Shown here: piece after piece, positions 1 through 64,000 of the stretch
Numbering within the stretch: the first letter of the stretch is position 1
Layout of the letters: every line of letters starts with the position of its first letter
From: Parcubacteria group bacterium Gr01-1014_38
GTDB taxonomy: Bacteria > Patescibacteriota > Andersenbacteria > UBA10190 > CAIZMI01
DNA length: 64,000 nucleotides
NCBI GenBank assembly: GCA_007376145.1
Contig: VMFP01000003.1
Coordinates: 28,741 to 92,740 of the forward strand
Direction of reading: 5' to 3'
Translations under genes and position numbers: made by a program
Notes under the pieces: generated by a model
Databases searched by the model: none
What the model saw: the letters and a program-made list of their open reading frames with translations, nothing else
What the model was told of the DNA's origin: nothing

Positions 1-114
1 AAAGGAGAAGCGAACGGGAGATCAAGCACATCGTTGAGAGAGAACTATCGAAAACGGGCTGGGTAAAGCCCATCGTCGAGGATCAATATTTTTTGCCGTC
101 GCCTGGCAAATACT

Positions 115-1095
115 ATGGGCAAAAAGGCTAAGTTTTGTTGCGCCATTTACATGGGAAAGTACGGAATCAACGTCTACAGCAACGATCCGGGGACCTTCGA
201 TATCCTTCGCACGGGAGCCTTCGTGCCCTTCATCCCAGGATACCGTTGTCTAAAACGCCGGGCACGATCTGACTACTCGATCGTCTACATTCGAGATACT
301 GTCTGCTCGGCCCAGGTCACCGGCGCCAAAAAACTGGAAATTCGCGCGCCACTCACGGACGTCGTGCGTGCCTCCACCATTCCTTTTCGGGCGCATTTCA
401 TGCTCGAGCCCCAACTGCAGAAAGACTCGATCTTTACCAGTCAAGGCGGCGGTGTCTCAAAAAACGGCAGGGCGGTTCTCCTGATGGGGAAACGGGGGGC
501 CGGCAAAACCTCCGTGACGCTGGAGCTCTGCAGGAAATACCATTGGCGGCTCGTGGGGAACGATTTGATCTTGGTCGGATTTCGGGAAAACGCTGGCTAT
601 CTTTTTGGCGGCGCCAAGGCTTTTACCCTGCGCTTTACCACGGTCAAGTACTACAACGCGGATTTACAAAAACTTTTCCCCAAGAATCACCCCAACGAGT
701 GGACCAACAAAATCACGCTGCTGGCCGAGGGTCTAGGCATTTCCGCGGAGAGAGGTCACCCGAAATTAACGAATGTTTTTTACCTCCACCTCCTCAACGA
801 CAAAGCGGCTCCGTTGTATCTTCGAAGAATCGGCAGTAAGAAAACCGCGCACATGGGAAGACTCTACCTCTATGAAGAACTCTCAAGCTACATACGCGGC
901 GTCTCCGCTCCTGTCGTCTACGGCCCGCAATTTTCTCTCGGCGATTACCTTCCGTCTTTAGACAAACCCGAATACCACCAAAACCGCGTAAAACTGATAG
1001 ATTGGATCATGGACGATGTGGGGTTCTACTTCATTTCCGGCTCCATGAGGGCGATCTGCGAGCATGTCAACGCTGCTCTCGGCCATCCAAAATGA
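115..1095 (+). CDS. HprK-related serine kinase-like P-loop protein
   Basis: Walker-A-like 'LLMGKRGAGKTSVTLEL...WRLVGNDL' resembles the HPr kinase/phosphorylase C-terminal nucleotide-binding core; 326 aa ORF with coding-like composition. Confidence 0.5.
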   Translation: MGKKAKFCCAIYMGKYGINVYSNDPGTFDILRTGAFVPFIPGYRCLKRRARSDYSIVYIRDTVCSAQVTGAKKLEIRAPLTDVVRASTIPFRAHFMLEPQLQKDSIFTSQGGGVSKNGRAVLLMGKRGAGKTSVTLELCRKYHWRLVGNDLILVGFRENAGYLFGGAKAFTLRFTTVKYYNADLQKLFPKNHPNEWTNKITLLAEGLGISAERGHPKLTNVFYLHLLNDKAAPLYLRRIGSKKTAHMGRLYLYEELSSYIRGVSAPVVYGPQFSLGDYLPSLDKPEYHQNRVKLIDWIMDDVGFYFISGSMRAICEHVNAALGHPK

Positions 1096-1291
1096 CCCGA
1101 AAGCAAATTTAGAAGTTTAGCAGGAGGTCGCGAGTTTCTTGGGCCTCAGGCGGCCTCGCTATACCCGCCTCGGCCTGAATTCCCCTCCACGAAACTCGCA
1201 AGAAGGAAGGATGCTACAAAACTGCTGCCGTCTTCTTACAGCGGGGTGCTTTCTTTCTCTCACACCAGTAAGCCCCGTAGGGAAGGAATAC

Positions 1292-1328
1292 AAAAAAGCC
1301 CTTGTCCGGCAAGTGCGCGGACCAGGGC
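1292..1328 (-). terminator. Rho-independent terminator downstream of cofE-like gene
   Basis: 11-bp stem (gcccttgtccg / cggaccagggc, one mismatch) with a 9-nt loop, followed on the minus strand by a T-run (plus-strand aaaaaa at 1292-1297). It sits immediately 3' of the minus-strand gene that ends at 1339. Confidence 0.55.
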
Positions 1329-1338
1329 TGGGGAGCTG

Positions 1339-2145
1339 TTATCCCTCCTCAAGGCGTTCGGCTCGCGCGAGCGCGTCCCGAGCGTCTTCAAGGTACTTAG
1401 TAACCGGATGCAGGAGGTCTCTGATTTGACTCGTCTCTGACGCCTGGTACTGGACACCCCGCACGATCACGACGGGACGACGCTCGTTCGTTTGCCCCAT
1501 GACGAGCGAGGCAGCAGCAGCGATCTCATCCACCTGCGCAATTTCGGGGGTGCGCTTTTTCCCATGGATATCTTCCGCGACCGCGGGACGATACACGGCG
1601 GCGATGCCGGAGATGCCGATCGTCATTCCCACCGACCCCTCCCGGTCTGCTCTGCCGAAGGTATCGTTGATCACCACGGCGACCTTCCGCCCCGCTTTCC
1701 GTTCTATTCCTTGCCGGATGCGCTCGGCACTGGCATCAGGGTCTTGGGGCAGAAGGCTCACCACTCTTCCTTTGGGACCAGCCACCGTATTGGAACTGTC
1801 CACCCCGGCACTGGTGCAGATAAACCCCAGGAGGTGTTCCGTCAGCAGGAAACCCGGCCGCGCGATCAACATCCGTTTCGTCTCCTGGAGAATCACTTCG
1901 AGATTTCTCGGGTCCATGTTGAGCTGCTCGGCGAGCGCGGCTGCCTCTTTCGAGGGCTCCACCTTCTGGACATCCACGAGCCGCCCTTCTGCCTTAGAGA
2001 CAATCTTGGAAGCAATGACGATCACGTCACCGTCCTGAAGGGGAACACCATCCTTCTCTGCGACCTCGCAGAGGATGCTGCCGATATCATCGCCTTGCTG
2101 AATCAATGGGATACCTTCAAGCGCATAGAGGCTGAGTGTCTTCAT
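1339..2145 (-). CDS. cofE: Coenzyme F420-0:L-glutamate ligase (CofE) family protein
   Basis: Strong similarity along the length to CofE (e.g. 'GDVIVIASKIVSKAEGR', 'CTSAGVDSSN', 'VAVVINDTFGRADREGSVGMTIGISG', 'VVIVRG'). Good RBS (GAGGAG) lies 8 nt upstream of the ATG at 2145. Confidence 0.75.
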   Translation of the reverse strand: MKTLSLYALEGIPLIQQGDDIGSILCEVAEKDGVPLQDGDVIVIASKIVSKAEGRLVDVQKVEPSKEAAALAEQLNMDPRNLEVILQETKRMLIARPGFLLTEHLLGFICTSAGVDSSNTVAGPKGRVVSLLPQDPDASAERIRQGIERKAGRKVAVVINDTFGRADREGSVGMTIGISGIAAVYRPAVAEDIHGKKRTPEIAQVDEIAAAASLVMGQTNERRPVVIVRGVQYQASETSQIRDLLHPVTKYLEDARDALARAERLEEG

Positions 2146-2633
2146 TTCTTCTTCTCCTCTTCTAGGTTAGGTGGAATGTAGTGTAACGGCAAAGAGGGCT
2201 TAACAGACTGCCCAAGCGCAAAGCAGAGCGCGTCTCTCGACCTGACGACCACCCGGACAAAAGAAGTCGCACGCCCCGGCAGCAGGTATCGTTATCGCCC
2301 TCTGGTACGGCCAGGCTCTTTACACCGACTAGTTGTCAAGTTCCAACCCCGCAGCAAGCAAGTCCTCGTTTTCGGACAATACCCGGACCGCGTGTGCGGA
2401 ACTGTAGGTCCGCCACGGACAGTTGTCAATGCCACGATCTCTCTCACCGCAAACTGGCCCTTCCCCAGTTTTTCATGCTGTCGAAAGAGCGATGACGACC
2501 CCGTGCAGGAGCCGGTGAATCCCCAGCGGTGGCCCGTGAGCAAGGCCTTGAAGAGCGAGCCAGAGGTACCCTGCCTCGTCCGGGTGGACGAGGACCGTCC
2601 GGAAGAGCGCGCCGTGGCGCGACTCAGCAGTCC

Positions 2634-2664
2634 CCCGCCAGGAATACTTTTTATCGGCAGACCT
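2634..2664. repeat. 31-bp perfect direct repeat, left copy (island boundary, att-like)
   Basis: cccgccaggaatactttttatcggcagacct is identical to 18276-18306. Confidence 0.85.
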
Positions 2665-2698
2665 GGGTGCCCCGAATGGCATTCGGGTTCCGCTTCAT

Positions 2699-2992
2699 TC
2701 ATCGACGACTATTCCCAGCCCCGGAATGGGTTTGTGTTTCCAGAGCTGCCGACCGTGCGCTGCTTAGCGTTCGCCCAAACGCTCGGATAACGGGGTCAAC
2801 CATCCCGTACCGCTGGATGCTCTCCGCGAGCTGGGCGGTCGCATCCTTGTTCCAGCGGCGGGGGTTGTATGGAGCGGGTTTCAGTAGATCGATAGGGACA
2901 TACTGAATCGCTAGGTCGTGTTTGATCATGTTGGTGTGGAGTGCTTTTGTGCGCATGTTGTGAGATGAAGTGAGATATAAAAAGCCGGACAA
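2699..2992 (-). pseudogene. ParB-like N-terminal domain fragment (truncated)
   Basis: 'YVPIDLLKPAPYNPRRWNKDATAQLAESIQRYGMVDPVI' matches the ParB/Srx N-terminal motif. The frame then degenerates after about 50 aa. It lies just inside the left island repeat. Confidence 0.4.
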
Positions 2993-3186
2993 GATCCCGA
3001 AAAACAGGGATGAAGACTCCCAGTTTTTCAGAAGATTGTCCGGCGTTTTTGATGCTTATAGCATCGCCTACGGGCGTTACCCCGCAGACAACTTCTGTCC
3101 CGACACGGTTTTAAAGAGCTGTCCAAAGTTTAGCGCACTTCGCCATGCCCGTCAAATGCGTGTTCGCGAAAAACGCGCGGTGTCTA

Positions 3187-3216
3187 TTGACAGTAGTTGC
3201 TTAGGTTGTTTAGGAT
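3187..3216 (+). promoter_or_regulatory. Sigma70-like promoter for the island defence operon
   Basis: -35 TTGACA (3187-3192), 18-nt spacer, -10 TAGGAT (3211-3216). RBS GAGG sits 4 nt before the ATG at 3225. Confidence 0.5.
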
Positions 3217-3224
3217 GAGGACTA

Positions 3225-3515
3225 ATGAACGACCTGAAACAAGTTGGTGATTTACCAGGAGCCCAACAGAAGGCGCTCTACACCATTCTCCGCCTGGATA
3301 AGCCTGCATTTCGGACGTCCGACGTCCGCAAGAAGATGGAAGGAACTGCCACGGGCAAGTCCGTCGGGGCGATTCTCAACGCTCTCTTCCGCAACGGCTA
3401 TCTCGAGAAGCTTCAAGGTGGTAGGGATAAACTCTGGAAGCTCTCTGAACAAGCTGAAACTGTCCGTGACGAGATCAGACGGAAAATTTCCGCCGTGAAG
3501 GTCTACTGGTCATGA
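3225..3515 (+). CDS. Small winged-helix-like putative regulator
   Basis: 96-aa ORF with helix-turn-helix-like content. Its stop overlaps the start of the downstream helicase (ATGA), indicating translational coupling. Confidence 0.4.
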   Translation: MNDLKQVGDLPGAQQKALYTILRLDKPAFRTSDVRKKMEGTATGKSVGAILNALFRNGYLEKLQGGRDKLWKLSEQAETVRDEIRRKISAVKVYWS

Positions 3516-6500
3516 ATACGGATCTCACATTCATCACGAACGAGAAAGGCCAGAGCCTGAAGGAGCGATTCGAGGTTCTCATCCGCGACACGAAATTCTT
3601 CGATGCCCTCGTGGGGTACTTCTACACGAGCGGCTTCCATGCTCTCTACAAGCCGCTGGAGAACACGCAGAAAATCCGCATTCTTATCGGGATCGGTACG
3701 AGCAAACAGACACTCGAACTCATCGAGCAATCTCGGCAGAAAACGTTCGAGCTCTCCCACGCCGAGACCAAGCAGGTGTTCTCCGATCTCGTCGCTGGCG
3801 AGATGAGCACCTCGGAGGACAACCGGCACGTCGAGGAAGGAGTACGGAAGTTCACCGAATGGCTTCGGAGCGGCAAGCTGGAAATCCGCGCGTATCCCGC
3901 GGCAGACATCCACGCGAAGGTCTACATCATGTCGTTCGCGGAGGGAGATCGTGATGCGGGGCGCGTTATTACTGGATCGAGCAACTTCACGCAGGCCGGC
4001 CTCGTGGAGAATCTCGAGTTCAATGTCGAACTGAAGAATCGCGCCGACTACGAGTTCGCCAAACAGAAGTTTGAGGAGCTCTGGAAGGACGCGGTGGACG
4101 TCAGGGAGAAGTATCTCGAAACCATCACGAGCCGCACTTGGCTGAACGACACAGTCACGCCCTACCAGCTCTATCTGAAGTTCCTCTACGAGTACTTCAA
4201 GGACGAGCTGCGCCCCGCGGAGGACATGCTCTTCCGGTACATCCCCTCTGAGTTCAAGCGGCTGGAGTACCAAGAGCAGGCCGTTCTGAACGCCAAGAAA
4301 ATCCTCGATGAGTACGGCGGTGCGTTCCTCTCCGACGTCGTCGGTCTCGGGAAGACCTACATGGCCGCCATGCTCGCGAGCCAGCTGGACGGGCGTACGC
4401 TGGTGATCGCGCCGCCGGTTCTCTTGGAGAAAGCGAACCCCGGTTCATGGCCGAGCGTCTTCCCTGATTTCCGCGTTGCTGCCGACTATGAATCTTTGGG
4501 AAAGCTCGATCACTTGCTCAAACGGGGCATCGAAAAATACCAGAACGTGTTTATCGACGAGGCGCATCGTTTTCGGACCGAGTCCAACGTCACGTATGAG
4601 AAGCTCGCGCGAATCTGCCGCGGCAAGCGCGTTGTTCTCGTGACGGCCACGCCGTACAACAACTCGCCCAAAGACGTCTTGAGTCAAATCAAGCTCTTCC
4701 AGACCGGCAAGCGGAGCACCATTCCGAATGTTCCCGACCTGGAATCGTTCTTTAGCCGCCTTGAAAAGCGAGTCCAGCACCTCGATCGCCAGCGGGATCG
4801 CGACGAGTATCTCCTGCGAACCAAGGAAAACGCGCGGGAAATCCGCGAGAAGGTACTGAAGTATCTGATGGTCCGCCGTACGCGGCGGGAGATTGAGCTG
4901 TACTTCGGCGAAGATCTGAAGCGACAGAATCTGCAATTTCCCACCGTAAGCGATCCGGAGCCCGTGTTCTACGAACTGAACGAAGATGAGGACGTAATTT
5001 TCTCCAAGACGATCGAGTTCGTCGCCAAGCAGTTCACGTATGCCCGCTATACGCCTCTCCTGTATTTCAAGGGAGACGTTCCGCAGGTCGATGAGCAGGG
5101 GCAGATCAACATGGGAAAGTTCATGAAGATCTTGCTCGTGAAGCGGCTCGAGAGCAGCTTCCACGCCTTCCGCAATACCGTCGACCGGTTCCTCCACTCC
5201 TACGAGCAGTTCCTCCGCGAACTGGAGCGCGGACACGTGTACGTCAGCAAAAAGTACATCCACAAGATCTTCGAGCTGATCGATGAGGGCGACGAAGAAG
5301 AGATCCAGCGACTCCTCGGTGAGGACAAGGCACAACGGTATACGGCGGCGGACTTTCGCCCACAGTTTAAGAAAGACCTCGAACACGACCTCGCGCTGCT
5401 CCGCGAGATCCGCGTCATGTGGCAACGGGTTACTCGCGACCCGAAGCTACTCACGCTTGTCGAGCTGCTCTCGACGCGTTCCTTATTGAAGAAGAGTAAG
5501 TTGATTCTCTTCACAGAGTCCAAGGAGACGGCCGAGTACATCGCCAAGCACCTCGAGCAGAAGTTCTCGGGCGAAATCCTCCTGTTCACCGGGGCGTCGA
5601 GCGCGCTCGTCCGGGAACGGGTTATTGAGAACTTCGACGCTCGCGCGCGCTTCCCGAAGGATGACTATCGTCTCCTCATCACGACGGAGGTGCTATCCGA
5701 GGGCGTGAACCTCCATCGCTCGAATGTCGTGCTCAATTACGACATTCCCTGGAACCCCACCCGTCTCATGCAGCGCGTCGGCCGTATCAATCGCGTCGAC
5801 ACGGCTTTTAACACCATCCACGCCTTCAATTTCTTCCCCACGCGACAGGCGGAGGATGCCATCAAGCTGCGGGCAGCGGCCGAGGCGAAGATCCACGCCT
5901 TCATTTCGCTCTTGGGAAGCGATGCGCGTCTCCTGACTGATGGCGAACCCATTGAATCTCACGAACTCTTCAGTCGCCTCGTCACGAAAGAGACGATTAC
6001 CGGAGAGCGTGAAGAGGAGGAGAGCGAGCTGAAGTATCTCCGCGTCATCCGCGACATCCGGGATCGAGAGCCCGACTTGTTCGATCAAATCAAACGGCTG
6101 CCGAAGAAAGCGCGGACGGCGCGGAAACATACAGAAGCGCAGCGCCGTCTGATTACATATTTCCGGAAAAGCAAGCTCCAGAAGTTCTTCGCAGTCGACG
6201 GAAGAGAATCCACGGAGCAGGACTTCCTCTCCGCAGCTCGGCTCCTTGAAGCTACGCCTCGCGAGACGCGAGAGTCTCTGGGACCGGATTTCTACGAATT
6301 ACTCGAGAAGAACAGACGCGCGTTTGAACTCGCAACCATTGAGGAAGGATTGCTCGAGTCCCAAGAGCGCAGCGGCCGAGATAGCGCGACCAATGTGCTC
6401 AAGATCCTCCGAGCGATCAAAGACCAGCGTCAGTTTACCGAGGAGCAAGAGGAGTACCTCAAGCTGGTCATGAAGAGGCTCGAACTGGGCGCAGTACCGA

Positions 6501-6694
6501 AGCAGACGACGAAAAAAGTCTTCCAGCAGCTCAGCCGTGAACTCAAGCACGGCATCAATCCGTTGAAACTCCTTGCGGTCGTACAACAGAGCGTCCCACG
6601 CGAATTCCTGGAAAGTCACCGCGCGGAAAGCGCGGCCGACGTGTCCGGCCCGCGCGAAGTCATTCTGTCCGAATACTTCACCACGACGCGATGA
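3512..6694 (+). CDS. PLD-family (HKD) nuclease / SNF2-family helicase fusion protein (restriction-like component)
   Basis: The N-terminus carries a single HKD motif ('HAKVYIM...GSSNFTQAGL'). It is followed by SNF2 motifs: GLGKT, 'FIDEAHRFR' (DEAH), helicase-C ('TEVLSEGVNL', 'QRVGRINR'). Confidence 0.85.
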   Translation: MNTDLTFITNEKGQSLKERFEVLIRDTKFFDALVGYFYTSGFHALYKPLENTQKIRILIGIGTSKQTLELIEQSRQKTFELSHAETKQVFSDLVAGEMSTSEDNRHVEEGVRKFTEWLRSGKLEIRAYPAADIHAKVYIMSFAEGDRDAGRVITGSSNFTQAGLVENLEFNVELKNRADYEFAKQKFEELWKDAVDVREKYLETITSRTWLNDTVTPYQLYLKFLYEYFKDELRPAEDMLFRYIPSEFKRLEYQEQAVLNAKKILDEYGGAFLSDVVGLGKTYMAAMLASQLDGRTLVIAPPVLLEKANPGSWPSVFPDFRVAADYESLGKLDHLLKRGIEKYQNVFIDEAHRFRTESNVTYEKLARICRGKRVVLVTATPYNNSPKDVLSQIKLFQTGKRSTIPNVPDLESFFSRLEKRVQHLDRQRDRDEYLLRTKENAREIREKVLKYLMVRRTRREIELYFGEDLKRQNLQFPTVSDPEPVFYELNEDEDVIFSKTIEFVAKQFTYARYTPLLYFKGDVPQVDEQGQINMGKFMKILLVKRLESSFHAFRNTVDRFLHSYEQFLRELERGHVYVSKKYIHKIFELIDEGDEEEIQRLLGEDKAQRYTAADFRPQFKKDLEHDLALLREIRVMWQRVTRDPKLLTLVELLSTRSLLKKSKLILFTESKETAEYIAKHLEQKFSGEILLFTGASSALVRERVIENFDARARFPKDDYRLLITTEVLSEGVNLHRSNVVLNYDIPWNPTRLMQRVGRINRVDTAFNTIHAFNFFPTRQAEDAIKLRAAAEAKIHAFISLLGSDARLLTDGEPIESHELFSRLVTKETITGEREEEESELKYLRVIRDIRDREPDLFDQIKRLPKKARTARKHTEAQRRLITYFRKSKLQKFFAVDGRESTEQDFLSAARLLEATPRETRESLGPDFYELLEKNRRAFELATIEEGLLESQERSGRDSATNVLKILRAIKDQRQFTEEQEEYLKLVMKRLELGAVPKQTTKKVFQQLSRELKHGINPLKLLAVVQQSVPREFLESHRAESAADVSGPREVILSEYFTTTR

Positions 6695-9600
6695 CGAGAG
6701 AACAAGCGAAGCAACTCGTTCAAGAAGCGCTCCAGAGGCCGTTCGACAAGGGGGGCTTTGTTCGTCTCGTGCGTAACCTCCTGAATCACTTGGAGGATGC
6801 CCCGTTTACCTACAGCGGCAACACGATGCGCCACGCGTATGCAAATGCCGTCAAGTCGCTCGAGCGCATTGGGAAGTACGAGGACCCAGAGGGGAGGAAA
6901 ATCGACGTGCTTGTCGTGAATCTCCGGCATGTCCACGCACTCGACCATGCCCGCACGATGCAACGGAACTTCATCGCGTGGTATCTCAATGGCAGTCGCG
7001 GAGACGTTTTCAAAGATGCAGCACTCGTCGCCTTCCATGCTGACGATGCGCCCGATTGGCGCTTCTCGCTCGTCCGCATGGACTATCGCCTCACGAAATC
7101 CGGCGAGAAAGTGAAGGCGGTCACGGAACTCACGCCAGCTCGGCGCTTTTCATTCTTGGTTGGGCAGCATGAAAAGACGCACACCGCGCAGAAGCAGCTC
7201 CTGCCAATCCTCGAGGATGACACACACGATCCGCTTCTTTCTAACCTCGAGCAGGCGTTCAGCATCGAGACAGTTACAAAGGAGTTCTTCGGGCGATACC
7301 GCGACCTCTTTCTTGAAACGAAGGAAGCGCTGGACAAAGTTGCCCGACGTGATAACGCCGTGCGAGAGGAGTTTTCCAATAAAGAAGTTGATACCACCGA
7401 CTTCGCCAAAAAACTTCTCGGGCAGATCGTCTTTCTCTACTTCCTCCAGAAGAAGGGGTGGTTCGGCGTGGCGCGGACGGGCAAGTGGGGTTCGGGGCCG
7501 AAGAATTTTCTTCGACAGCTTTTCGAGAAGAAGCATGGAGACTACAAGAACTTCTTCAATGATATTCTCGAACCCCTATTCTATGAGGCGCTCGCGAAGG
7601 AACGCGACAATGATTTTTACAGCCGCTTCAACTGCAAGATCCCATTTCTGAACGGTGGACTCTTCGATCCCATCTACAACTACGATTGGGTACACACGGA
7701 CATTCTTCTTCCCGATGAGTTGTTTTCAAATACTTTGCGGACAAAAGAAGGCGATATTGGGGCGGGCATTCTCGATGTCTTTGACCGCTATAACTTCACC
7801 GTCAAGGAAGACGAACCGCTGGAAAAGGACGTCGCCGTTGACCCGGAGATGCTCGGAAAGGTCTTCGAGAATCTCCTAGAAGTTAAAGACCGCAAGTCCA
7901 AAGGCACGTATTACACGCCGCGTGAGATTGTCCATTACATGTGCCAGGAAAGCCTGGTGAACTATTTGGCCGCAGAACTCGAGGGTATGGTGGGCCGAGA
8001 GGACATCGAGACGCTCATCAAGTATGGGGAGACAGCGGTTGAACACGACCGGCACGTTGAAGAAGGGGGAGAGACGCCGACGTACCAACACCGACTTCCC
8101 GAGGCGGTTCGCGCACGCGCGAAAGTGATCGACGACAAGCTCGCGGATATCCGCGTCTGTGATCCCGCGGTCGGCTCCGGAGCCTTTCCAGTCGGGATGA
8201 TGAACGAGGTTGTTCGGACACGCAACGCACTCACGAATTACGTTGAAGACAAAGATGATCGCTCAATGTACGAATTCAAGCGACACGCGATTCAGAGCTC
8301 TCTATATGGCGTGGACATCGATCCCGGCGCGGTCGAGATTGCCAAGCTCCGACTTTGGCTCTCGCTCGTCGTCGATGAAGAGGACATAAAAAAGATCAAG
8401 CCGCTACCCAACCTAGACTACAAAATGGTGCAAGGCGATTCGCTTTCGTCTGTTCAGAAGAATCTATTCAACCAACCGTTGTTTAATAAGCTTGAGGAGC
8501 TTAAACCCAAATTCTTTGAGGAGACCAATGCGCGCAAGAAGCAGGAGTATCGGCGGCAGATTGATGAACTTATTGATCAAATAACTAGAGGACACAAAGA
8601 TTTTGATTACGAAGTGTACTTCTCAGAAGTTTTCCACGAGAAGAAGGGGTTTGATGTTGCAATCGCAAATCCTCCATATCTCCAGATTCAGAAGATGGCA
8701 AAATCAGAAAAAGAGCGTTTCAGAAAGATCTTCAGAACTTTTTCAAAGACCGGAGACATTTACTGCTTGTTCTACGAACGGGCCATTCAGATATTAAAAC
8801 AAGACGGTACCTTGACCTTTATCACGTCGAATTCCTGGTTACGGGCAAGATACGGTGAGCTACTGAGAAAACTTTTGATTGAAAAGGCAAATCCTGTCCG
8901 GCTAATAAATTATGAGGATGCGCGGATGTTTGAACATGCTATCGTCGAAACCAACATCCTAATCGCTCAAAAATCCCAGTGGAATGGCCGTCTCCATGCC
9001 ACCACCGTCAAAAATAACAACTTAAATGCTTTGCCACTTGACGAGTATGTAAAGGGAAATACCTCCGTTATTAGTGACTTGGGAGTCGATAGCTGGAATA
9101 TCGCCGACAAAGCATCGTCTGGCCTAAAGAAGAAAATTGAAAGCCACTCAGTTTCGCTAAAAGACCTGAACGTTTCAGTTTATCGTGGTATTACAACGGG
9201 TTTCGTCGAGGCATTTGTTGTCGATGAGGAGATCAGGAGAAATTTAATCACTCAAGATGAAAAAAGCGCGGAAGTAATTAAGCCTGTCTTACGCGGGCAA
9301 GACGCAGGTAGATATTTCTATGCTTGGAAAGGACTTTGGCTAATAACGCTGCAATCAGGATGGACGAATAGAAATCGGGGCGGGAAAAGCCCGGAAAGTT
9401 TTTTTGCTGAAACCTATCCCGCAGTACACGAATATCTTAAAGGAGTAGGCTCCAAGATAAAAATTGGAGCGATTAAGGCGAAGGGAAAAGGATTATATGG
9501 TCGTGATGACCAAGGTGATTATTGGTGGGAACTCAGGGATTGTGATTTTTACTCCGAGTTTGAGAAAGAAAAAGTTATCTGGGGAGAGTTGTCTGATAAA

Positions 9601-9996
9601 CCGAAATTTACCTATGACGATCAGAAGTATTACGCACTTGATACCCTATTCGTAATGACGGGCGAATCTCTGAAATACTTGTTAGCAATTCTCAATTCGA
9701 AAATTTCCGAATGGTACTTCGCCCAAATCTCGACGAGTTCTGGCATGGGAACCACTAGATGGAAGAAGTACAAAATTGAACAGTTTCCAATAAAAAAGAT
9801 ATCTAAGGAGGAACAAAAGCCGATTGTACACCTAATCGATAAAATACTTTCCCTAACGATGGGCGAGGACTATTCGGCAAGCGATACGAAGCAAGCCAAA
9901 GTCCGCGAATACGAAAGACAAATCGACCAGCTCGTCTATAAACTCTACGGTCTTACACCAGAGGAGATTTCAATTGTTGAGCAAGGCAATGGCTAA
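6691..9996 (+). CDS. Eco57I/PglX-like gamma-class N6-adenine DNA methyltransferase with C-terminal specificity region
   Basis: Motif I 'DPAVGSGAFPV', motif IV 'ANPPY', and an N-terminal 'IVFLYFLQKKGWF' helix typical of type IIG/BREX PglX-like methyltransferases. No nuclease domain is present. The start overlaps the helicase stop (ATGA). Confidence 0.85.
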   Translation: MTREQAKQLVQEALQRPFDKGGFVRLVRNLLNHLEDAPFTYSGNTMRHAYANAVKSLERIGKYEDPEGRKIDVLVVNLRHVHALDHARTMQRNFIAWYLNGSRGDVFKDAALVAFHADDAPDWRFSLVRMDYRLTKSGEKVKAVTELTPARRFSFLVGQHEKTHTAQKQLLPILEDDTHDPLLSNLEQAFSIETVTKEFFGRYRDLFLETKEALDKVARRDNAVREEFSNKEVDTTDFAKKLLGQIVFLYFLQKKGWFGVARTGKWGSGPKNFLRQLFEKKHGDYKNFFNDILEPLFYEALAKERDNDFYSRFNCKIPFLNGGLFDPIYNYDWVHTDILLPDELFSNTLRTKEGDIGAGILDVFDRYNFTVKEDEPLEKDVAVDPEMLGKVFENLLEVKDRKSKGTYYTPREIVHYMCQESLVNYLAAELEGMVGREDIETLIKYGETAVEHDRHVEEGGETPTYQHRLPEAVRARAKVIDDKLADIRVCDPAVGSGAFPVGMMNEVVRTRNALTNYVEDKDDRSMYEFKRHAIQSSLYGVDIDPGAVEIAKLRLWLSLVVDEEDIKKIKPLPNLDYKMVQGDSLSSVQKNLFNQPLFNKLEELKPKFFEETNARKKQEYRRQIDELIDQITRGHKDFDYEVYFSEVFHEKKGFDVAIANPPYLQIQKMAKSEKERFRKIFRTFSKTGDIYCLFYERAIQILKQDGTLTFITSNSWLRARYGELLRKLLIEKANPVRLINYEDARMFEHAIVETNILIAQKSQWNGRLHATTVKNNNLNALPLDEYVKGNTSVISDLGVDSWNIADKASSGLKKKIESHSVSLKDLNVSVYRGITTGFVEAFVVDEEIRRNLITQDEKSAEVIKPVLRGQDAGRYFYAWKGLWLITLQSGWTNRNRGGKSPESFFAETYPAVHEYLKGVGSKIKIGAIKAKGKGLYGRDDQGDYWWELRDCDFYSEFEKEKVIWGELSDKPKFTYDDQKYYALDTLFVMTGESLKYLLAILNSKISEWYFAQISTSSGMGTTRWKKYKIEQFPIKKISKEEQKPIVHLIDKILSLTMGEDYSASDTKQAKVREYERQIDQLVYKLYGLTPEEISIVEQGNG

Positions 9997-11032
9997 GCGT
10001 CTTACTATTATTCTCGGTGCCGGTGCATCCTATAGCGTCAATCCGGATGGAAAGGCACTTGATACCCCTGGTTATCGACCACCTCTCGCGCATGAGATTT
10101 TTCGAGGTAGTCGAGAATTTAGAGTTATTTTGAATAAGTATCCACTCGCGGAACTCCTCGCAAGTGATATCGATCGCCGCATAAAACAGAACCGACAAGG
10201 AGTTGGGCTCGAACAAATCTTGCGTAGTTACGAGCAGGAAGTAACGGCGGGACGTGATTCACACATCGCCCGTCAGTTTTTGCAAATCCCTCTCTATCTT
10301 AATGAATTGTTCGGAGAGATAACGACTCACTTTACCAAACAGCCCGATGAGTACAACAACCTCGTGAATATAGCGCTCGGTCACCTCGATGAAGTTCTGT
10401 TTCTGACTCTGAATTACGACAATCTTTTTGAGATAGCGTTATCTCGAATCTCTAGCGTAGATTTTTCTGCAGAGCATCATTATACGCACGATGACAAATG
10501 GAAGCTCGTTAAACTTCACGGGTCGGTCAACTGGTATCGCCAGTTTTCGGGCTATCAGATTACAGAAGCAAGTGACAAGGAGTATTTTGCCCAACTGCAG
10601 CGCACTCCTCTTCCTCTTCAGCTTGACGATCGATTCATTTTAACGAGCCTACACGAGCATGCTCGGAAGTACATCGGGAACGCTCCTGTATATCCAGCAC
10701 TCACGGTACCCGTCGATGGAAAGTATCAACTGAATTCGCCGCCCGAGCATATTCAGTCCGCGACGGATTTTCTCTCAGGGTGCGAAAACTACCTCATTAT
10801 CGGCACGAGTGGTCGTGATCGCGATTTACTTGACCTGCTCCAGCAGCACGCACGGCAAGGGAAAGTTTTGGTTGTTGGGAGAGAGCAAGAAAATGCCGAG
10901 CGCACGAAGAGGAATTTTCAGGAAGTTGTCCCACAATTTCGATCTGATATGTCTGTGTATTCTCACCCGAGAGGATTCAGTGAATTTGTTGACAGCGGAG
11001 CACTGGACGAATTCTTACATAAGATCGCGTAA
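9986..11032 (+). CDS. SIR2-like (SIR2_2 family) NAD-dependent domain protein
   Basis: N-terminal 'TIILGAGASYS' Rossmann motif and 'KLHGSVNW' His motif typical of defence-associated SIR2 domains. The ATG at 9986 overlaps the 3' end of the methyltransferase. Confidence 0.7.
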   Translation, partial: AMAKRLTIILGAGASYSVNPDGKALDTPGYRPPLAHEIFRGSREFRVILNKYPLAELLASDIDRRIKQNRQGVGLEQILRSYEQEVTAGRDSHIARQFLQIPLYLNELFGEITTHFTKQPDEYNNLVNIALGHLDEVLFLTLNYDNLFEIALSRISSVDFSAEHHYTHDDKWKLVKLHGSVNWYRQFSGYQITEASDKEYFAQLQRTPLPLQLDDRFILTSLHEHARKYIGNAPVYPALTVPVDGKYQLNSPPEHIQSATDFLSGCENYLIIGTSGRDRDLLDLLQQHARQGKVLVVGREQENAERTKRNFQEVVPQFRSDMSVYSHPRGFSEFVDSGALDEFLHKIA

Positions 11033-11042
11033 ACATTCTGTC

Positions 11043-11372
11043 ATGTATCATCGTATATTTTGGGAACGGAAGGTCGAAGAAATACCTTGTCGTTGCTGTG
11101 GCTCGTTTAAAGCGACGCTCCGTTACAGTAAAGACGCTGAAAAGCTTTTTAAGGAAAAACTGTTTGAGCAATTTCGCGAGCACGCATACTGGAATCACTG
11201 GTATAACAAACACTACAACTGCGTGCGCTGCGGCCAATGGATTCCACCTGCTGAACGGGAACTAATCGTGGCCCATGGTTACCCCATCGATAATGTCCAT
11301 CCCGATTATTGCAAGGAGGAACAGCCCCATCTTCTTCGCATACACCGTCGCTGCCTAGATGAGTTATCGTAA
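11043..11372 (+). CDS. Small HNH-type endonuclease-like Zn-finger protein
   Basis: CxxC...CxxC pairs and 'AHGYPIDNVHPDYC' are consistent with the HNH fold. The start is taken at the internal ATG (MYHRI...) just after the SIR2 stop rather than the long overlapping upstream extension. Confidence 0.45.
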   Translation: MYHRIFWERKVEEIPCRCCGSFKATLRYSKDAEKLFKEKLFEQFREHAYWNHWYNKHYNCVRCGQWIPPAERELIVAHGYPIDNVHPDYCKEEQPHLLRIHRRCLDELS

Positions 11373-11377
11373 GTCGT

Positions 11378-11881
11378 ATGCCACAGTGCACTTCCTGCGG
11401 ATCGAGCGATTTCACACAGTACGGCCCTTACGCGGGCAGAATTGTTGCTGGAGGTGAAGTTCCTGATCTTAAGGATCAGATCATTGCGAGAAAATGTTCA
11501 GCCTGTGAATATCTTCAACTGGAAAAGCAGCTTACATCGGGCGTGAGAGTTGCCACAGCGCATATTGTAAAGGAAGGTCGTGCTGAGGACGTGCAACGGA
11601 TCATCGTCCGCTTCCTCTCCGACGAGCCGGATCAAAACGCTTTAATAAAGGAGTTCTACATCTGGCTTACCCAAGTATTCGTCGAGGATTTATTGAGACT
11701 TAAGGAGAGTGCAGAGGCACATGATTTTCTTCAAGCTGCAATTTTGGTTGCTGGATCGGAGTATAGAAAGGCGCATCAAGTGCCGAAGTATGGCGGAGTA
11801 GATTGCAGGGAGGAGTTTGGCGGCTGTCGGATCGTCTCCCGTCCGGAGACGTACAACTATCCTATCAAGCCGGATGTGTGA
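11378..11881 (+). CDS. Hypothetical protein with N-terminal zinc ribbon
   Basis: CTSCGS...CSACEY motif. Tightly spaced in the same plus-strand array. Confidence 0.4.
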   Translation: MPQCTSCGSSDFTQYGPYAGRIVAGGEVPDLKDQIIARKCSACEYLQLEKQLTSGVRVATAHIVKEGRAEDVQRIIVRFLSDEPDQNALIKEFYIWLTQVFVEDLLRLKESAEAHDFLQAAILVAGSEYRKAHQVPKYGGVDCREEFGGCRIVSRPETYNYPIKPDV

Positions 11882-11924
11882 ATTTTCCCACGATTTTTCT
11901 GCCTTATAACTGAACCAAAAGCAC

Positions 11925-13136
11925 ATGATAGCGCGCAGAGATACACCAAACTATAGAATATACGCTCTAGTCATTGGAGAGATACTTCGGCCAGGAAAAC
12001 TATTTGATTGCGAGATTAAAGAAATGAGTTTTGTAGAACAAGAAAAGAGAAGATTTTCCCCCATTGAGAGTGTTTTTTCTGGGAGGCACGGTGGAGATAG
12101 CAAAACTTACGCCACGCGCCTGCCTTACGTGGATCCGATGAGAATTAAGTCGGAACGTGTGGTTGTGTGCGATATTGATGAGGATGACGTAAAAGCTGCT
12201 CTAGGAGGCGCGATTAGACGAATTGAGAGGCTGTGCCGATTTTTGTCGGTCGCATATGTCGAAGATGCGAAGAAGAATTTTAGGAGAGAGCGCTTTGGAC
12301 TAACGCCATACCTCTATCAAGTAAACAAAGTCTACTCACTTGATACCGGCGGAAAGGAGCTAGATGCAGGCTTCAAGTTGGAAAGTGACTATGTTTATCT
12401 ACCGAATAGGCCTGAGCTCAACCAGTGGCGGCACAAAGAAACCGAGAAATTTCTGGAAGATATTTTTATTTTTCATGACGAGACATTAGAGCGAGCAATT
12501 AAGTATCTGTATCGATCCTCCATCGGACACTTTGTGGGAGATAGTCCTGAAAAAAGAGCTCTCGACCACATAAAATCAATCGAAATCATCTTGAATTCTC
12601 TATCAAGTAAAAGAAAGTTCGAGGGCAAGCTTAACGAGGCTGCTAACAAAATTGATCTCACCGAGAACGAGAAAGAAGCAATAAAGAAACTTTGGGAGAA
12701 TAGGTCGCGTTATGGTGACGTTGCCCATCCTTCTCCCTTCGATCAAGTTGAACGGTACCCAAACCAGTTCCCATTACCCAGTAATGTTCGATATCCGGGA
12801 GGAATCCATGACTCAATCGCGATCAATGTTTGTTTGAAGTACTTCTCCTACAGGAGAAGTTTATATGTCATAGACATAGAGAAGCCTTTTCGTGGTGAGG
12901 GCGTATCCAGCGACAGACAGGACGAAGAGGATATTATCGGTAATGTAAACCCCCAGTGGGAGAGCAACCACTTGTTTTTTAGGACTTCCGAAAAGGAAGA
13001 GAAAAAGCTTACGAAAAAAATACGACAGGCATTCGCTCGCGAATATGGAATTAGCGAAGGTCGTATTCTCAATGTTGTCGTTAAGCGGATTAGGAATAAG
13101 GAGAGCGTTATTGTAAGAGTGCAACCAACTGCGTGA
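11925..13136 (+). CDS. Hypothetical protein, possible HEPN-like (Rx5H) Abi-type effector
   Basis: 403-aa ORF. The 'RSRYGDVAHP' segment fits the Rx4-6H HEPN signature. No other recognisable domain. Confidence 0.4.
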   Translation: MIARRDTPNYRIYALVIGEILRPGKLFDCEIKEMSFVEQEKRRFSPIESVFSGRHGGDSKTYATRLPYVDPMRIKSERVVVCDIDEDDVKAALGGAIRRIERLCRFLSVAYVEDAKKNFRRERFGLTPYLYQVNKVYSLDTGGKELDAGFKLESDYVYLPNRPELNQWRHKETEKFLEDIFIFHDETLERAIKYLYRSSIGHFVGDSPEKRALDHIKSIEIILNSLSSKRKFEGKLNEAANKIDLTENEKEAIKKLWENRSRYGDVAHPSPFDQVERYPNQFPLPSNVRYPGGIHDSIAINVCLKYFSYRRSLYVIDIEKPFRGEGVSSDRQDEEDIIGNVNPQWESNHLFFRTSEKEEKKLTKKIRQAFAREYGISEGRILNVVVKRIRNKESVIVRVQPTA

Positions 13137-13166
13137 TAAAGCACCCTATTGGATTAGTGGAGCACC

Positions 13167-13643
13167 ATGGAAATCCTCGACGAGCAGCAAATCATTGAAA
13201 GGCGCCGGGAAACCGAGCAAGGCCTTGTGGATCTCCTCGAAGAAACGGGAAGCGATTTCGGTTTGGATGACATCAAGGAGATCATCTTCAACGAAGACGG
13301 ACAGGACGACCTCACCGACATCATTGCGATGTTCGATACCGGTCAGGGCGCGGCCGAACTTCAGGATGTTCTCGACCTCGTCACCGACGCCTGGAATTGC
13401 TTTCCACACAAATCTTTAGGCGGCCTCTCGCCGGCGGAGAAGGTGCTGGCATATCAGCAACGCAGCGACGGAGCGCCGGACCACCCGTCCGCGAATACCG
13501 TAGGAGGTGTTGGGGTATTCGTTTGTCGATGCGACGATCCCCACTGCGCGAAGTGCCTTCTCGTCAATTGCGAAGACAATCACTGCTCCGTCCACACGAA
13601 GGAACGAAAAGAGGCGTTCCGCAGAACATACCGCCAGCGATAG
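13167..13643 (+). CDS. Acidic hypothetical protein
   Basis: 158 aa with a strongly D/E-rich N-terminal half and a Cys/His-rich C-terminus. Last gene of the plus-strand array. Confidence 0.35.
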   Translation: MEILDEQQIIERRRETEQGLVDLLEETGSDFGLDDIKEIIFNEDGQDDLTDIIAMFDTGQGAAELQDVLDLVTDAWNCFPHKSLGGLSPAEKVLAYQQRSDGAPDHPSANTVGGVGVFVCRCDDPHCAKCLLVNCEDNHCSVHTKERKEAFRRTYRQR

Positions 13644-14120
13644 CTACGCGGTGGGCAGTAACCCGCCTTGCAAGAGAGGAAGTTTGATTAAATCACGGAG
13701 CTGATCGGGATTTTTGGCAAGATCAACCTCAACCCACGAGGCGAAGGCGTTATGTCGCTGAAGCACGGTCTTCTCCTCTTCAAACACATCGTCGTCAAAC
13801 CAGAGGAAATTTCGTGAGAAATCAATCGCTTCTGTTTTCAGCGTCGTCCAATTAGTAGGCTTCACTTGCCGTAACAGAGATAGAGTCTCAGAGGGTAGGT
13901 ATCGTGACAGAATACGGAGAGGCTGGGCCGTATCTCCTTTGCAATGCGTCGTGAGCCAATAGGTTTGATAGCGCTCGACGACGTACCGAATGAACGCATC
14001 AACATGCCGCGCTGGCTGCTTATCGTTTGCCAACAAGACTCCGTCGATGTCGAGATAAATGTCCATATGCTCATCATAGACCTTTCCGCCGCGTTCTCCG
14101 TAGTCTAGAGTATGATGCAA
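13644..14120 (-). CDS. HAD-superfamily hydrolase (nucleotidase/phosphatase-like)
   Basis: Motif I 'IYLDIDGVLL' (DxDG) and a late acidic motif 'FLWFDDD'. Confidence 0.55.
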   Translation of the reverse strand: MHHTLDYGERGGKVYDEHMDIYLDIDGVLLANDKQPARHVDAFIRYVVERYQTYWLTTHCKGDTAQPLRILSRYLPSETLSLLRQVKPTNWTTLKTEAIDFSRNFLWFDDDVFEEEKTVLQRHNAFASWVEVDLAKNPDQLRDLIKLPLLQGGLLPTA

Positions 14121-14140
14121 ATGATCAGCCGAATTCGCTT

Positions 14141-14632
14141 ATGACAGGATTCATTGTTGCGGCACTTATTGTTGTTGGCGGCATCGTCCTATATGCATTG
14201 CGACGCATGTTTCGCCACGGCGGGCGAATCACCAAGTATTTCGAAAATGCCGTGACCGTCTATATCTGGCTGGGTGAAGAAGATGCGCGGATTGCAGCCG
14301 TCACTGCCGCCAAGGTAGCGGCGAAAAGGCAGAGAAAACTCATGGCAGGGTATCTGAAACTACACGCAGAGCTATCCGAAATTTCGATTATTCCGGAGGC
14401 ACAGGAATCCATCCAAACCCTTCGAGAGCTCATAGATGACATTGAAGCCAAGGAGTGGAGTATACGGGACATCATGAAGGCAAAGGATAAACTCGAAGCA
14501 AGCAATCCTGAATATCTCAGGGCACTGAATAGAGCAGATAGTGGGATTTTTCCTCGAAAGTATCCGCGACTATTTGCGGCAAAGAGTATTCGCGAGACTG
14601 CTGCAATCGCCAAGAAAATGCAGAGCAGTTAA
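14141..14632 (+). CDS. Hypothetical single-pass membrane protein
   Basis: 'MTGFIVAALIVVGGIVLYAL' TM helix then a charged coiled-coil-like region. The start is chosen downstream of the overlap with the opposing HAD gene. Confidence 0.35.
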   Translation: MTGFIVAALIVVGGIVLYALRRMFRHGGRITKYFENAVTVYIWLGEEDARIAAVTAAKVAAKRQRKLMAGYLKLHAELSEISIIPEAQESIQTLRELIDDIEAKEWSIRDIMKAKDKLEASNPEYLRALNRADSGIFPRKYPRLFAAKSIRETAAIAKKMQSS

Positions 14633-14643
14633 GCGTTCATTCT

Positions 14644-15258
14644 GTGGCCACAGTAACTGAAAAATCGCTCGCGGAATTCAAACGAATCTACAAGAAGGAA
14701 TACGGCAAAGATATAGGCGACGCCGAGGCGCGCGACGCCGCGCAGCGCTTGCTGGACGTGTTCAAGCTTCTTCTTGATGTGGATAAGAAGGAGCGAGCAC
14801 GACAACTCAAGCTCAAGGAATCCCCAAAAGGATACCACCTCACCGACGGCACCTACAGCTGTTGTGTCTGCGGGAAGCAGGTCTCCGGTGAAGGAAGTTG
14901 GTACGACAAGCACGGCATTAAGTGCCTTCTCTGCCAGCGGGCGGTCGAGCAGCGAAAGATTCCGGTCAGCGTCTGCACGAACAAAGACAGCTGGTATGCC
15001 ACGTGGGAACTCGCGTACTACTACAAACTGAAATCACCGACGATCCGCAAGCTTGTTCGCAACGGCACCCTGAAAGCCCGCATCGTGCCGCACGAGAATG
15101 GAAGCCCATACTTTTCCGTCTTTCTGGTCAAGGACAACCTCGGTGTTCTTCAACCGAAACCGAAGCCGAAGATCGTTCACGTAGACGAGCGAACCATCAC
15201 CGTCGAGTCCCCGGGATTAACGCTGGGGATTACCAGCCAAAATCTACCCCATCCGTGA
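14644..15258 (+). CDS. Hypothetical Zn-finger protein
   Basis: 204-aa ORF (apparent GTG start) with CCVCGK...CLLCQ motifs. Confidence 0.4.
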   Translation: MATVTEKSLAEFKRIYKKEYGKDIGDAEARDAAQRLLDVFKLLLDVDKKERARQLKLKESPKGYHLTDGTYSCCVCGKQVSGEGSWYDKHGIKCLLCQRAVEQRKIPVSVCTNKDSWYATWELAYYYKLKSPTIRKLVRNGTLKARIVPHENGSPYFSVFLVKDNLGVLQPKPKPKIVHVDERTITVESPGLTLGITSQNLPHP

Positions 15259-15330
15259 TTAAGGCATCTTTACAGAAAGGCCACTCTCTACAATAATTCA
15301 TTGTTCTTGGCGGTACTAATTTTTAGAAAA

Positions 15331-15354
15331 CGCCTGCATGGTGACATGCAGGCG
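15331..15354 (-). terminator. Rho-independent terminator (perfect 10-bp stem)
   Basis: cgcctgcatg-gtga-catgcaggcg hairpin, with a T-run on the minus strand (plus-strand ttttagaaaa immediately 5'). It lies between convergent genes. Confidence 0.6.
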
Positions 15355-15369
15355 TGAAGTTACCTTGAT

Positions 15370-15939
15370 CTATACGGATCTATATGACTCAAAGAGCTTC
15401 GCGATGGATTCCATCACGCTGATCTCTGTCTCGACATCGCACAGATCATACTTTCCAGAGAAGCCGTCGATGACCTTCGAGACGTAGGCTATCAGCCTGT
15501 CTGACGAAAACAAGTCGATCCTGGCGACAAAGAGACTTTTCCTGTTTTCTTCTATCAGTTTCCGAACCGAGAGCGGCACCTTGTCAGATAACATCGGCGG
15601 ATGCAGGAGGATGATCGGCTTTGCGTGTAAGATCGCATAGGCCGTTTCAATGCTCGCGCTTTCACCGATATATCCGCGATGCCTTCCGTGCTTGTTATGC
15701 ACGATGTGAACAGGATTTGTTCTGATCGCCGCGAAGAAAGCCAACTCGACATCGTAGAACGACTGGTCGGCGGTAGGCATAAACGTAACCGGCGTGCCTT
15801 GGTATTCTCCGACGATCTTGTCGCTGAATGGGAACTGTACCTCGATCCCCGCTGCAACCAATCTTCTCTTCAGGTTGAAAATTCCCCTATCTCTCTTGGA
15901 GAATTTCCCGCTCATTTGTGTTTTCATCGTGTCCGGCAT
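15370..15939 (-). CDS. Nucleoside 2-deoxyribosyltransferase/DNPH1-like fold protein (paralog A)
   Basis: 'GYIGESASIETAYAILHAKPIILL' aligns with 'NYIGGNSFLEIGYAHIVGKKIFL' of the 17557-17979 protein. It carries the conserved Glu typical of N-glycosidic-bond enzymes of this fold. Confidence 0.45.
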   Translation of the reverse strand: MPDTMKTQMSGKFSKRDRGIFNLKRRLVAAGIEVQFPFSDKIVGEYQGTPVTFMPTADQSFYDVELAFFAAIRTNPVHIVHNKHGRHRGYIGESASIETAYAILHAKPIILLHPPMLSDKVPLSVRKLIEENRKSLFVARIDLFSSDRLIAYVSKVIDGFSGKYDLCDVETEISVMESIAKLFESYRSV

Positions 15940-16006
15940 TACACGACCTCCTTTCTGTTTGAGGCTAAGAAAAAGGCGGCGTGGAAACCCAGCCGCCCAA
16001 TGTTGC

Positions 16007-16663
16007 CTACAAAGCCGTGATTTCTAGCTCCTTAAAGAGATCGGCGGGAACGGCGAATGTCGTCTTCGCTTTGCTCCTCAAGTCGGAAGGCCTGCCGAGT
16101 ATTTCTTCGGCATGGTCAATCGACCCATACCAAAGAGACTTGAACTTCGCCTCTCGCATGCCCTGCATGTCCATATGAGCGACATGAAGCACGCCGGGAT
16201 CAGATTCTTTCATAACTTGTCGGTACTCCGGCTTCGGCTTGCACCGAAATGTAATTTCGGTAAAGAGCGCCTGACGGGTTTTGGGCAGAAAATCGAATCC
16301 TCCGAAGCCGAGCATCCAAGACACCTCTTCTCCGACTCGCACGCGGTATCCGAGGCAGATGCTGTCTTCGCATTCTTCCGCCGATCCCAGAAAGATGCTG
16401 TTGACCTTTTTGAAGGCAAGCAGGAGTTCCTTGAGATCGTCTCGCTTCAAGACTTTCGGAAAGATGATGCTTTTGGTGGAGATTTTCTCGTCGCTGATCG
16501 CTTCTTGGATGAGCGACTCCATTTGTTGCGGATCAACATCGGCAACAGAGAAGTACCACCCGAACTTTTCAGGATCGGAGGCGGCGTGAGCCGCAAAGAG
16601 ACACCCCGCATTTCCTTGCCGGTAGAACGCAAGCTGGTCCTCGACGATGCGTCTCTCAAGCAT
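16007..16663 (-). CDS. Hypothetical protein
   Basis: 218-aa ORF in the same minus-strand cluster. No confidently recognised domain. Confidence 0.4.
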   Translation of the reverse strand: MLERRIVEDQLAFYRQGNAGCLFAAHAASDPEKFGWYFSVADVDPQQMESLIQEAISDEKISTKSIIFPKVLKRDDLKELLLAFKKVNSIFLGSAEECEDSICLGYRVRVGEEVSWMLGFGGFDFLPKTRQALFTEITFRCKPKPEYRQVMKESDPGVLHVAHMDMQGMREAKFKSLWYGSIDHAEEILGRPSDLRSKAKTTFAVPADLFKELEITAL

Positions 16664-16797
16664 ATGAACCTCTCTTTCTGTGGGTTGTTTTTCCAGAGAA
16701 CAAACGGGCCTACATCATAAGCCTATTACCCATACTGTCAACATCTTGGGCGATGATACATAAACCCTCTGCCAAAGAGGGTTTATGAGTCGGCGGG

Positions 16798-17553
16798 CTA
16801 CGAAATTGCCAGAGTAAATATCTTTTTATATTTTCTCAAATATTGACTCCGGTCTTTCCTGCGATATTGAAGAACAAATCTTGGATGTTCCAGAGCATGT
16901 ATCTTTTCGAAAAATCCGTATTCTTCGTTTATGCCCTGAAACACTTTGAGATTCGTTCCCGTGCCCAGCACAATGGCCAGCCTTCTGTTTGCGCCGAAAT
17001 CAATTTGTTTTTTTACGGTCTCTACGAGAAACGGCCGTATTCGAGAAAGAAAACCCGCGTCATCATAGTAATTGTAATTCCTGTTGTCTCGGACAAAACC
17101 AACAGGACAAACCGCAGTCAAGAAAAACGACCCATAAAACGCTTGTACTCCGCCGAGTTTGTTGATGACTTCATAGACAAACCCAGAAGTAAGCTCGCGC
17201 TTTTTCTCAAGCGAGTTGGGAATGCGGCAATACTCCTGTAAGGCTACTGGATCTGTAAAGGGAACCCCCGTGGTTCCGGATCCGAATCTGCCCGGATTGA
17301 TGCCAAAGGCGAAGATACGGTTCTGCGTATCCGAATAAAACTTGTCATAAAACTCCTTTGCGTATCCTCGTGTCTGCGGATGTGCATACGGATAGATGAT
17401 TTCCATTCCAGGCAATAAGAGTTTGCGAGGGAAAACAAGAGTATTGTAAAAATCCAGCACTCGCTCGCCGAATGTCTGTTTCTTGGCCGATTTTTTCATC
17501 TGTAACCTTTCCTTTCTTTCGATTGTTAAAGAGCGCTCTCGGGTTACCATCAT
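16798..17553 (-). CDS. Uracil-DNA-glycosylase superfamily protein (MUG/TDG-like GINPG motif)
   Basis: 'GINPGRFGSGTTGVPFTDP' matches the family-2 (MUG/TDG) motif A, and a later 'EHPRF' is a possible motif B. The true start may be the internal MKKSAKK (17499). Confidence 0.5.
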   Translation of the reverse strand: MMVTRERSLTIERKERLQMKKSAKKQTFGERVLDFYNTLVFPRKLLLPGMEIIYPYAHPQTRGYAKEFYDKFYSDTQNRIFAFGINPGRFGSGTTGVPFTDPVALQEYCRIPNSLEKKRELTSGFVYEVINKLGGVQAFYGSFFLTAVCPVGFVRDNRNYNYYDDAGFLSRIRPFLVETVKKQIDFGANRRLAIVLGTGTNLKVFQGINEEYGFFEKIHALEHPRFVLQYRRKDRSQYLRKYKKIFTLAIS

Positions 17554-17556
17554 ATA

Positions 17557-17979
17557 TTAGCGTATTAAATTCAAGTCGCCATTAATAATCATTGGCCGCA
17601 CTGCTTCAATCTCCTGTTGAATCAATTCAATATCGGGAATTTCGTTCATCAAGAAAATTTTCTTGCCCACAATGTGGGCATACCCAATTTCCAGAAAGGA
17701 ATTGCCTCCGATGTAATTTTCTACGCCCTTCTTTTCGTAGTTCAACACTAAAATTGCATCAGAATGCGCTATAAGCTGGCAATGTTTGCGGATAAGATCG
17801 TTCGCCATCTTTCTTTGAGCGCCTTCCGATCCGCCCATGTTGTTTTTATCAACGCGGCCGTTGGCGTACTCTTCAGTTCCTTCCGGGATAAACACTGTAT
17901 GACCACGCTTTTCGATTTCTTGTCTGGCAATAATCATTTCCTTGGCAAAGGCCATACTGCCACAAAGAGTTATTTTCAT
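17557..17979 (-). CDS. Nucleoside 2-deoxyribosyltransferase/DNPH1-like protein (paralog B)
   Basis: 'MKITLCGSMAF...' Rossmann-like start and 'NYIGGNSFLEIGYA' catalytic-Glu region typical of the NDT/Rcl family. Confidence 0.55.
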   Translation of the reverse strand: MKITLCGSMAFAKEMIIARQEIEKRGHTVFIPEGTEEYANGRVDKNNMGGSEGAQRKMANDLIRKHCQLIAHSDAILVLNYEKKGVENYIGGNSFLEIGYAHIVGKKIFLMNEIPDIELIQQEIEAVRPMIINGDLNLIR

Positions 17980-18112
17980 ACTTACTTGGCTTCACACATC
18001 AATAAAGGGACATTTCTTTTCTCGTCCGTGATGAGTTCACATTCCACAAGGCGCAGGGATTGATTGCTATTTCCCATGCAGGAAGCGTGTCATAACACAG
18101 CGATCTCGTCCA

Positions 18113-18162
18113 AAATGAGACACGGAGGCTTCCTCCTTTATACTGTCTCATTTGTCTCATTT
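18113..18162. repeat. Inverted/tandem repeat element near island right end
   Basis: aaatgagaca (18113-18122) is inverted relative to tgtctcattt (18144-18153). tgtctcatt is then directly repeated (18153-18161). Confidence 0.5.
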
Positions 18163-18275
18163 CCCTCTCAAACCCCCGAAAGTTGCGCCCCGACCCACTC
18201 CCCTCCCCGTATCTAGAAAAGCGTCCGAAAAATCCCTAAACTCCCTCGAGGGGTCCGGGTTCCAGACCCATATGT

Positions 18276-18306
18276 CCCGCCAGGAATACTTTTTATCGGC
18301 AGACCT
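18276..18306. repeat. 31-bp perfect direct repeat, right copy (island boundary, att-like)
   Basis: Identical to 2634-2664. It is fused to the 14-bp head (gacccatatgtccc, 18265-18278) of the 57-bp repeat family. Confidence 0.85.
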
Positions 18307-18335
18307 ACATGGTTAGATAGTTTTAAAATGATTTT

Positions 18336-19292
18336 ATGCTTACCCACACCGATATTCATTATCTAGTTGGTTTACTTACTAGAGTGGAGGAAGCTGACGA
18401 TGTCATCGTTGAGTTAGGCGATATGGTGTACGACTCAGCGGCCAATGAAGAGAGGGACGTAGATATTACTGTTACATATACTGATAAGAACGGTGAAAAA
18501 ACTGCCTACAAAGGTGTTGAAGTTAAGGATCATAGTAGACCGCTTGATGTCCAAAAGGTTGAAGAGCTTTGCCAGAAGCTTGCAGACATGCCAGACATTA
18601 CACATAAAGCAATTGTTTCGGCGAGCGGCTATAGAGACGGTGCGATAAAAAAGGCTCAAGCACATGGAGTAGAGTTGTTGGAAATAGCTGATTGGCTAAA
18701 TCCGTACGAGGGATTCAACGTGAAGTTTACTGATAATGCTCTCACTCTAATTGAGCCCGAGTGGGTAGATGGTCCTCATGTGCGTATTAATGTCGCAAAG
18801 AAAGATATTGATGATCTATCGGGCGAATATCAAAACAATCCACGAGTATGCAATAAATTGGGTGATACGTATCCTCATGCAGTGGATCTCAATACCTTGA
18901 GCCGGTATGCTCACAGCACCGTATCGAATAAGATTCAGTGGCAGACTGATCCAATTCGCGTGAGGCACGGTGAAAGTATTCCTATACACACCGCTGTGCT
19001 TTTTTCAGAAGCACCATATATTAAACTTCGCAACAAACTGGTTTTAGTAGAAAATTGTACGGTTACCGGCGAAATTTACTGCATAGTTCACGACAAGCCC
19101 GCGTTCAGGGTATTGCGACAATATGGCAGCGAAAAACCAATCTCAGGCTGTATAATGGTTGAGCTAAAGAACCATAATCTTACGGGTATATCCGTGAGTA
19201 ATTCGAATAACAAAATTACTGCCCTCAACATTCCGTACGCCGATCGTGTAAAGAAGACGATACGTAAACATCGAATCGGAAGACGGGACTGA
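18336..19292 (+). CDS. Hypothetical protein, possible PD-(D/E)xK nuclease fold
   Basis: 'RDVDITVTY...YKGVEVKD' is a D...(E/D)xK-like pattern. AT-rich cassette flanked by related repeats. Confidence 0.35.
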   Translation: MLTHTDIHYLVGLLTRVEEADDVIVELGDMVYDSAANEERDVDITVTYTDKNGEKTAYKGVEVKDHSRPLDVQKVEELCQKLADMPDITHKAIVSASGYRDGAIKKAQAHGVELLEIADWLNPYEGFNVKFTDNALTLIEPEWVDGPHVRINVAKKDIDDLSGEYQNNPRVCNKLGDTYPHAVDLNTLSRYAHSTVSNKIQWQTDPIRVRHGESIPIHTAVLFSEAPYIKLRNKLVLVENCTVTGEIYCIVHDKPAFRVLRQYGSEKPISGCIMVELKNHNLTGISVSNSNNKITALNIPYADRVKKTIRKHRIGRRD

Positions 19293-19314
19293 ACACGCCC
19301 CATCATTCGCCTCC

Positions 19315-19371
19315 GACCCATATGTCCCAAGTTCACTCCCGAATTGACCTTTAATAAATCCCTCAATACAC
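19315..19371. repeat. 57-bp cassette-flanking repeat (copy B)
   Basis: gacccatatgtcccaagttcactcccgaattgacctttaataaatccctcaatacac is about 81% identical (46/57) to 19973-20029. Confidence 0.7.
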
Positions 19372-19396
19372 AAAAAACCATGGTTAAACAAGAAGT

Positions 19397-19957
19397 ATGA
19401 GGGATGAAATCATTGAGAAACTAAATAAGCGTCTAGCCGAGGGTATTAACCGTGAATCCGATGTTGTCTATTTATTCGTTGAGATCCGGAAGTTATTTGA
19501 ACATGACGACTTGCCTCAGTATCCACAACTCAGGTTTTATGGAGATTGGGTAGTGCACACCAAGCTATCGAGAATACGTCGAGACGGCGCTTTGGCTGAA
19601 TATTTAGGAAGGATCAATGATGCAGTTGATATTAAGCGGCAGGGGGGTGAAGAACAGAATGTGACTACTCAAATTACTAACGCAATGTCTCTTGATCGTC
19701 TAAGAGAAGAAATGGTGACTTTCTTTCAAGAAAGAAGTTTGGACAGTCGCTTACTAGAAGTAGGCCAGTGGAGAAATTTTATAAAATGGCTCATCAGTAT
19801 TCTGATAGATACACCACTTGTGGCGTCTAACCACCCTGATTTCAACCTTATCAAGGAATTTTCGTTCGGCCCAAGCAAAGATGAAACTTCTGTTGCCAGC
19901 TACAAGATCGTGTGTGCAGATGGGACTACTGTTACCGGCCAAGTTTTTGTTAATTGA
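19397..19957 (+). CDS. Hypothetical protein
   Basis: 186-aa ORF, AT-rich, between repeat copies B and C. Confidence 0.35.
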   Translation: MRDEIIEKLNKRLAEGINRESDVVYLFVEIRKLFEHDDLPQYPQLRFYGDWVVHTKLSRIRRDGALAEYLGRINDAVDIKRQGGEEQNVTTQITNAMSLDRLREEMVTFFQERSLDSRLLEVGQWRNFIKWLISILIDTPLVASNHPDFNLIKEFSFGPSKDETSVASYKIVCADGTTVTGQVFVN

Positions 19958-19972
19958 TAATGCCACGTTTGC

Positions 19973-20029
19973 GACCCACATGCCTCAAAGTCACTTCCGA
20001 ATTGGCCCCTAATAAATCCCTTAACACAC
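19973..20029. repeat. 57-bp cassette-flanking repeat (copy C)
   Basis: gacccacatgcctcaaagtcacttccgaattggcccctaataaatcccttaacacac. It is followed at about 20052-20083 by a degenerate copy of the 31-bp att-like sequence (cccgccaccagtatgaaatatcgggacagtcc). Confidence 0.65.
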
Positions 20030-20236
20030 TGAACTATGTGGGTACTGAACCCGGGTGGCCCGCCACCAGTATGAAATATCGGGACAGTCCGAAACTCCAT
20101 CCCTTGATCTTAAAGCTCCCAGAGCAGTATAGTATCCTCACGGTAGGTTTGACTTTCTTGGTTCCCTTATGCGAATATCAGCGTGTAGGTTTGGAGAAAA
20201 GAGCGAACTTACACCCTTATTCGTAGAGAGAATGCT

Positions 20237-20557
20237 ATGTCAAAGAAGTTATATGTTGGCGGTCTTTCCTACGACACCACAGAGGCGTCGTTACAGGCAG
20301 CCTTTGCTCAGGCAGGAAGCGTTGCCTCAGCAACGGTCATTATGGACAGGATGAGCGGTAGTTCCAAAGGGTTCGGCTTCGTAGAGATGTCGACCGAGGA
20401 AGAAGCTCAAAAGGCTATTGAGATGCTCAATGGGAAAGAACTTGATGGCCGGACGATTACCGTTAATGAAGCTCGTCCGCAGACGGACAGGCCTCGACGC
20501 GATAGCTTTTCTCGCGATAACCGTGGCTTTCGCGGCGGCGGGAGAGGACGCTGGTAA
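20237..20557 (+). CDS. RRM-type glycine-rich RNA-binding protein
   Basis: RNP-1 'KGFGFVEM' and RNP-2 'LYVGGL' motifs, with a C-terminal RGG-rich tail. Confidence 0.85.
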   Translation: MSKKLYVGGLSYDTTEASLQAAFAQAGSVASATVIMDRMSGSSKGFGFVEMSTEEEAQKAIEMLNGKELDGRTITVNEARPQTDRPRRDSFSRDNRGFRGGGRGRW

Positions 20558-20563
20558 AGGTAA

Positions 20564-22063
20564 CTACACCCCGCATCCAGCATCACCCTGTGTCTGTGGG
20601 ACTAAGCCGCGGCTCGCGACTTCCTTCGCGACGGTTTCTGACCATCCACTGATTGTGGAGTAGTCCTTGCCGAGTACGATCTTCGGGTCTACGTCCTCCC
20701 AGTAGATGCTCTTCACCGCCTTGAAGTACAACGCGGTCTGGATGTAGTTGTGCGGGAACCAGAAGGCGTTGAAGGCGAGGGCTTCGCGGTACAGCTCGTC
20801 TTCCGTGAGCCCTTGGGAAGCACCGAGTTGCAGGAGGCCGAGGAGCGCAGAGCCGTGGTTGCAGTCTTGGAAGAACGTCGAGTTGTTGCAGCACGGACGA
20901 TAGGAGTTCTGGGCAATCCTTGTGACCAGTGCTTCCTGCTCGGGCGTGAGGGGCACAATCGAGAACTTGTTGAAGTATGTCCCACCGTTTTCCTCTTTCC
21001 CGAGATTCCATCCACCCGTGGAAGCAAAGTTGAAGAGTTTGTCTCCGGCAATGGGACTGTCTCTGTTTGTGGGCATGAAGTTGGCGAGGCCGAGCGGCCA
21101 GAGGAGGTTGACGTGATAGTTCGCGTTCTCGCGGGTGAGGAGAATCGGTTTTTCTGACGGTTCATCGAGAACTGTTTTCAGCTCCTGTGGGAGCCCACCG
21201 CGGTCCTTGTACAACGCCTCGAACTTCGCACCGTCAATGACGCCGTGCTCAACAAGTCGCAGAACACTGTCACCGAGACGAATCTTGCTCGGGAACCCCT
21301 GCTCGGGAAGAACCTTCTTCACCACTTCCTCGAAGAGGGGGTTGCTCGTTGCAGCGGCTGCTCTCGCGTCTTGCAGTTGATTGTCGTTGGGGTTGAGAAT
21401 CCTCCGGGTGAAGAGACGTGCGACCGCCGGGTCGTCTTTCAGCATGTTCCAGCCGAGAACCAGAAGGCTGACCATTGCCGCGAGGAGCAGAAGCAACCAC
21501 CGACGGTCAGTCTCTTTGAAGGAGGCGTCGCGCGGGACGGGGCAGGCCTCCGTGCCGCAGGCGAACCGTCGGAGTTCTCGCGTCGTCAGCCATATGGGCA
21601 GTGCCAGGAGAGCGAAAGAGAGTACTTTCAGTTCGAGGCCTTGCAGCGGGAACGCTGCGAGGCCCGCGGTGATCCCGATGGCCGACAGGATGACAGACCC
21701 GCAGACCGGGCACGCGGACGCCGCCACGCCAACAAGAGACCCGATGCCTGTGCCGCCCTGCCACGTGAGCTTCGGTGGCCCGTACTTTCGCCAGCGGTAC
21801 GTAAAGAGTGCGGCATTCGCGCCAAAGAGCACAATCGTCCCTGCCGTCAGAAGCACGTACGGCCAGAAGTACAACGGCACTCCTGCCGTGTTCTGGATAA
21901 TGCTCGCGATGCTGGAGTTGAGACGCAGACTCCAGTAGAAGACGAAGGCGAGCGCGAGCGACGCGACGACGCCGATCGAGCCATAGAACAGGCGGGTGAG
22001 CGCTTTGATGTCCTGCGCGTTCAGCGCACGCGGTGTGCTCTCTGTGGTCGCTATGATGTCCAT
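20564..22063 (-). CDS. Polytopic membrane protein with CPxCG motif and C-terminal Cys-containing domain
   Basis: Multiple predicted TM helices, 'ASACPVCGS' and 'ACGTEACP' motifs, and a large extracytoplasmic C-terminal domain. No family assigned. Confidence 0.45.
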   Translation of the reverse strand: MDIIATTESTPRALNAQDIKALTRLFYGSIGVVASLALAFVFYWSLRLNSSIASIIQNTAGVPLYFWPYVLLTAGTIVLFGANAALFTYRWRKYGPPKLTWQGGTGIGSLVGVAASACPVCGSVILSAIGITAGLAAFPLQGLELKVLSFALLALPIWLTTRELRRFACGTEACPVPRDASFKETDRRWLLLLLAAMVSLLVLGWNMLKDDPAVARLFTRRILNPNDNQLQDARAAAATSNPLFEEVVKKVLPEQGFPSKIRLGDSVLRLVEHGVIDGAKFEALYKDRGGLPQELKTVLDEPSEKPILLTRENANYHVNLLWPLGLANFMPTNRDSPIAGDKLFNFASTGGWNLGKEENGGTYFNKFSIVPLTPEQEALVTRIAQNSYRPCCNNSTFFQDCNHGSALLGLLQLGASQGLTEDELYREALAFNAFWFPHNYIQTALYFKAVKSIYWEDVDPKIVLGKDYSTISGWSETVAKEVASRGLVPQTQGDAGCGV

Positions 22064-22081
22064 GGTCTTGGTCTCCCTCCA

Positions 22082-22678
22082 CTAGGAATGATGATGCTCA
22101 CTATCCCCGCCGCACCCGTCGGAAAAGTTCCAAACCTCCGTCACTTGCTCGCCCGTGAAGCCGTACTTCTGAATCAGGAGTTTTCCGAGTCCGCCGTACA
22201 CGTACCACCGCCAACATTTGCAGCAGCACGGGCCCTTCTCGCTGGAGTGCTCCATGGCATAGTCGTACGCTTGCTGCTGCTCGGACGTGAGCTGCGCGTC
22301 GTACATCGCCATGAGCTTCTTCGCGAGGCCCGCTTCAATGTTGTACGGGTCGGAAGGAATCTCGGTGATGTGGGCGTACTTCTTCAGTCCTTCAACTTGT
22401 TCGCTGTACCGATGGAGGCTCATCGGGCTGCAGCAGGAGCCGCGGAGATGCTCCATGTCGGGTATCGAAGCAATGGAATCTTTAAACGACGCCGAGCATG
22501 AGGAGTTCCCGTTCTTACTCAAGTACTCAAACTGCGCAGCACGTGCCTCGTTCACGGGACCAGATGGTGCCTGGCGTGAAGAAGGAGAAAAGTTGAAGAA
22601 CCGTTTTGGGGACGCAAAGACGAAGTAACCGAGCACAAGTATTGCTATGACTGTTGGGAGAAGAAATCGTTTGTTCAT
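22082..22678 (-). CDS. Secreted Cys-rich hypothetical protein
   Basis: N-terminal signal/TM 'LLPTVIAILVLGYFVFA', and Cys clusters (CCSP, CCCKCW). It is 19 nt downstream of the preceding membrane gene, so probably co-transcribed. Confidence 0.4.
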   Translation of the reverse strand: MNKRFLLPTVIAILVLGYFVFASPKRFFNFSPSSRQAPSGPVNEARAAQFEYLSKNGNSSCSASFKDSIASIPDMEHLRGSCCSPMSLHRYSEQVEGLKKYAHITEIPSDPYNIEAGLAKKLMAMYDAQLTSEQQQAYDYAMEHSSEKGPCCCKCWRWYVYGGLGKLLIQKYGFTGEQVTEVWNFSDGCGGDSEHHHS

Positions 22679-22767
22679 GGATGGAGAAGGTTTTTGGGAT
22701 AAGCAAGAACTCCCCGGTCGCTTACGGCGCTGTCATGGACAGCGCGACCGAGAACGACGAACGGTGC

Positions 22768-23172
22768 TTATCCGCAGATTTTCGGATGCAGGATGCCCTG
22801 GGAGAAGGCGCGTTTCAGTGGTTCCAGTGGGGCGAACGCGAGAGCGAGAAGCCGGTATGCCTGGTACCGCGCCCGGATGATCCAGGCGTGTACGCGCAGG
22901 TCCCTCAGCCGGAAGAGAGCGACGCCGGGCGCCGAGAAAACGAACGACAGCGCGAGCGTTCCTCGATGCGGGACTGCAGTGAATAACTTCTGCCAAAGTG
23001 CGGTATGTTCGGTGGGGCTCATTCCACAGAGGCTCGCGGTCATCATGAGCGGGCAACCACTCATCTCTCCATTCATACTCAGCGCGTGCCACATGCCGAA
23101 AGCCCCCACGAGGAGGATCAGCAAGATGGCGAGCAGCGCACCCACGCGCATACCTTGAGAGAATGGCACCAT
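22768..23172 (-). CDS. Hypothetical membrane protein
   Basis: TM-like 'GALLAILLILLVGAFGMW'. The start is chosen at the internal Met (MVPFSQGM). Confidence 0.3.
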   Translation of the reverse strand: MVPFSQGMRVGALLAILLILLVGAFGMWHALSMNGEMSGCPLMMTASLCGMSPTEHTALWQKLFTAVPHRGTLALSFVFSAPGVALFRLRDLRVHAWIIRARYQAYRLLALAFAPLEPLKRAFSQGILHPKICG

Positions 23173-23186
23173 ACGGAGACCGGTAA

Positions 23187-23387
23187 TCATTTCTTCGTCA
23201 CATACTTCCACAGAGCGGCAATCCCGAGCACAAGCGCCACCACCACGAGCGCATACAGTACCCACCCCCAGAACATCATCCCCGAGCCGTACGCACCGCT
23301 CATCATGCTGAATCCATCATCATACGCATGGTACTCCTGTTTCCACTTCCAGACCCGTAGGTCCCGCCGCATTGATTCTCTGATCAA
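23187..23387 (-). CDS. Small membrane protein
   Basis: 66 aa with the 'MMFWGWVLYALVVVALVLGIAALW' helix. Confidence 0.3.
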   Translation of the reverse strand: MIRESMRRDLRVWKWKQEYHAYDDGFSMMSGAYGSGMMFWGWVLYALVVVALVLGIAALWKYVTKK

Positions 23388-23447
23388 ACAATGACGGCAA
23401 GTCGAGTCCCGTCGTTCCCTCTCTCCGTCATGCGGTAAGCTGCAGAC

Positions 23448-24827
23448 GTGGATATTCCTGAACCAATCCGTATGTTGGCTGAACGGGTCCGTGCTGCTGG
23501 TGGGCGCGCCTTACTCATCGGGGGAGCGGTTCGCGATCGGCTGCTTCAGCGGACGCCGGTGGATTTTGACGTGGAGATCTACGGACTTCCCCCCGAGACC
23601 GTTTTCGCGCTTGCCCAAGACGTCGGTGCCATCCGTGATGTGGGTCGAGCTTTTGGTGTGCTCGAGGCCCGCTTGCCGGGATGCACCATGCATATTTCTT
23701 TGCCGCGGCGCGAATCAAAGATTGCTCCGGGGCACCGCGGCTTTGCCATCGGCGTTGATCCCGCGATGGCTCCGGAAGACGCAGCCCGCCGGCGAGACTT
23801 CACGATGAACGCCATCGCCGAGGATCCGCTCACCGGGGAGATCCTCGACCCATTCCGTGGTCGCGCGGATCTCGAACAGCGACTCCTCCGGGTGGTTGAT
23901 CCGGAGCGGTTCAGAGAAGATCCCCTCCGCGTCCTCCGCGCCGCCGTCTTCGCGGCACAGTTCGAGCTCACCGTGGACCCGGAGACAGCGAAGGTGATCC
24001 GCCAGACTCTTCCCGAACTCCAGCGGCTTCATCGAGAGCGCATTGGAGAAGAATGGTGGAAGCTCCTCCTCCGGCCGCTGAAACCATCGCAGGGTCTGCG
24101 ACTCTTGATGGCGTGGGGTGCCCTCACGGTCCTCCACCCGGAATTCTCGAAGCTTCCCGAAACGTCGCAGAACCCCAAGTGGCATCCAGAGGACGATGTC
24201 TGGACGCACACCTGTCTGGCGGTGGATGAGGCGGCACAGCTGACGAGGGGACAGGGAGCAGAAAGCAGGGAACCGGGGGAGCTCGTCGAAGAGGATCGTT
24301 GGCAGGTGCTGCTCGCGACGCTCTGCCACGATCTGGGGAAGGCCGAAGCAACCGTCTGGCGGAACGGCGCTTGGCGAAGCCCAGGGCATGCTGCTGCCGG
24401 TGTCAGTTTCACGCGGACGTTCCTCCATTCGATTGCAGCGAGCCGGAAGACCACAGAAGTCGTCGTTCGGCTCGTCCGCGAGCACCTCCAACCGCTCCAC
24501 TTCTTCAATCAACAGCAGCGGGGAACTCCCGTGAGTGACGGAGCCATCCGGAAGCTCGCTCACCGCGTCCATCCCGCGAGCGTGTTTCTCCTGACGTTCG
24601 TCGCCGATGCGGATCATCGCGGGCGCGGTGCGTTCCCCGGCGGACGTCCCCCGGCCGCGGAGGCCGGTGAATATCTCCGGGTACGCGCCGCGTCTCTCGG
24701 CGTTCTTCACGGTCTACCGGCGCCTGTCCTGCGCGGGTCGGATCTCGTGAGTCTTGGTCTGCAGCCCGGCCCATCGTTTGCGGACATTCTCCGTGCGGCG
24801 GAACAAAAACGCGAGTTGTCCACATGA
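23448..24827 (+). CDS. cca: CCA-adding tRNA nucleotidyltransferase with HD domain
   Basis: 'LLIGGAVRDRLL' head-domain motif, 'RRDFTMNA', and the HD motif 'LCHDLGK'. Confidence 0.85.
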   Translation: MDIPEPIRMLAERVRAAGGRALLIGGAVRDRLLQRTPVDFDVEIYGLPPETVFALAQDVGAIRDVGRAFGVLEARLPGCTMHISLPRRESKIAPGHRGFAIGVDPAMAPEDAARRRDFTMNAIAEDPLTGEILDPFRGRADLEQRLLRVVDPERFREDPLRVLRAAVFAAQFELTVDPETAKVIRQTLPELQRLHRERIGEEWWKLLLRPLKPSQGLRLLMAWGALTVLHPEFSKLPETSQNPKWHPEDDVWTHTCLAVDEAAQLTRGQGAESREPGELVEEDRWQVLLATLCHDLGKAEATVWRNGAWRSPGHAAAGVSFTRTFLHSIAASRKTTEVVVRLVREHLQPLHFFNQQQRGTPVSDGAIRKLAHRVHPASVFLLTFVADADHRGRGAFPGGRPPAAEAGEYLRVRAASLGVLHGLPAPVLRGSDLVSLGLQPGPSFADILRAAEQKRELST

Positions 24828-26047
24828 TGCTGCCGGAGGGAAAGGGGTCGAAGTTTCCAGGGTCAGTTCCCCGGCCGTTCTTCGTGCTTGCTGCGCTCAT
24901 AGCGGGAGGGAGTGCGTTTGTCTTTCTTCTCCTTCTCGCCGCGTTCCTTCGGCACACGGCGGTCCCAGACGAGAGTCTGGCCCAACAATTAGCGGCGAAG
25001 ACGGTAGCGCCGAAGCAGGTGCTGGGGGTGGATACGGATGGAGACAAGCAACCGGATCGCACCGATCTCGATGACGATAACGACGGGTACGCGGATATCC
25101 ACGATCCGCTTCCGACGAGCGTGCGGAACCTCGATAATGACGAGCTCCCGGATGCAAAAGATACCGATGATGACAACGACGGGATCCCAGATAAAACGGA
25201 TCGGTATCCCCTCGACCAAAACAATAATGGGGAGTCTGACACTTTGGAACGCCGTCGGCTCGGTCGGCGCTTTGATGGGGATCGTGACGGGAAACCGGAC
25301 ATTGCCGAGTGGGTTGGTGTCGCGCGCGCCGAGGCCCGAAAGCTTGGCGTGGTTGCTTCCGACTCTTGGAGTAATTTTGCGGATATTCCGAAAGAGGTCC
25401 TGCGACATCTCCCGGAGGGGTGGTATGCCGGCGTGTGCGCGGATCGGGACAACGATGGTATCCCGGATGGTCAGGATAAGGTGGTTTCCGGCGGCGGATC
25501 CTATGAGTCGTACACGCACGGGGGAAAGTGGGAGAAGCAGTACGTTGATCTCGCGGCGAAGAAAGACGCCATAACAGCCGGGTTCATCGATCGGCAGGTC
25601 GTGCGCGATGCCGGGCTGCCCTGTATGCCGGAGGTTGATCCCGGCTGCGCGTTTAGTGAACAGATTCGGCGGACGTACGAGGAAGAGCTCCGCCGACGGT
25701 TCGGGAGCGGGAAATACGAAATTCCTCGGTATGAGACTCCGAAGGATTGGCCGCCGCCGGGCTATGTCCCAGGGAGCGGGCTGGCATCGTCGGGAGGATC
25801 CGATCCCTACGCCAGTTTCTACGGATCTATCCCCGAACACGAGAAGCAGTACTACCCGACGCACCAGTACAGCACTTCGGGAGGGTCGTATCCGTCATCC
25901 GGTCAGTACTCTTCTGGCGGCACTTCAGAAGGATACACACCGCCGTCAGGAGGGTATTACTCGGCTCCTCCTCCGGACTCGGGCGTCCACTACTACTCGG
26001 AACCGCCTCCGCCTCCTCCTCCACTGCCACCTCCGCCGCCTCCATAG
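24824..26047 (+). CDS. Membrane-anchored protein with thrombospondin-type-3-like Ca-binding repeats and poly-Pro tail
   Basis: N-terminal TM, repeated 'DTDGDKQPD / DDDNDGYAD / DTDDDNDGIPD / DRDNDGIPDGQD' motifs, and a PPPPPPPLPPPPPP C-terminus. The start overlaps the cca stop (ATGA). Confidence 0.5.
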   Translation: MMLPEGKGSKFPGSVPRPFFVLAALIAGGSAFVFLLLLAAFLRHTAVPDESLAQQLAAKTVAPKQVLGVDTDGDKQPDRTDLDDDNDGYADIHDPLPTSVRNLDNDELPDAKDTDDDNDGIPDKTDRYPLDQNNNGESDTLERRRLGRRFDGDRDGKPDIAEWVGVARAEARKLGVVASDSWSNFADIPKEVLRHLPEGWYAGVCADRDNDGIPDGQDKVVSGGGSYESYTHGGKWEKQYVDLAAKKDAITAGFIDRQVVRDAGLPCMPEVDPGCAFSEQIRRTYEEELRRRFGSGKYEIPRYETPKDWPPPGYVPGSGLASSGGSDPYASFYGSIPEHEKQYYPTHQYSTSGGSYPSSGQYSSGGTSEGYTPPSGGYYSAPPPDSGVHYYSEPPPPPPPLPPPPPP

Positions 26048-26140
26048 TGAGTCTTCCCCGGTCTCCATGGCCGGGGTTTTCTGATCCAGCTTGTACTCTT
26101 GGTTCTGAAGAGTATCTGCGTGCGCGCTTCCGCAGGTGCC

Positions 26141-26169
26141 TTGAAGCGGGAGCGACCGGGCGCTATGCT
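26141..26169 (+). promoter_or_regulatory. Sigma70-like promoter upstream of dnaG
   Basis: -35 TTGAAG, 17-nt spacer, -10 TATGCT. It is 15 nt before the dnaG start. Confidence 0.35.
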
Positions 26170-26183
26170 CAGCGCTATCTGCA

Positions 26184-28067
26184 ATGGAGCGTGCACCGAC
26201 GGACCGCATCAAGGAACGCATTGACATCGTCGCGCTCATCGGGGAAAGCCTGCCGCTGAAGCGCGCCGGGTCCAATTTCAAAGCGCGGTGTCCCTTCCAC
26301 GAGGAGGACACGCCGAGTTTCATGGTGAGCCCGACGCGCCAGATGTTCCATTGCTTCGGCTGCGGGGAATCCGGCGATGTTTTCAGCTGGCTGATGAAGC
26401 GGGAAGGGATGACGTTCCCCGAAGCCCTCCGGGTTCTCGCACAGAAAGCAGGCGTCCCGCTAACCTTTGAGCGGCCGGAACACCGTGAGGAGAAGGAGCG
26501 GCTCCGCGAAACGCTCGATCTCGCCGTGACCTTTTATCAGCGTATTCTGCTCAACACGGCCGACGGCCGTGCGGCTCGCGCCTATCTTGAAGAGCGCGGG
26601 CTGACCCCGGCAACCATCCAGGACTGGCGGCTGGGATACTGTCCACCGTCGGCCACACCCATTACCCTCAAAGCCGGGGAGCGTGGTATCGCGGAGCAGG
26701 ATTTGCTTCGCGCCGGTATCCTTCACCAGGGGCAGTCCCGCCTGCCTGGCGGGCAGTCGCGGACCTTCGAGTTTTTTCACGGGCGGATTCTCTTCCCGCT
26801 CACCGATGCGCATGGATCGGTGGTCGGCCTGGCGGGGCGTGTGTTCGAGAGCGGTGATGCGTCCGCCTTCGCCAAGGCTACGGCGGACAGGCCGAAATAC
26901 ATCAACTCACCGGAAACCGCTCTCTACACTAAAAGTCGCATCCTCTACGGTCTCGACCGTGCCAAGGACGCCGTTCGAAAAGAGAATCTCGCGGTCCTCG
27001 TTGAAGGGTACACCGATGTCATCCTCTCGCACCAGGTTGGTATCACGAACGTTGTCGCGACATCCGGCACGGCTCTCACGGAGAATCACTTGCAGCTCCT
27101 CCGCCGTTTCACCGACCGCCTCGCACTCGCCTTCGATGCCGATGCGGGAGGTGATGCAGCCACGCGTAGGGCGGTCGATCTCGCTCTTGCTGCCGGATTC
27201 CTTATTTCGGTTGTGGTGCTGCCAAATGACCGGGATCCGGCAGATCTCGCCGCAGAGAATCCCCACGGATGGCGGGAAGCCGTGCGGCAGCGCGAGGACA
27301 TGTTTTCGTTTTTCCTCCAACGGGCGCAAAAGACCTACGGGACAAATTCTCCCGAGGGGAAGAAAGCTGTTGCCGCCGATCTGTTGCCCTTGATCGCCCG
27401 TGTGAATGACCAGGTCGTTGCCGGAGAGTACGCCCAGCAACTTGCCTCGGTCCTCCGCATTGACCCCCGGTTCATCTACGAGGATTTGAAGCGCTTCTCT
27501 GCTCCATCCGGACGTCCAAGCGTTCCGGCAGCTGCCGCTTCTCTCCGTTCCGCCCTGGATCCCCACGTGGAGCGAGAAGAGCGATTCCTTGTGCTCCTCC
27601 TCGCCGATCCCGAGCTCATCCCCAAGGCAGCCGAAATCCTCCCCGACGCCGCTCTGGAGACGCCTCACGCCCGGACCTTGTACACGGCCTTGAAGGGGTG
27701 GTATACTCCTAAGCGTGCTCAACATGGAGGTCCGAAGGACGCTCCGAGTGCCCGAGCTCACCGTGGCGATGAACACACGCCCCCTGGCCCACTTGCTCGA
27801 CTCCGAGACATCCTCCCCGACGACCTCCGGCGTTCGCTCGATATTCTCGCGTTTACGGTGGAGGTGGAGCGCGAGCGCGAGGAATGGGATCCCCCGCGGG
27901 AAGCTCTCATCTTGGTTCGAGAACTCCTCCTGGCCAGCCTCCGGCGCAACCTCCGGCTGCGGACTGAACAGCTCCGTGCTGCTCCCGCCGCAGAGCGGGG
28001 GACACTCCTGCGCGAGATTGCCGCGGTCACGGCAGACCTCGCCAGGGCCGAACGCGTTGAGTGGTAG
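26184..28067 (+). CDS. dnaG: DNA primase
   Basis: Zn-binding 'CPFHEEDTPSF...CFGCG', TOPRIM 'VEGYTDV', and the 'FDADAGG' motif. Confidence 0.9.
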   Translation: MERAPTDRIKERIDIVALIGESLPLKRAGSNFKARCPFHEEDTPSFMVSPTRQMFHCFGCGESGDVFSWLMKREGMTFPEALRVLAQKAGVPLTFERPEHREEKERLRETLDLAVTFYQRILLNTADGRAARAYLEERGLTPATIQDWRLGYCPPSATPITLKAGERGIAEQDLLRAGILHQGQSRLPGGQSRTFEFFHGRILFPLTDAHGSVVGLAGRVFESGDASAFAKATADRPKYINSPETALYTKSRILYGLDRAKDAVRKENLAVLVEGYTDVILSHQVGITNVVATSGTALTENHLQLLRRFTDRLALAFDADAGGDAATRRAVDLALAAGFLISVVVLPNDRDPADLAAENPHGWREAVRQREDMFSFFLQRAQKTYGTNSPEGKKAVAADLLPLIARVNDQVVAGEYAQQLASVLRIDPRFIYEDLKRFSAPSGRPSVPAAAASLRSALDPHVEREERFLVLLLADPELIPKAAEILPDAALETPHARTLYTALKGWYTPKRAQHGGPKDAPSARAHRGDEHTPPGPLARLRDILPDDLRRSLDILAFTVEVEREREEWDPPREALILVRELLLASLRRNLRLRTEQLRAAPAAERGTLLREIAAVTADLARAERVEW

Positions 28068-28076
28068 TTCGTAACA

Positions 28077-29285
28077 TTGAGATTTCCCGTGGCGACGAAG
28101 AAACGCGTCCACATCGCGAAAAAAACTTCTCCCCGACGGGCGCCGAAGAAGCTCCGCACCCCTGAGGAAATTCTTGCCTCTGCCCCCATTCGTGACCTTC
28201 TTCAGAAGGGTCAATACGCGGGATTCGTGACCGAAGACGAAATTCTGCGGGCGATTCCTGACGTGGAGGAGGACCTGATGGCGCTCGAAACCGTCTACGA
28301 TGCGCTGGCGAAGCGCGGCGTTCGCGTGGAGGAACCAGCGATGTCTCTCATCGAGTATGAACCACCGCAGAGTCCCGAGCGCGAGAAAAAAGTAGAGCGC
28401 CCGACCAAGGCGAAGGGTAAAGGCAGCTGGGCAGAGAACATCATTGATATCAGCAACATTTCGAATGATTCCGTCCAGATGTACCTCCGCGAGATTGGGA
28501 AGGTCCCGCTCTTAAAATCAGAAGAAGAAGTCGAGCTCGCGAAGCGTATTGAGCAGGGTGACCAAGAGGCCCGGAAGCGCCTGGCCGAAGCGAATCTCCG
28601 GCTCGTCGTAAGCATCGCGAAAAGGTACACCGGGCGGAAAAATCTCTCCCTCCTCGATCTTATTCAGGAAGGGAACCTCGGGCTCTTTCGTGCCGTAGAA
28701 AAGTTCGACTACCGCAAAGGCTACAAGTTCTCCACGTATGGCACGTGGTGGATTCGCCAGGCCATCACCCGCGCGCTCGCCGATCAATCTCGGACCATCC
28801 GCATCCCGGTCCACATGGTCGAAACGATCAACAAGTTCACGCAGGTCCAGCGTCGGCTCCTGCAGGACCTCGGTCGTGATCCGCTCCCTGAAGAAATTGC
28901 GATGGAAATGGGGCTACCGACCGAAAAGGTCCAGCACATCATGAAGATTTCTCAAGAGACCGTCTCCATTGACCAGACCGTCGGCGACGAAGACGAAGAC
29001 AGCACCCTCGGCGACTTCATTGAGGACGAAGAAGCGACACCGCCAGACGAGGCTGCCTCGCGCCAACTTCTTGCTGAGCATGTGCGCGATGTCTTAAAAG
29101 ACCTCTCCCCCCGCGAGCAGAAAATTCTCGAAATGCGCTTCGGGTTAAAAGACAGCATTCACCACACTCTCGAGGAAGTCGGGAAGGAATTTGACGTAAC
29201 CCGCGAGCGCATCCGGCAAATCGAAGCGAAAGCCCTCGAAAAAATCCGGAATCACCAAGCCCTCCGGAAGCTCAAAGATTACTAA
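28077..29285 (+). CDS. rpoD: RNA polymerase sigma-70 factor
   Basis: Regions 1.2-4 are present: 'YLREIG', '[10 protein letters not shown]', '[13 protein letters not shown]', '[20 protein letters not shown]'. It sits immediately downstream of dnaG. The exact start is uncertain (TTG at 28077 or GTG at 28089). Confidence 0.9.
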
Positions 29286-29295
29286 TCCCGCGCGC

Positions 29296-30447
29296 ATGGC
29301 CGCCGAGACCAGAGTGATCCCCTTCCTGCCACTGGTGCTACTCGGCGGTGTCCTTACGCTCCTGGGCGGCGGATGCGTGCGAACTTCGGTGCCCACTCCG
29401 CCCGCCGAGGCGCCGGTCGCGGGGAGCGCGCCGGTAGCCGTGCGCGAGGATGCCCCGTCGTCTCCTCGCGTGCCGTCGGCAGTGAAGGACATCACCCTGG
29501 GGGCGCTTCCGAACGCCGCGCCAGCCTTCGGGGCGTCTCTCTCGGTTCCCGCGTCCTGGGAAGCGGAAGTGGTCCCCGAGATCGAAGCGATCAACCTGTA
29601 CGATCCCGCTGCTCCCGGCGGGAGTCCGCGAGAACAATCGCAAATCTTCATTCGGCACTTCCGCGGGGACGATTTTCTCACGCTCGCCACGGTGACGATT
29701 CACGCGCGAACGCCGGGGACGGTTGCCGGGCGCACCTCAGTGGCGTATGTCATCGAAAAGAAGCCCGGAGTGCCGGCATTCCCGCACCAGCCGGCATGGC
29801 GGAACGCGCGGCACCGGGTGACGGACATTCGCCTGCGGGACGCGCGCCCCTCGGAATTTCTCGTGTTTGGTAAGAACCCTGCTCTGCCAGATGCCGTCTT
29901 TGACGACATCCTCTCCTCGCTCCGGCTTGTGCCGGAGAAGACCTCCGCCCTCGTGCTCCCCACGAGGGACTTTTTTGCTGCGGTGACCAAAAAGCCCTTC
30001 GGCATCTTCGTCACGCCGGAGACCTCGCCGGTCCAGCCCGAACGCTTTCGGGGGTACCACACGGCGGCGGACGCGGAGCTTCCGGCGAACACGCCCGTTG
30101 TTGCCATCGCGGACGGGACCGTCACGCGCAGCGGGATTGTTTCCGGGTATGGCGGCCTGGTCGCGGTTCTCCACGAGGTGGATGCCGAACGGCTCGTCGG
30201 CATCTATGGGCATCTCGACCCCGGAACGCTCCCGCCGCGCGGGACGCGGGTTCGCGCCGGCCAACGGGTCGGTGTTCTCGGGGAAGGATTCACGCGCGAG
30301 ACCGATGGCGAGCGTCCGCATCTCCACTTCGGGCTGTACCGCGGGCCTGATGCGAATGTTGCCGGGTACGTCTCGCGGGAAGAACGTCTTTCGGCGTGGC
30401 ACGACCCCGTTGCGTTCTTGCGAGAGCAGGGAGCCGTCGAACCGTAA
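29296..30447 (+). CDS. M23-family metallopeptidase lipoprotein
   Basis: Lipoprotein-like 'LTLLGGGC' signal. The C-terminus carries 'HTAAD' (HxxxD) and 'HLHFGLY' (HxH) M23 motifs. Confidence 0.7.
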   Translation: MAAETRVIPFLPLVLLGGVLTLLGGGCVRTSVPTPPAEAPVAGSAPVAVREDAPSSPRVPSAVKDITLGALPNAAPAFGASLSVPASWEAEVVPEIEAINLYDPAAPGGSPREQSQIFIRHFRGDDFLTLATVTIHARTPGTVAGRTSVAYVIEKKPGVPAFPHQPAWRNARHRVTDIRLRDARPSEFLVFGKNPALPDAVFDDILSSLRLVPEKTSALVLPTRDFFAAVTKKPFGIFVTPETSPVQPERFRGYHTAADAELPANTPVVAIADGTVTRSGIVSGYGGLVAVLHEVDAERLVGIYGHLDPGTLPPRGTRVRAGQRVGVLGEGFTRETDGERPHLHFGLYRGPDANVAGYVSREERLSAWHDPVAFLREQGAVEP

Positions 30448-30474
30448 CGGTTCCGACAGCATTCGTCGTCGCCG

Positions 30475-30503
30475 TTGTCAGGGTAGAGCAATGGCGGTAT
30501 TCT
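30475..30503 (+). promoter_or_regulatory. Sigma70-like promoter upstream of tRNA-Asn
   Basis: -35 TTGTCA (30475-30480), 17-nt spacer, -10 TATTCT (30498-30503). Confidence 0.4.
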
Positions 30504-30558
30504 GTTTGCGCTGCGGCGAGCGCCCTCCGGGGCGAACTGGACGGTCGCCGCGGCTGAT

Positions 30559-30633
30559 TCCCCGGTAGCTCAACGGCAGAGCGGCGCCCTGTTAAGGCGA
30601 AGGTTGCAGGTTCGAGCCCTGCCCGGGGAGCCA
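30559..30633 (+). tRNA. tRNA-Asn (anticodon GTT)
   Basis: Cloverleaf folded by hand: 7-bp acceptor (TCCCCGG/CCGGGGA), D-arm GCTC/GAGC, anticodon loop CTGTTAA, T-arm GCAGG-TTCGAGC-CCTGC, discriminator G, and an encoded CCA. Confidence 0.8.
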
Positions 30634-30828
30634 GTCCGAACGCTCATGCGCCCTGACGATGGCATCGAAGGGATTTTTGAGCGTGAAATGGAGCTTTTTG
30701 CTCCGTAAAGTGAGGCATATTCATCCTGTGTAATCCTCCGGCGGAAACCTGCGGATGCCACCGTTCGACCCCGAGCTCACGGTCGAGGGGCGGGCGTCAG
30801 TCCGTGGGGCTCCTTTAGTCACGGCGCG

Positions 30829-30857
30829 TTGTCAATACACGGCGTGCCATGTACGGT
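30829..30857 (+). promoter_or_regulatory. Candidate promoter for ATP-grasp gene
   Basis: -35 TTGTCA, 17-nt spacer, weak -10 TACGGT. RBS GGAG is 4 nt before the ATG at 30875. Confidence 0.3.
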
Positions 30858-30874
30858 ACTCACAGGTTGGAGCA

Positions 30875-32155
30875 ATGAAGAAAAAATTTCTCTTCGTCGG
30901 ATGGGAAAGTCTCAGCGGTAACCTCGCCTGGCAGCTGACAAAAGAAGGTCACGACGTCAAAATGTATTTCAAGAGTCCGGAGGACCGCGACGTCTACGAT
31001 GGCTTCGTCGAAAAAGTGGACGACTGGAAACAGCACGCAGACTGGGCGGACGTCATGGTGTTTGACGACGTCGGATTCGGCTCGCACACGGACAGCCTTC
31101 GAAAAGCAGGAAAACTCGTGGTCGGTGGAAGCACGTACGCCGACAAGCTGGAGGAGGACCGCGAATTCGGCCAAGCCGAGATGAAGCGGGTGGGCATGCT
31201 CACCCTCCCGCACTGGGACTTCGACAGCTTCGACGCCGCGATTGAATTTCTCCGCGCGAATCCGGGACGGTACGTCTGGAAACCGTCGGGAAACACGGCA
31301 TCGGATGCGAAGGGCCTCCTCTTCCTCGGCGCAGAAGAAGACGGAAAGGATATCATTGAAGTGCTCGAGCACAACAAGGGCGCTTGGGGGAAGAAGATCA
31401 AGCGCTTCCAGCTTCAGAAATATGCGGCCGGCGTCGAGGTGGCCGTGGGGGCCTTCTTCAACGGCGATGATTTCATCTATCCGATCAACGTGAACTTTGA
31501 ACACAAAAAACTCTTCCCCGGAGACATCGGTCCATATACGGGAGAAATGGGCACGCTCATGTACTGGTGTCCGCCGAACACCATATTCAACCTCACGCTG
31601 GCAAAAATGAAGGAGGATCTAAAGAAGAGCGGGTACGTCGGCTACGTGGACGTGAACTGCATCGCCAACGCGCGCGGCGTGTACCCGCTGGAATTCACCT
31701 GCCGCTTCGGGTATCCCACGATTGAAGTACAAATCGAGGGTGTCCAAAGCCCCTGGGGAGAGTTCCTCGTCGCGCTCGCGAACAAGCAGTCGTACGAGCT
31801 CAAGGTGAAGAAAGGATTTCAAATTGGTGTGGTCGTTGCGGTCCCGCCGTTTCCGTATGACGACAAAACGGAATTCGAGATCTACCGCGATCTCTCCATC
31901 CTGTTCCGAAAGCAAACCCTTGAAGGGGTCCACCTCGGGGACGTGAAATTGGTTGATGGAGACTGGCGGATCGCGGGCGAAAGCGGGTATGCGCTTGTCG
32001 TCACGGGGTCGGCCGTCACCGTGCAGGAGGCACGCCAGCAGGTGCAGAACCGTTTGAACAACATCTTGCTCCAGAATATGTTCTACCGGACGGATATCGG
32101 CGAGCGGTGGAACCAGGACAGCGACAAGCTGCAGATGTGGGGATACCTCTACTAA
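30875..32155 (+). CDS. PurD-family ATP-grasp protein (phosphoribosylamine--glycine ligase-like)
   Basis: 'FPGDIGPYTGEMGT' and 'LEFTCRFGYPT' match PurD signatures 'DGDTGPNTGGMGA' and 'LEFNCRFGDPE'. The N-terminus is divergent. The start is taken at ATG 30875 (with RBS) rather than the upstream in-frame extension. Confidence 0.6.
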   Translation: MKKKFLFVGWESLSGNLAWQLTKEGHDVKMYFKSPEDRDVYDGFVEKVDDWKQHADWADVMVFDDVGFGSHTDSLRKAGKLVVGGSTYADKLEEDREFGQAEMKRVGMLTLPHWDFDSFDAAIEFLRANPGRYVWKPSGNTASDAKGLLFLGAEEDGKDIIEVLEHNKGAWGKKIKRFQLQKYAAGVEVAVGAFFNGDDFIYPINVNFEHKKLFPGDIGPYTGEMGTLMYWCPPNTIFNLTLAKMKEDLKKSGYVGYVDVNCIANARGVYPLEFTCRFGYPTIEVQIEGVQSPWGEFLVALANKQSYELKVKKGFQIGVVVAVPPFPYDDKTEFEIYRDLSILFRKQTLEGVHLGDVKLVDGDWRIAGESGYALVVTGSAVTVQEARQQVQNRLNNILLQNMFYRTDIGERWNQDSDKLQMWGYLY

Positions 32156-32458
32156 AGTCTGGAAGTGAGGAACCCCGAGCGGGAGCTGGCACCCCCAGCG
32201 CGTGGATTAACCTGCGCTGGGGCCCCCGCCGCTCTTCTTCCATGCATCTCCTTCCTGGCGTCAGTACAGCCACCGCCGGATCCACACGGCGCTCCGGATG
32301 CCACCCGCGCGATTCGCCGAGCGCTATCACGCCTCACGGCTCTTGACGGAGACGTCCGAAGAAAGGGGTACTTGACCATCCGTTGTTCTATGCAGTGGGT
32401 ACGCTGACATCAGAGAATTGAAGGGATCGCGATCCTTGCGACCGCCGTCTATTTCTAC

Positions 32459-32753
32459 ATGGCAGCGGAGTATCGCCTGTTGTGGTTCATTCTTCTGCTG
32501 TTCACTATTGATGTGTCCATGCTTGGGTATTTGGTGAACAAGAAAGTCGGCGCTCACGTCTATAACATTGGGCATAGCTTACTGTTCCCGCTTTTCCTGC
32601 TGCTGGGGGGATTTACCAGTCACGGAGATCTGGAGTACAGCCTTTGCCTGGATCTGGATTGCTCACATCGGGATGGACAGAATGCTTGGGTACGGTCTGA
32701 AGTACGAGACCGGGTTTACGGATACGCACCTTGGCCGGATTGGAAAGAGATGA
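32459..32753 (+). pseudogene. DUF4260-family membrane protein, frameshifted
   Basis: Frame 1 (32459-) encodes the N-terminal part ('LLFTIDVSMLGYLVNKKVGAHVYNIGH'). A different frame (to 32753) encodes the conserved C-terminal 'IWIAHIGMDRMLGYGLKYETGFTDTHLG'. The frameshift lies near 32620. Confidence 0.45.
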
Positions 32754-32891
32754 CTCTCTTGACAAGGGATTCTTTCTGGTCTATGATCGAGTTCATTCAT
32801 TTCATTTCCGCGCAAAGGACGCGGCAGAACGGACTCGACCTTGCGGCATAGGAACGCGTGACCGAACGTAAGGACTGGGGTCACAGCACCT

Positions 32892-34193
32892 ATGGCACAT
32901 GCGCATCCGTCGGGGGACACACAATTTTCCGAGTTAGGACTCGCCCCAGCATTGCTGGCCGTGATCGATCGACTGGAGTTTACCGTGCCGACGCCCATCC
33001 AAACGAAAGCCATCCCGATCGCCGTGACGGGAAAAGACATCATCGGGATTGCGCAAACCGGCACGGGGAAAACTCTCGCGTTTGTACTCCCGCTGCTCCA
33101 GCAAGCGTCCCGAACGAAAAAGCGGGGACTCGTCATCCTGCCGACCCGCGAACTTGCGCTGCAGGTCGATGAGACATTCCGGAAGGTCGGCCACTCGTTT
33201 GGCCTTCGGACCGCACTCGTGATCGGCGGAGACTCCATGTCACGGCAGCGTGAAGCGCTGGCTCGAAACCCCCACGTCATTATTGGCACGCCGGGGCGGA
33301 TGATTGATCACCTTCAACAGGGCACGTTGCGTCTGCACGGTGTCGGCATGCTCGTGCTCGATGAAGCGGACCGCATGCTCGATATGGGATTTGCACCGCA
33401 GATTACGCGGATTCTCCAGCATGTGCCGAAAGAACGGCAGACCATGCTGTTCTCGGCCACGATGCCGCCGGCCATTGTGACGATCGCGGCGCGGCACATG
33501 AAGATGCCGGTGCGGGTAGAAGTGGCGCGATCGGGAACGGTTGCGGAACGCGTGGAGCAGGAATTTTTTGTCGTGCCGAAACAACAGAAGAATCGGCTGC
33601 TCGACAAGCTGCTGAGCGAATATGCCGGTGCGGTGCTCGTCTTTTCCCGCACGAAACACGGAGCGAAGAAAATCGCTCGCGCGGTGCGCTCCATGGGGCA
33701 CAGCGTGGCGGAACTTCATTCGAATTTGTCGTTGCCGAAGCGCAGAAAATCTCTGGAAGGATTTAAGGGCGGCACGTATCGCGTCCTCGTGGCAACGGAT
33801 ATCGCGGCTCGCGGCATTGATGTCACGGATATTGAGCTCGTGGTGAACTACGATGTGCCAGAGGATCCGGAATGGTATGTGCACCGCGTCGGACGCACCG
33901 GTCGGGCTGGCAAGATTGGACATGCGGTTTCGTTTGTTACTCCCGACCAGCGCGGGAAACTCCGGGACATCGAGCGCTTGATTCGCGTGTCCTTGAGTGT
34001 TTCTCCGCTGCCCGAACTTCCCCCCGAGCGCGTCAGCATGCCGCAGTCGTCTCCGTTCGAACATTCGAGGTCCCAAGTTTCGCATCAGCACCCGCGTCCC
34101 CGTTCCCATGACCGTCGCCGACACCCGCCGCGTTTTCGCAGCGGCGGACATGACCATTCACGCCGTCAGAAGCACATCCACCAGGACGGATAA
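32892..34193 (+). CDS. DEAD-box ATP-dependent RNA helicase
   Basis: Q-motif 'FTVPTPIQ', 'AQTGTGKT', 'VLDEADRML', 'SAT', 'HRVGRTGRAG', and a basic C-terminal tail. Confidence 0.9.
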   Translation: MAHAHPSGDTQFSELGLAPALLAVIDRLEFTVPTPIQTKAIPIAVTGKDIIGIAQTGTGKTLAFVLPLLQQASRTKKRGLVILPTRELALQVDETFRKVGHSFGLRTALVIGGDSMSRQREALARNPHVIIGTPGRMIDHLQQGTLRLHGVGMLVLDEADRMLDMGFAPQITRILQHVPKERQTMLFSATMPPAIVTIAARHMKMPVRVEVARSGTVAERVEQEFFVVPKQQKNRLLDKLLSEYAGAVLVFSRTKHGAKKIARAVRSMGHSVAELHSNLSLPKRRKSLEGFKGGTYRVLVATDIAARGIDVTDIELVVNYDVPEDPEWYVHRVGRTGRAGKIGHAVSFVTPDQRGKLRDIERLIRVSLSVSPLPELPPERVSMPQSSPFEHSRSQVSHQHPRPRSHDRRRHPPRFRSGGHDHSRRQKHIHQDG

Positions 34194-34360
34194 TTTGCGT
34201 TCCTCTTCAGCTTCGCCTTCTTGTCTCGATGTTGATTCGAAACTTGGAGTGGCGAGCCGCCTTTTGGGAGCTCGCCGGTATGGGAACGCTTCCGCATTTC
34301 GGCTTGCGGGGAATGAGGAGAGGGCGCACAGTAAGGACGAATTCTTCATGACAAAAGCAT

Positions 34361-34756
34361 ATGAGTAAAACCATTCGGCAAATCGTCACATTCAGAGCGA
34401 CGCCCCATGCGGTCTATGACGCGCTCATGAACGCGAAAACGCACGCGAAGTTCACCGGCGGTCCGGCGAAGATCAGCCGCAAGGTGGGCGGAGCGTTTTC
34501 GGTGTTCGGCGGCTCCATTCACGGACGCAATCTCAAGCTCGTGAAGGATACAACCATCATCCAAGCGTGGCGCGTGAAGGAGTGGCCGAAGAACGTGTCG
34601 TCCCGTGCGACGTTTTCCCTTCGGAAAATGAAGAACGGAACCCGTCTGATCTTCACGCACGCTGGCGTTCCCGCGAATGCGTTGGCATCGATCCGGAAGG
34701 GCTGGAACACGTACTATTGGAAGCCGATGAAGAAGTTGCTCGGGCAGAAGGGATAG
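34361..34756 (+). CDS. SRPBCC/AHSA1-like small protein
   Basis: 131 aa. The pattern is consistent with the Activator-of-Hsp90-ATPase/polyketide-cyclase-like fold. Low-specificity call. Confidence 0.5.
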   Translation: MSKTIRQIVTFRATPHAVYDALMNAKTHAKFTGGPAKISRKVGGAFSVFGGSIHGRNLKLVKDTTIIQAWRVKEWPKNVSSRATFSLRKMKNGTRLIFTHAGVPANALASIRKGWNTYYWKPMKKLLGQKG

Positions 34757-34811
34757 TTGAGTCTCTTCCCGGAAGCCGTAGGGGCAGTCGAGGTTGCGGC
34801 GGGCGTCTATC

Positions 34812-35372
34812 TCATTCGTCCGAATTTTTGATCTCCCCTTTAAATTCTTTCATCAGCTTTTCGATTTTCGGATCAATGACGAGCTGGCAGTAGCGGTGCT
34901 CGGGATTCTTCTCGTAGAAGTTCTGGTGGTACTCCTCGGCGGGGAAGAAGTTCGTGAAAGGCACGATCTCGGTCACGATTGGCTTCTCAGAGAGGCCGGA
35001 TTTCTTGAGGCGCTCTTTTGCAGTGAGCGCGATGCGTTTCTGCTGTTCGGTGTGCGTGAAGATGGCAGAACGGTACTGTGGGCCAACATCCGGTCCCTGC
35101 CGATCCCGTTGCGTGGGATCGTGTGTCTTCCAGAACACCGCGAGGAGCTTTTCGTACGAGATGACGCTTGGATCAAACGTGATCTGAATTGCTTCCGCGT
35201 GACCCGTCGTGCCGGAGGAGACGTCTTCGTACGAAGGATCCGTCGTGCGCCCGCCCGCGTACCCTGATTTCACGGAGCGCACACCCTTCAAGCGTTCGAA
35301 GACCGCTTCGGTGCACCAGAAGCATCCGCCCGCGAACGTAGCGGTTTCAACGCTGGCGGATGGTACAGGCAT
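34812..35372 (-). CDS. msrA: Peptide methionine (S)-sulfoxide reductase
   Basis: 'ATFAGGCFWCTEAVF' active-site motif and 'GYAGG...PSYEDV'. The start is taken at MPVPSAS rather than the long upstream extension. Confidence 0.85.
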   Translation of the reverse strand: MPVPSASVETATFAGGCFWCTEAVFERLKGVRSVKSGYAGGRTTDPSYEDVSSGTTGHAEAIQITFDPSVISYEKLLAVFWKTHDPTQRDRQGPDVGPQYRSAIFTHTEQQKRIALTAKERLKKSGLSEKPIVTEIVPFTNFFPAEEYHQNFYEKNPEHRYCQLVIDPKIEKLMKEFKGEIKNSDE

Positions 35373-35466
35373 ATCGGGTCGGAAACTTCTCTTTACTCTA
35401 TTGTATCGTGTCCCTGGCACGGGTGGCCTCTGGTTCTCGGTCGGGACCTGGTATGCTCTGAAGGCC

Positions 35467-35877
35467 ATGGATGACCTCCGGGAAAAACCCGAGGAATACT
35501 GGAAGGAGAAGCTCACCCCCGAGCAGCATCACGTGGTCCGCGAAAAAGGAACCGAGCCGCCGTTCAGCGGCGCCTACCTCCACAACAAAGAGCGGGGCCT
35601 GTATACCTGCGTCGCCTGCGGGCAGGAGCTCTTTTCTTCCGCGGACAAATTCGACTCCGGGAGTGGCTGGCCGAGCTTCACGCAGCCGGCGGACAAGGTT
35701 TCGGTGGAACTCCGCGACGATCGATCGTTGGGCGAACGGCGGACCGAGGTTGTCTGCAGTCGGTGCGGTGGGCATCTCGGCCACGTGTTCGACGACGGGC
35801 CGGCGCCCACCGGCAAGCGGTACTGCGTCAATTCGCTCGCCTTGGGATTTCAGGAGAAGCCCGAGGAACGTTCCTGA
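35467..35877 (+). CDS. msrB: Peptide methionine (R)-sulfoxide reductase
   Basis: Zn-site CxxC pairs ('CVACGQ', 'CSRCGGHLGHVF') and 'RYCVNS'. It is divergent from msrA. The start is taken at MDDLREK. Confidence 0.85.
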   Translation: MDDLREKPEEYWKEKLTPEQHHVVREKGTEPPFSGAYLHNKERGLYTCVACGQELFSSADKFDSGSGWPSFTQPADKVSVELRDDRSLGERRTEVVCSRCGGHLGHVFDDGPAPTGKRYCVNSLALGFQEKPEERS

Positions 35878-35881
35878 TTGC

Positions 35882-37384
35882 TCATCGTGATGGCGGAGGT
35901 GCGAGAAGAGCAGTACCGCTCCAGATGCCGTGGTCTTCCATCGTCAGCATGATGCCCTGGAAAGCCTTGAGCAATCGGTCGAATGCGCTCGACCTCTCGT
36001 CCGCCTGCGCGGTTCGTGGTTGGAGGAAGGCCCAAGGACGTTGTTGCGCTGGTGCGGCGAGACGGTTGAAGGCTTGTTGAGACCCGAGTGTCGGAGCGCG
36101 ACTGTGCATCGCGTCGATCAGCGTGAACATGGCTTCGCGGGATGAGGCGAGGAGGAGAAGATCTCCGACCAGGGCATAGTCCACGGTCTGCGCTGGCGAT
36201 CCGAAGTTGAGGTATCGGACTTTCACGTCCTGGTAGACCGTCTCCGTGAACGGCGTCTCGGGGAACGGCCTCCCGGAGACGTACGGGGCGAACGTGTTCG
36301 CAATCGGCTCGAGCCGTCTCAAGAGCTCCGCGATTCCCTCGGCGGAGAAGAGGGAGAGAACTGCAACGCCGTCGCTGCCCCGAGGTCCGGCAGAGGGGAG
36401 CGTCGCAAACACGACCGTCTCACTGATGCGTTCGCGGAGTCCCTTCACGATGTCCCGTCGTTCGCGGAGTGCGGTGACGAGGGGACGGAGCGAGTCGGGC
36501 ACGTTGTCGCGGTCAACGATGTCCGACACAAAGGAGCCGGGGAGTGGCAGGACGAACATGGCGGATGCGGGGAGGTTCCTCGCGATATCGAACGCTCGAG
36601 GCGGCACGGAGCGTTGCCCGCGGGAATCGCCGTCAAGAGCGATGTGGACATCCGCGGTCGTTGGATCCGTTTCCTTCGGCGTCAGCGCGAGCAGCGCGGG
36701 CCCGATATGCGCCAGACTCTGGAAGAAGAGCGGTTGCAGGAGGGGAGCGGTGTCGAATCGCAGTCCGATTACCACCGGCGCGTTCCCGGCGTCCAGCCGG
36801 AGAGCGCGTGAGCGAATCTTGGGGTCCTTGCCCCACGGACGATCGAATCGCCGGGGAAGCGCCGCCAGCACGTCGTGCGGGGCAATGAGTGTGCCACCCC
36901 GCACGCGCCGTACGCCGAGCGTCGGCGCGGCAGAGAGGTCGACGCGAGAGCGGCCGCGCAGGAGCACGACGGGGCGGGGTGTTGGTGATGCGTCGGTGCG
37001 CACGAGAAGCGCGGTAACGTCGGAAGCGCCGGAAACCATCTCGGGACGGAGGCCATCGATGACACCGAGTACCGCCGAGAGCACCGGACCAGTTCCGGGC
37101 GCTTTGGGGCGGACACTGACGAAGGCGACTGCGTCCGAGGGGATGCTGTCGATCAGCGATCCTCCGCTGCGGAGGAGAACGAACGCTGCGCCACCGCCGA
37201 TGAGGAGTACGACCCCTGCCACGAGAAGGAAAAGACGGCGCGAGCGTCGAAGAAGGCGAGCGGGAACCCTCGGGGGTTTTACCGGTGGTGGAAGCTCGGG
37301 GAATACCCGACGATTCGGCACGTTCGCACCGATCGTGGCTTCCATGGGTGGAGAAGTCAGAAGTTCAGCCACAGCACCGTCCAA
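35882..37384 (-). CDS. Membrane-anchored hypothetical protein
   Basis: 500-aa ORF with an N-terminal TM ('LFLLVAGVVLLIGGGAAFVLL'). No family assigned. Confidence 0.4.
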   Translation of the reverse strand: MDGAVAELLTSPPMEATIGANVPNRRVFPELPPPVKPPRVPARLLRRSRRLFLLVAGVVLLIGGGAAFVLLRSGGSLIDSIPSDAVAFVSVRPKAPGTGPVLSAVLGVIDGLRPEMVSGASDVTALLVRTDASPTPRPVVLLRGRSRVDLSAAPTLGVRRVRGGTLIAPHDVLAALPRRFDRPWGKDPKIRSRALRLDAGNAPVVIGLRFDTAPLLQPLFFQSLAHIGPALLALTPKETDPTTADVHIALDGDSRGQRSVPPRAFDIARNLPASAMFVLPLPGSFVSDIVDRDNVPDSLRPLVTALRERRDIVKGLRERISETVVFATLPSAGPRGSDGVAVLSLFSAEGIAELLRRLEPIANTFAPYVSGRPFPETPFTETVYQDVKVRYLNFGSPAQTVDYALVGDLLLLASSREAMFTLIDAMHSRAPTLGSQQAFNRLAAPAQQRPWAFLQPRTAQADERSSAFDRLLKAFQGIMLTMEDHGIWSGTALLAPPPSR

Positions 37385-37433
37385 GTATAGCGTGTGTGAA
37401 GCAGGCGGTGTGGGAAGAGTTCATCCGATTTGG

Positions 37434-37461
37434 AAGCTTCAGTCACCGACCATGGTATGAT
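37434..37461 (+). promoter_or_regulatory. Extended -10 promoter upstream of pilB
   Basis: AAGCTT...TGGTATGAT. TGn plus -10 TATGAT at 37456-37461. The same TGGTAT(A/G)(C/A)T motif recurs at 47042 and 51098. Confidence 0.4.
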
Positions 37462-37500
37462 GGATTCTGCTCGCCTTAGCCGCTATTCGAACACAAATCC

Positions 37501-39207
37501 GTGCTGCCAGAAAACGTCCTCAACGAGATTCTCGTGACACCCGGATATGTCACCGCAGCGGATTTCGGACACGCTGCCGATTATGCGCGGAAGTATCGTC
37601 TTCCCATCGAAGAGGTCATTGTGAGTCTCGGCATTCTGGAGGAAGCAGCCCTCGGCCAGATCATCGCTGACTACTACCAAGTTCCGTATGTAAATCTGCG
37701 AGGCCGGCAGATGGACAAGACGATCGTCCGCCTTGTTCCCGAAGCGCTCGCCCGCAAGCAGCAGCTCATTTTGTACGACCGTGACGCGGAGCGAGGCTAT
37801 GTGGCCATCCTCAACCCGGCGGACCGAGAGACCGTCAACATTCTCGAGAAGCATTTGGGGTTTCCCATCAAGCCGACGTACGCCTCGCCCAGCGCCATTG
37901 CGGAGGCACTCCGGGTATACCAGAAGGGCCTCCACGAGGAGTTCGAGCTCCTTATCCGCGGGCATGTGTCTGAAGCAGCGGGTCGGAAGCAGGCAGGACG
38001 CACCGGTCTCCTCGCGGCGGAAGAGGTGTCCATTGTCCGCATCGTCGAGACGATCATCAAGTACGCGTACCAGAGTCGCGCGTCTGACATTCATATGGAG
38101 CCAACCGAGCGTGAGGTTGCGGTCCGCTTCCGCATCGATGGCGTTCTCGGTGATGTGGTGGCGATCCCGAAGGACATTTACGAACTCGTCGTGATGCGGG
38201 TCAAAGTGCTCGCCCAGCTCCGGACGGACGAGCACTTGGCAGCGCAGGACGGGAAATTTCGCTTCGATGTCGTCGAGGAGGATCTCGACATCCGGGTGAG
38301 CATTGTTCCGGTGGTCCATGGCGAGAAGATCGTCCTCCGCCTCCTCTCGCAGAAGCTCCGGCGGTTCACCCTCGAAGACCTCGGGATGCAGAAAGACGAC
38401 CTCCAGAAGGTCCGCGTGGGGTTCCTGCGGCCGCACGGGATGATTTTCTCCACGGGACCGACCGGGTGCGGGAAGACGACGACCCTCTACGTGATTTTGA
38501 AGATTCTCAACACGCGCGAAGTCAACATTGCGACCATCGAGGATCCGGTGGAGTACTACATCGAAGGGGTCAACCACATCCAGGTCAATCCGAGAACGAA
38601 CCTGACCTTTGCCACGGGGCTCCGGAGTATCGTCCGTCAGGACCCGGATATTATCATGGTCGGGGAGGTCCGCGATCAGGAAACGGCGAGCATTTCGATC
38701 AACGCCGCGCTCACCGGGCACCTGGTCTTGAGCACCCTCCACACCAACGACGCGCCGACGACGCTCCCCCGCCTCCTCGATATGGGAGTGGAGCCCTTCC
38801 TCCTCGCGAGTTCCGTCAACGTCGTGATCGGCCAGCGCCTCGTGCGCAGGATCTGCCGCGACTGCCTGGTGAGTCGGGAGCTCTCCGATCAGGAACGCGA
38901 CGTTCTTCTCCGGCAGCTCCACGCCACCTCTGCCGTGCGTGCCGAGGTGGAAAGTCGCCCACGGGTCTACGGGGGGCAAGGGTGCGCGCGCTGTAATGGC
39001 CTCGGCTACCTCGGCCGCATCGGCATCTTCGAGGTCATCGCTATTGATGATGAGATTCGTCCGCTCATCATGCGGAAGGCGAGCGCCGCAGAACTTCGAG
39101 AGCGGGCCATCGCTCGCGGGATGACCACGATGCTCGAGGACGGAGTTCGGAAAGTGTTCCAGGGAGTGACCACCCTGGAAGAGCTTCTCCTCGCTGTCCA
39201 GGAGTAA
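37501..39207 (+). CDS. pilB: Type IV pilus assembly ATPase PilB (GspE family)
   Basis: N-terminal T2SSE_N-like domain, Walker A 'GPTGCGKTTT', Asp/His boxes, and the tetracysteine 'CRDC...CARCNG'. GTG start. Confidence 0.9.
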   Translation: MLPENVLNEILVTPGYVTAADFGHAADYARKYRLPIEEVIVSLGILEEAALGQIIADYYQVPYVNLRGRQMDKTIVRLVPEALARKQQLILYDRDAERGYVAILNPADRETVNILEKHLGFPIKPTYASPSAIAEALRVYQKGLHEEFELLIRGHVSEAAGRKQAGRTGLLAAEEVSIVRIVETIIKYAYQSRASDIHMEPTEREVAVRFRIDGVLGDVVAIPKDIYELVVMRVKVLAQLRTDEHLAAQDGKFRFDVVEEDLDIRVSIVPVVHGEKIVLRLLSQKLRRFTLEDLGMQKDDLQKVRVGFLRPHGMIFSTGPTGCGKTTTLYVILKILNTREVNIATIEDPVEYYIEGVNHIQVNPRTNLTFATGLRSIVRQDPDIIMVGEVRDQETASISINAALTGHLVLSTLHTNDAPTTLPRLLDMGVEPFLLASSVNVVIGQRLVRRICRDCLVSRELSDQERDVLLRQLHATSAVRAEVESRPRVYGGQGCARCNGLGYLGRIGIFEVIAIDDEIRPLIMRKASAAELRERAIARGMTTMLEDGVRKVFQGVTTLEELLLAVQE

Positions 39208-39220
39208 CGAGAGACCTCGT

Positions 39221-40435
39221 ATGGAGTTTTCCTACACGGCGACGACGGACTCCGGGGAGACGCGGACGGGCACGGTGGAAGCCGGCTCGGCTCGCGAGGT
39301 CGTGAGCGCGCTGAAGACGCAGGGACTCATTGTTCTCTCCATCCGTCCCGAGCGCGAGAGAACGCCCTGGCAGAAGCGGTTCGGGGGATGGTTCGTCCGT
39401 GCCTCGGCGACCGAGCGCGTCCTCCTCGCACGGCATCTCGCGCTCATCCTCCGCGCCGGGCTCCCGATTGACCGAGCCTTCGAAATCCTCCAATCCCAGG
39501 GGCGTAACAAGGGGCTCCGGAGAGTTCTCCACGAAATTCTCATCCGCATTCAGAAGGGGGATTCGCTCGCGGCGGCCCTGGCGCGCTACCCGACGGTCTT
39601 TCCGCCGATCTTCGTGGCCATCGTCCAGTGGGGAGAAATCGGCGGAACGCTCGTCGAGAGTCTCGAGCATCTCGCCGGTCAGCTGGAGAAGGACCACGAC
39701 CTCCGGGTGAAAGTGCGCGGGGCGCTCTTTTATCCGGCGATTGTCATCGGGGCCACCATCGTTCTCGGCGTCATCATGGCGGTGTTCATTCTTCCCCGTC
39801 TGGTCATTCTTTTCGAGTCGTTCCGCGTGGACCTCCCCCTGTCCACTCGAATCTTTCTCGCCGTCGCCCGGTTCTTCCTCCGGCGCGGGGTTCTCCTCAT
39901 CCCCCTCCTCATCGCGCTCCTCGTGGGAGCCTTCGTGGCATTCCGCTCGAAGGCGCTCCGGCCGTTCACGTCTCGGCTCATTCTCCGGATGCCCGTGTTC
40001 GGGTCCCTCATGAAGCAAGTCAACCTCGCCCGGTTCGACCGCATTCTTGGTTCGCTCCTCCGCTCCGGCATCCCCGTCGTTGATGCGCTCGGAATCACGG
40101 CAGAATCCGTGGGGAATTACCAGTACCGGCGGGCTCTCCAGGCAGTTCAGAGCGCCGTCCGAGAGGGCGTTCCCATCGGCCGCGAGATTGAGAAGTACGC
40201 GATCTTCCCAACAATTCAGACGCAGATGGTCACGGTGGGAGAGGCGACCGGCCGCTTAGCGGATGTCCTTCTGTTCCTGGCGGAGTTCACCGAACGCGAC
40301 GTTGATGCGCGGACCAAGACGCTTGCCACCGCCGTGGAACCGCTCCTGCTCATCGTGATCGGGGTGGTCGTTGGTGGGGTGGCCATCGCCATCATCACGC
40401 CCATCTATCAACTCACGGCTTCGTTCTCCAAGTGA
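39221..40435 (+). CDS. pilC: Type IV pilus inner-membrane platform protein PilC (GspF family)
   Basis: Two GspF-type repeats with TM segments. Typical 404-aa size. Confidence 0.85.
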   Translation: MEFSYTATTDSGETRTGTVEAGSAREVVSALKTQGLIVLSIRPERERTPWQKRFGGWFVRASATERVLLARHLALILRAGLPIDRAFEILQSQGRNKGLRRVLHEILIRIQKGDSLAAALARYPTVFPPIFVAIVQWGEIGGTLVESLEHLAGQLEKDHDLRVKVRGALFYPAIVIGATIVLGVIMAVFILPRLVILFESFRVDLPLSTRIFLAVARFFLRRGVLLIPLLIALLVGAFVAFRSKALRPFTSRLILRMPVFGSLMKQVNLARFDRILGSLLRSGIPVVDALGITAESVGNYQYRRALQAVQSAVREGVPIGREIEKYAIFPTIQTQMVTVGEATGRLADVLLFLAEFTERDVDARTKTLATAVEPLLLIVIGVVVGGVAIAIITPIYQLTASFSK

Positions 40436-40959
40436 CCGGGACGTCCAGGATTCCGAAGTTCGTGCCGGTGGGTCGTCGCGCCTCCGGAGGCTTCACCCTC
40501 ATCGAGATGGTCGTCACGCTTGCGATTCTCGTGGCGATGCTCGCGCTCGCCTCGCCTTTCCTCCTCTCGTTCCATACCCGCGGGCTCCTGGACGATGCGG
40601 CAGAGCAGATTTCGCAGGACCTGCGACGGGCGCAATCGTTGGCGATTGCCGGCGAGGGTTCGGATGGGGTGAGCGGGAGAAAGCACGGTGTCTATATCAA
40701 GGACACCAACCTCCCGGGGAACTGGGAGGGCTGGGTTCTGTTCACGGGGGTGTTGTACACGGATGGAGCGGCATCGAACGAAGTGCACGTGCTCCCCACC
40801 ACCGTCGATTTGGTGTCGGCTACCCTGGCGGGGGGCGGTTCAACCATCGTGTTCGCTGAGCGCACAGGACGGACGGCCGATACCGGATCCATCGTCCTCC
40901 GATCGGGCAGCGAGCAGGTCACCCTGACGGTGAACTCCGCCGGTCGGGTCTCACGCTAA
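40432..40959 (+). CDS. Prepilin-type N-terminal methylation-domain pseudopilin
   Basis: 'GGFTLIEMVVTLAIL' class-III signal. Confidence 0.6.
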   Translation: MTGTSRIPKFVPVGRRASGGFTLIEMVVTLAILVAMLALASPFLLSFHTRGLLDDAAEQISQDLRRAQSLAIAGEGSDGVSGRKHGVYIKDTNLPGNWEGWVLFTGVLYTDGAASNEVHVLPTTVDLVSATLAGGGSTIVFAERTGRTADTGSIVLRSGSEQVTLTVNSAGRVSR

Positions 40960-40963
40960 GGCG

Positions 40964-43882
40964 ATGCGGACGTCCCCGTCCGGTCAGATTCTCCTCGAAG
41001 CTCTTCTTGGCCTCGGCGTCGTGACGGTACTCGGCGGGTTTGTGACCGTCGCGCTCCTCGAGACGCTCTTGACGGACCGGAGCGGAAAGGAGCGGACGCA
41101 GGCGGCGAGTCTCGCTGCGGAGGGTGTCGAGGCCGCCCGGGCGATCCGCGATCGCGGCTGGCATCTCCTCGCGGACGGCCCGCACGGCATTGCGCGCACG
41201 GCCAGCCCGAATTCCTACGCGTTTCAGGGCGCGCAAGACACGACGGGGATCTACACCCGCGCCGTCACGGTTTCGCCGGTCTACCGCGCGACCACCGGGG
41301 GCATTACGGACGACCGCGCCACAAGCTCTCTCGATCCGGACACGAAGAACGTCCGGTCGAGCGTGCGGTGGAATCGCGGCGGGGGGTTCGTCCTGGACGT
41401 GACGCTCACGACGCTCCTCACGAACAAGCCCGCGCGCACCTGGCTGGAAACGCTCGAGAGCGAATTCCTCCAAGACACTCGGTGGAACACGCAGGTGCAT
41501 CCCGCGCCTCCCCCGCCCTCTGGAAACGGTTCGGTCCGGCTCCAGTCGTTCGGCGGTGCCGGTTTCGGCGGAGCCCCGGTTCTCGAAGGGGAGTACGACT
41601 TCAACGCGAACGGACCGACGGATGGGCGGGACGTCGCGGTCGTGGACGGTCACGCCTTCGTGGCCACCGGATCGAATGCGGGCGGTGCGGCGCTCTACAT
41701 TCTCGACGTCTCGCTTCCCCGAACGCCGAGGCTGGTGGGGAGCGCCGATCCCGGCGGGCGGCTGCTCTCCGTGGCCGTCGCCGGGGAATACGCGTACCTG
41801 GGGACCGATCGGAATCTGGGGGAACTGCGCGTGATTGATATTCGGAACCTCTCCGCTCCCGTGGCGGGAGCGGAAATTAATGTCCCCGGGAATGCGAGCG
41901 GCGCCAGCCTCGCCGTGGATGGCCGCTTCCTGTACCTCGGGACCAGCCGCGGGGACTTCAGCGTCTTTGGCCTCGATACCCCATCCACGCCAGTGCGCCT
42001 GGCGACGCTCTCGCTCCCAGGAACCCCCAGTATTCGGGGAATCGCCACCCGCGGCTCACTCGTCTACCTCGCCACCAGCGCCAACGACGCCGAGGTTCAG
42101 GTACTCGATGTTTCCGCCGTCGGGACTGGGGGGCCGCCACGGGTCGTCGGAACCCTGGATTACCCGGGCAGCGAGGACGCGACGAGCATCGTGGTCTCTG
42201 GCCGAGCAGCGTACGTGACGAATGAGCACCTCGAGCCGTTTCCGGATCATGGAGAACTGTTCATCCTTGACCTGGCGGACCCGCGGAGTCCCACCGTGTC
42301 CGGGACGCTTCTCGTTGATGGCCAAGCGCTTGATGTCGCGGTCCTCGGGTCGTTCGCGTACCTTGCGACCTCGGCGCCCACTGCCGAGTTTCAGCGCGTC
42401 ACGGTGACGAACCCCGCTGCGCCGGTTCTGTCCGGGACGGTCAATCTGGCCGGACCGGCTCGCGCGATCGCCGTTTCCGGACCGTTTCTGCACCTCACGA
42501 CGGACGGCAATACGCAGGAGTACGCGGCGATCGGGAATAACCCGATCAGTCCCGTGGCCCTGGCCGCGAAAGGCACGGTGGATCTTCCCGGATCGGCGGA
42601 CGCCCGGGCGATCGTCCTTCACCACACCACGGCGTTTGTGGGAACGCTCGAAAACCCCGCGGGACCAGAGTTCTGGGCCGCGGATGTCCGGAACGCGTCC
42701 TCGCCCGTCACCATCGGAAGTTTCGAGGTTGGCGCCTCGGTGCGTGCTCTCGCCGTAGACGGCTCGTACGCGTACCTCGCGACCACGAAGGACGACGCCG
42801 AGCTGATCGTCCTGAACGTCTCGAATCAGGCGCTTCCGACCCTTGTTGGAAGTTTCGATCTCCCGGGGCCGCAGGACGGGCGCGGTGTTTCGGTGTACGG
42901 CACCCGCGTCGTCCTCGTGCGGGATGCCGTCCCCAATCAGCCGTGGCTTTCGGTGCTGGACGCGCTCTCGCCGCTTCCGCCCGGTCCCGTGCGCGGGTCG
43001 CTTGCCAGCGCTCTCGGCAGCTTTCTCGGCGGCCGCGGCGTCAGCCTCGGCGGAGCGCACGCCTACGTTCCGGTCCAGAACACGAACGATCCCGATGGGG
43101 AGCTCCAGCGGGTGTCGCTCGTGACCGTGACCGCTCCCCTGACGACCGGCGCCTACAATGCGGCGGGGGCAGGCGAGGGCCGGTCCGTCTTCGCCCAAGG
43201 ACGCTTCTTCTCCCTCGTCACCGACGAGCGCGCCGGCGGGAGCCCGGAGTTCTTCATGGTCACTGCCGGAAGTCCCTCCGAACCCCTCACGCTCGAGACG
43301 CCCACCAGCGCTCTTGACCTTCAGGGAGCCGGTGAGACCCTCCAAGTGTTCGGTCCGGTCGCGTACGTGGGAACGCGCGCGCCCACCAGAGAATTCCAAG
43401 TCCTCGATCTTCAGAATCGGAGTTCGCCGTCGCGGCGGTTGAGCTGGACGGCGGCCGGGGGAGTCTACGGCGTCGCCGTCGCGGACGACTTTCTCTACCT
43501 GGCGACCGGGAATGACGCCGGAGAGTTCGTGATTCTCGAAGGGAAGGACAGCGGGTTCGCCGGCGAAGGCACGATCGAATCCATTCCCTTCGATGCGGGA
43601 TCAGACGCGACGGTGTTCCTCCGCCTCGCGTGGCAGGCGATCGCCAACGGCGGTGTGGTAAAATTCCAGATACGAACCGGGATGACCCAAAGCCAACTCT
43701 TGGCGGCGCCCTACGTCGGTCCGGATGGCACGGCCGCGACGTACTACCAGAGCTCTCCTGCGGCGTTGACGAACCCCGTTGGGCAGCCGCTGGTGGCACG
43801 GTGGTTCCAGTGGAAGGGAACCTTGAACGGGGATGGGTCGGCGAGCCCCGAGCTCCAGGAAGTGGCGGTCGGCTTCCGGTAG
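40964..43882 (+). CDS. Giant pilin-like protein with LVIVD-type beta-propeller repeats (paralog 1)
   Basis: Prepilin-like N-terminus 'SGQILLEALLGLGVV' (G|Q...E+5). More than ten repeats of the pattern 'L(V/Y)xLDVSxPxxPxxVGxxxLPGxAxxxAVxGxYAY(L/V)AT'. Confidence 0.6.
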   Translation: MRTSPSGQILLEALLGLGVVTVLGGFVTVALLETLLTDRSGKERTQAASLAAEGVEAARAIRDRGWHLLADGPHGIARTASPNSYAFQGAQDTTGIYTRAVTVSPVYRATTGGITDDRATSSLDPDTKNVRSSVRWNRGGGFVLDVTLTTLLTNKPARTWLETLESEFLQDTRWNTQVHPAPPPPSGNGSVRLQSFGGAGFGGAPVLEGEYDFNANGPTDGRDVAVVDGHAFVATGSNAGGAALYILDVSLPRTPRLVGSADPGGRLLSVAVAGEYAYLGTDRNLGELRVIDIRNLSAPVAGAEINVPGNASGASLAVDGRFLYLGTSRGDFSVFGLDTPSTPVRLATLSLPGTPSIRGIATRGSLVYLATSANDAEVQVLDVSAVGTGGPPRVVGTLDYPGSEDATSIVVSGRAAYVTNEHLEPFPDHGELFILDLADPRSPTVSGTLLVDGQALDVAVLGSFAYLATSAPTAEFQRVTVTNPAAPVLSGTVNLAGPARAIAVSGPFLHLTTDGNTQEYAAIGNNPISPVALAAKGTVDLPGSADARAIVLHHTTAFVGTLENPAGPEFWAADVRNASSPVTIGSFEVGASVRALAVDGSYAYLATTKDDAELIVLNVSNQALPTLVGSFDLPGPQDGRGVSVYGTRVVLVRDAVPNQPWLSVLDALSPLPPGPVRGSLASALGSFLGGRGVSLGGAHAYVPVQNTNDPDGELQRVSLVTVTAPLTTGAYNAAGAGEGRSVFAQGRFFSLVTDERAGGSPEFFMVTAGSPSEPLTLETPTSALDLQGAGETLQVFGPVAYVGTRAPTREFQVLDLQNRSSPSRRLSWTAAGGVYGVAVADDFLYLATGNDAGEFVILEGKDSGFAGEGTIESIPFDAGSDATVFLRLAWQAIANGGVVKFQIRTGMTQSQLLAAPYVGPDGTAATYYQSSPAALTNPVGQPLVARWFQWKGTLNGDGSASPELQEVAVGFR

Positions 43883-43892
43883 GGTGGTGAGT

Positions 43893-46800
43893 ATGCGGAC
43901 GAGGCGCTTTCGCGCGCAGGGCCAGGCGCTCCTCGAAGTGCTCGTGAGCCTCGCGGTGGTCTCCATTCTCGGGTTCGCGGTGATCTCGGTCGTGCTCGAT
44001 TCTCTCGCTGCCGGCCGGATCGGTACCGAGCGGGCTGGCGCCCTCGCGTCCGCGGCGGAAGGAATGGAGGCGGCGCGCCAGATCCGTTTCCGCACGTGGC
44101 GGGCGCTCTCCACCGGCTTCCATGGCGTGACCACCGAGACCGCCGGGGACGAAACGCGGTACGCCTTCAGCGGCGCGAATGATACGCGGGGGATGTTCAC
44201 CCGAACGGTGACGGTCGATCAGGCACAGCGTGACGCTCCCGGGAATCTCGTCGACTCCGGAGGAACGACTGATCCCGATACGCGCCGCGTGGCTTCCACC
44301 GTGTCCTGGGGGACGGGGATCACCGCTCGTTCCGTGAACCTGATCAGCTATCTGACCCACTGGAACCGCCGCTCCTGGGTTGAGACGCTCAAGAGCGAAT
44401 TCAATCAAGGGGTCCTCACGGATACGGAAGCGCTCGACGCGCCTCCACCGCCGACCGGGAATGGTTCAGTTCGCCTGCGCCGGATCGTCTCCGGTTCCTC
44501 GTCCTTGAATGTCAAGGGGGCCTACAACTTTAACGCGACGGGCCCGTCCGACGGGCGCGACGTCGCCGTGTCGGGAGGGTACGCCTACCTCGTGACCGCC
44601 CTTGGAGTGGGGATCTCTCGCCTCTACGTGATTGACGTCTCGACCGCCAGCACGCCGGTCTGGAAGAACCCTGACGGTGGCGGGCTCAATACGGGGGCAA
44701 AGAACTACGCCGTTGCGGTCTCGGGGAATTACGCCTACGTGGCGACCGATGACAACAACGGCGAACTGAAAGTCATCAACGTGGCGAATCCCAGTTCCCC
44801 CGCGCTCCTTCCTCTCTGTGCGGATTGCAATCTCCCCGGGAACGCGGACGCGTTGAGCGTGGCGGTGGACGGTTCTCGCCTCTACGTGGGCACGGCCGCG
44901 AACACCACCCAGTTCTACGTCTTCGATGTGAGCCAGCCAGCCACGCCTGTGCGCCGCGGCAGCCTCTCGGTCCACGCACCCGCGCCGGATGTTCGCGGGA
45001 TCTCGCCTGCCGGCAATTACGTCTACCTCGCCACCACCGCGGATGCGGCGGAGGTGGTCGTCGTGAATGTCACGATCCCCAGCAGTCCCTCCGTCGCCGG
45101 CACGGAAAACCTCGACGGAGCGAGCGATGCGACGAGCCTCGTCGTCACCGCCAACCGCGCGTACGTGACCCGCCTCGGGGACGTGCAGTTTGTCGTCTTA
45201 AACCTGTCCAACCCCATTGATCCGAGTCCCCTCGGCTCCGTCTCGCTCGGCGCGCCGGCGACGGACCTCGCCGTGTCCGGCACGTACGCCTACGTCTCGA
45301 CCGAAGGGTCCGAGCGAGAGTTCATCCGCGTCAATGTGTCGGACCCGGGCATCCCGGCCCTTGACGGCCTCGTCAACCTCCGCGACAACTCGCCCGCGCG
45401 CGGGGTTGCGTTCACCGGTTCCTGCGCCTACGTGGCCACCAATGGGAACGATCAAGAACTCGCCATTATCTGCGGCGTCGGGGCCACCGATCCCCTCACC
45501 GTCCTCTCGTGGTTCGACACGCCCGTGGGCTCCACCAATGCACCCTCGGTGGCGCTTCAGGGGACCGTTGCCTACCTTGGGACCGGGGACGCATTCTACG
45601 CCTTCGATGTGAGCCAGCCAGCCACGCCCGCGCTTCTCGGGAGATTGAGTCTGCCGGGTCTGCCGGCAGCTGGCGTGCACGATATCGCGGTGAGCGGGTC
45701 CTACGCCTACCTCGCGACGTCGAGTCTCACCGAGTCGCTCGTCATCGTTGACGTCTCGAATCCCGCGAGTCTTGTTCGCAGAGGGTCGTACAACGCGGGG
45801 AAAGGCGGGCTCTCCGTCGCCGTCTATGGACCCGATCTCGTCTTCCTCGGGACGGACGCGGAGGGGGGGGGAGGGTTGTTCGTCGTCTTGAACGTCTCGA
45901 ACCCCGCGACGCCGTCCTTCGTGGGGCAGGCGACGATCAACGCGTCCATCACGGATATCGCGGCGGCGGAGAGCAACGCGGCGTACGTCACGCTCAATCG
46001 GGATCTGCCCCCCTGCGGTCCTCCTCCGGTCGGTGCCGCGCCGGGAGGGTTTCGATCCTTCGTCCGGCGATGGGTCTTCCCCGTGGCCTACGCCGTTCCG
46101 TGCTTGGGTCGGGCGCCGTCATCTTCTGCGCTCGCAAGACTCGGAGAGTTCTTCCGCCGCATCTTCGCGGTGCGCACCGCGTATGCGTTCCACGACACGG
46201 CGGAGATTCAGCGGGTCGACGTCTTGAATCCCGCGAGCCCGGCCTTCGGCGCCTTGTTCAACGAAGCCGGAAATGATAACGGCAGCGGCGTCGTCGTTTC
46301 CGGACCCTCCATTTACCTTGTCACGATGGATAAATTTGGGGAGGTACCGGAGTTCTATATTCTGAACTACGTCGCGGGCCCTCCCGACGCGCTCCAGCTC
46401 GAGAATGCCGGGAGCGCCCTCGACATCGGCACGCAGGTGCGAGGATTGGCCCAGCACGATGATCTTGCCTACCTCGCGGTGGACGTAGAAGGGCCCGGGG
46501 GGTTCCAGGTCGTGGATGTCACGAACCACGCCTCGCCCGTTCTGCGCAACACCCTCGATCTCGGAAATGTGGGGTCGCATTCCGTCGCGGTGTCCGGCAC
46601 GTACGGCTACCTGGCCGCGCACGATCCGCGGGAATTCATCATCGTAAAGAACATTGACTCCATCGGCTACGTCGCCCAAGGCACGTTCGCCTCGATTCCC
46701 TTCGACGCGGAGACGATCCGCGGGTGGGAGCGGATCGGGTGGACCGCCGATCTGAACGGAGGCACCGTCAGGTTCCAGGTGCGCTGGGCGGACCCAGTTC

Positions 46801-47018
46801 CAATGATCACCCCGACGTGCGACCTTGCCCTGGGCGCCGCGACGTACGTGGGGCCGAACGGAGATTCGAACGCTTTGTACACCGTCACCGACACGATCAT
46901 TACGGGTTCCGCAGGCCAGCAGCCCTTCGCGCGCTGCTTCCAGTGGCGCGGCACCCTCAACGGCACGAACAATAACTCCCCGGAAGTCCAGGACGTCACG
47001 ATCACCTTCACGCCGTAA
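43893..47018 (+). CDS. Giant pilin-like protein with LVIVD-type repeats (paralog 2)
   Basis: 'AQGQALLEVLVSLAVV' prepilin-like N-terminus. It is colinear with paralog 1, including the conserved C-terminal 'IPFDA...(V/T)(K/R)FQ(I/V)R...QW(K/R)GTLNG' module. The start is taken at ATG 43893. Confidence 0.6.
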   Translation: MRTRRFRAQGQALLEVLVSLAVVSILGFAVISVVLDSLAAGRIGTERAGALASAAEGMEAARQIRFRTWRALSTGFHGVTTETAGDETRYAFSGANDTRGMFTRTVTVDQAQRDAPGNLVDSGGTTDPDTRRVASTVSWGTGITARSVNLISYLTHWNRRSWVETLKSEFNQGVLTDTEALDAPPPPTGNGSVRLRRIVSGSSSLNVKGAYNFNATGPSDGRDVAVSGGYAYLVTALGVGISRLYVIDVSTASTPVWKNPDGGGLNTGAKNYAVAVSGNYAYVATDDNNGELKVINVANPSSPALLPLCADCNLPGNADALSVAVDGSRLYVGTAANTTQFYVFDVSQPATPVRRGSLSVHAPAPDVRGISPAGNYVYLATTADAAEVVVVNVTIPSSPSVAGTENLDGASDATSLVVTANRAYVTRLGDVQFVVLNLSNPIDPSPLGSVSLGAPATDLAVSGTYAYVSTEGSEREFIRVNVSDPGIPALDGLVNLRDNSPARGVAFTGSCAYVATNGNDQELAIICGVGATDPLTVLSWFDTPVGSTNAPSVALQGTVAYLGTGDAFYAFDVSQPATPALLGRLSLPGLPAAGVHDIAVSGSYAYLATSSLTESLVIVDVSNPASLVRRGSYNAGKGGLSVAVYGPDLVFLGTDAEGGGGLFVVLNVSNPATPSFVGQATINASITDIAAAESNAAYVTLNRDLPPCGPPPVGAAPGGFRSFVRRWVFPVAYAVPCLGRAPSSSALARLGEFFRRIFAVRTAYAFHDTAEIQRVDVLNPASPAFGALFNEAGNDNGSGVVVSGPSIYLVTMDKFGEVPEFYILNYVAGPPDALQLENAGSALDIGTQVRGLAQHDDLAYLAVDVEGPGGFQVVDVTNHASPVLRNTLDLGNVGSHSVAVSGTYGYLAAHDPREFIIVKNIDSIGYVAQGTFASIPFDAETIRGWERIGWTADLNGGTVRFQVRWADPVPMITPTCDLALGAATYVGPNGDSNALYTVTDTIITGSAGQQPFARCFQWRGTLNGTNNNSPEVQDVTITFTP

Positions 47019-47036
47019 GGCGGTGGTGAAGGACCA

Positions 47037-47050
47037 AGCTTGGTATACTG
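47037..47050 (+). promoter_or_regulatory. Extended -10 promoter (AAGCTTGGTATACT)
   Basis: TGGTATACT at 47042-47050, 25 nt upstream of ORF 47075. The 9-mer is identical to 51098-51106. Confidence 0.4.
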
Positions 47051-47074
47051 GATGAACACCCCCCTCTTTGAAGA

Positions 47075-47431
47075 ATGACTACCCTCGATGTCGTCAATCA
47101 GCTGCTCACGGTCGTCCTCGCCCTGGCGGTGTGTCTGCTCACGTTCGGAGTTCTCGCGGTCGGAAGTCGTCTCTCCGGCCGCACCTCGCCGCGTTCCCTG
47201 CTTCGTCGGGCCGTGGTCGTCACGCTCCAGGATCCCCGCGTCGTGTTTGCAAGGCATGCGGCGCGGAACACCAAAACGCAGGAGATCCTCGTTCCGTTTT
47301 CGCGCTACCTGGGAGCGGCACGGCTGCTCTTGTTCGGCTTCAGCGTCACCGTGCTCCTCTTGGCGGTGAAACTCGCGCTCGTCTTCCTTCGCCTCGGGAT
47401 CGCGTTTCCCTACCGGATCTCCGGAGGGTGA
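47075..47431 (+). CDS. Possible small membrane protein
   Basis: 118 aa with two hydrophobic segments. It is supported only by the upstream promoter-like motif and its position in the operon. Several overlapping alternative frames exist. Confidence 0.25.
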   Translation: MTTLDVVNQLLTVVLALAVCLLTFGVLAVGSRLSGRTSPRSLLRRAVVVTLQDPRVVFARHAARNTKTQEILVPFSRYLGAARLLLFGFSVTVLLLAVKLALVFLRLGIAFPYRISGG

Positions 47432-47441
47432 TCCTTCCAAA

Positions 47442-47954
47442 ATGCCCCGCCGCGCTTCTGGTTTCACGCTCCTCGAACTCCTCGTGTACATCGGGATTGT
47501 GGCGGTCGTCATCACCGCGGTGACGGCCCTGACCATTGACCTCCTCCGCGGTCGGGCAAAGGCCACCTCGCTCGAAGTCGTGAACCAGAACGCCCGCCTG
47601 GTCCTCGAGCGGATGACCACGGCGATCCGGGAGGCGAACCTCGTCAACGGGCCGCCGGCTTCCATCTTCGGGAGTTCTCCGGGACGTCTCTCTCTCGCGA
47701 TGCCAGAGGTAGGGCGGAACCCGACCGTGTTCGACGTCTTTGCCAATGAGCTTCGGATTACCGAGGGGAGCGGCGGCGTGGCCACGCCGCTCACCTCGCC
47801 CGATGTCGAAGTGGCGTCACTCACCTTCACGCATTTAAACCAGGCCACCTCGGAGGGAATCCAGATCAACCTGACCGTGCGCCGAAAGAATGTCTCCGGA
47901 GCCCCGGAGTTTACCGTGGTGCAGACCTATGTGGCGGGAACCATTGTCCGGTAA
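47442..47954 (+). CDS. Prepilin-type pseudopilin
   Basis: 'SGFTLLELLVYIGIVAVV'. Confidence 0.65.
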   Translation: MPRRASGFTLLELLVYIGIVAVVITAVTALTIDLLRGRAKATSLEVVNQNARLVLERMTTAIREANLVNGPPASIFGSSPGRLSLAMPEVGRNPTVFDVFANELRITEGSGGVATPLTSPDVEVASLTFTHLNQATSEGIQINLTVRRKNVSGAPEFTVVQTYVAGTIVR

Positions 47955-47955
47955 C

Positions 47956-48405
47956 ATGCCGTCGGAGAGGGCGCGTCGCGAGGAAGGGGCGGTCGCGCTT
48001 ATCACGGTTCTCGTGCTCATGGCCGTGGCCCTCGCGATCGTCACCGGTATGAACCTCCTCGCGATCTCCGAGTCTTCCACGACCTCCCTGCAGGTGCAGA
48101 GCAATCGAACGTTCCACGGTGCGGACGCCTGCGTGGAGGAGGCCCTGTATCGCCTTACCAAGAATACGGCCTTCACCGGAGGGCAGGTTCGGGCCGGCGG
48201 CGTCTTCTGCGACGTGGGGGTGGTTGACCTCGGTTTAGGCCAGCGGCAGGTTACGGCGTGCGCGACGGACGGGACCACGGGGTGCACGGTGCAGGGACGG
48301 CTGAAGCGGCGGATAGAGGCGGTGGCGCAGATCACCACCATCACGATTTCCGGCCGGCCGATTCAGACGATTTCCTTGACCTCGTGGAAGGAATTGACGC
48401 AGTAG
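47956..48405 (+). CDS. PilX-like minor pilin
   Basis: 'EEGAVALITVLVLMAVALAIVTG' PilX_N-like hydrophobic N-terminus. The start is taken at ATG 47956. Confidence 0.5.
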   Translation: MPSERARREEGAVALITVLVLMAVALAIVTGMNLLAISESSTTSLQVQSNRTFHGADACVEEALYRLTKNTAFTGGQVRAGGVFCDVGVVDLGLGQRQVTACATDGTTGCTVQGRLKRRIEAVAQITTITISGRPIQTISLTSWKELTQ

Positions 48406-48412
48406 GGAGTCC

Positions 48413-50170
48413 ATGAGGTTGTTCCAGAGAGCGAAGCCTCCTAAGCCACCGTCTTCGATCGTCCGCGCGGCCCGACGCCTGGCGTCGGTTCTTCCCGAAC
48501 CTTCCGTGCGGGTGCGGCTGACGCCGGTATCCCGCGCCTTCGGTTTGGACATCTCGGACACCTCTCTCGAGGGCATGGAGCTCGAATTTCGGCGAGGGAG
48601 TTTGAAGCTCCGCGCGTATAACCGCGTGCTCCTCGATGCCGGCGTCGTCGTTGACGGAGAGATTCTCCAGGCACAAAGCCTCCGGAGCGCGCTTCTTTCG
48701 TTGCTGAAAGGAGCGCGTCCGAGCTCGTTTTCCGGAAAGGCCGTGGTGACCCTCCCGGAATCGAAGGTGTACCTGCACACCTTCGAGTTTCCCACCCGCC
48801 TCCGCGAGCGACAGATCCGCGAGGCGATCCCCTTTGAAGTCCAAGGGGTCCTCCCCGTGGATCTTGCGGACATGGAGACGGATCTTCTCTTCCACCACTC
48901 TCGCGACCGGCTGTCGCAGCACGTGCTCTTCGCGGCGGTGCCGAGGAAGCTCGTGGAGTCGTACCTCTCGCTGCTGACCGCTGCCGGCATCGAGGCGGTC
49001 GCGTTTGACATTGAGTCGTACACGCTCGCCCGTTCCCTGATCGGGTTGCGCTCCGATCCGGTGCTGCTTGCTGACCTCGGCGCACAACGAACGACGCTGG
49101 CGGTCGTGGAGCGGGGAGGGGTTCACGGAGCGGTGAGCATCCCGGTTGGCGGGACGACCATTACCGAGGCCATCAAGCGCGCGGCCGGCGTCTCGCCGGA
49201 GGAAGCAGGCATCATCAAGGGCACCACGGGACTCACGGCGGAAACCCCCGCCGCCGTGCGCTCGGCGATCGAAGAATCCCTCCGTCCGCTCTTCCACGAG
49301 ATGAATCAGGTGCTTCGCTCGCACGAGGGTCATACGGGAAGGAAAGCGGAAGGCACCGTCCTCGCTGGCGGGAGCGCTCTCCTTCCCGGTCTCGACGCTG
49401 CTGTCGCCGACGCCACCGGGCGGACGGCGAGCGTCGGTGACCCCTTCGCGACTCCCGCCGTCCAGTTTCCGGCGCAATTGTCCGAAGCGGATATCGAGTG
49501 GCTGCAGCGCGGCCGACTCTTTTTTGCCGCGAGCGTCGGTCTCGCGATTCGCGGAGCTCGCCGCAACTCTCCCGAACACGGAGTGAATCTTCTCCCCCAC
49601 GCGTTTCGCCAGCGCTACGTGCGCTGGCGCGAGAATCTCGCCTTGACGGCGCTGTCCCTTCTCACCGTGGCCGTGTGCACGTCCCTCTTTGTCGTCCTTG
49701 GGCTTGAGCTTCTCGGCGCACGATTTGCGGCACGGAGCATCCGGGCGGAGGCCGAGCCCGTCCGCGCGGCCCTCCAGAGCACGCGCTTTTCCTCGGCGGT
49801 TGCCGAGGCGAAGGCCGTGAACCAGGAAGTCGAGGCCGTGAAGTCCTTTTCGGCGCATCGCGTGGATCCGCTCCACCACCTCGAACGCATCCGTTCGGCC
49901 ATTCCCCTCGGCATCCGCCTGATTGGCGTGCAGGCGGAGATTCCGCCCGGCTCCTTGGCGAACCTGACCGTCAAGCTCCAGGGAGTGGCAGATACGCGAG
50001 AGCAATTCTTGGATTTTGAGAAGAGCATGCGCGCGCTCCCAGGGATTCTCGGGGTCGATTCCCCGCTCACGAATCTTGACAAGCCGACGGCCGTTCCCTT
50101 CGTCCTGAACCTGACGCTGGCAACGTCGCCGCCGTCTCCGACGCCTTCCCCTGTTCTTCCCTCGCCGTGA
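48413..50170 (+). CDS. PilM-PilN fusion (type IV pilus assembly)
   Basis: N-terminal actin-like PilM region ('LADLGAQRTTLAVVERG', 'VLAGGSALLPGL'). The C-terminal PilN-like portion has a TM segment ('LALTALSLLTVAVCTSLFVV'). Confidence 0.7.
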   Translation: MRLFQRAKPPKPPSSIVRAARRLASVLPEPSVRVRLTPVSRAFGLDISDTSLEGMELEFRRGSLKLRAYNRVLLDAGVVVDGEILQAQSLRSALLSLLKGARPSSFSGKAVVTLPESKVYLHTFEFPTRLRERQIREAIPFEVQGVLPVDLADMETDLLFHHSRDRLSQHVLFAAVPRKLVESYLSLLTAAGIEAVAFDIESYTLARSLIGLRSDPVLLADLGAQRTTLAVVERGGVHGAVSIPVGGTTITEAIKRAAGVSPEEAGIIKGTTGLTAETPAAVRSAIEESLRPLFHEMNQVLRSHEGHTGRKAEGTVLAGGSALLPGLDAAVADATGRTASVGDPFATPAVQFPAQLSEADIEWLQRGRLFFAASVGLAIRGARRNSPEHGVNLLPHAFRQRYVRWRENLALTALSLLTVAVCTSLFVVLGLELLGARFAARSIRAEAEPVRAALQSTRFSSAVAEAKAVNQEVEAVKSFSAHRVDPLHHLERIRSAIPLGIRLIGVQAEIPPGSLANLTVKLQGVADTREQFLDFEKSMRALPGILGVDSPLTNLDKPTAVPFVLNLTLATSPPSPTPSPVLPSP

Positions 50171-50772
50171 ACGACCTCGTTCGACGCAACACCTTCGTCC
50201 GCTTCGCCGCTCTCTACGCGGTCTTCTCCCTCGTCATCCTCGTGGTCTCCGGGAGTCTCCTTCACCGGGTCGGAAGGAGCGTTCGCGAGGATCGAGGATT
50301 GCTCGCCCGTCGCGAGGAACTCTCTCGGGATTTCGAGAAGCTGCTGAAGGATTTGCACGAAACGGAGCGCGCGCGGCGGGCCCTCCTGCTCATCCGCCCG
50401 CATCCGGAAGAACTCGTCTCGTTCATCCGAGGCTTGGAGCGGGCCGCTGCCCGGGCCTTCATTGACCAGAACATCACCGCCTTTCCTGGAATCATTCCGG
50501 TTGGCCAGGGCGCCTATCCCTCCCCCATCGTGCGGTACCGGGCCTCCCTGAACGGGCCGTGGGAGAAGTTCGAAGCGTATCTCCGCGAGCTTCAACAGCT
50601 TCCCCACCTCATCCGGATCGAGGCGATCCACATGGGGACGACGCCCGACGGGAGTCTTCTCAAGCAGGGCCAGATTGAGGCGCTCTTTGCGGTTGCGGTG
50701 CTGGATCCCGCCGCGCCTCGTCCAGGCTCGCCGGGAGCCGCGGACGTTCCGGTTTCTTCTCCGTCTCCTTGA
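50167..50772 (+). CDS. PilO-like pilus assembly protein
   Basis: N-terminal TM plus a coiled-coil periplasmic domain. It overlaps the PilMN stop. Confidence 0.4.
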   Translation: MNDLVRRNTFVRFAALYAVFSLVILVVSGSLLHRVGRSVREDRGLLARREELSRDFEKLLKDLHETERARRALLLIRPHPEELVSFIRGLERAAARAFIDQNITAFPGIIPVGQGAYPSPIVRYRASLNGPWEKFEAYLRELQQLPHLIRIEAIHMGTTPDGSLLKQGQIEALFAVAVLDPAAPRPGSPGAADVPVSSPSP

Positions 50773-50778
50773 AATGTC

Positions 50779-51039
50779 ATGAACTGGGTTATCTCGAAAC
50801 GTTTTTGGTGGATACTCGGGTCCACGGCGTACCTCGTGGTTCTTTTGAGCGTCTTCGTGCGCGTCCTTTCCTTCGTTCGGGAGGAGCGCGCCTTGCGCGA
50901 ATCACCCATCGAGCAAGCAAACCTCGTGATCCAGCTCCAGCAAGACGATCTTCGGAACATTTCCACGTGGATCTTGCGGTCGCCGCCTCCGCCGCCGTCT
51001 CTGACTCCTTCCCCCTCCACCCCGCAGCCAACGCCCTAA
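50779..51039 (+). CDS. Small membrane protein with Pro-rich tail
   Basis: 86 aa, one TM, and a C-terminal PPPPPS...PSTPQPTP tail. Confidence 0.3.
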   Translation: MNWVISKRFWWILGSTAYLVVLLSVFVRVLSFVREERALRESPIEQANLVIQLQQDDLRNISTWILRSPPPPPSLTPSPSTPQPTP

Positions 51040-51086
51040 AGAACCGACGCTTCTTGACTCTTTACTCTTTGACGCGCACCCGAGGG

Positions 51087-51106
51087 AAGCTTGGAGATGG
51101 TATACT
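51087..51106 (+). promoter_or_regulatory. Extended -10 promoter of major pilin gene
   Basis: AAGCTTGGAGATGGTATACT. TGGTATACT at 51098-51106, 61 nt upstream of the pilin ATG. Confidence 0.45.
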
Positions 51107-51166
51107 CATCTGCAGAGGTTGTGGATAACTCTTTATTCGTAAAGGACATCTAACCAAAACACCGCC

Positions 51167-51763
51167 ATGAAATCTCGCTACGCAGGATTTACTCTCATCG
51201 AACTCCTCATCGTCATCGCCATCATCGGGATTCTCGCCGCGGTGGTGATCATCGCGGTAAACCCCGGTCGGCAGCTTGCCCAGGCGAACGACGCCCGTCG
51301 TTCCAGCGAGGTCAACGCCCTCCTGAACGCGATCGGGCAGTATGGCGCAGACAACACGGGGCAAATACCTAGACAAAATACCGCACCTGGTTCCGCCTTC
51401 CCGATTGATACCATCGTCACGTGCGGGACTCCGGCATTGCCCTGCGTTCAGGTGGTGATGACAGACGCGAATGCTACCTGTGAGGTCATCGCGGGTACTC
51501 AGTGCCTCGGCTCGCCGACCGCGACGGCACGGGTGAACCTTCCCACAACGGGCTTCTGTGCCGATTTAAGCGATCCAGATAATCCCTCTCCGGCTGGAGA
51601 CGATGACCTCGTTCCCTTGTACCTCACCGGGATTCCTATCGATCCGCAAGCACCCGCAATCGACGAGTCAGATTACTACGTGAACCATGACCCCGGCACG
51701 CGCCGGATCACGGTGGGAGCGTGCAACCCCCAGATTCAAGCGTCGATCGAAGTCACGCGCTAG
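51167..51763 (+). CDS. Type IV major pilin
   Basis: 'AGFTLIELLIVIAIIGILAAVV' canonical prepilin peptidase site with Glu+5. Cys pairs in the C-terminal domain. Confidence 0.85.
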   Translation: MKSRYAGFTLIELLIVIAIIGILAAVVIIAVNPGRQLAQANDARRSSEVNALLNAIGQYGADNTGQIPRQNTAPGSAFPIDTIVTCGTPALPCVQVVMTDANATCEVIAGTQCLGSPTATARVNLPTTGFCADLSDPDNPSPAGDDDLVPLYLTGIPIDPQAPAIDESDYYVNHDPGTRRITVGACNPQIQASIEVTR

Positions 51764-51785
51764 GGATACACCAATCTTCCAAGAC

Positions 51786-51816
51786 CGGGAGCCGGAAATG
51801 CGGCTCCCGCGTTTTG
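51786..51816 (+). terminator. Rho-independent terminator after pilin gene
   Basis: Stem cgggagccg / cggctcccg (51786-51794 / 51801-51809) with loop gaaatg, followed by cgttttgtgg. Confidence 0.6.
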
Positions 51817-51835
51817 TGGGTGCAAGCGCGGGCGG

Positions 51836-53173
51836 CTAGTACGCCCCGCGGCCGGTGAGAATGCGCGGGACCGTCTTTAAGAGAATCGCGAGGTCGAGCG
51901 CGAAGGAGGCATTGTGCACGTAGTAGACGTCGTACTCCAGGTGCTTCTGGAGCGGGAGGTCTTTGCGCCCGAGGACTTGCCAGAGTCCCGTGAGTCCGGG
52001 GCGGACGCGAAAGCGCATCCGCTGCCACGGCGTGCACTGGTTGGCGATGTAGAGCATCGCCGGACGGGGACCGACCAGGCTCATCTCGCCCTGGAGGACG
52101 TTCCAGAACTGGGGAAGCTCATCGAGGCTCCAGCGCCGGAGGAACCGCCCGACGGCGGTGACGCGCTCATCCGTCGGGTCTTCCGGAGCGTCCGCGGCCG
52201 GAGGATCCGCCCGCATCGTGCGGAACTTCAGCATGCGGAACCGGCGCTCGCGGAGGCCCACGCGGGGATGCGCGAAGAACGCGGGTCGCCCGGACTCTCC
52301 CCAGATCGCCAGGACGATGATCCCGACCAGCGGGAGCACCAGCGGGGCCAGGGCAAGCGACACGATGAGATCCATCGCCCGTTTTCCCCCGTTCGTCCAG
52401 AGGCCCTGCTCTGGCGCGTGGAGATCCAAAGTCGCCATCCCCGTTCCGAGCGAGAGGAGACCTTGGTCCCCCTTCAGGAGCGGGAAGTACTCGGAGAGCG
52501 TGCTGAAGCGAAGATTGGGGACATCCGCGAGGAGAGCAATCAGGCTCAAGATCGTCTCGCGCGGTAGGCTCCGGTCGAGGAGCACGACGTGAGACACTCC
52601 TTTGTCGCGAAGCATGGTGGCAATGGACTGCGCGAGTTCCGGCGCGGAGCCGCGCGGATCAATGGCCAGATGCAGGTGCTCTCCGTCCGTGACATTCGTC
52701 GCGAGCGGTTCGCTCGCGACGTTCGGCGCGCTGGCGCCAACGACGAGCACGCGAGCAGAGGATCCAAGCTTCCGGCGGCCCTCCCAGACGTGCACGAGCG
52801 ATCGTCCCACGACTGTCCCCATGAGAGTGAACGCTCCAAGGAGGAGCAGGAGTGCGCGCGAGGGACCATGCTGGGTGAGGTACGATCCCGCCATGAGGAG
52901 GGTGAGCCAGACCGCCACGGCGCGGACGATCTTCGTCAACGCCGCGAGGTTGGCGGCGGGGACCGCGCGGGCGTAGAGCCCGTGCTGCCAGACCACGGCC
53001 ACGAACGAGACGAGCGCGATCGGGAGAAGGGGAAGGTAAAACTCCAGGGGCTGGATGGGAAAGCGGAGCGCCTGGAATGGTTCCCACTGCCGGACCGCGT
53101 AGGCGCCCGCAAAGGCGGCGAGGACCGCCAGACCGTCCACGGCGCCGCGGAGGAGAGGATTCACCTTCGCCAT
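51836..53173 (-). CDS. Undecaprenyl-phosphate sugar phosphotransferase (bacterial sugar transferase family)
   Basis: Multi-TM N-terminus plus C-terminal 'KFRTM...SLVGPRP...PGLTGLWQV' motifs. Confidence 0.85.
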   Translation of the reverse strand: MAKVNPLLRGAVDGLAVLAAFAGAYAVRQWEPFQALRFPIQPLEFYLPLLPIALVSFVAVVWQHGLYARAVPAANLAALTKIVRAVAVWLTLLMAGSYLTQHGPSRALLLLLGAFTLMGTVVGRSLVHVWEGRRKLGSSARVLVVGASAPNVASEPLATNVTDGEHLHLAIDPRGSAPELAQSIATMLRDKGVSHVVLLDRSLPRETILSLIALLADVPNLRFSTLSEYFPLLKGDQGLLSLGTGMATLDLHAPEQGLWTNGGKRAMDLIVSLALAPLVLPLVGIIVLAIWGESGRPAFFAHPRVGLRERRFRMLKFRTMRADPPAADAPEDPTDERVTAVGRFLRRWSLDELPQFWNVLQGEMSLVGPRPAMLYIANQCTPWQRMRFRVRPGLTGLWQVLGRKDLPLQKHLEYDVYYVHNASFALDLAILLKTVPRILTGRGAY

Positions 53174-54366
53174 CAGCGGGAAGCGCCCACGGAGTGCGTC
53201 ACGCGGATCAGCAGAGGCTCGAAGGCAGCATCCAGCGCCCGCAGGCTGTAGTGGCGTTCAACGGTTTCCCGTCCCGCAGCGCCGAGCCTCGCGCGGAGCG
53301 AGGGATCTTTCAGCGCCAGCGTGACGGCCGCGGCAAACGCGTCCGGCGAAGAGGCGAGGAGGAGGTTCTCGCCATGCTGCGTCTGGAGTCCCTCCGCGCC
53401 GACCGGCGTGGAAACAACCGCTTTCCCCATTGCCCAGGCTTGGAGAATTTTGTTCCGCGTTCCGCTGCCCGCCAGGAGCGGAACGACGACGACCGCAGAA
53501 CGAGCAATCTCCGGGCGGAGGTCAGGCACGAATCCCTTGATGATCACCGACGGTTCTGTGCGTAAAGAGCGAACGGCGCGCGTCGGGCGAAGACCGCAGA
53601 TGATCAATGTGACGTCGGGAATCCGGGCGCGAATGCGCGGGAGGACGTTTCGGACGAAGAAACGAACGGCCGAGATATTCGGGACCTTGTCCAAGAGCCC
53701 GCTGAAGAGGAGCTGGGATGGCTCTTCGCGTTCTGGCCGGGGGAAGAATGCGTCCGTATCCACGACATTCGGGATCACGTGACACCGGACGTCTGGGGGG
53801 AGTGTGGTGCGGAGCATCTCTTGGTCACTCGGCGATGCCACCACCCAGTGTCGGAACCGCTGCGCGGCGTTCCGCTCGGCGTGTTGGTATGCCCACGCCT
53901 CGCGCCGGAACGCCGGTCGAAGGACCTTGGGGCTGTACGGCGCGGCGCGTCGGTATGACCGTGCCATCGCATCGGTCACGTCGAGGAGCGAGGGGGTGGG
54001 GACCGGCGCAGGGACGAACTGCGCTGACCGGAGACGTTTGACGTAGAGGAGGTCGGGCCGAAACCTCGCGATTTCTTCCGCGACGGCCGCACGCATAGCG
54101 CGCGAAGCGCAGTAGGCGAGTTCCAGCGGTTGTCGGCGAGCAAGGGCCAGGAGACAGGAGCGCAACGACGCGGAAAACGGATGCGGAACAATCCGAGCGG
54201 ACACCGGCAGGTGGGAAAGTGCCCCCAGTGTTCGGCCTGGATCATGGCTGGGGTCGAGCGCGACTAGGCGCACCTCATGTTTCTTGGCGAGCGCCGACAG
54301 CAGGTTCAGCGCTCGGGTGCGGTGGAGCGGGGAAGGAACGGACGGCGACAGAAAGAGGATTTTCAT
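53173..54366 (-). CDS. Glycosyltransferase family 4
   Basis: GT-B fold pattern with a C-terminal GT4 domain. Confidence 0.7.
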   Translation of the reverse strand: MKILFLSPSVPSPLHRTRALNLLSALAKKHEVRLVALDPSHDPGRTLGALSHLPVSARIVPHPFSASLRSCLLALARRQPLELAYCASRAMRAAVAEEIARFRPDLLYVKRLRSAQFVPAPVPTPSLLDVTDAMARSYRRAAPYSPKVLRPAFRREAWAYQHAERNAAQRFRHWVVASPSDQEMLRTTLPPDVRCHVIPNVVDTDAFFPRPEREEPSQLLFSGLLDKVPNISAVRFFVRNVLPRIRARIPDVTLIICGLRPTRAVRSLRTEPSVIIKGFVPDLRPEIARSAVVVVPLLAGSGTRNKILQAWAMGKAVVSTPVGAEGLQTQHGENLLLASSPDAFAAAVTLALKDPSLRARLGAAGRETVERHYSLRALDAAFEPLLIRVTHSVGASR

Positions 54367-54372
54367 GGGGTC

Positions 54373-55179
54373 TTACCGAAAACGCCGCTCGAGAGCGAGG
54401 AGGAAGCGAAACACGCGGTCGTCCGCCTTGGTCCCATGGGTGCGGAAATAGCGTTGGAGCCCGGAGCGCATGAGCTTCGCCTTCTGTGGTGCGCGATCCG
54501 GGCGACGCCCGTGATCGGCGTGGATGGCGGTGCGCACCGGAAGGTACTGTATCGTCCACCCCTTCTTCCGCGCTCGGACGCACCACTCGAGATCTTCGGT
54601 GTACAGGAAGTACGACTCGTCGAGCGGACCGACGTTATCGAACGCCTCACGGCGCATCAGGAGACATGATCCGGTGAGCCACGCGGGCTGCCGTGCGCCG
54701 ACGTAGAACCAGGGATGGCGATAGGTGTGGGAGGGAAGGAGCAGCCGCGCGCCCGGAATCCGATCGAGGAGCACGCGGACGGGATGAGGGAAAGGCCCCA
54801 TGCTGGGCTGCAGCGAACCGTCGGGATTCTCGATCCTCCCACCCGCTGCGGCGCAGCGAGGGGCATGCTGCAGATGCGAGAGCAGCGCCCCGATCCCTTC
54901 CGGAACGATCACTGCGTCTTGGTTGAGGAGGAGGCAGAAGGGCGCACGCGTCGCGCGGATCGCTTGATTACACGCTGCTGCAAACCCGACGTTCTGGTCA
55001 TTGCAGATGAGGCGGGCTGCAGGACTCACCTCGCGAACGAGGTCGGGAGTTCGATCTGTCGAGGCATTGTCAACCACCGTCACGCTCACCGACGTCAGGA
55101 GCCGTACCGACCGGAGACAAGCCCCGATCACCTCCTGACCGTTCCATGCAAGGATGATCACGTCCAGCGGGATCGACAT
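54373..55179 (-). CDS. Glycosyltransferase family 2
   Basis: 'VIILAWNGQE...VVDNASTD' and the 'DAV' DxD region. Confidence 0.8.
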   Translation of the reverse strand: MSIPLDVIILAWNGQEVIGACLRSVRLLTSVSVTVVDNASTDRTPDLVREVSPAARLICNDQNVGFAAACNQAIRATRAPFCLLLNQDAVIVPEGIGALLSHLQHAPRCAAAGGRIENPDGSLQPSMGPFPHPVRVLLDRIPGARLLLPSHTYRHPWFYVGARQPAWLTGSCLLMRREAFDNVGPLDESYFLYTEDLEWCVRARKKGWTIQYLPVRTAIHADHGRRPDRAPQKAKLMRSGLQRYFRTHGTKADDRVFRFLLALERRFR

Positions 55180-55217
55180 CGGTCGTTGAAGTTCACTTCA
55201 GCATACCATCGAGCCTC

Positions 55218-57386
55218 GTGCGCTTCTGCGTGCAGATCCAAGCCGAGAGACCAACTCCATTTGCGGTCCTTCTTGGGACATCCTACGATCTCCTGGGCCG
55301 TATGCGGTTCTGGCTTTGGCAGTTCGAGCATCGCAAGCGCGTTGAGCTCGTCCGTCTTGGTCTTGTCACCATTCTCGACGAAGGTCTCCGCCCTTTCATC
55401 ACAAAGGCGGTTCGTTACGTTCTTCGGTCATGGGGGCGGAGAACTGCGGTTCCCAAGACTCCTGACGATCTTCCCCATGTGCTCTTCTGGGTGCGTCGGC
55501 ACCGGATCCCCGTATCGATTGTTATTCCGAATTATGGCCAACCGGATCTTCTCCAGAGGTGCGTTGCGAGTCTTCAGCATGCCGGGGCAGAAGAACTTAT
55601 CGTCGTGGATGATGGAAGTCCACCGCACGTACAAGAAATCATCAAGAAGCTTCCCTGCCGTACTATCTGCCTGCCGACGAATCGGGGGTTTTCCAATGCA
55701 GTGATCGCTGGCGTCGCTGCCGCTCGGAAGATCAATGACATTGTGATTCTCAACAGCGATGCCGAGGCACATCCGCATTGGCTCGATCATCTCAAATTCT
55801 GTGCCTACCGCGATGCCCGCATCGGCATTGTTGGTCCGAAACTCGTGTATCCCAATGGGAGCATTCAATCCGCGGGGTCGTTTCGAAATGTCGAGGCCCG
55901 TGAGTGGTTTGATCATTACTTCCGGTACCGGGAGGCTTCCTATCCTCCCGCAAACGTCGAGCAGGATGTGATGGCGGTGACAGGCGCTGCCATGTACATC
56001 AAGCGATCGGTCATTCGTACGATCGGTGGATTCGATCCAGAGTTTCCGATGGCTTTTGAGGATGTCGACTACTGTCTCCGCGCCCGACAACAGGGGTTCC
56101 GGGTTCTGTACTGCCCTCACGCCGTCCTTACCCACTTCGAGGGTGCATCACGGGGAAGAGTCCAGGGGCCCCGTGAGCTGTCCTCGAAGAGCTATTTCTG
56201 GAAGAAGTGGGGTCCGACGCTCAACGTGCGTCCGGTGCTGTCCGATTCCGGTTCGCTGAGAATCATCTATGTTCTTCAGAAGACGAACATCGCCGGAGGG
56301 CATCGTGATGTCTTTGAGCACTTAAATCGGTTACAGGAACGCGGTCACGATGTGTCCTTGTACGCCCTTGAGGGAAAGCCCGCCTGGTTCGACTTGAACG
56401 CGCCGGTCGTTTCCTTCTTCACCTATGGCCAGCTCACGCGGGCACTCGCCGCGATTCCCGCGATCAAAGTTGCAACGTGGTGGCAAACGGCATTCCCAGT
56501 CTGGTCTGCTTCCCTTTTTACTGGCATTCCTGTCTACTTTGTCCAAGACGTCGAGGCGTCATATTACGACGAAACGCAACCCACGGAACGCGCACGGGTA
56601 CTCGCAAGCTACCGGAAGGAATTCCATTACCTAACGATTTCCCGTTGGATTCAAGCCACTCTGTGGGACATCGGTATTACGTCGGCGCTCGCTCCGCCCT
56701 GGTATAATACTGATCTCTTTGGCCCTGATCCACTCGTGCAGAGAGAGCACGATGTTCTCCTCGCGATTGGGCGAAGTCACCCACTGAAGAATTTCCTAAT
56801 GACTGTTCGCGCGTGGAAAGCAATGACGCCATCCCCGCGCCTGTGGCTCTTTGGTGTCGAACCCTCGGTCGCAGAGGGACTTGGAGCAACATATTTCCTC
56901 CAGCCACCTGACCGAGATGTCGCTCGTCTCTATCGCCGCGCGACCGTGTTTGTGCAAACCTCTCGTCACGAAGGCTTCGGATTACCGATATTGGAAGCAA
57001 TGGCGTGCGGCTGCCCCGTCGTCTGCACCAGTGCGGATGGCAACGTGGACTTCTGCCGAGATGGCTATAACTGCCTCATCGTTCCCCAAGACGACGCTGC
57101 GGCTCTCGTGCGCATGCTTGAGGTGCTCCTTCGTGACAAGCGCTTGCAAGAAAAGCTCCGGCAGGGCGGGTACGAGACCGTATCACGGTACAGGAACGAT
57201 CACCTTGTCGATCGTCTCGAGACCTTCTATCTCCAGTTGGCCGAAACGTACGCGCCGTATGGTCATCTATCCAGCCGGATCTCGGTTGGCGCATCACAGC
57301 GAGCACCGGCCTCGCTTCTGTCTGAGGATCGCATGGGCGAAGCGCTTGAGGTCTCGAAGCGGTTTCGTGAGTCTCCAGCTCGCTGA
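55218..57386 (+). CDS. Bifunctional glycosyltransferase (N-terminal GT2, C-terminal GT4)
   Basis: 'VSIVIPNYGQ...VVDDGS' GT2 region, then 'SRHEGFGLPILEAMACGCPVV' GT4 region. The alternative start ATG 55302 is plausible. The 3' end overlaps the convergent methyltransferase gene by 93 nt. Confidence 0.7.
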   Translation: MRFCVQIQAERPTPFAVLLGTSYDLLGRMRFWLWQFEHRKRVELVRLGLVTILDEGLRPFITKAVRYVLRSWGRRTAVPKTPDDLPHVLFWVRRHRIPVSIVIPNYGQPDLLQRCVASLQHAGAEELIVVDDGSPPHVQEIIKKLPCRTICLPTNRGFSNAVIAGVAAARKINDIVILNSDAEAHPHWLDHLKFCAYRDARIGIVGPKLVYPNGSIQSAGSFRNVEAREWFDHYFRYREASYPPANVEQDVMAVTGAAMYIKRSVIRTIGGFDPEFPMAFEDVDYCLRARQQGFRVLYCPHAVLTHFEGASRGRVQGPRELSSKSYFWKKWGPTLNVRPVLSDSGSLRIIYVLQKTNIAGGHRDVFEHLNRLQERGHDVSLYALEGKPAWFDLNAPVVSFFTYGQLTRALAAIPAIKVATWWQTAFPVWSASLFTGIPVYFVQDVEASYYDETQPTERARVLASYRKEFHYLTISRWIQATLWDIGITSALAPPWYNTDLFGPDPLVQREHDVLLAIGRSHPLKNFLMTVRAWKAMTPSPRLWLFGVEPSVAEGLGATYFLQPPDRDVARLYRRATVFVQTSRHEGFGLPILEAMACGCPVVCTSADGNVDFCRDGYNCLIVPQDDAAALVRMLEVLLRDKRLQEKLRQGGYETVSRYRNDHLVDRLETFYLQLAETYAPYGHLSSRISVGASQRAPASLLSEDRMGEALEVSKRFRESPAR

Positions 57387-58226
57387 GGAGTGGAGCATTG
57401 CCAATTGATCGGTCTGCAACTGAATGAGCCGGTCTTTTTCCCGGAGCAGTGCCTCACGTCGGTCCCTTTCAGCGCGTTCTCCGAAGAGTTCAATCCAACT
57501 GTGGAGCCAGGGAGGGCGAAACAGCATGATCCAAATATCGTCGGGAGGCTCAATGATGCTGTCGGAGGCTGCCACGATGCTATAGAGGCAATCAGCCAGG
57601 CTAGCCGGCATGTGGCAGAAGACGGCAGGAGAGCCAAACCTCCCGTGGTGCTTATTGACATGCTCGGGGTCTCCGATGAGGGAGGCGAAACTGCTGAACT
57701 GCGATCTCGTCCAGGTGTACCGAAACACAGACCGCACGATTGTTTCAAGCTCCGCCGGGGTGAATTCGCGCGTGTGGAACGGGTTCTCTCCTGGATACGT
57801 TTCTCGATTTGGGGTTGAGAGAAGGAGCATTCCTTCTTGATCCAACACGCGTTTGATTTCGCGGAGGAACCGTTGCACGTCCTTCAGGTGTTCAATCGTT
57901 TCGAAGGAGACGACGAGATCCACCGATCGATCGGCGAGGGGAAGATCAAGGGCATCGGCAGCAAGGAAGCGAATGTTCTCTGCACCATGCCGTTCCCGGG
58001 CGTACGCGATGGTTTTCTCATCCCGGTCGATGCTGTACACTGCGCGTGCGCCGGCGTCCGCGAGCATCTGAGAGCCGTACCCGCTCCCACACGCCACGTC
58101 GAGGACTCTCTTTCCTCGTGCGAATGCACAACTAAACATGTACCGGAGCAGATGCTCAACGAGAATCGGATCACCCTGCTGGAGTTCTGGAATGACGCGT
58201 TCCCCCGTATACACCGGTTGCGTCAT
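57294..58226 (-). CDS. Class I SAM-dependent methyltransferase with C-terminal coiled coil (WbdD-like terminator candidate)
   Basis: 'VLDVACGSGYGS' motif I, 'DLVVSFETIEHL', and a C-terminal coiled coil. Confidence 0.7.
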   Translation of the reverse strand: MTQPVYTGERVIPELQQGDPILVEHLLRYMFSCAFARGKRVLDVACGSGYGSQMLADAGARAVYSIDRDEKTIAYARERHGAENIRFLAADALDLPLADRSVDLVVSFETIEHLKDVQRFLREIKRVLDQEGMLLLSTPNRETYPGENPFHTREFTPAELETIVRSVFRYTWTRSQFSSFASLIGDPEHVNKHHGRFGSPAVFCHMPASLADCLYSIVAASDSIIEPPDDIWIMLFRPPWLHSWIELFGERAERDRREALLREKDRLIQLQTDQLAMLHSSASWRLTKPLRDLKRFAHAILRQKRGRCSL

Positions 58227-59491
58227 GTCGCGGTCGCCTTCGCGTTTTTTTGGATGGGGAAGCTCAGGGCTTCTGAACCCTGGGGCGAGGCGCGGAAGAT
58301 GCGAATGTCGTGCTGAAAGTGGGCCATACCGCCTGTATCGAAGGGTCGGTCGACAAAAAACGCGCCGACGTGTTCTCGCCAGTCGTGAAACGAGCGCAGA
58401 TTCCGATGGGCAATCGCCGGTGAAATGGTGTACCGTCCGACCTCCAGTTCATTCGGAAGTCGGAATTCAACCGTCACGAGTTCCCCTGCGGTGTACCTAT
58501 CCGTGTCTACCCGTTGCCAATGCGTGTTCGTCACAAAGATGTTCCGCACGTGTGCATCATGGATAATCAGACCAAACACGGGTTGCTCACACGTTTCTTC
58601 GAACACCACGTCAAGGCAGATTGAAATCACTTCATTCGCGTGAAAGACCGTGGTCTCTTGCCCTCCATCATTCACGAAGCGAACCCTCATAATTTTTGCC
58701 TTTCCGTCCCCAAAGCGTCGTTCTTTGGTCGGAACGTCTGTCTGGCGTCGCTCCCACTGGAGCTCTCGGTAGCGTGCGATCACTTCTTCCGGGATGCCCT
58801 GAGCGACAATCGATCCTTGGTGTAGCAGAATGATACGATCAGCGAATTCACGGATACTCCCAAGATCGTGGCTCACGAGGACCACCGTCTTTCTCTCTTC
58901 TTTGAATCGCGCAAATACCCGAAAGCAGCGTTCCTGAAATTCGGCGTCGCCAACAGCGAGGACTTCGTCTAAAAGGAGAATGTCCGCCGGAACATGGATT
59001 GCTACCGAGAAGGCCAGGCGCACCTGCATACCAGACGACAACGTTTTGAGTTTGGCCTCCATGAATTGCTCGAGTCCGGCGAATGCAGCGATATCGGTAT
59101 ACCGGTGTCGGATCTCGATGAGGGACAGTCCCAGCACCGTCCCGTACAAGAAGACGTTTTCCCGGGCGGTCAATTCAGGGTGAAATCCGACGCCGAGTTC
59201 GAGGAATGGCGAGACCGTACCCTGGACCATCACGGTACCGGTCGTCGGCGGATAGATTCGAGTAAGGATTTTAAGAAGAGTGCTTTTCCCTGATCCGTTC
59301 GGTCCGATAATGCCGAGGAACTCCCCTGGGCGCACGGAGAAATTGACGTCTCTCAGCGCGTCGAGACGCTCGTGCGGGGATGGGGGTCTTTCCCGTGTCC
59401 ACAAAGCATCATGGAGAGATCTCGAGCGGGCATGCGGGAAAGGGAAGCTCTTGGTCAGGTTGCGGACGTGGATGATCGGTGTTCCCATCAT
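58223..59491 (-). CDS. Polysaccharide ABC transporter ATP-binding protein (Wzt-like with C-terminal glycan-binding domain)
   Basis: Walker A 'GPNGSGKST', signature 'LSSGMQ', Walker B 'LLLDE', and a roughly 170-aa C-terminal extension. Confidence 0.85.
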   Translation of the reverse strand: MMGTPIIHVRNLTKSFPFPHARSRSLHDALWTRERPPSPHERLDALRDVNFSVRPGEFLGIIGPNGSGKSTLLKILTRIYPPTTGTVMVQGTVSPFLELGVGFHPELTARENVFLYGTVLGLSLIEIRHRYTDIAAFAGLEQFMEAKLKTLSSGMQVRLAFSVAIHVPADILLLDEVLAVGDAEFQERCFRVFARFKEERKTVVLVSHDLGSIREFADRIILLHQGSIVAQGIPEEVIARYRELQWERRQTDVPTKERRFGDGKAKIMRVRFVNDGGQETTVFHANEVISICLDVVFEETCEQPVFGLIIHDAHVRNIFVTNTHWQRVDTDRYTAGELVTVEFRLPNELEVGRYTISPAIAHRNLRSFHDWREHVGAFFVDRPFDTGGMAHFQHDIRIFRASPQGSEALSFPIQKNAKATAT

Positions 59492-60294
59492 AGATACTCA
59501 GAGACTGTAGGCGCGGTGCGCTGGAATATGTAGATGCTTGCGGCAAAGATCATCCCAATCATTCCTGCTGCCGTAAGAAGAGGGAGGAGAGACATATCCG
59601 ACGGTTGGAGGATTCCAGACCTCGCACTTTGGATAAGCAGAGCCATCGGGTTGAAGGAGAGTACGTGTCGTAGTCGTTCTGGTGTCATATTCGGCGGGTA
59701 AATGATCGGTGTCACAAAAAACCCAAGCGTGAGAAGAACTTCCCACAGCTGCTTGAGGTCTCGATACCGAACAAAGAGCGGCGCGAGGAAGAGGGAGATC
59801 GCCAAAATGAGCATCGCCGTCAAGACGCAGGATCCGAGAAAGAGAAGGAGGCCGCTGAGCCTGAGTATGATTGGTTGAGCGGCAACAAATGGAATAATCA
59901 CGAGTAGGTTGAGGAGAAACGTGAGCGTTACCTGGAGTGTCGAAGCAGCTGCGATCGTCCACAGGGATACCGGTACCTTCGTGAGAATGTGTCCCTTGGC
60001 GAACAGGGATTGCATGCCTGTACTCGTGCCTTCTGCAAAGTAGTTCCAGAAGAGGATCCCGATAAGGAGTTCCGCAGCGTACATCGGCACTCCTCGGCCA
60101 AAGGGGATAGAGAAGACAGTGTAGAGAGTGGCGAAGATGAGAAGTGGCTTGAGCACGGCCCAGAGATAGCCGAGCCGGGACCCGCTATACCGGACCTTCC
60201 AATCCGTCTTCGCGAGCGTCCAGATCAGCTCCCATGTCCGGGTAAGGTTCTGTCTCATCATAGTAAGGGTGGGAGATCTGGAATGCGCGCCCAC
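59488..60294 (-). CDS. ABC-2 type polysaccharide exporter permease (Wzm-like)
   Basis: Six TM segments. Overlaps the ATPase gene. Confidence 0.8.
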   Translation of the reverse strand: MGAHSRSPTLTMMRQNLTRTWELIWTLAKTDWKVRYSGSRLGYLWAVLKPLLIFATLYTVFSIPFGRGVPMYAAELLIGILFWNYFAEGTSTGMQSLFAKGHILTKVPVSLWTIAAASTLQVTLTFLLNLLVIIPFVAAQPIILRLSGLLLFLGSCVLTAMLILAISLFLAPLFVRYRDLKQLWEVLLTLGFFVTPIIYPPNMTPERLRHVLSFNPMALLIQSARSGILQPSDMSLLPLLTAAGMIGMIFAASIYIFQRTAPTVSEYL

Positions 60295-62186
60295 TGCTCT
60301 CGGAAGAATGCGGCGCGGGCGGTGTTCCCGCGTTTCTCGAGTACCGCGAGAAGCTCCCGGTAGAGCCGCGGGAGCTGCTGCACCGTGGGCGTCCAGCGAA
60401 GGAAGTAGAGCTGACTCCCGAGATCGTCATTGAGGGGAAAGCGCTGCTCCGCGCTTTCCAGAAGGAGGCGTTCTGCGCCTGCGAGGTCTCCCTGCTTCCG
60501 GAGGATCTTCGCGAGTCGGATGGCGGGGTGGGGAGTGCGAAAGGGGGTCATCCGGATTGCCCGCTCGTACCGGGTTCTCGCCGTTGCGGGGTCTTTCTGC
60601 CACTCGCTGAGTTCGCCGAGGGCGATCCACGCATCGCTTCGCCACGGAGCCAGGGTGGTCGCCTCCCGCAGCGCCTCCTCCGCCGTTCGAAAATCCTTCT
60701 GGAGGAACGCGGTCTGCGCACGCAAGCGATGTCCGGCTTCGGACCACGGATTGAGGAGCACGAGTCTGTCCGCAACCCGCGCAGTTCTTTCCAGATTGTT
60801 TTGGGCAAGTGCGGCGGTGAACTGCCGATTGCCATACGCTTCTGCGCCCAGCCACGCAGCAGCGGTGAGGAGAATTGCCGCGAAACTACCAGCGATGCGT
60901 CGGCTGATTACCCACGTCGGTTGCCGAACTCCCTGTGCGGCGAGCGCCGGTGACGCGAAGAGGAGTGCAACCAGGGTTGCGAACAGTGCCTGGAGTCCAA
61001 GAAAACTCCAGTCCACATCAATGAGGAAGCGCAGCAGACCGGCGATGAGGCTGACTCCCATCGCTGCGGTCAGAAGCACATCCGTATTTCCGGGGCTGGT
61101 CCCAAGATCCCGGCGCACCCGCAGCGCGCGCCACGCGCGCTGGAGAATGGCGGCGAAGAACAGAAAGAAGGTCATTCCGCCCACGGTACCGAGCTCGGCA
61201 AACATCTCCAACACTTCGTTGTGCGCGTGCGCGGCGTAGCGCCAGGGAGCCCGCTGAAAGTGGAGAAATGCGTCTGCAAAGGTCCCGGCACCTGTGCCGA
61301 CAACCGGACGCTCTTCCAGCGCGCGGCGGGCCACGTACACCGCGTCCACCCGGAGGTTACCACTGCTCGTTCGCTCGGAGCCGAATTCCGAGGCGAGGGA
61401 AGCTCCACGCTCGAGGAATGCTGCCGCCAGCCCGGGAAACTGGAGCGCCACAATCAGGAGCACCCCTCCGCCCCCAAGGACGAGCAGCGCAGACTGGCGG
61501 ATGCGGGGGCGAAGGACGTACAGCGAGAGGAGAAGAGCAGCGATCCCGATCAGCCAACTCCCCCGAGAGAAGGTGAGCGCGAGGAGAACGATCACGCCGA
61601 GAACGAACATGCCTCCCAAGAATTTCCTCGCCGGTGTCTTCGCGACCACCATCGTGCCCCACAACAGGGGGAGACTGACCGCGAGAAATCCGCCCATCTG
61701 GTTGTACCAGAAGAATGGTCCCCGCAATTGGTGATCGGCGCGCGGCGGGCCCTCCAGGAAATATTGAATGGCACTCCCCAGCGCAATGAGCACGAGGAGG
61801 ACCATGAGGCTCTGCACTCCCCACCGCCAGCGCTGCGGGTCCTGAAAGAGCGTGGTGAGTGTGAGGATGAGGACCAAGAGACTGAACATCCGCACCAGTT
61901 CTTTGAGGCTCGCGTCTGGGTTGACCGTCGTTCCCAGACTGATGAGCGCAGCAATGAACGTGACTCCCAGGGTCCAGATGATCACCTTGGGCGCACGCAC
62001 CGTTTCCTGTGGAGCAAGGGTCAGGTGGAGAAGCAGCAAACCGCCGCTCCATAGCGTCACGAACAGCGTTGCCCAGTCCTCGAAGACCGTGTTGCCGCGC
62101 ACGAGAAGAACGAGGAGACCCGCCCACCAGACCCCCAGCGTGACCCGTTCGCGGGACGAAAGGGTCGGGAAGAGGCGAAGGATCAT
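60258..62186 (-). CDS. O-antigen ligase/polymerase-like membrane protein with C-terminal TPR repeats
   Basis: More than ten TM helices, the Wzy_C-type loop region, and C-terminal TPR-like repeats. The start is taken at the internal Met (MILRLFP, 62186) rather than the GC-rich upstream extension to 62426. Confidence 0.6.
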   Translation of the reverse strand: MILRLFPTLSSRERVTLGVWWAGLLVLLVRGNTVFEDWATLFVTLWSGGLLLLHLTLAPQETVRAPKVIIWTLGVTFIAALISLGTTVNPDASLKELVRMFSLLVLILTLTTLFQDPQRWRWGVQSLMVLLVLIALGSAIQYFLEGPPRADHQLRGPFFWYNQMGGFLAVSLPLLWGTMVVAKTPARKFLGGMFVLGVIVLLALTFSRGSWLIGIAALLLSLYVLRPRIRQSALLVLGGGGVLLIVALQFPGLAAAFLERGASLASEFGSERTSSGNLRVDAVYVARRALEERPVVGTGAGTFADAFLHFQRAPWRYAAHAHNEVLEMFAELGTVGGMTFFLFFAAILQRAWRALRVRRDLGTSPGNTDVLLTAAMGVSLIAGLLRFLIDVDWSFLGLQALFATLVALLFASPALAAQGVRQPTWVISRRIAGSFAAILLTAAAWLGAEAYGNRQFTAALAQNNLERTARVADRLVLLNPWSEAGHRLRAQTAFLQKDFRTAEEALREATTLAPWRSDAWIALGELSEWQKDPATARTRYERAIRMTPFRTPHPAIRLAKILRKQGDLAGAERLLLESAEQRFPLNDDLGSQLYFLRWTPTVQQLPRLYRELLAVLEKRGNTARAAFFREQWARIPDLPPLL

Positions 62187-62327
62187 CGAGCGGAAGCGTA
62201 CCACGGTGTCGATCTTGAAGGACCGTGGTGTGACGAAGACCGTGTGCCCCCGGTCGCTCGATCCGACTGATTGACTCCGCGCTCTGTTCGGTGATACAGT
62301 GAAAAATATCCACACCTGAACATACAT

Positions 62328-64000
62328 ATGGACAAGCGGCATCTTCCTCGGATCCTCCGGAGGGCGGGGGTGGGGATCTTCCTCGTGAGCGTCGGGCTGC
62401 TGGCGGGGGAGACGGCACGGGCACAACCTTCCCCACCGCCAACCTTGAACTTCGCCGTTAGACTCCCGCCGGACTTTGAGTACTCCTTCGGCGCCTTCTC
62501 CGTGAGACCGGGCGTTCCAGCCGGTCAGATAGAACTGCTGGTCTCCGGACCGACCCTGGCCGCCAGACGGGCGGAGGGGGAGACGGTGGGCAGGGTACGA
62601 CTTAACCTCGCCTCACGTTCGATAAGTCAGCTAGGCCCACTTTTCAATCCCGGTGGGGTCATTTGGAACGACCGGCATTTGATATGGGGTTTAGCCCACA
62701 TAGGCGGCAGGATCTTGCAGTCCCGTCGCGAGTACTATAACGTTTCCGGGGAGAACCACCCCTGGTTGGCCCACTCCGGGGACCTTGACGGCTTCACTTC
62801 CCCGGTAGGCCCGTTCCAGGAGCTTGCCTTTCCGAATAATTACACCGCCGCACACCTTATCCCGATACCGGCTTCCTTCGGTTCCGCGTACCTTGGCGGG
62901 GACAACGTCGGCTTCGGCGCCTCCGGCGTCTCTGGGGCCACGTCCACGGGAGGTCCAGCCTTATTCTCCACGGTGGTACCGTCCGCCGACTTCGCCGGTC
63001 ATCCCATCCTCTACTATCCCCACGACCGCCCGGAGACCTGGATAGCCGGGCTTCCAGATAGGTTCACTGGGGAACCGTCCGCGTGGAATAACTCCAGTTA
63101 CGTCAGCGGCGGGACGTTCACGGCCGGCGACGACGCCCTGTTCGGCGGGGTGCAGGGCTATCGCCCCAGGCCGGCACCTGGGTCGAGTAACGCCTCCATG
63201 AGGGTGGAGGCGAGGTTAGTTCGGTACGGGGCCGCGGCCCTTGGGCAACACGCCGTCGCCGTGAGGGCCGGGACCGCCAACCCCTGGGACCTACAGCCGA
63301 CGCAGGTCATAGACCTGACGCCAGTGCATTACTACTCCGACGCCCACGAGGAAATGATTTGGCACTACACGCACGTGAAGGTATTCCCGGGTTCCGTCCC
63401 GCCGAGGTTCTATACGGAGGCCGAGGCCGAGGCCGTTTGGATCTCCATTGCGAATACGGTGCCTTACGCTTACACCGACGCGGACGGGACGACCTGGAGA
63501 GCGAGGGACCTGGGCTTTCTACTCCCCGTCTGGGATCGAGTCAATAACCTCCTGCTGGTGATGGCCCAGAACGGATACCTGGAGGCCGACGGTTGGCAGA
63601 ACAGGCCGATACTCTACGTCCTCACATACACCACCCCTTCCGGCAGGCCCGTCATCACCCGGCATCCCGCCAACCAGACCGTTATCGTAGGGCAGGCGGC
63701 TACCTTCTCGGTCCAGGCCTCGGGCGACGCGCCCTTGTCCTACCAATGGCAAAGAAACGGCGTCAATATCGCCGGAGCCATTGCTTCCAACTATACTACC
63801 CCGGCCACTACGCTGGCCGATAACGGAGCTCAATTCCGCTCTGTGGTGACGAACGCGGCCGGAAGCGCCACCAGCAACGCGGCCACCTTGACCGTGACTC
63901 CCCCTCCTCCCGCCCCCTCCTCCCGGTCTCCCCACCCTCTCCTTCCGCAGTCCCCCCTCCGGTCACACCGTGAATCGGGGCATCACCTTCCCCGTCCAGC
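62328..64000 (+). CDS. Secreted protein with C-terminal Ig-like domain (3'-truncated by window edge)
   Basis: Hand-translated open frame from ATG 62328 to the window end. It is not in the ORF track because it lacks a stop in the window. Signal peptide 'GIFLVSVGLLAGETARA'. Ig-like repeat 'PVITRHPANQTVIVGQAATFSVQASGDAPLSYQWQRNGVNIAGA...DNGAQFRSVVTNAAGSATSNAATLTVT'. Confidence 0.6.
   Translation, partial: MDKRHLPRILRRAGVGIFLVSVGLLAGETARAQPSPPPTLNFAVRLPPDFEYSFGAFSVRPGVPAGQIELLVSGPTLAARRAEGETVGRVRLNLASRSISQLGPLFNPGGVIWNDRHLIWGLAHIGGRILQSRREYYNVSGENHPWLAHSGDLDGFTSPVGPFQELAFPNNYTAAHLIPIPASFGSAYLGGDNVGFGASGVSGATSTGGPALFSTVVPSADFAGHPILYYPHDRPETWIAGLPDRFTGEPSAWNNSSYVSGGTFTAGDDALFGGVQGYRPRPAPGSSNASMRVEARLVRYGAAALGQHAVAVRAGTANPWDLQPTQVIDLTPVHYYSDAHEEMIWHYTHVKVFPGSVPPRFYTEAEAEAVWISIANTVPYAYTDADGTTWRARDLGFLLPVWDRVNNLLLVMAQNGYLEADGWQNRPILYVLTYTTPSGRPVITRHPANQTVIVGQAATFSVQASGDAPLSYQWQRNGVNIAGAIASNYTTPATTLADNGAQFRSVVTNAAGSATSNAATLTVTPPPPAPSSRSPHPLLPQSPLRSHRESGHHLPRP

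Follow-up and report, generated by a model that had tools for sequence, protein, structure and literature searches.

The window, that is, the whole stretch of 64,000 nucleotides of Parcubacteria DNA that was analysed, carries between a cofE-like gene and an RRM protein gene of the host a series of gene modules, as follows.

1339..2145, minus strand: cofE-like gene (F420-0:gamma-glutamyl ligase family) of the left host flank; Pfam PF01996, E 9e-68; GC 0.592
2146..2633: left (B-side) flank of junction J1, about 490 nt; no credible ORF, tRNA or Rfam match
2665..18275: module E1, 15.6 kb, genes on both strands
2699..2992, minus strand: truncated ParB_N fragment, PF02195 profile positions 3-44 of 95 only
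3512..6694, plus strand: HKD (PLD) nuclease fused to a Snf2-type helicase; Pfam PLDc_2, SNF2-rel_dom and Helicase_C; PADLOC PDLC01075 'HKD+Snf2', E 2e-51
6691..9996, plus strand: Eco57I/type IIG-like N6-adenine methyltransferase with a TaqI_C specificity domain; Pfam Eco57I, E 1e-42, and TaqI_C; PADLOC REase_MTase_IIG, 1140 bits
9974..11032, plus strand: SIR2-like protein; PF13289 (SIR2_2), E 1.4e-8; weak PADLOC SIR2 matches
11033..15258: ORFs without a family match in Pfam, PADLOC or NCBIfam, on the plus strand at 11378-11881, 11925-13136, 13167-13643, 14027-14632 and 14644-15258, and on the minus strand at 13644-14120
15370..17979, minus strand: run of two unknown ORFs and the next two genes
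16798-17553, minus strand: UDG-superfamily gene; PF03167, E 7.6e-12
17557-17979, minus strand: nucleoside 2-deoxyribosyltransferase-like gene; PF05014, E 0.006, weak
18336..19292, plus strand: cassette gene for a 318-aa Mrr_cat-like restriction endonuclease; PF04471, E 1e-5
19397..19957, plus strand: 186-aa cassette gene between J3 and J4, function unknown
20237..20557, plus strand: RRM RNA-binding protein gene of the right host flank; PF00076; GC 0.536

The first-pass annotation had placed a set of defence genes between the two copies of a 31-bp repeat, and this was upheld only in part. The HKD-Snf2, Eco57I/type IIG-like methylase, SIR2_2 and UDG-superfamily genes and, weakly, the nucleoside deoxyribosyltransferase-like gene do lie there, but the Mrr_cat gene is located outside the repeats, and HNH and HEPN annotations found no support from Pfam, PADLOC or NCBIfam profiles. 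That the window encodes no integrase was borne out, as a profile search of its roughly 50 ORFs returned no recombinase (Phage_integrase, Resolvase or Recombinase). No continuation of the ParB_N fragment was found in the downstream frames, and the fragment is likely a deletion scar adjoining J1. Around the left repeat (2.1-2.7 kb) no credible tRNA or ncRNA was detected, either with Rfam at gathering and E-value thresholds or with ARAGORN in default, intron, tmRNA and relaxed modes. The identity of 2146..2633 to all left arms of the junction elements described below and to both tRNA-Ser genes of related loci is 0.41-0.52, which is the random level, and 10-11 of its last 24 nt agree with tRNA-Ser 3′ ends, which is a weak signal. 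On the right side, a promoter scan placed a promoter-like site for the RRM gene at 20104-20133, after J4.

Host DNA from 20.2 to 64 kb has a GC content of 0.617 +/- 0.033, with a minimum of 0.547 (2-kb windows). The DNA between the repeats had been described as AT-richer than its flanks, which in a sliding GC analysis holds true from about 8.3 kb, where GC falls inside the Eco57I/type IIG-like gene (8301-18275, 0.473). The first 5.6 kb (2665-8300, 0.555), however, are like the left flank (0.562) and near the low end of the host range, and the lowest value, 0.430, occurs outside the repeats at 18307-20095. Since low GC persists for about 1.9 kb beyond the right repeat, the AT-rich block, at approximately 8.3-20.2 kb, has other borders than those set by the repeat pair. 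E1 itself is compositionally mosaic and has 10-15 times the size of the other modules; nhmmer at E<=10 detected no copy of the junction element inside it, and it may be a composite with decayed inner junctions.

The 31-bp repeat and its junction family

The sequence CCCGCCAGGAATACTTTTTATCGGCAGACCT is present exactly at 2634-2664 and at 18276-18306, on the plus strand in both cases. No other match was found in the window with up to 3, nor with up to 10, mismatches, and 100 dinucleotide shuffles gave 0 matches, the chance expectation being none. The identity stops at exactly 31 bp, with different bases before (c/t) and after (g/a) the two copies. A chimeric join or loop at a k=31 de Bruijn graph node would fit a repeat as long as a common k-mer size, as well as the fact that the k=31 Logan contig of SRR8863434 breaks exactly there, ending at window position 2663, one base before the end of the shared 31-mer. 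Such an artefact is nevertheless hardly credible, since the contig is expected to end where the assembly graph branches and the break shows only two read contexts of the 31-mer, both copies have biologically coherent contexts, and the same 31-mer is found inside longer homologous elements in independent assemblies and samples, including the JGI contigs L015 and L016 (Ga0213870). The pair as first described thus withstood the exact search, the shuffles and the comparison with Logan and JGI contigs.

The 31-mer is, however, part of something larger. Four copies of a recombination-site-like element of about 120-140 nt were identified with nhmmer, all within 17.5 kb, and delimit the 15.6-kb module and two smaller ones.

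J1, 2634..2676, plus strand: core CCGCC(A) and right (P′) arm only, profile positions 98-139 only; 31-mer copy 1 at 2634-2664, motif M GACCTGGGTGCCCCGAA at 2660-2676
J2, 18188..18324, plus strand: full element, nhmmer E 1.5e-32; diverged left (P) arm 18188-18275, core and P′ (31-mer copy 2) 18276-18306, trailing arm
J3, 19311..19386, plus strand: left (P) arm only, without core and P′; nhmmer E 2e-17, profile positions 3-97
J4, 19969..20098, plus strand: full P arm, core CCCGCCA at 20060-20066, followed by a right flank without relation to P′ arms; nhmmer E 3e-36

The alignment gives a core common to all four junctions, and the 31-mer consists of this core, CCGCC(A), of 5-7 bp, together with 24 nt of the right arm. 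The P′ arm opens with a near-invariant GGAATACTTTTTATCGGCAGACC, and the motif M of about 17 nt (GACCYnnRTGCCYnnAA) stands in direct orientation at the outer ends of both arms. J3 is 81% identical to 19972-20029, whereas the left flank of J1 and the right flank of J4 bear no relation to any arm. The P arm of J2 is strongly diverged, and an independent test of its homology was marginal: with a P-only profile built without J2, 18212-18270 was the best non-training match, at E 0.066. A coding function of the 31-mer was rejected, as the ORFs across the repeat look spurious and there is an indel between related copies. The first-pass annotation had held that a dispersed repeat would speak against an integrated element; the element is indeed multi-copy, at other loci and in other samples, yet its copies cluster at cassette boundaries and nhmmer detected none in the remaining 44 kb of the window. 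For annotation, this means that the copies of a 'perfect direct repeat pair' can be just two out of several related junctions, in which case it would be wrong to derive the borders of an island or its empty site only from the pair.

The element in other samples

The element was also found in L015, L016 (both JGI Ga0213870), L019 (SRR22387915), L020 (SRR22387923) and L021 (SRR18502801), a comparison limited to some 10 independent copies of the element in some 4 samples. A homologue of the 318-aa Mrr-like protein (72% identity) forms a separate cassette in L021, and homologues of the 186-aa protein (77% in L019/L020, 70% in L021) are each followed by the element. The order in L021 is 245 aa with the 186-aa homologue, element, 318-aa homologue with 78 aa, element, 269 aa, element, whereas in the window it is swapped (318 aa, element, 186 aa, element), so that the cassettes behave as independently mobile units bounded by repeats. 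No recombinase was found in the element-bearing contigs L015, L016, L019 and L021. Distant homologues of the cassette genes (L022, L023 and L024) are without the element, and two of the three adjoin large serine recombinases, which are probably a different vehicle. A viral origin was considered and rejected: the 31-mer, a 22-mer and the left-arm pattern are absent from IMG/VR, and a lone 18-mer match (L018) in coding sequence of an AT-rich contig looks like chance.

Two of these loci begin at a tRNA gene. In L019 a tRNA-Ser(CGA) ends with ...CACCGCCA and is directly followed by GGAATACTTTTTATCGG, and in L016 TCAATACTTTTTATCGGCAGACCTAC comes after a tRNA-Ser(TGA) ending with ...TTCCGCCA, and the last 18 nt of the insert (2077-2094) repeat the tRNA 3′ end exactly. 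When the 24 nt to the left of the core are compared in register with the 3′ end of tRNA-Ser(CGA), 10-12 positions agree (random 6.3 +/- 2.1, 99th percentile 11); the Rfam tRNA model gave no score on the P arm, and the likeness of this arm to a tRNA is statistical only.

The arm identity matrix and the alignment show independent assortment of left and right arms, with homology lost at CCGCC (random arm identity 0.49 +/- 0.03 for P and 0.48 +/- 0.05 for P′).

W_c (J4) and L019b: P 0.87, P′ 0.49
L016b and L021c: P 0.83, P′ 0.43
L015 and L021c: P 0.79, P′ 0.44
W_1 and W_2: P 0.50, P′ 0.72
W_1 and L016b: P 0.49, P′ 0.81

The breakpoints fall within the same 5-7 nt in at least five independent comparisons, as for a fixed short core, and the combination of independent arms and a homology break at the core points to site-specific recombination. 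J4, with a P arm like that of L019b and a right flank at random level, is proposed to be a P-O-B′ outer junction. Alternatively, the repeat could be non-recombinational, i.e. a tRNA-trailer-derived or MITE/REP-like intergenic element (such as a processing or terminator signal) that spread by duplication while homologous recombination shuffled its neighbours. Its most conserved part lies directly after tRNA-Ser genes and could be the 3′ trailer, no recombinase was found, and a perfect identity of 31 bp is long enough for RecA-dependent exchange. We regard this as quite improbable given the confinement of the breakpoints to the core and the classical 18-nt duplication of the tRNA 3′ end in L016. 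Moreover, no terminal inverted repeats, target-site duplications, palindrome or stable fold were found at the element, promoter and terminator scans detected no consensus inside the 31-mer, and the copies in the window, rather than being scattered over the genome, occur only at boundaries of variable genes.

A model of stacked modules

The first-pass annotation read the repeats as attL and attR of one integrated element, which would imply a single 15.6-kb element that later lost its own integrase, the 31-mer being all of the identity between attL and attR. A perfect direct repeat does flank the unit, the truncated ParB_N at 2699-2992 suggests a deletion by the left repeat that could have removed an integrase, and E1 has P′ on its left and P on its right, as expected of an integrated circle. 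Even so, the single-element explanation is improbable: two more copies to the right bound further foreign low-GC genes, the homology of the right copy to other elements reaches about 90 nt to the left of the 31-mer, and in other samples this sequence is found at the borders of unrelated cassettes. In addition, the two copies of the 24 nt behind the core are parts of different modules and hence not a duplication from one insertion event. What stands of the attL/attR interpretation is that the repeats are parts of recombination-site-like junctions and that the 15.6 kb acts as an inserted integrase-less unit; what does not is the 31-mer as a self-contained att pair.

We consider it probable, at roughly 0.6, that three or more inserted modules, none with a recombinase of its own, form a tandem array from 2634 to about 20066 in which the two 31-mers mark junctions J1 and J2, and that the modules are exchanged at the core. 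All junctions would derive from one family of att-type sites of about 120-140 bp. A full site has a left arm P of about 90 nt, the last 25 nt or so of which resemble the T-arm and acceptor end of tRNA-Ser, and a core that would represent the last acceptor bases, the discriminator G and the CCA of tRNA-Ser, while the directly repeated motif of about 17 nt at the arm ends may be akin to arm-type binding sites. Each module would begin on the left with P′ and finish on the right with P, with site-specific strand exchange taking place in the core; the outermost junctions would then be hybrid (J1, flank-core-P′; J4, P-core-flank), and the internal ones either a complete site (J2) or decayed (J3). 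The 31-bp identity would be the core plus 24 nt of conserved P′ carried by two modules, E1 and the Mrr-like cassette. Since these are different modules, E1, the 15.6-kb defence module, would be one inserted unit of the array, and since two further copies lie at 19311-19386 and 19969-20098, the array would end near 20066 and not at 18306. The catalyst would presumably be a tyrosine-type integrase that acts in trans from a gene located elsewhere, and the P′ arm may double as the 3′ trailer of tRNA-Ser, which would explain its conservation. The best reading of the locus is tandem accretion of integrase-less cassettes, moved in trans, at an att site of the tRNA-Ser-3′-end type.

The model makes specific predictions. 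The empty site would join position 2633 to 20067 through CCCGCCA, i.e. ...CAGCAGTCC / CCCGCCA / CCAGTATGAAATATCGGG, and would not be 2633 / 31-mer / 18307. The E1 circle junction would read ...GACCCATATGT / CCCGCCAGGAATACTTTTTATCGGCAGACCT / GGGTGCCCCGAAT, and the E1-less chromosome ...CAGCAGTCC / 31-mer / ACATGGTTAGAT. Neither an empty site nor a circular form was observed in the search, in which exact matches to window proteins came only from the source MAG and one Logan sample, cofE relatives in the genome-contig scan reached at most 49% identity, and for the 499-aa flanking gene the closest relatives, at 74-76% identity, had lost synteny on the island side.

Against the model count the lack of a recombinase in the window and in the element-bearing contigs and of a tRNA at the left boundary in the window, even with relaxed and intron-aware ARAGORN. 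The failure to see an empty site or a circle, the marginal homology of the J2 P arm, the size and mosaic composition of E1, the small set of element copies and the purely statistical tRNA-likeness of the P arm also weigh against it.

If the sites are active, they would constitute a cassette-exchange system with integrase-less modules, a tRNA-Ser-type entry point and sites that can be searched for with profiles. CPR bacteria have tiny genomes, and to our knowledge the acquisition and turnover of their defence genes are poorly documented; a literature search on this subject found nothing specific. As a speculative extension, which we think possible although we would not favor it, CPR/Parcubacteria might own an integron-like but non-integron cassette platform. 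Its defence cassettes, from single-gene to multi-gene, would each carry a double-stranded att site of about 120-140 bp that has arm-type repeats and stems from the 3′ end and trailer of tRNA-Ser. They would be captured, stacked and reshuffled in trans by a chromosomally encoded recombinase, entering at 3′ ends of tRNA-Ser or at secondary CCGCC sites, and the right arm of the cassette would restore the tRNA trailer at each insertion. If true, the flexible gene pool of the lineage would be directly searchable, and there would be a concrete substrate for identifying the recombinase.

Comparison with known systems

The array resembles integrons and CALINs in having small, promoter-poor cassettes, mostly on the same strand, each followed by its own site of about 120 nt, with no recombinase encoded in the cassettes, an order that varies between genomes and defence cargo. 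In sedentary chromosomal integrons the repeats within an array resemble each other, as they may do here. That IntI recombines the elements as attC sites in a folded, single-stranded form is nevertheless very unlikely. Folding of either strand, as DNA or as RNA, was no better than that of shuffled sequence (z -0.95 to +1.65), and there is no attC hairpin with R''/R' and L''/L' boxes; RYYYAAC and GTTRRRY are missing at the ends, the left end being CGACCCA.... Homology is lost at CCGCC, which lies about 30 nt from the right end and not 6 nt from it, no intI gene was found, and the arrays in L016 and L019 begin at a tRNA-Ser 3′ end and not at an attI beside intI.

As in tRNA-targeting integrative islands, direct repeats are present, exact over 31 bp and with the core in all four junctions. 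A repeat of the 3′ end of an intact tRNA is, however, found not in the window but in L016 and L019, where the gene is tRNA-Ser, and no integrase is encoded in the element, neither among the window ORFs nor in L015, L016, L019 and L021.

The attP sites of lambda-type, heterobivalent tyrosine integrases consist of a short core and long arms with a directly repeated motif. The element shares this plan, its repeated motif being a putative binding site, together with hybrid attL- and attR-type outer junctions, but differs in that no integrase or excisionase was found and that complete attP-like sites persist between modules. Xer-dependent modules (IMEX elements and the pdif modules of Acinetobacter) have no recombinase of their own and stack in tandem at one chromosomal site. 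The modules described here are likewise recombinase-less and stacked in tandem, but no 11-6-11 dif-like palindrome is evident by eye in the core region, and the sites are tRNA-like and much longer than the 28-bp dif-like site.

Tycheposons, which with their remnants occur in genomic islands of Prochlorococcus, integrate at tRNA genes, those labelled including tRNA-Ser(TGA), are flanked by partial tRNA repeats and push older elements deeper into the island as newcomers arrive; the islands contain scattered partial tRNAs and degenerate elements and carry defence and niche cargo (bioRxiv 10.1101/2020.12.28.424599). Tandem accretion at a tRNA and a remnant-like architecture are shared with the array. 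Whereas a tycheposon has a tyrosine or large serine recombinase and a replication module beside its cargo, no module here carries an integrase or a replication module, and a module can consist of a single gene. The array in the window does not lie beside a tRNA, the host is a CPR bacterium, and the repeat is a composite site of about 120-140 nt with conserved arms instead of a tRNA fragment of about 40 nt.

A perfect repeat around a mosaic region

The 31-mer CCCGCCAGGAATACTTTTTATCGGCAGACCT, which the first-pass annotation had reported as a perfect direct repeat bracketing a compositionally foreign island, is present in two exact plus-strand copies, 2634-2664 and 18276-18306. No third copy was found in the window at up to 10 mismatches, and no match of this length is expected by chance. 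The bases flanking the two copies differ, so that the identity is exactly 31 bp. Because this is a common assembler k-mer length, independent data were checked: a Logan k=31 contig (SRR8863434) ends at window position 2663, the branch point that the repeat would make, and the same 31-mer lies within a longer conserved context in two JGI contigs, L015 and L016. The repeat is thus real, and its reading as an assembly artefact is unsupported.

GC content of the DNA between the copies and on either side (host DNA at 20.2-64 kb: 0.617 +/- 0.033, minimum 0.547, in 2-kb windows)
1-2633, left flank, 0.562
2665-8300, 0.555
8301-18275, 0.473
18307-20095, 0.430

The DNA between the repeats had been described as AT-rich, which holds from 8301 on; the part before that resembles the left flank, however, and the lowest GC lies beyond the right repeat. 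The AT-rich block therefore extends from about 8.3 to 20.2 kb, starting within a methylase gene and ending 1.9 kb past the right repeat. Within that gene, near 8300, GC drops from about 0.55 to about 0.42; the C-terminal part of the protein, with its TaqI_C specificity domain, is encoded by the AT-rich half, an arrangement suggesting that the target-recognition half was swapped. The first gene of the window (115-1095, encoding an HPr-kinase-C/P-loop-like protein) has a GC of 0.53, under the host range; the left flank, too, may lie outside the core genome.

Genes in and beside the region (profile searches, except the last)
3512-6694, HKD+Snf2 helicase
6691-9996, Eco57I/type IIG-like methylase
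9974-11032, SIR2-like protein
16798-17553, UDG-superfamily protein
17557-17979, deoxyribosyltransferase-like protein (weak)
18336-19292, Mrr_cat protein, outside the repeat pair
19397-19957, 186-aa protein

Restriction-like, SIR2 and nucleotide-processing genes (one of the latter weak) are thus present as annotated, but HNH and HEPN found no support in profile searches of the island genes, the Mrr_cat gene lies outside the repeats, and from 11 to 16.7 kb the majority of genes lack a family match. The UDG-superfamily and nucleoside 2-deoxyribosyltransferase-like genes form, with two unknowns, a four-gene minus-strand run (15370-17979), perhaps a module for modifying DNA bases or for defence. 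A ParB_N-domain ORF (2699-2992, minus strand) covers only profile positions 3-44 of 95 before continuing as non-homologous sequence, and is probably a deletion scar beside the left junction; a 71-nt imperfect palindrome (2979-3049, 73% self-complementary) separates it from a small ORF at 3225-3515. The stretch of some 490 nt upstream of cofE (2146-2633) yielded neither a credible ORF nor a tRNA or Rfam match; GC-rich hairpins lie within the 141 nt at 2560-2700, the first 74 nt of which fall in that region (fold z = -1.5). A Logan contig from the same sample starts at 18837, inside the Mrr-like gene and not at the repeat, which could reflect a coverage gap or a variant. The remainder of the window carries housekeeping genes (dnaG, rpoD, tRNA-Asn, purD, type IV pilus genes, glycosyltransferases), with a 407-aa protein at 24824-26047 that has no Pfam match and a long C-terminal proline run, PPPPPPPLPPPPPP. 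The reported lack of an integrase was borne out: no recombinase was found among about 50 window ORFs scanned, nor in any element-bearing contig.

Junction elements and their arms

In L015 and L016, recovered by a metagenome scan, the 31-mer forms the 3' terminus of an element of about 120 nt starting CGACCCAnATGCC, in which a left arm (P) and a right arm (P') flank a CCGCC(A) core. A profile built from these copies detected four copies in the window.

Element copies in the window
J1, 2634-2676, last ~40 profile positions only
J2, 18188-18324, full length
J3, 19311-19386, left two-thirds only
J4, 19969-20098, left part and core complete, right part different

The left arm of J2 is strongly diverged; the best non-training match of a left-arm profile built without it is nonetheless 18212-18270, directly before the core (E 0.066, marginal in score and exact in position). 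The profile found no further copy in the rest of the window, and a MITE/REP reading is unsupported. A ~17-nt motif, GACCYnnRTGCCYnnAA, is carried by both arms as a direct repeat, at the left extremity of P and the right extremity of P'. Lambda-type attP carries arm-type sites, which this motif resembles. The element folds no better than shuffled sequence on either strand, and the copies contain no sigma-70 promoter or intrinsic-terminator consensus.

Arms were compared across all copies over 90 nt left and 45 nt right of the shared CCGCC.

Arm identity of selected pairs (random: P 0.49 +/- 0.03, P' 0.48 +/- 0.05)
J4 and L019b, each after the 186-aa gene: P 0.87, P' 0.49
L016b and L021c: P 0.83, P' 0.43
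L015 and L021c: P 0.79, P' 0.44
J1 and J2: P 0.50, P' 0.72
J1 and L016b: P 0.49, P' 0.81

In the alignment, homology breaks inside CCGCC(A) every time, both tRNA junctions included, so that each arm moves with neighbours of its own and the two are joined again at a single core of 5-7 bp. Such shuffling at a fixed core is the pattern expected of site-specific recombination; repeat spread or general homologous recombination would not give independent arms breaking at one core. The left flank of J1 is unrelated to any P arm and the right flank of J4, just past which lies a promoter-like site for the RRM gene, to any P' arm; J1 and J4 thus look like the outer hybrid junctions of an array, and the predicted ancestral site is ...CAGCAGTCC/CCCGCCA/CCAGTATGAAATATCGGG. 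The repeat is accordingly recombination-related, as its earlier reading as attL/attR of one integrated island implied, but that model describes incompletely what is a family of junction elements, by which stacked cassettes are organised into an array in a CPR genome.

tRNA-Ser genes and loci in other samples

In tRNA-Ser, the core has its counterpart in the last acceptor bases, the discriminator G and CCA. Of the 24 nt before the core, 10-12 agree in register with the tRNA-Ser(CGA) 3' end (random 6.3 +/- 2.1; 99th percentile 11), suggesting a tRNA-derived sequence; the Rfam tRNA model gave it no score. The near-invariant 22-24 nt after the core are also found directly behind intact tRNA-Ser genes, and we infer that after integration of a module they would act as the 3' trailer of the tRNA, a role that would account for their conservation. 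No tRNA was found at the window's left boundary.

Homologues of the 186-aa protein occur with the element in Logan contigs of other samples. In L019 and L020, tRNA-Ser(CGA) is followed directly by GGAATACTTTTTATCGG, an Mrr_cat gene, a 187-aa homologue and a full element. At 1-1320 of L019, a partial 5S rRNA gene is overlapped by a few bases by a 381-aa ORF with weak LAGLIDADG and HTH hits, and behind this ORF stands the tRNA at which the array starts. In L016, one of the JGI contigs, TCAATACTTTTTATCGGCAGACCTAC comes after tRNA-Ser(TGA) and before a run of small low-GC ORFs; a full element and one more ORF follow, and the last 18 nt of the insert (2077-2094) duplicate the 3' end of the tRNA exactly. 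L021 carries three units, each followed by an element: a 245-aa gene with a 186-aa homologue (70% identity), a 318-aa Mrr-like homologue (72%) with a 78-aa gene, and a 269-aa gene. The Mrr-like and 186-aa genes, neighbours in the window, thus stand there in reverse order and in separate element-bounded units.

More distant homologues of these two cassette genes are found in L022 (10640-12328) and L024 (14993-16569), at most a few kb from genes for large serine recombinases: in L022 a 193-aa homologue is immediately beside the recombinase gene, and in L024 the recombinase is split, abuts tRNA-Gln and lies about 4 kb from the Mrr homologue. The element is absent at both loci; other vehicles may thus carry this cargo too.

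A possible cassette platform

We propose that a site-specific recombinase would insert, excise and reshuffle modules of the form core/P'-genes-P/core, with strand exchange within CCGCC(A). The enzyme would most likely be an integrase of the tyrosine type whose gene lies elsewhere and which acts in trans. The places of entry would be tRNA-Ser 3' ends or, in the window, a secondary one that lies between cofE and the RRM gene, where successive insertions would have stacked the modules. The 15.6-kb module at 2665-18275 is the one nearest the left hybrid junction; in the direction and order of insertion that we infer, the Mrr-like and 186-aa genes would be its older neighbours, their units fused at J3, which has lost core and right arm. 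Against the proposal stand the absence of a recombinase from the window and the element-bearing contigs and that of a tRNA from the window's left end. The 15.6-kb module, moreover, is far larger than the others, compositionally mosaic and has a truncated ParB_N gene beside J1; it may be a decayed composite. Neither an empty site nor a circular form was found in the searchable collections, since these hold no close enough syntenic relative. The sample of element copies is also small. To a more novel reading, that CPR bacteria possess a cassette platform of the tRNA-Ser type served in trans, we give a chance of roughly three in ten.

The array logic is like that of integron cassettes and CALINs, although the defining attC features, when tested, were absent. 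The closest documented behaviour is that of tycheposons, integrative elements that accrete in tandem at tRNA genes, tRNA-Ser(TGA) being one of those used, and leave partial tRNA repeats and degenerate remnants (bioRxiv 10.1101/2020.12.28.424599); unlike tycheposons, no module here bears integration or replication genes.

What the first reader, a model, noticed from the sequence alone, without database searches (positions are those of the whole stretch)
9986..11372. SIR2-like protein and small HNH nuclease overlapping the 3' end of the methyltransferase gene
The SIR2 ATG (9986) lies 11 nt inside the methyltransferase ORF, and the HNH ORF starts 11 nt after the SIR2 stop. This implies co-transcription with the R-M-like module. 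Defence SIR2 domains act as NAD+-depleting effectors. Coupling one to a PLD/SNF2 - adenine-methyltransferase module plus an HNH nuclease would be an unusual composite, possibly two layered systems sharing one promoter.
Basis: partly seen in the sequence, partly recalled or inferred. Interest (0 to 1): 0.65.

Follow-up and report, generated by a model that had tools for sequence, protein, structure and literature searches.

The report
Stand-alone SIR2 gene behind a restriction-modification-like operon
A real, catalytically intact defence-type SIR2 (predicted NAD+-degrading) gene sits at the tail of a restriction-modification-like operon in a Parcubacteria genome, but it is a free-standing gene with no fixed partner, and the small gene after it is a zinc-finger protein, not a demonstrable HNH nuclease.

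Summary
The SIR2 ORF is real. Its ATG is at 9989, not 9986, its stop is at 11030-11032, and it overlaps the methyltransferase stop by 8 nt. It passes the Pfam SIR2_2 threshold. GAGAS, N142-Y-D and K175-x-H177-G are invariant across 34 relatives. The AF2 model (pLDDT 93) best matches the SIR2 subunit of SIR2-HerA.

It belongs to a large unnamed family of about 345-aa single-domain proteins, with about 2,000 clusters at E<=1e-30. In 74 distinct loci no neighbour is conserved. Only the window and one type I R-M locus place it directly behind an R-M methyltransferase or specificity gene. DNA homology to the closest relative stops 3 nt after the SIR2 stop.

The 109-aa ORF (11043-11372) is a real gene of a small zinc-finger family found so far only in candidate-phyla-radiation (CPR) and metagenome sequences. 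No profile calls it HNH. The would-be catalytic His is Asp in relatives, and the only HNH fold match is sub-threshold. Elsewhere this family sits directly upstream of Shedu, SIR2 or unknown genes.

The PLD-SNF2 + Eco57I-type methyltransferase pair recurs on plasmids with different guest genes: TIR, ATPase+HNH, DUF262, Abi.

Most likely this is an autonomous NADase defence gene co-transcribed with, but not mechanistically tied to, the R-M-like module. That is an ordinary defence-island layout.

The parts
9989..11032 (+). Stand-alone SIR2_2-type protein of 347 aa, a predicted NAD+ glycohydrolase. NAD-binding loop G10-A-G-A-S14; catalytic N142 (in LNYD) and H177 (in KLHGS).
   Evidence: Pfam SIR2_2 35.3 bits. 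Invariant columns in 34- and 35-sequence alignments. AF2 pLDDT 93.2. Foldseek best hits are the SIR2 of SIR2-HerA, E 1.5e-9. Family of about 2,000 50%-identity clusters, all single-domain.
11043..11372 (+). 109-aa double zinc-finger (treble-clef-like) protein, a divergent member of a small family seen so far only in CPR and metagenome sequences. Not a demonstrable HNH nuclease. By analogy with relatives it may belong with the genes downstream of it rather than with SIR2.
   Evidence: Family of 20 clusters. Invariant C16, C19, H52, W53, H57, C60, C63, G64, H101, C104, while H78 is Asp in relatives. No HNH profile hit. Fold match to the Gme HNH nickase only at E 0.24. Relatives lie immediately upstream of SIR2 (L007), Shedu SduA (L147) or an 815-aa unknown (L134).
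6691..9996 (+). 1101-aa N6-adenine DNA methyltransferase (Eco57I/N6_Mtase + TaqI_C specificity domain). Its stop codon overlaps the SIR2 start. This is context, not part of the SIR2 unit.
   Evidence: Pfam Eco57I 1e-42 and TaqI_C 6e-16. PADLOC REase_MTase_IIG 1140 bits. BREX PglX models are far below cut-off.
3512..6694 (+). 1060-aa PLD (HKD) nuclease-like domain fused to an SNF2-type helicase. It is the likely restriction/translocase partner of the methyltransferase (context).
   Evidence: Pfam PLDc_2, SNF2-rel_dom, Helicase_C. PADLOC 'HKD+Snf2' 2e-51. The same gene pair occurs on Prevotella and Parabacteroides replicons.
11378..11881 (+). 167-aa protein with an N-terminal CxxC...CxxC motif and no known family. 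A weak homologue lies directly upstream of the SIR2 gene in locus L001.
   Evidence: blastp/phmmer E about 2e-5, 34% identity over 70 aa. No Pfam, PADLOC or PHROG hit.
11925..13643 (+). Two further same-strand ORFs of unknown function: 403 aa (11925-13136) and 158 aa (13167-13643). They close the co-directional gene string.
   Evidence: ORF list. No hits in Pfam, PADLOC, NCBIfam or PHROGs.
3187..3216 (+). Best sigma-70-like promoter match on the + strand (TTGACA-18-TAGGAT). It lies upstream of a 96-aa ORF (3225-3515) that overlaps the PLD-SNF2 start, so it is a candidate operon promoter.
   Evidence: Consensus scan, 10 of 12 matches. The total number of such sites is not above the shuffled expectation, so the evidence is weak.

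Best explanation
The 347-aa protein is an autonomous, defence-type SIR2 (SIR2_2, or 'SIRim') enzyme. It most likely hydrolyses NAD+ when triggered by infection and so arrests the infected cell (abortive infection). It is a single-gene cargo that has landed at the 3' end of an R-M-like operon (PLD-SNF2 helicase/nuclease plus an Eco57I-type adenine methyltransferase). It is probably co-transcribed and translationally coupled with that operon without depending on it mechanistically. The 109-aa gene after it is a small zinc-finger protein, possibly a regulator or adaptor, from a family that accompanies different defence genes in candidate-phyla-radiation (CPR) genomes. It is not a specific partner of SIR2 and not a demonstrable nuclease.

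Shown: fold, catalytic motifs, gene layout, lack of conserved neighbours.

Inferred: NADase activity, defence role, co-transcription, trigger.
For: SIR2 identity and active site:
- Pfam SIR2_2 is above threshold and is the only Pfam family reported.
- GAGA, N142-Y-D and K175-x-H177-G are invariant across relatives of 26-65% identity.
- These motifs align with the TTNYD/KLHGS catalytic motifs of PsSIR2 (8w9l) and ThsA (6lhx).
- The AF2 model is confident. It is closest to the SIR2 of SIR2-HerA (E 1.5e-9), ahead of the best-scoring sirtuin (2e-7) and the remaining sirtuins (about 1e-6).

Autonomy:
- About 2,000 50%-identity clusters match at E<=1e-30, and the top 150 are all 263-398 aa and single-domain.
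- In 74 distinct loci no neighbour cluster spans more than 3 loci.
- No Pfam family occurs in more than 2 of 115 upstream neighbours or more than 1 of 112 downstream neighbours.
- There is no conserved small ORF either.
- Nucleotide homology to the closest relative (83% aa identity) ends 3 nt after the stop codon.

Defence or mobile-element context in the close clade:
- Type I R-M followed by SIR2 and DUF4238.
- EcoRI-type methylase, GmrSD-HNH and DUF2130.
- A prophage-like repressor region.
- An IS200 transposase.
- A T4SS element with a second SIR2_2 gene.

Published support:
- The SIR2_2-like 'SIRim' clade holds all known antiphage SIR2s, and its neighbourhoods are 12-fold enriched in defence systems (bioRxiv 10.1101/2024.09.18.613514).
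- A single-gene 'sole-Sir2' is an NADase, and a homologue protects against T2 and T4 (bioRxiv 10.1101/2024.12.27.630466).
- SIR2-HerA systems sit between or downstream of R-M systems in S. thermophilus islands (PMC11514479).

The same R-M-like module carries other guest genes elsewhere.
Against: - There is no biochemical or phage-challenge data for any member of this family.
- The protein has no sensor domain and no conserved partner, so how it would be kept off and switched on is unknown.
- Many distant family members (Acidobacteriota, Dehalococcoidia and others) are flanked by housekeeping genes rather than recognisable defence genes.
- PADLOC models for known SIR2 systems match only weakly and partially (best E 5e-7).
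- Co-transcription is inferred from spacing only.
Confidence: 0.6

Rival explanations
1. R-M-coupled effector (guard model). SIR2 would be held inactive by the PLD-SNF2/methyltransferase complex and fire when restriction is blocked or overwhelmed, as the PrrC anticodon nuclease does for the EcoprrI type I R-M system (the PrrC comparison is from my own knowledge, not tested here).
For: - The SIR2 start overlaps the methyltransferase stop by 8 nt.
- In L004/L054 a 62%-identical SIR2 starts 3 nt after hsdS of a type I R-M operon.
- In Parabacteroides the homologous SNF2/methyltransferase pair is followed by a 304-aa unknown and then a TIR-domain protein, another NADase-type effector.
Against: - Only 2 of 115 upstream neighbours in 74 loci are methyltransferases.
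- The other close-clade loci and the distant members sit behind unrelated genes.
- Homology to the nearest relative ends at the gene boundary.
- The same slot elsewhere holds autonomous systems or unrelated genes: ATPase+HNH, DUF262, Abi.
Confidence: 0.12
2. Multi-gene SIR2 system. SIR2 would work with one or both small neighbours, the 109-aa zinc-finger protein and the 167-aa protein, as sensor, regulator or antitoxin.
For: - A homologue of the 109-aa protein lies directly upstream of SIR2 with a 4-nt overlap in L007.
- A homologue of the 167-aa protein lies 1 nt upstream of SIR2 in L001.
- All three genes are adjacent in the window.
Against: - Each association is seen once outside the window.
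- Iterative searches over 79 family loci found no more cases.
- The closest SIR2 relative has an unrelated 430-aa gene downstream.
- The zinc-finger family also precedes Shedu and unknown genes, which fits a generic regulator or hotspot-flanking gene.
Confidence: 0.12
3. Non-defence enzyme. The family would be an NAD-dependent protein deacylase, ADP-ribosyltransferase or metabolic regulator, and its position behind the R-M-like genes would be incidental.
For: - The family is large and uniform in length.
- Many members are flanked by housekeeping genes such as thiolase, EF-P, NusB, RecA and GlnA.
- There are no hits in IMG/VR, plasmids or PHROGs.
Against: - It matches SIR2_2, and no other Pfam family is reported.
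- Its best structural matches are antiphage SIR2s.
- All known antiphage SIR2s fall in this subfamily and all classical sirtuins in the other.
- Its taxonomic spread is wide across unrelated phyla, and close-clade members sit in mobile or defence contexts.
Confidence: 0.12
4. The 109-aa protein is an active, highly divergent HNH nuclease.
For: - Its layout recalls the zinc-stabilised HNH core: CxxCG, then a beta-strand ending in A-H78, then a HxxC helix.
- The top Foldseek PDB hit is the Gme HNH nickase 4h9d, probability 0.69.
Against: - That hit is not significant (E 0.24, TM 0.33-0.43).
- There is no HNH profile hit at E<=10.
- hhalign probability is 6% or less.
- H78 is Asp in relatives, and no conserved H or N follows the second zinc pair.
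Confidence: 0.05

Closest known systems
sole-Sir2 (single-gene CRISPR-supervised system; bioRxiv 10.1101/2024.12.27.630466)
   Same: A single small SIR2-domain protein acts without a dedicated partner. The protein is an NADase, and a homologue protects E. coli from T2 and T4.
   Different: sole-Sir2 is about 440 aa, with a non-SIR2 N-terminal region proposed as the sensor and a C-terminal SIR2 domain. The window protein is 347 aa, its NAD-binding GAGAS loop is at residues 10-14, and it has no extra domain. Sequence relatedness was not tested because the sole-Sir2 sequence is not held.
SIR2 subunit of SIR2-HerA (Nezha; PDB 8sub, 8wld, 8w9l, 8j4u)
   Same: It gives the best structural and PDB-profile match (Foldseek E 1.5e-9; hmmsearch 3e-8). 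It has the same TxNYD and KLHGS catalytic motifs and a similar size.
   Different: No HerA ATPase is found next to the window gene or recurrently next to its 74 relatives. TM-score is only about 0.5 and sequence identity 14-18%.
Thoeris ThsA, DSR1/DSR2, SPARSA SIR2-APAZ, Kongming KomC
   Same: They have the SIR2_2-type NADase domain with the same catalytic N and H.
   Different: All carry a sensor domain or an obligatory partner: SLOG/Macro plus ThsB, a C-terminal region of over 600 aa, APAZ plus a short pAgo, or KomA/KomB. None is present here. PADLOC matches are partial and weak.
PrrC-EcoprrI (effector embedded in an R-M operon; from my own knowledge)
   Same: A suicide-type effector gene sits inside or behind an R-M operon and is co-expressed with it.
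   Different: PrrC linkage to its R-M system is conserved and physical. Here the linkage is seen in only 2 of 74 loci, and no interaction has been tested.
R-M-like modules of a large Eco57I/TaqI_C-type N6-adenine methyltransferase with a large helicase on plasmids (Prevotella, Parabacteroides, Nostoc, Lactococcus, Deinococcus)
   Same: In Prevotella (L139) and Parabacteroides (L138) the pair is verified as the window's: the helicase matches the window PLD-SNF2 protein at 30-33% identity and the methyltransferase has the Eco57I domain. The gene order is the same, and variable guest genes lie inside or after the module. In Nostoc, Lactococcus and Deinococcus a related methyltransferase is paired with a large annotated helicase, again with guest genes.
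   Different: The guests differ: TIR, AAA_23 ATPase+HNH_5, DUF262, Abi. None of the guest proteins tested matches the SIR2 profile. For Nostoc, Lactococcus and Deinococcus the helicases were not compared with the window PLD-SNF2 protein.

Membership tests
SIR2_2 / 'SIRim' defence-type SIR2 superfamily | Profile match above the curated threshold, with no classical-sirtuin family reported | tested here: met
   PF13289 scores 35.3 bits against a cut-off of 24.5, and it is the only Pfam family reported.
SIR2_2 / 'SIRim' defence-type SIR2 superfamily | NAD-binding GAGxS loop plus catalytic Asn (xNYD) and His (LHGS) | tested here: met
   G10-A-G-A, N142-Y-D and K175-x-H177-G are invariant in 34 sequences. 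They align to the ThsA and PsSIR2 motifs.
SIR2_2 / 'SIRim' defence-type SIR2 superfamily | NAD+ glycohydrolase activity and phage protection | not testable with these tools
   Needs an enzyme assay and a phage challenge.
SIR2-HerA (Nezha) | Adjacent HerA-type ATPase partner | tested here: not met
   No HerA/DUF87 protein is among the window neighbours. No family occurs in more than 2 of 115 upstream or more than 1 of 112 downstream neighbours.
Thoeris ThsA / DSR1-DSR2 / SPARSA | Fused sensor domain (SLOG/Macro, long C-terminal region, APAZ) or a ThsB/pAgo neighbour | tested here: not met
   The 347-aa protein is filled entirely by the SIR2 fold. The top family members are all 263-398 aa. There is no TIR or pAgo neighbour.
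sole-Sir2 | Single gene without a dedicated partner | tested here: met
   No conserved neighbour in 74 loci.
sole-Sir2 | About 440 aa with a non-SIR2 N-terminal region; sequence homology to the published proteins | tested here: inconclusive
   The architecture differs because there is no N-terminal extension. Sequence comparison was not possible because the published sequences are not held.
HNH endonuclease (109-aa ORF) | Match to an HNH profile (PF01844, HNH_5 and related) | tested here: not met
   No HNH hit at E<=10 in Pfam. None in PADLOC, NCBIfam or PHROGs, nor in the PDB profile search. hhalign probability is 6% and 0.1% against true HNH proteins.
HNH endonuclease (109-aa ORF) | Conserved catalytic His at the end of beta-1 and a metal-ligand His/Asn after the second zinc pair | tested here: not met
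   H78 of the window protein is Asp in relatives (VNDG). Residue 105 after C104 is a non-conserved, mostly aliphatic position.
HNH endonuclease (109-aa ORF) | beta-beta-alpha-metal fold | tested here: inconclusive
   The AF2 model (pLDDT 78) has a CxxC knuckle, two strands and a helix. The best PDB hit is the Gme HNH nickase, but only at E 0.24 and TM 0.33-0.43.
BREX (PglX methyltransferase) | PglX equivalog score and accompanying BrxA/B/C/L and PglZ genes | tested here: not met
   The best BREX PglX model scores 103 bits against a cut-off of 500. No BREX proteins are among the scanned neighbours.
DISARM class 1 | DrmD at equivalog score plus DrmA/DrmB (DUF1998) | tested here: not met
   DrmD scores 122 bits against a cut-off of 610. 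No DUF1998 or DrmA/DrmB hits were found in the neighbours.
R-M-guard effector (PrrC-like arrangement) | Conserved genetic linkage of the effector to an R-M operon | tested here: not met
   Linkage appears only in the window and L004/L054 among 74 loci.

The most novel reading that the evidence does not exclude
The PLD-SNF2/methyltransferase module may act as the sensor for interchangeable NAD+-degrading effectors encoded just downstream: SIR2 in this Parcubacteria genome and TIR in Parabacteroides. That would make it an R-M system with a built-in abortive-infection back-up that fires when restriction fails or is inhibited. A related reading is that the small CPR zinc-finger protein is a dedicated regulator placed ahead of diverse defence cargo (SIR2, Shedu, unknown genes).
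Probability: 0.1. Interest if true: 0.7.

Novelty: new member of a known kind. Interest (0 to 1): 0.35.

Why it matters
If the protein is an active NADase, this would be a minimal SIR2 defence effector: about 345 aa, no sensor domain and no partner. It would come from a family with about 2,000 sequence clusters that no curated defence database names. It would also sit in candidate-phyla-radiation bacteria, whose immunity is little studied. How such a bare enzyme is kept silent and then triggered is an open question, and this family could make it testable. The specific claim of the finding, a SIR2+HNH unit coupled to an R-M module, does not hold up. What remains is an ordinary defence-island arrangement.

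Tried and rejected
- Single-sequence scans of viral and metagenome contigs with the SIR2 protein found nothing because non-conserved peptides were chosen.
- IMG/VR scans for SIR2 gave one marginal locus.
- IMG/VR scans for the zinc-finger family gave none, so 'phage gene' is not supported by that collection.
- tblastn of SIR2 against plasmids gave no match.
- PHROGs gave no hit for SIR2 or for the eight other ORFs scanned between 11043 and 15939. Only the tenth, ORF 16007-16663(-), matched, to phrog_34888.
- blastp clustering of 397 neighbours gave no cluster spanning more than 3 loci.
- Clustering of ORFs of 30 aa or more within 900 nt of SIR2 gave mostly antisense-ORF artefacts inside the SIR2 gene. 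The only flanking-ORF clusters spanned 2-3 loci.
- jackhmmer with the 109-, 167- and 403-aa proteins over 79 family loci found one extra locus each for the first two and none for the third.
- The 403-aa protein compared with the 430-aa gene downstream of the closest SIR2 relative showed no similarity.
- The SIR2 HMM run against guest genes of homologous R-M-like modules gave no hits, so the Parabacteroides 304-aa protein is not a hidden SIR2.
- No tRNA lies in 1-30000 to mark an integration site.
- Rejected labels: PglX/BREX, DISARM, SIR2-HerA, Thoeris, DSR, SPARSA, HNH (see the membership tests).
Full report
**Source and layout.** The SIR2 ORF is 100% identical to a hypothetical protein of 'Parcubacteria group bacterium Gr01-1014_38', a candidate-phyla-radiation (CPR) metagenome-assembled genome. 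On the + strand the genes run as follows:

| Coordinates | Product |
|---|---|
| 3225-3515 | 96-aa ORF |
| 3512-6694 | PLD (HKD) + SNF2 helicase, 1060 aa |
| 6691-9996 | N6-adenine methyltransferase, 1101 aa, with Eco57I, N6_Mtase and TaqI_C domains |
| 9989-11032 | SIR2-like protein, 347 aa |
| 11043-11372 | 109-aa ORF |
| 11378-11881 | 167-aa ORF |
| 11925-13136 | 403-aa ORF |
| 13167-13643 | 158-aa ORF |

A convergent gene follows on the minus strand. Junctions after the methyltransferase are an 8-nt overlap and then spacers of 10, 5, 43 and 30 nt. No convincing intrinsic terminator lies between these genes. The best promoter-like site on this strand is at 3187-3216, although such sites are no more frequent than in shuffled sequence. 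Co-transcription is therefore plausible but only inferred.

**Observation check.** The sequence shows the SIR2 ATG at 9989-9991, not 9986. That start reproduces the MAK(K/R)LTIILGAGAS N-terminus of homologues. The overlap with the methyltransferase ORF (stop TAA 9994-9996) is 8 nt. The small ORF starts at 11043, 10 nt after the SIR2 stop, and ends at 11372 as stated.

**The SIR2 protein.**
- Pfam SIR2_2 (PF13289) is the only Pfam family reported, at 35.3 bits against a cut-off of 24.5. NCBIfam has no model for it. PADLOC's SIR2 models for known systems match only short stretches, best E 5e-7.
- In an alignment of 34 relatives at 26-65% identity, the invariant columns include G10-A-G-A, N142-Y143-D144 and K175/H177/G178. 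The 35-sequence close-clade alignment agrees.
- A profile search of PDB sequences aligns these motifs with the TTNYD and KLHGS motifs of PsSIR2 (8w9l, E 3e-8) and ThsA (6lhx). N142 and H177 are therefore the catalytic pair.
- The AF2 model is confident: pLDDT 93.2, pTM 0.92. It is a Rossmann core with a helical insertion at residues 42-132 and no extra domain.
- Foldseek against the PDB ranks SIR2 subunits of SIR2-HerA first (E 1.5e-9, TM about 0.5), ahead of classical sirtuins (best 2e-7, the rest about 1e-6).
A phylogenomic study places all known antiphage SIR2s in this 'SIRim' subfamily and finds its neighbourhoods 12-fold enriched for defence systems (10.1101/2024.09.18.613514).

**Family and context.**
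- A full HMMER search of 1.84 billion representatives finds 7,724 proteins at E<=1e-3 and 1,993 at E<=1e-30. The top 150 are all 263-398 aa and match end to end. This is a large family with a fixed single-domain architecture.
- I gathered loci by exact-protein look-ups and by pattern scans of genomes and metagenomes. This gave 74 distinct loci.
- Clustering 397 neighbouring proteins found no cluster spanning more than 3 loci.
- Pfam scans of the two upstream and the two downstream neighbours found no family in more than 2 of 115 or more than 1 of 112 proteins. The only two methyltransferase neighbours are the window and L054.
- A search for conserved small ORFs gave mostly antisense artefacts and no flanking ORF shared by more than 3 loci.
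- Close-clade contexts are mobile or defence-like but all different:
  - hsdR-hsdM-hsdS, then SIR2, then DUF4238 (DUF4238 matches a PADLOC candidate model).
  - EcoRI-type methylase, GmrSD-HNH, DUF2130, then SIR2.
  - A prophage-like repressor region.
  - An IS200 transposase region.
  - A conjugative-element region with a second, convergent SIR2_2 gene.
  - A C5 methylase/Vsr region and a LexA-methylase region.
- The closest relative (83% aa, 77% nt identity) shares DNA homology only up to 3 nt past the SIR2 stop. It has an unrelated 430-aa gene downstream.
- The SIR2 gene alone is the conserved unit.

**The 109-aa ORF.**
- It is a real gene. A first search found only the protein itself. However, phmmer found a homologue immediately upstream of SIR2 in L007, and a two-sequence profile then recovered 20 clusters of 89-128 aa (mostly 108-117) from CPR and metagenome sources, none with a Pfam domain.
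- Conserved positions are C16, C19, H52, W53, H57, C60, C63, G64, Y89, L98, H101 and C104, which is enough for two zinc sites.
- The window protein's H78, which would be the HNH general base, is Asp in relatives (VNDG). No conserved His or Asn follows the second zinc pair.
- No HNH profile matches, even at E<=10. The PDB profile search finds no HNH.
- The AF2 model (pLDDT 78) shows a zinc-knuckle hairpin, a long helix, and a CxxC-beta-beta-alpha unit. Its best PDB match is the small Gme HNH nickase, but only at E 0.24 and TM 0.33-0.43.
- I therefore read it as a treble-clef or HNH-like zinc finger without a conserved catalytic set.
- Its relatives are not SIR2-specific. They lie directly upstream of, and overlapping, SIR2 (L007), a strong Shedu SduA (L147; PADLOC 2.6e-84) and an 815-aa unknown (L134). 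They also lie downstream of a 309-aa unknown that follows an MTase-Mrr fusion (L130), and in a prophage early region beside an S24 repressor (L135/136).
- By analogy, in the window it may head the 167/403/158-aa genes rather than pair with SIR2.

**The 167-aa protein.** It has one weak homologue (E about 2e-5), and that homologue lies 1 nt upstream of SIR2 in L001. This observation and the L007 case keep a 'small-partner' rival alive at low probability.

**The R-M-like module.**
- The methyltransferase is not PglX: the BREX model scores 103 bits against a cut-off of 500. It matches PADLOC's type IIG model at 1140 bits.
- The helicase matches PADLOC 'HKD+Snf2' (2e-51). DISARM DrmD is far below cut-off.
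- tblastn against plasmid records shows the pair is a recurrent module. It carries variable guest genes:

| Replicon (locus) | Gene order |
|---|---|
| Prevotella (L139) | PLD-SNF2, Schlafen/AlbA_2 protein, methyltransferase, then AAA_23 ATPase + HNH_5 |
| Parabacteroides (L138) | HTH, AlbA_2, SNF2, methyltransferase, 304-aa unknown, TIR protein |
| Nostoc | methyltransferase, two unknowns, helicase |
| Lactococcus | helicase, methyltransferase, Abi protein |
| Deinococcus | methyltransferase, DUF262, two unknowns, helicase |
| P. nigrescens | a module with an invertase and methylase fragments |

- For L138 and L139 I verified the pair by tblastn and Pfam. For the other rows the helicases are identified only by their record annotation and were not compared with the window protein.
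- None of the guest proteins tested matches the SIR2 profile.
- A SIR2 gene behind this module is thus one instance of a general habit: defence genes lodge in or after R-M operons. This has also been described for SIR2-HerA in S. thermophilus islands (PMC11514479).
- The TIR protein in the equivalent position in Parabacteroides is the one observation that hints at an interchangeable NADase effector. It is a single case.

**Mechanism and verdict.**
- The most likely reading (about 0.6) is an autonomous NAD+-depleting abortive-infection gene, co-transcribed with but not dependent on the R-M-like module. A published precedent for a partner-less small SIR2 is 'sole-Sir2', an NADase whose homologue protects against T2 and T4 (10.1101/2024.12.27.630466). 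That protein has an N-terminal extension that the window protein lacks.
- The trigger and the off-state are unknown. With no sensor domain, direct activation by a phage component or control by oligomerisation are the candidates. This is inference only.
- The rivals are R-M-guard coupling, a small-partner system and a non-defence enzyme, each at about 0.1.
- What remains of interest is a large, unnamed, minimal SIR2 family and a CPR zinc-finger family that accompanies varied defence cargo.

Noticed in passing
window 7400-8600 (inside the methyltransferase ORF 6691-9996) through about 20200: G+C drops from about 0.55-0.58 to about 0.40-0.47 at around 8200, in the middle of an intact 1101-aa ORF, and stays low to about 20.2 kb. 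The N-terminal half of the methyltransferase is 34% identical to the Prevotella homologue, but the C-terminal half only 23.5%. This suggests a recombination or transfer junction that swapped the catalytic/specificity half together with the downstream cargo.
   Followed up: partly
L138 (NZ_OY725763) 5204-16787; L139 (NC_022111) 7992-18945; L143, L144, L145, L146: An R-M-like module of a large Eco57I/TaqI_C-type methyltransferase plus a large helicase recurs on plasmids. It is often preceded by an HTH and/or a Schlafen-AlbA_2 protein. It carries different guest genes: a TIR protein, AAA_23 ATPase+HNH_5 (Septu-like), DUF262, Abi, and unknowns. The PLD-SNF2 identity of the helicase was verified only for L138 and L139. 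P. nigrescens has an invertase plus inverted methylase fragments, which looks like a shufflon.
   Followed up: partly
L147 1838-3488; L134 629-3420; L007 7672-9041; L130 4071-5354; L135 5001-5351: A zinc-finger family of about 110 aa, found so far only in CPR and metagenome sequences and with no Pfam domain, repeatedly sits just upstream of different cargo genes and overlaps them: Shedu SduA, SIR2, and an 815-aa unknown. In L134 and L147 the cargo is followed by the same kind of MerR/HTH_17 gene on the opposite strand, which suggests a cargo hotspot or a generic defence regulator.
   Followed up: partly
window 11378-11881 and L001 9526-9999: The 167-aa window protein has a weak homologue (34% over 70 aa, E about 2e-5) that lies 1 nt upstream of the SIR2 gene in L001. 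No other members were found.
   Followed up: partly
window 2699-2992 (- strand): A 97-aa ORF resembles (53% over 47 aa) part of the ParB_N-N6_N4 methyltransferase of the prophage-like element in L007. It may be a gene remnant just upstream of the R-M-like operon.
   Followed up: no
L126 8001-9137 (+) and 9280-10296 (-): Two convergent SIR2_2 genes lie side by side next to type IV secretion/conjugation genes and a small PLD protein.
   Followed up: no
window 16007-19292: The low-GC block also holds a phrog_34888 homologue (16007-16663, -), a UDG-superfamily protein (16798-17553, -) and an Mrr_cat restriction-type protein (18336-19292, +). This fits a defence or mobile island.
   Followed up: no
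window 3225-3515: A 96-aa ORF overlaps the PLD-SNF2 start and sits just downstream of the best promoter-like site. It has only a sub-threshold winged-helix (Penicillinase_R) match (E 0.059). It may correspond to the HTH regulators that precede homologous modules in Prevotella, Parabacteroides and Nostoc.
   Followed up: no

Follow-up and report, generated by a model that had tools for sequence, protein, structure and literature searches.

Four minus-strand genes, E, D, C and B (17979-15370), constitute the real unit in the 64,000-nt stretch of DNA that was analysed (the window), and the same E-D-C-B order is found in no fewer than three further, separate loci of the candidate phyla radiation (CPR), namely L021, L022/L024 and L010/L025/L026, with synteny retained at 47-75% amino-acid identity. 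D is a SMUG2-type enzyme of the UDG superfamily, E and B have the NDT/DNPH1 fold, and C is the founder of an undescribed family. By analogy with the logic of SMUG1 and DNPH1, we tentatively favour the reading that the cassette removes a non-canonical base from both DNA and the nucleotide pool.

Organisation and recurrence of the cassette

All five minus-strand ORFs described in the initial annotation, A to E, were found on the ORF map. The first gene of the cassette, E (17557-17979, 140 aa), encodes a small NDT/DNPH1-superfamily protein and is followed by D (16798-17499), C (16007-16663, 218 aa) and, as the last gene, B (15370-15939, 189 aa). The longest ORF of D spans 16798-17553, and the deposited protein (TSC72626.1, 233 aa) begins at its M19. 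The cassette is compact and co-oriented, with gaps of 3 nt between E and D (57 nt from M19 of D), 134 nt between D and C and 67 nt between C and B, and probably constitutes one operon. Its presumed promoter region is the 356-bp intergenic stretch (17980-18335) that separates E from a divergent Mrr-like gene; since no sigma-70-like match was found on the minus strand of this stretch, we only infer a promoter there. The region's best sigma-70-like match (TTGACA-16-TATGAT, 11/12, minus strand) lies in the D-C spacer at 16714-16741 and, judged by its sequence, is a possible internal promoter for C and B; as eight such sites were found against 5.2 expected, it is to be read as a consensus match rather than as evidence of function.

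Gene A (13644-14120, minus strand; 158 aa, or 140 aa in the deposited annotation) is a HAD-like phosphatase candidate. The HAD motifs noted initially are present (DIDG, aa 24-27; DDD, aa 109-111), and A matches Pfam HAD_SAK_2 weakly and below the cut-off (E=0.019), while no PDB sequence match was obtained. Its supposed adjacency, and with it a contiguous minus-strand cluster that includes A, did not survive: two plus-strand ORFs (14027-14632 and 14644-15258) lie between A and B. No homolog of A was seen near the cassette in any other related locus, and the one other contig that carries A is the same locus reassembled. On these grounds, A was rejected as a cassette member and is regarded as a neighbour only.

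Besides the complete cassettes, we observed partial or rearranged versions, namely B-E-D (L027), D-C-B (L029), C-B (L030, L031) and, in L028, D-B in the vicinity of a distant C-like gene. D adjoins C in 12 of the 20 loci with a C homolog, including those in a gammaproteobacterial MAG and a Sphingomonas MAG. It had been considered at the outset that homologs of these genes might be scattered and never co-localised elsewhere; since they are co-localised, the genes form a functional unit. With 27 B-family and 72 C-family clusters found among 5.8 billion, the cassette is rare, and its distribution is patchy; toxin-antitoxin, IS, Fic or AAA-ATPase genes often lie near it. In these respects it behaves like defence genes, as an accessory trait, which counts against the reading that we favour.

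Features of the encoded proteins

In a PDB sequence search, D matched 5h0j/5h0k with E=1.6e-57 over residues 26-246. GINPGRFGSG and ALEHPRF are identical between D and these SMUG2 chains, and motif 1 (GINPG, aa 84-88) and motif 2 (EHPRF, aa 222-226) are both intact; D thus retains the two catalytic motifs seen in a solved structure of SMUG2, in agreement with the glycosylase architecture expected of it earlier. Pfam UDG scored 45.9 bits against a cut-off of 24.3. SMUG1 was matched weakly, and no MUG/TDG chain appeared among the PDB matches up to E=10. The GINPG motif and the UDG-superfamily placement proposed initially are therefore upheld, and the MUG/TDG type is replaced by SMUG2. Public records list homologs of D as "SMUG2 DNA glycosylase family" or "DUF4918". 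We take 5h0j, whose PDB record itself reads "uncharacterized protein", to be the Pedobacter heparinus SMUG2 enzyme, to which D can be aligned along its own full length. That glycosylase is attributed to Pang et al. 2017, as cited in PMC10776899 and PMC8307549, and SMUG2 enzymes act on a broad set of substrates, possibly including U derivatives, hypoxanthine and xanthine (PMC8307549). The characterised enzyme is encoded by a stand-alone repair gene, and a Listeria homolog also stands alone, whereas D of the CPR loci is linked to C and, in many cases, to B and E as well.

No Pfam model matched C. Its Cys21 (in AGCLFAA) is invariant, and the motifs CLGYR, FLPKTRQ, H160-x-A-H and AKTTFA are conserved. 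The fold is an alpha/beta sandwich remotely like that of the YqcI/YcgG thiolate-haem enzymes, and the only structural neighbour is AglA, a thiolate-haem N-hydroxylase with Cys44 as haem ligand, at a modest TM of 0.42. None of the 78 C-family members matched PF08892, and no sequence-level link to YqcI/YcgG was found. AglA acts as an N-hydroxylase in natural-product formation (PMC12866846). The YqcI/YcgG N-hydroxylases AglA, DcsA and GntA, with no sequence similarity to C, are found in natural-product clusters, whereas C occurs in a context of DNA and nucleotide metabolism. From the likeness to AglA we infer that C may bind haem. CPR bacteria are mostly anaerobes without known haem synthesis, and an O2-dependent haem role for C therefore fits badly.

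E possesses a CGSM loop (aa 6-9), Asp74 within SDAILVLN and a candidate nucleophile, Glu97, within YIGGNSFLEIGYA (aa 89-101). In 36 homologs of the E family, E97 is invariant and D74 is at least 90% conserved; 711 homologs were found in all, mostly in CPR. Pfam Nuc_deoxyrib_tr matched E itself below threshold (E=0.0058, 17.2 bits against a cut-off of 28.8), and 25 of the 36 family members match it at E<=0.01 (best 4e-6). In B the fold is of the MilB/NDT/Rcl type, with MilB as the best structural match and NDTs as the other top matches. Its invariant residues are Glu98, located in YIGESASIETAYA (aa 90-102), His78, His81, Asn82 and Glu65, and Asn75-Pro76 occupies the position of the general-acid Asp. 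Both proteins retain the Glu of the G-x5-E-x-G/A-x-A motif; of the YIGxxxxxEIxYA region assigned to both in the initial annotation, the copy in E is present and B fits approximately, having ET instead of EI. BLASTP aligned only 24 residues of B and E (E=0.007), and a profile-profile comparison gave 44% probability (E=2e-4, 103 columns). The NDT/DNPH1-like fold claimed for the pair is borne out, but 'paralogous' is too strong a term, and B and E have a common fold and a very distant kinship. In comparison with the N-glycosidases MilB, BlsM and BcmB and the class I/II NDTs, B shows no detectable sequence similarity and has Asn-Pro where the general-acid Asp is expected, while E falls under the Pfam cut-off. 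For none of these enzymes is a link to a DNA glycosylase known, in contrast to B and E.

Genomic setting and neighbours

The placement of the genes inside a defence island was confirmed. The island has a GC content of 47% against 62% in the right flank, and it includes a PLD+SNF2 helicase gene, a type IIG RM gene (PADLOC E=0), a SIR2-like gene and a Mrr_cat gene. A perfect 31-nt direct repeat flanks the segment on both sides (right copy at 18276-18306, between E and the Mrr-like gene), and the cassette here is the cargo of a low-GC, probably mobile island. In most other CPR loci the GC content of the cassette matches its surroundings, and no homologs of the island query genes (SIR2-like, Mrr-like and adjacent ORFs) were found in related loci.

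Across phyla, the neighbours of C include MOSC, NUDIX, Fpg, NDT-like, CYTH, nucleotide-kinase and AP-endonuclease genes. We found NUDIX genes in L012, L013, L021, L022 and L031, guanylate kinase in L022/L024 and L028, an ExoIII-family nuclease in L029, an Fpg/Nei glycosylase together with adenylate kinase in L014, an NDT-like protein above the Pfam cut-off in L013 and a YfbR-like HD domain in L017; CYTH lies beside B in L023/L032 and is fused to C in P0313. All these genes, which accompany the cassette or C in independent lineages, have products that act on nucleotides, bases or abasic DNA. In the related loci the recurrent neighbours are NUDIX, guanylate kinase, ExoIII-family nuclease and ribosomal genes. 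A MOSC gene directly adjoins C in five non-CPR loci (L011, L013, L014, L015 and L016) and is the commonest partner of C outside CPR; neither the window nor the CPR cassettes contain one. YcbX and YiiM are MOSC proteins that reduce N-hydroxylated base analogues (PMC3831636, PMC5818509), and the disarming of abnormal nucleobases is a theme common to YcbX/YiiM/mARC detoxification and the C loci. As the MOSC proteins beside C gave no PDB sequence match, a YiiM-like identity is unproven for them.

The replication module of Cellulophaga phages contains a C-family gene and, three genes away, a UDG-like gene. On several Streptomyces plasmids, a DUF4918 UDG-like gene precedes an NDT-like gene. Both belong to a conserved array whose other members are a SAM methyltransferase, an AMP-binding enzyme, two ketosynthase-like genes and a thioesterase; GSSPA replaces GINPG in the UDG-like proteins of these plasmids, which are therefore perhaps not comparable. 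Parcubacteria generally lack nucleotide biosynthesis (PMC4508563), but the host of this window encodes purD, and an argument from dependence on salvage is not obviously applicable here.

Possible function of the cassette

In the reading that we favour, the target would be a damaged, N-oxidised or otherwise modified base, dealt with at two levels. D would flip the abnormal base from DNA and cut its N-glycosidic bond, and the resulting abasic site would pass to ordinary base-excision repair. E and B, with the nucleophile Glu retained, would cleave the same type of linkage in free (deoxy)nucleosides or in nucleoside monophosphates, so that the abnormal base leaves the precursor pool and is not (re)incorporated, and C would handle the released base, its most plausible target being the oxidation state of an exocyclic nitrogen. 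The model pair acts on hmdU, with DNPH1 as the sanitiser of the hmdUMP pool and SMUG1 as the hmU glycosylase (PMC10603095). The mammalian pair likewise combines a DNPH1/NDT-fold N-glycosidase with a SMUG-type glycosylase and removes the base from dNMP and DNA. The bacterial cassette differs in that its genes are physically clustered and in having two very divergent NDT-fold proteins, SMUG2 in place of SMUG1, and C. The initial interpretation, that these are enzymes of base-sugar bonds, fits every fold assignment. Overall it gains partial support: the half on salvage or detoxification of excised products is the best supported, and the defence half is unsupported beyond location.

It is quite unlikely, in our estimate, that the genes are a small set that makes a toxic base or nucleoside analogue and protects the producer from it. 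By analogy with MilB, BlsM and BcmB, B would then free a base from its nucleotide, C would N-hydroxylate or otherwise oxidise it, in the manner of YqcI/YcgG enzymes on guanidines, E may return it to deoxyribose, and D would exclude the analogue from the producer's DNA and precursor pool, a task of NUDIX and MOSC proteins elsewhere. Such a scheme assigns a role to every gene, and it draws on the natural-product N-hydroxylase as sole structural neighbour of C, on the nucleoside-antibiotic enzyme MilB as best match of B, on the Streptomyces array and on MOSC, a known detoxifier of N-hydroxylated purines, as partner of C. However, C resembles AglA weakly, the glycosylase motif of the Streptomyces proteins differs, no exporter or further tailoring genes recur, and an O2- and haem-dependent step is implausible for most CPR bacteria. 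C and MOSC, as producer and reducer in one operon, would run a futile cycle, and a phage replication module is an odd site for a toxin gene. It is very improbable that B, E or both are TIR-like enzymes that cleave NAD+ or make a signal, in a Thoeris-like signalling cassette: the top matches are MilB and the NDTs, the E family matches Pfam Nuc_deoxyrib_tr and not TIR, the PADLOC ThsB/TIR models match neither protein, a sensor or effector partner is absent, and the neighbours are nucleotide-metabolic.

A glycosylase-based defence against phages with modified DNA is also unlikely; the island speaks for it, with its low GC, direct repeat, PLD-SNF2 helicase, type IIG RM, SIR2-like and Mrr-like genes. 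D would excise a modified base (e.g. 5-hmU or hypermodified thymine) from phage DNA to give lethal abasic sites, E and B would hydrolyse the modified (d)NMP precursors of the phage and starve replication, and C might unmask or alter a hypermodification for D, as BapA aids Brig3. UDG-superfamily glycosylases are proven defence effectors (Brig1, Brig2 and Brig3+BapA; PMC11078745; 10.1101/2025.10.29.685425; 10.64898/2026.02.25.707755), and in the two-gene Brig3-BapA operon the accessory enzyme widens the range of the glycosylase. MilB acts on hydroxymethyl-CMP, the distribution of the cassette is rare and patchy, and AAA_13/AAA_21 ATPases, a methyltransferase, toxin-antitoxin genes and IS elements occur nearby in some related loci. 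However, BapA is a double beta-barrel, unlike C, and whereas Brig2 and Brig3 are reported to be highly divergent from canonical UDGs, D is by sequence a conventional, repair-type SMUG2. No PADLOC model matched any of A-E, though the library predates the Brig systems. In the related loci the orthologous cassettes were not seen beside recognised defence genes: none of the other island genes used as queries recurs there, and the recurrent partners in other genomes are NUDIX, nucleotide-kinase, ExoIII-family nuclease and MOSC genes. A C-family gene is, moreover, carried by phage itself.

Organisation and conservation of the E-D-C-B cassette

Five minus-strand open reading frames (ORFs), termed A to E, had been proposed in the initial annotation of this DNA, and all were found at exactly the positions it gave: A (13644-14120, 158 aa), B (15370-15939, 189 aa), C (16007-16663, 218 aa), D (16798-17553, 251 aa) and E (17557-17979, 140 aa). 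In the deposited record D begins at M19 (17499) and is 233 aa long, and all these genes are deposited as hypothetical in the Gr01-1014_38 contig. The motifs named for them were also present, the "EI" pattern fitting B only approximately since the sequence there reads YIGESASIETAYA. The gaps from E through D and C to B are 3 nt (57 nt when counted from the M19 start of D), 134 nt and 67 nt, and the four genes are presumably co-transcribed. A is separated from B by two plus-strand ORFs, one encoding a small membrane protein of 201 aa with one predicted membrane helix (14027-14632) and the other a zinc-ribbon CxxC...CxxC protein of 204 aa (14644-15258) with weak HTH_17/excisionase and homing-endonuclease-like matches; this pair may be mobile-element remnants. 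The array therefore comprises E-D-C-B, with A as a separate neighbour.

A had been described as a HAD hydrolase belonging to the cluster. Its DIDG and DDD motifs were found, and its sole model match, to HAD_SAK_2 over 30 residues, scored 15.8 bits where the cut-off is 27.5; no PDB sequence matched. A was never observed beside the cassette in any other locus and has opposite-strand genes in between, so we retain the motifs and reject it as a component.

Loci from other genomes, phages and plasmids (numbered with the prefix L) were gathered through homologues of the cassette genes, and they revealed that the gene combination is conserved elsewhere. The complete E-D-C-B order was present in L021, L022/L024 and L010/L025/L026, with 47-75% amino-acid identity. 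Variant orders were B-E-D (L027), D-C-B (L029) and C-B (L030, L031), and L028 holds D-B plus a distant C-like gene. D adjoins C in 12 of the 20 loci with a C homologue, including one gammaproteobacterial MAG, in the order C-D, and one Sphingomonas MAG, where the two genes are divergently oriented. B is the rarest component (27 clusters), additional loci having been gathered with B as query, and E was also found alone, once near a MazG gene. The core of the cassette is D-C, B and E being add-ons of one CPR subclade. Of those other island genes of the window that served as queries (SIR2-like, Mrr-like and adjacent ORFs), none was found beside the cassette elsewhere.

In L010 (Spechtbacteria contig MHOE01000028, 733-2440; L025 and L026 are the same sequence) the otherwise intact array has an E that ends after about 80 conserved residues and a C split into two overlapping frames, to be explained either by pseudogenisation or by assembly errors that all three records share. 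Separately, B-family genes without D or C were seen in L023 (223-2282) and L032, where they have a CYTH-domain gene on one side and an unannotated 280-aa gene on the other, next to an IS110 transposase.

The glycosylase and the NDT-fold proteins

The UDG-superfamily identity proposed for D was confirmed by a match to Pfam PF03167 (UDG) of 45.9 bits over residues 73-243, above the curated cut-off of 24.3. Its further placement as MUG/TDG-like (UDG family 2) did not survive comparison with the PDB. Over its whole length (residues 26-246) D matched 5h0j/5h0k with E=1.6e-57, and its GINPGRFGSG and ALEHPRF motifs are identical to those of the solved SMUG2 structure 5h0j. The remaining matches were SMUG1 enzymes, which were weaker, and one uracil-DNA glycosylase chain (2d3y); up to E=10 there was no MUG or TDG chain. 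GINPG is present in SMUG2 as well, so this motif does not discriminate between the two groups. At sequence level the active-site architecture is kept, both in motif 1 (GINPG) and in motif 2 (HPR). Homologues of D in annotated records are named "SMUG2 DNA glycosylase family protein" or "DUF4918". From its closest matches we assign D to the SMUG2 (DUF4918) members of the UDG superfamily, and the label of the deposited glycosylase should read SMUG2-type. SMUG2 and its relatives are described as acting on a broad set of substrates that may extend to uracil derivatives, hypoxanthine and xanthine (PMC8307549).

E scored 17.2 bits against Pfam PF05014 (Nuc_deoxyrib_tr), below the cut-off of 28.8, and 25 of 36 members of its family matched this model at E<=0.01 (best 4e-6). 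Across 36 homologues Glu97 is invariant and Asp74 at least 90% conserved; by motif position these residues would correspond to E104 and D80 of DNPH1. Neither E nor its profile gave informative PDB sequence matches. E is probably a member of the NDT superfamily. We also compared the phosphate-binding serines that separate the nucleotide enzymes DNPH1 and MilB from the nucleoside enzymes of the NDT type. The residue six positions before the Glu of E is Gly91, not Ser or Asp, with Ser94 and Asn93 close by.

B matched nothing in Pfam, NCBIfam or the PDB sequences, also when a 25-sequence profile was used; weak matches of B to ribosomal S6 and armadillo chains in the PDB were dismissed as chance. 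The invariant Glu98 of B aligns with E97 in the E family, and the position of the general-acid Asp is occupied by Asn75-Pro76. B is a member of the NDT/DNPH1/MilB superfamily by fold only. Comparison of the B and E profiles gave a probability of 44% and E=2e-4, which places their relatedness at the profile level only. Of the earlier description of B and E as two NDT/DNPH1-like paralogs, the fold and a conserved Glu in both proteins hold, and recent paralogy does not: the two belong to one fold and diverged long ago. That either of them is instead a TIR-like NADase appears highly improbable to us.

Gene C, its family and its neighbours

The C protein found no match in Pfam, NCBIfam or PADLOC. 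None of 31 close and none of 47 diverse family members was matched by a Pfam model, PF08892 (YqcI/YcgG) included, and PDB profile searches with two C-family alignments returned no chain. Cys21, located between helices 1 and 2 of the C model, is invariant in 47/47 members. Membership of the YqcI/YcgG family is not demonstrable for C, though it may work in a similar way. A role like that of BapA, which has been described as two beta-barrels (10.64898/2026.02.25.707755), was ruled out by the fold, which the C model does not share. Clustered at 50% identity, the family comprises about 460 representatives; it is known from CPR bacteria, Acidobacteriota, cyanobacteria, Poribacteria, Proteobacteria and a phage, and is annotated nowhere. 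We found no description of family C, or of the E-D-C-B combination, in the literature. The combination centres on one unannotated family; its components fall within known fold classes, and there is a eukaryotic precedent for the logic proposed below.

Every gene that recurs next to the cassette or to C codes for a protein acting on nucleotides, free bases or abasic DNA. These proteins include NUDIX hydrolases (L012, L013, L021, L022, L031), guanylate kinase (L022/L024, L028), adenylate kinase and an Fpg/Nei glycosylase (L014), an ExoIII-family nuclease (L029), a YfbR-like HD domain (L017) and an NDT-like protein above the Pfam cut-off (L013). CYTH adjoins B in L023/L032, and a C-terminal CYTH-like domain is fused to C in one family member (P0313, 454 aa). 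A MOSC-domain gene directly adjoins C in five non-CPR loci. Two MOSC proteins, YcbX and YiiM, are known to render N-hydroxylated base analogues harmless (PMC3831636, PMC5818509); the MOSC neighbour of C has no match among PDB sequences, so it cannot be labelled YiiM-like. Without exception, the partners of C (SMUG2, MOSC, NUDIX, Fpg, CYTH, NDT-like) indicate a link to nucleobase chemistry.

A tblastn search against phage genomes identified a C-family gene in Cellulophaga phages phi17:2 and phi4:1, of which the seven records found are variants. A UDG-like gene stands three genes away from it, and it adjoins DNA polymerase I. In phi17:2 (L040, NC_021798) gp004 (1682-2230) is a clear C-family member with GCVFA, LIFP, TRQ, HLAH and AKTTF, and gp008 (2972-3409) is a UDG-like protein of 145 aa, with a macro-domain protein and DNA polymerase I close by. 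A C-family pattern scan of viral contigs gave nothing, and C had no matches on plasmids.

Several Streptomyces plasmids (L041, L043, L044) carry a DUF4918 UDG-like gene followed by one for an NDT-like two-domain protein, which is not a C-family member; its C-terminal half matches the E-family profile, and one record names it a nucleoside 2-deoxyribosyltransferase. The UDG-like motif here is GSSPA and not GINPG, so its equivalence to D may be doubtful. This conserved array also holds a SAM methyltransferase, an AMP-binding enzyme, two ketosynthase-like genes and a thioesterase (PKS/NRPS-type); upstream of it, one record has a HAD hydrolase and a glycosyltransferase. Possibly the array is a natural-product cluster in which a nucleobase analogue is either used or resisted.

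Island setting and possible functions

A perfect 31-nt direct repeat, CCCGCCAGGAATACTTTTTATCGGCAGACCT, occurs at 2634-2664 and 18276-18306 with unrelated flanks, an occurrence not expected by chance. It encloses a segment of 15.6 kb (2634-18306) that holds a PLD-SNF2 helicase, a type IIG restriction-modification gene, a SIR2-like gene, several unknowns, A and E-D-C-B. The repeat looks like the att-site duplication of an integrated island. No integrase is visible; the sole tRNA, at 30559, lies far from the island, and tRNA-linked integration was rejected. GC content is 47% in the island and about 62% outside it on the contig. Within 3512-11032 lie the genes for the PLD (HKD) and SNF2 helicase protein (1060 aa; PADLOC 'HKD+Snf2', E=2e-51), the type IIG restriction-methyltransferase (1101 aa; PADLOC E=0), which overlaps it, and a SIR2_2-domain protein (352 aa) overlapping the type IIG gene in turn. 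Just outside the right repeat copy, and divergent from E, stands a gene for a Mrr_cat restriction-endonuclease-domain protein (318 aa, 18336-19292, E=1e-5).

The reading we favour, tentatively and at slightly less than even confidence, is that the cassette clears a single class of non-canonical base at two levels. D would excise the base from DNA, E and B would cleave the same class of base off (deoxy)nucleoside monophosphates or nucleosides, and the released base would then be processed by C. The folds, the synteny and the network of neighbours are observed, and the substrates, the chemistry of C and the co-transcription are inferred. A parallel exists in mammals, where DNPH1 (an hmdUMP hydrolase) and SMUG1 (an hmU glycosylase) likewise remove a base from the nucleotide pool and from DNA (PMC10603095). 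In most CPR loci the GC content of the cassette is native, and the hosts of such cassettes generally lack nucleotide synthesis (PMC4508563), so hygiene of the pool would be valuable to them. The present contig carries purD and a CofE-type ligase; this salvage argument thus applies to the lineages with native cassettes and not necessarily to this host. Anti-phage defence is a rather unlikely alternative, in spite of the low-GC island between perfect repeats, its PLD-SNF2, type IIG and SIR2-like genes and the adjacent Mrr-like nuclease. It draws further support from established defence glycosylases of the UDG superfamily, one of them with an accessory operon partner (PMC11078745; 10.1101/2025.10.29.685425; 10.64898/2026.02.25.707755). 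D, however, is a conventional SMUG2, the partners that recur in other loci are metabolic, and A to E matched no PADLOC-DB 2.0.0 model at E<=0.1, this release being of 2023 and older than the Brig and Dag glycosylases.

We consider it improbable, more so than defence, that the cassette encodes a base-analogue toxin with self-immunity. Such a system would give every gene a role and would agree with the Streptomyces context and with the resemblances of C to AglA, a YqcI/YcgG thiolate-haem N-hydroxylase, and of B to the nucleotide N-glycosidase MilB; it is based, though, on a weak fold match and requires haem and O2 chemistry in CPR bacteria. As to C itself, we put forward as a speculation with limited chances that it is a thiolate-haem (or cysteine-dependent) enzyme that shifts the N-oxidation state of nucleobases, an unseen base-level branch of nucleotide hygiene. 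Such a C may serve a cassette that makes an N-hydroxylated base-analogue toxin and shields its producer; it may otherwise unmask the modification in an anti-phage system that strips a modified base from the nucleotide pool of the phage (B, E) and from phage DNA (D). Either version, if true, would couple DNA glycosylases to a new enzyme chemistry, in CPR bacteria as well as in other phyla and in phages. Should the favoured reading of base removal at two levels be true, bacteria would hold a genetically linked equivalent of DNPH1-SMUG1, with one transferable cassette serving both to sanitise the pool and to excise the base for a single lesion. Characterisation of C could show how users of scavenged nucleotides keep foreign modified bases from being incorporated; alternatively, it could bring to light a new modified-base defence or toxin.

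CPR bacteria normally lack purine synthesis. The CofE (F420-0:gamma-glutamyl ligase, 1339-2145) and PurD (phosphoribosylamine-glycine ligase, 30755-32155) encoded on this contig are unusual for CPR, so the bin assignment or the biology of the lineage deserves a check. Just inside the left 31-nt repeat, a minus-strand ORF of 97 aa (2699-2992; sequence DLLKPAPYNPRRW...) by eye resembles the N-terminal ParB/sulfiredoxin-type motif and so could be a truncated gene. A direct repeat of 58 nt (81% identity, 19314-19371 and 19972-20029), located within the low-GC region close to its right edge, flanks an ORF of 186 aa (19397-19957) with no family match. That edge, where GC regains the host level, falls exactly at the gene for an RRM_1 RNA-binding protein (106 aa, 20237-20557) whose tail is rich in Gly and Arg.
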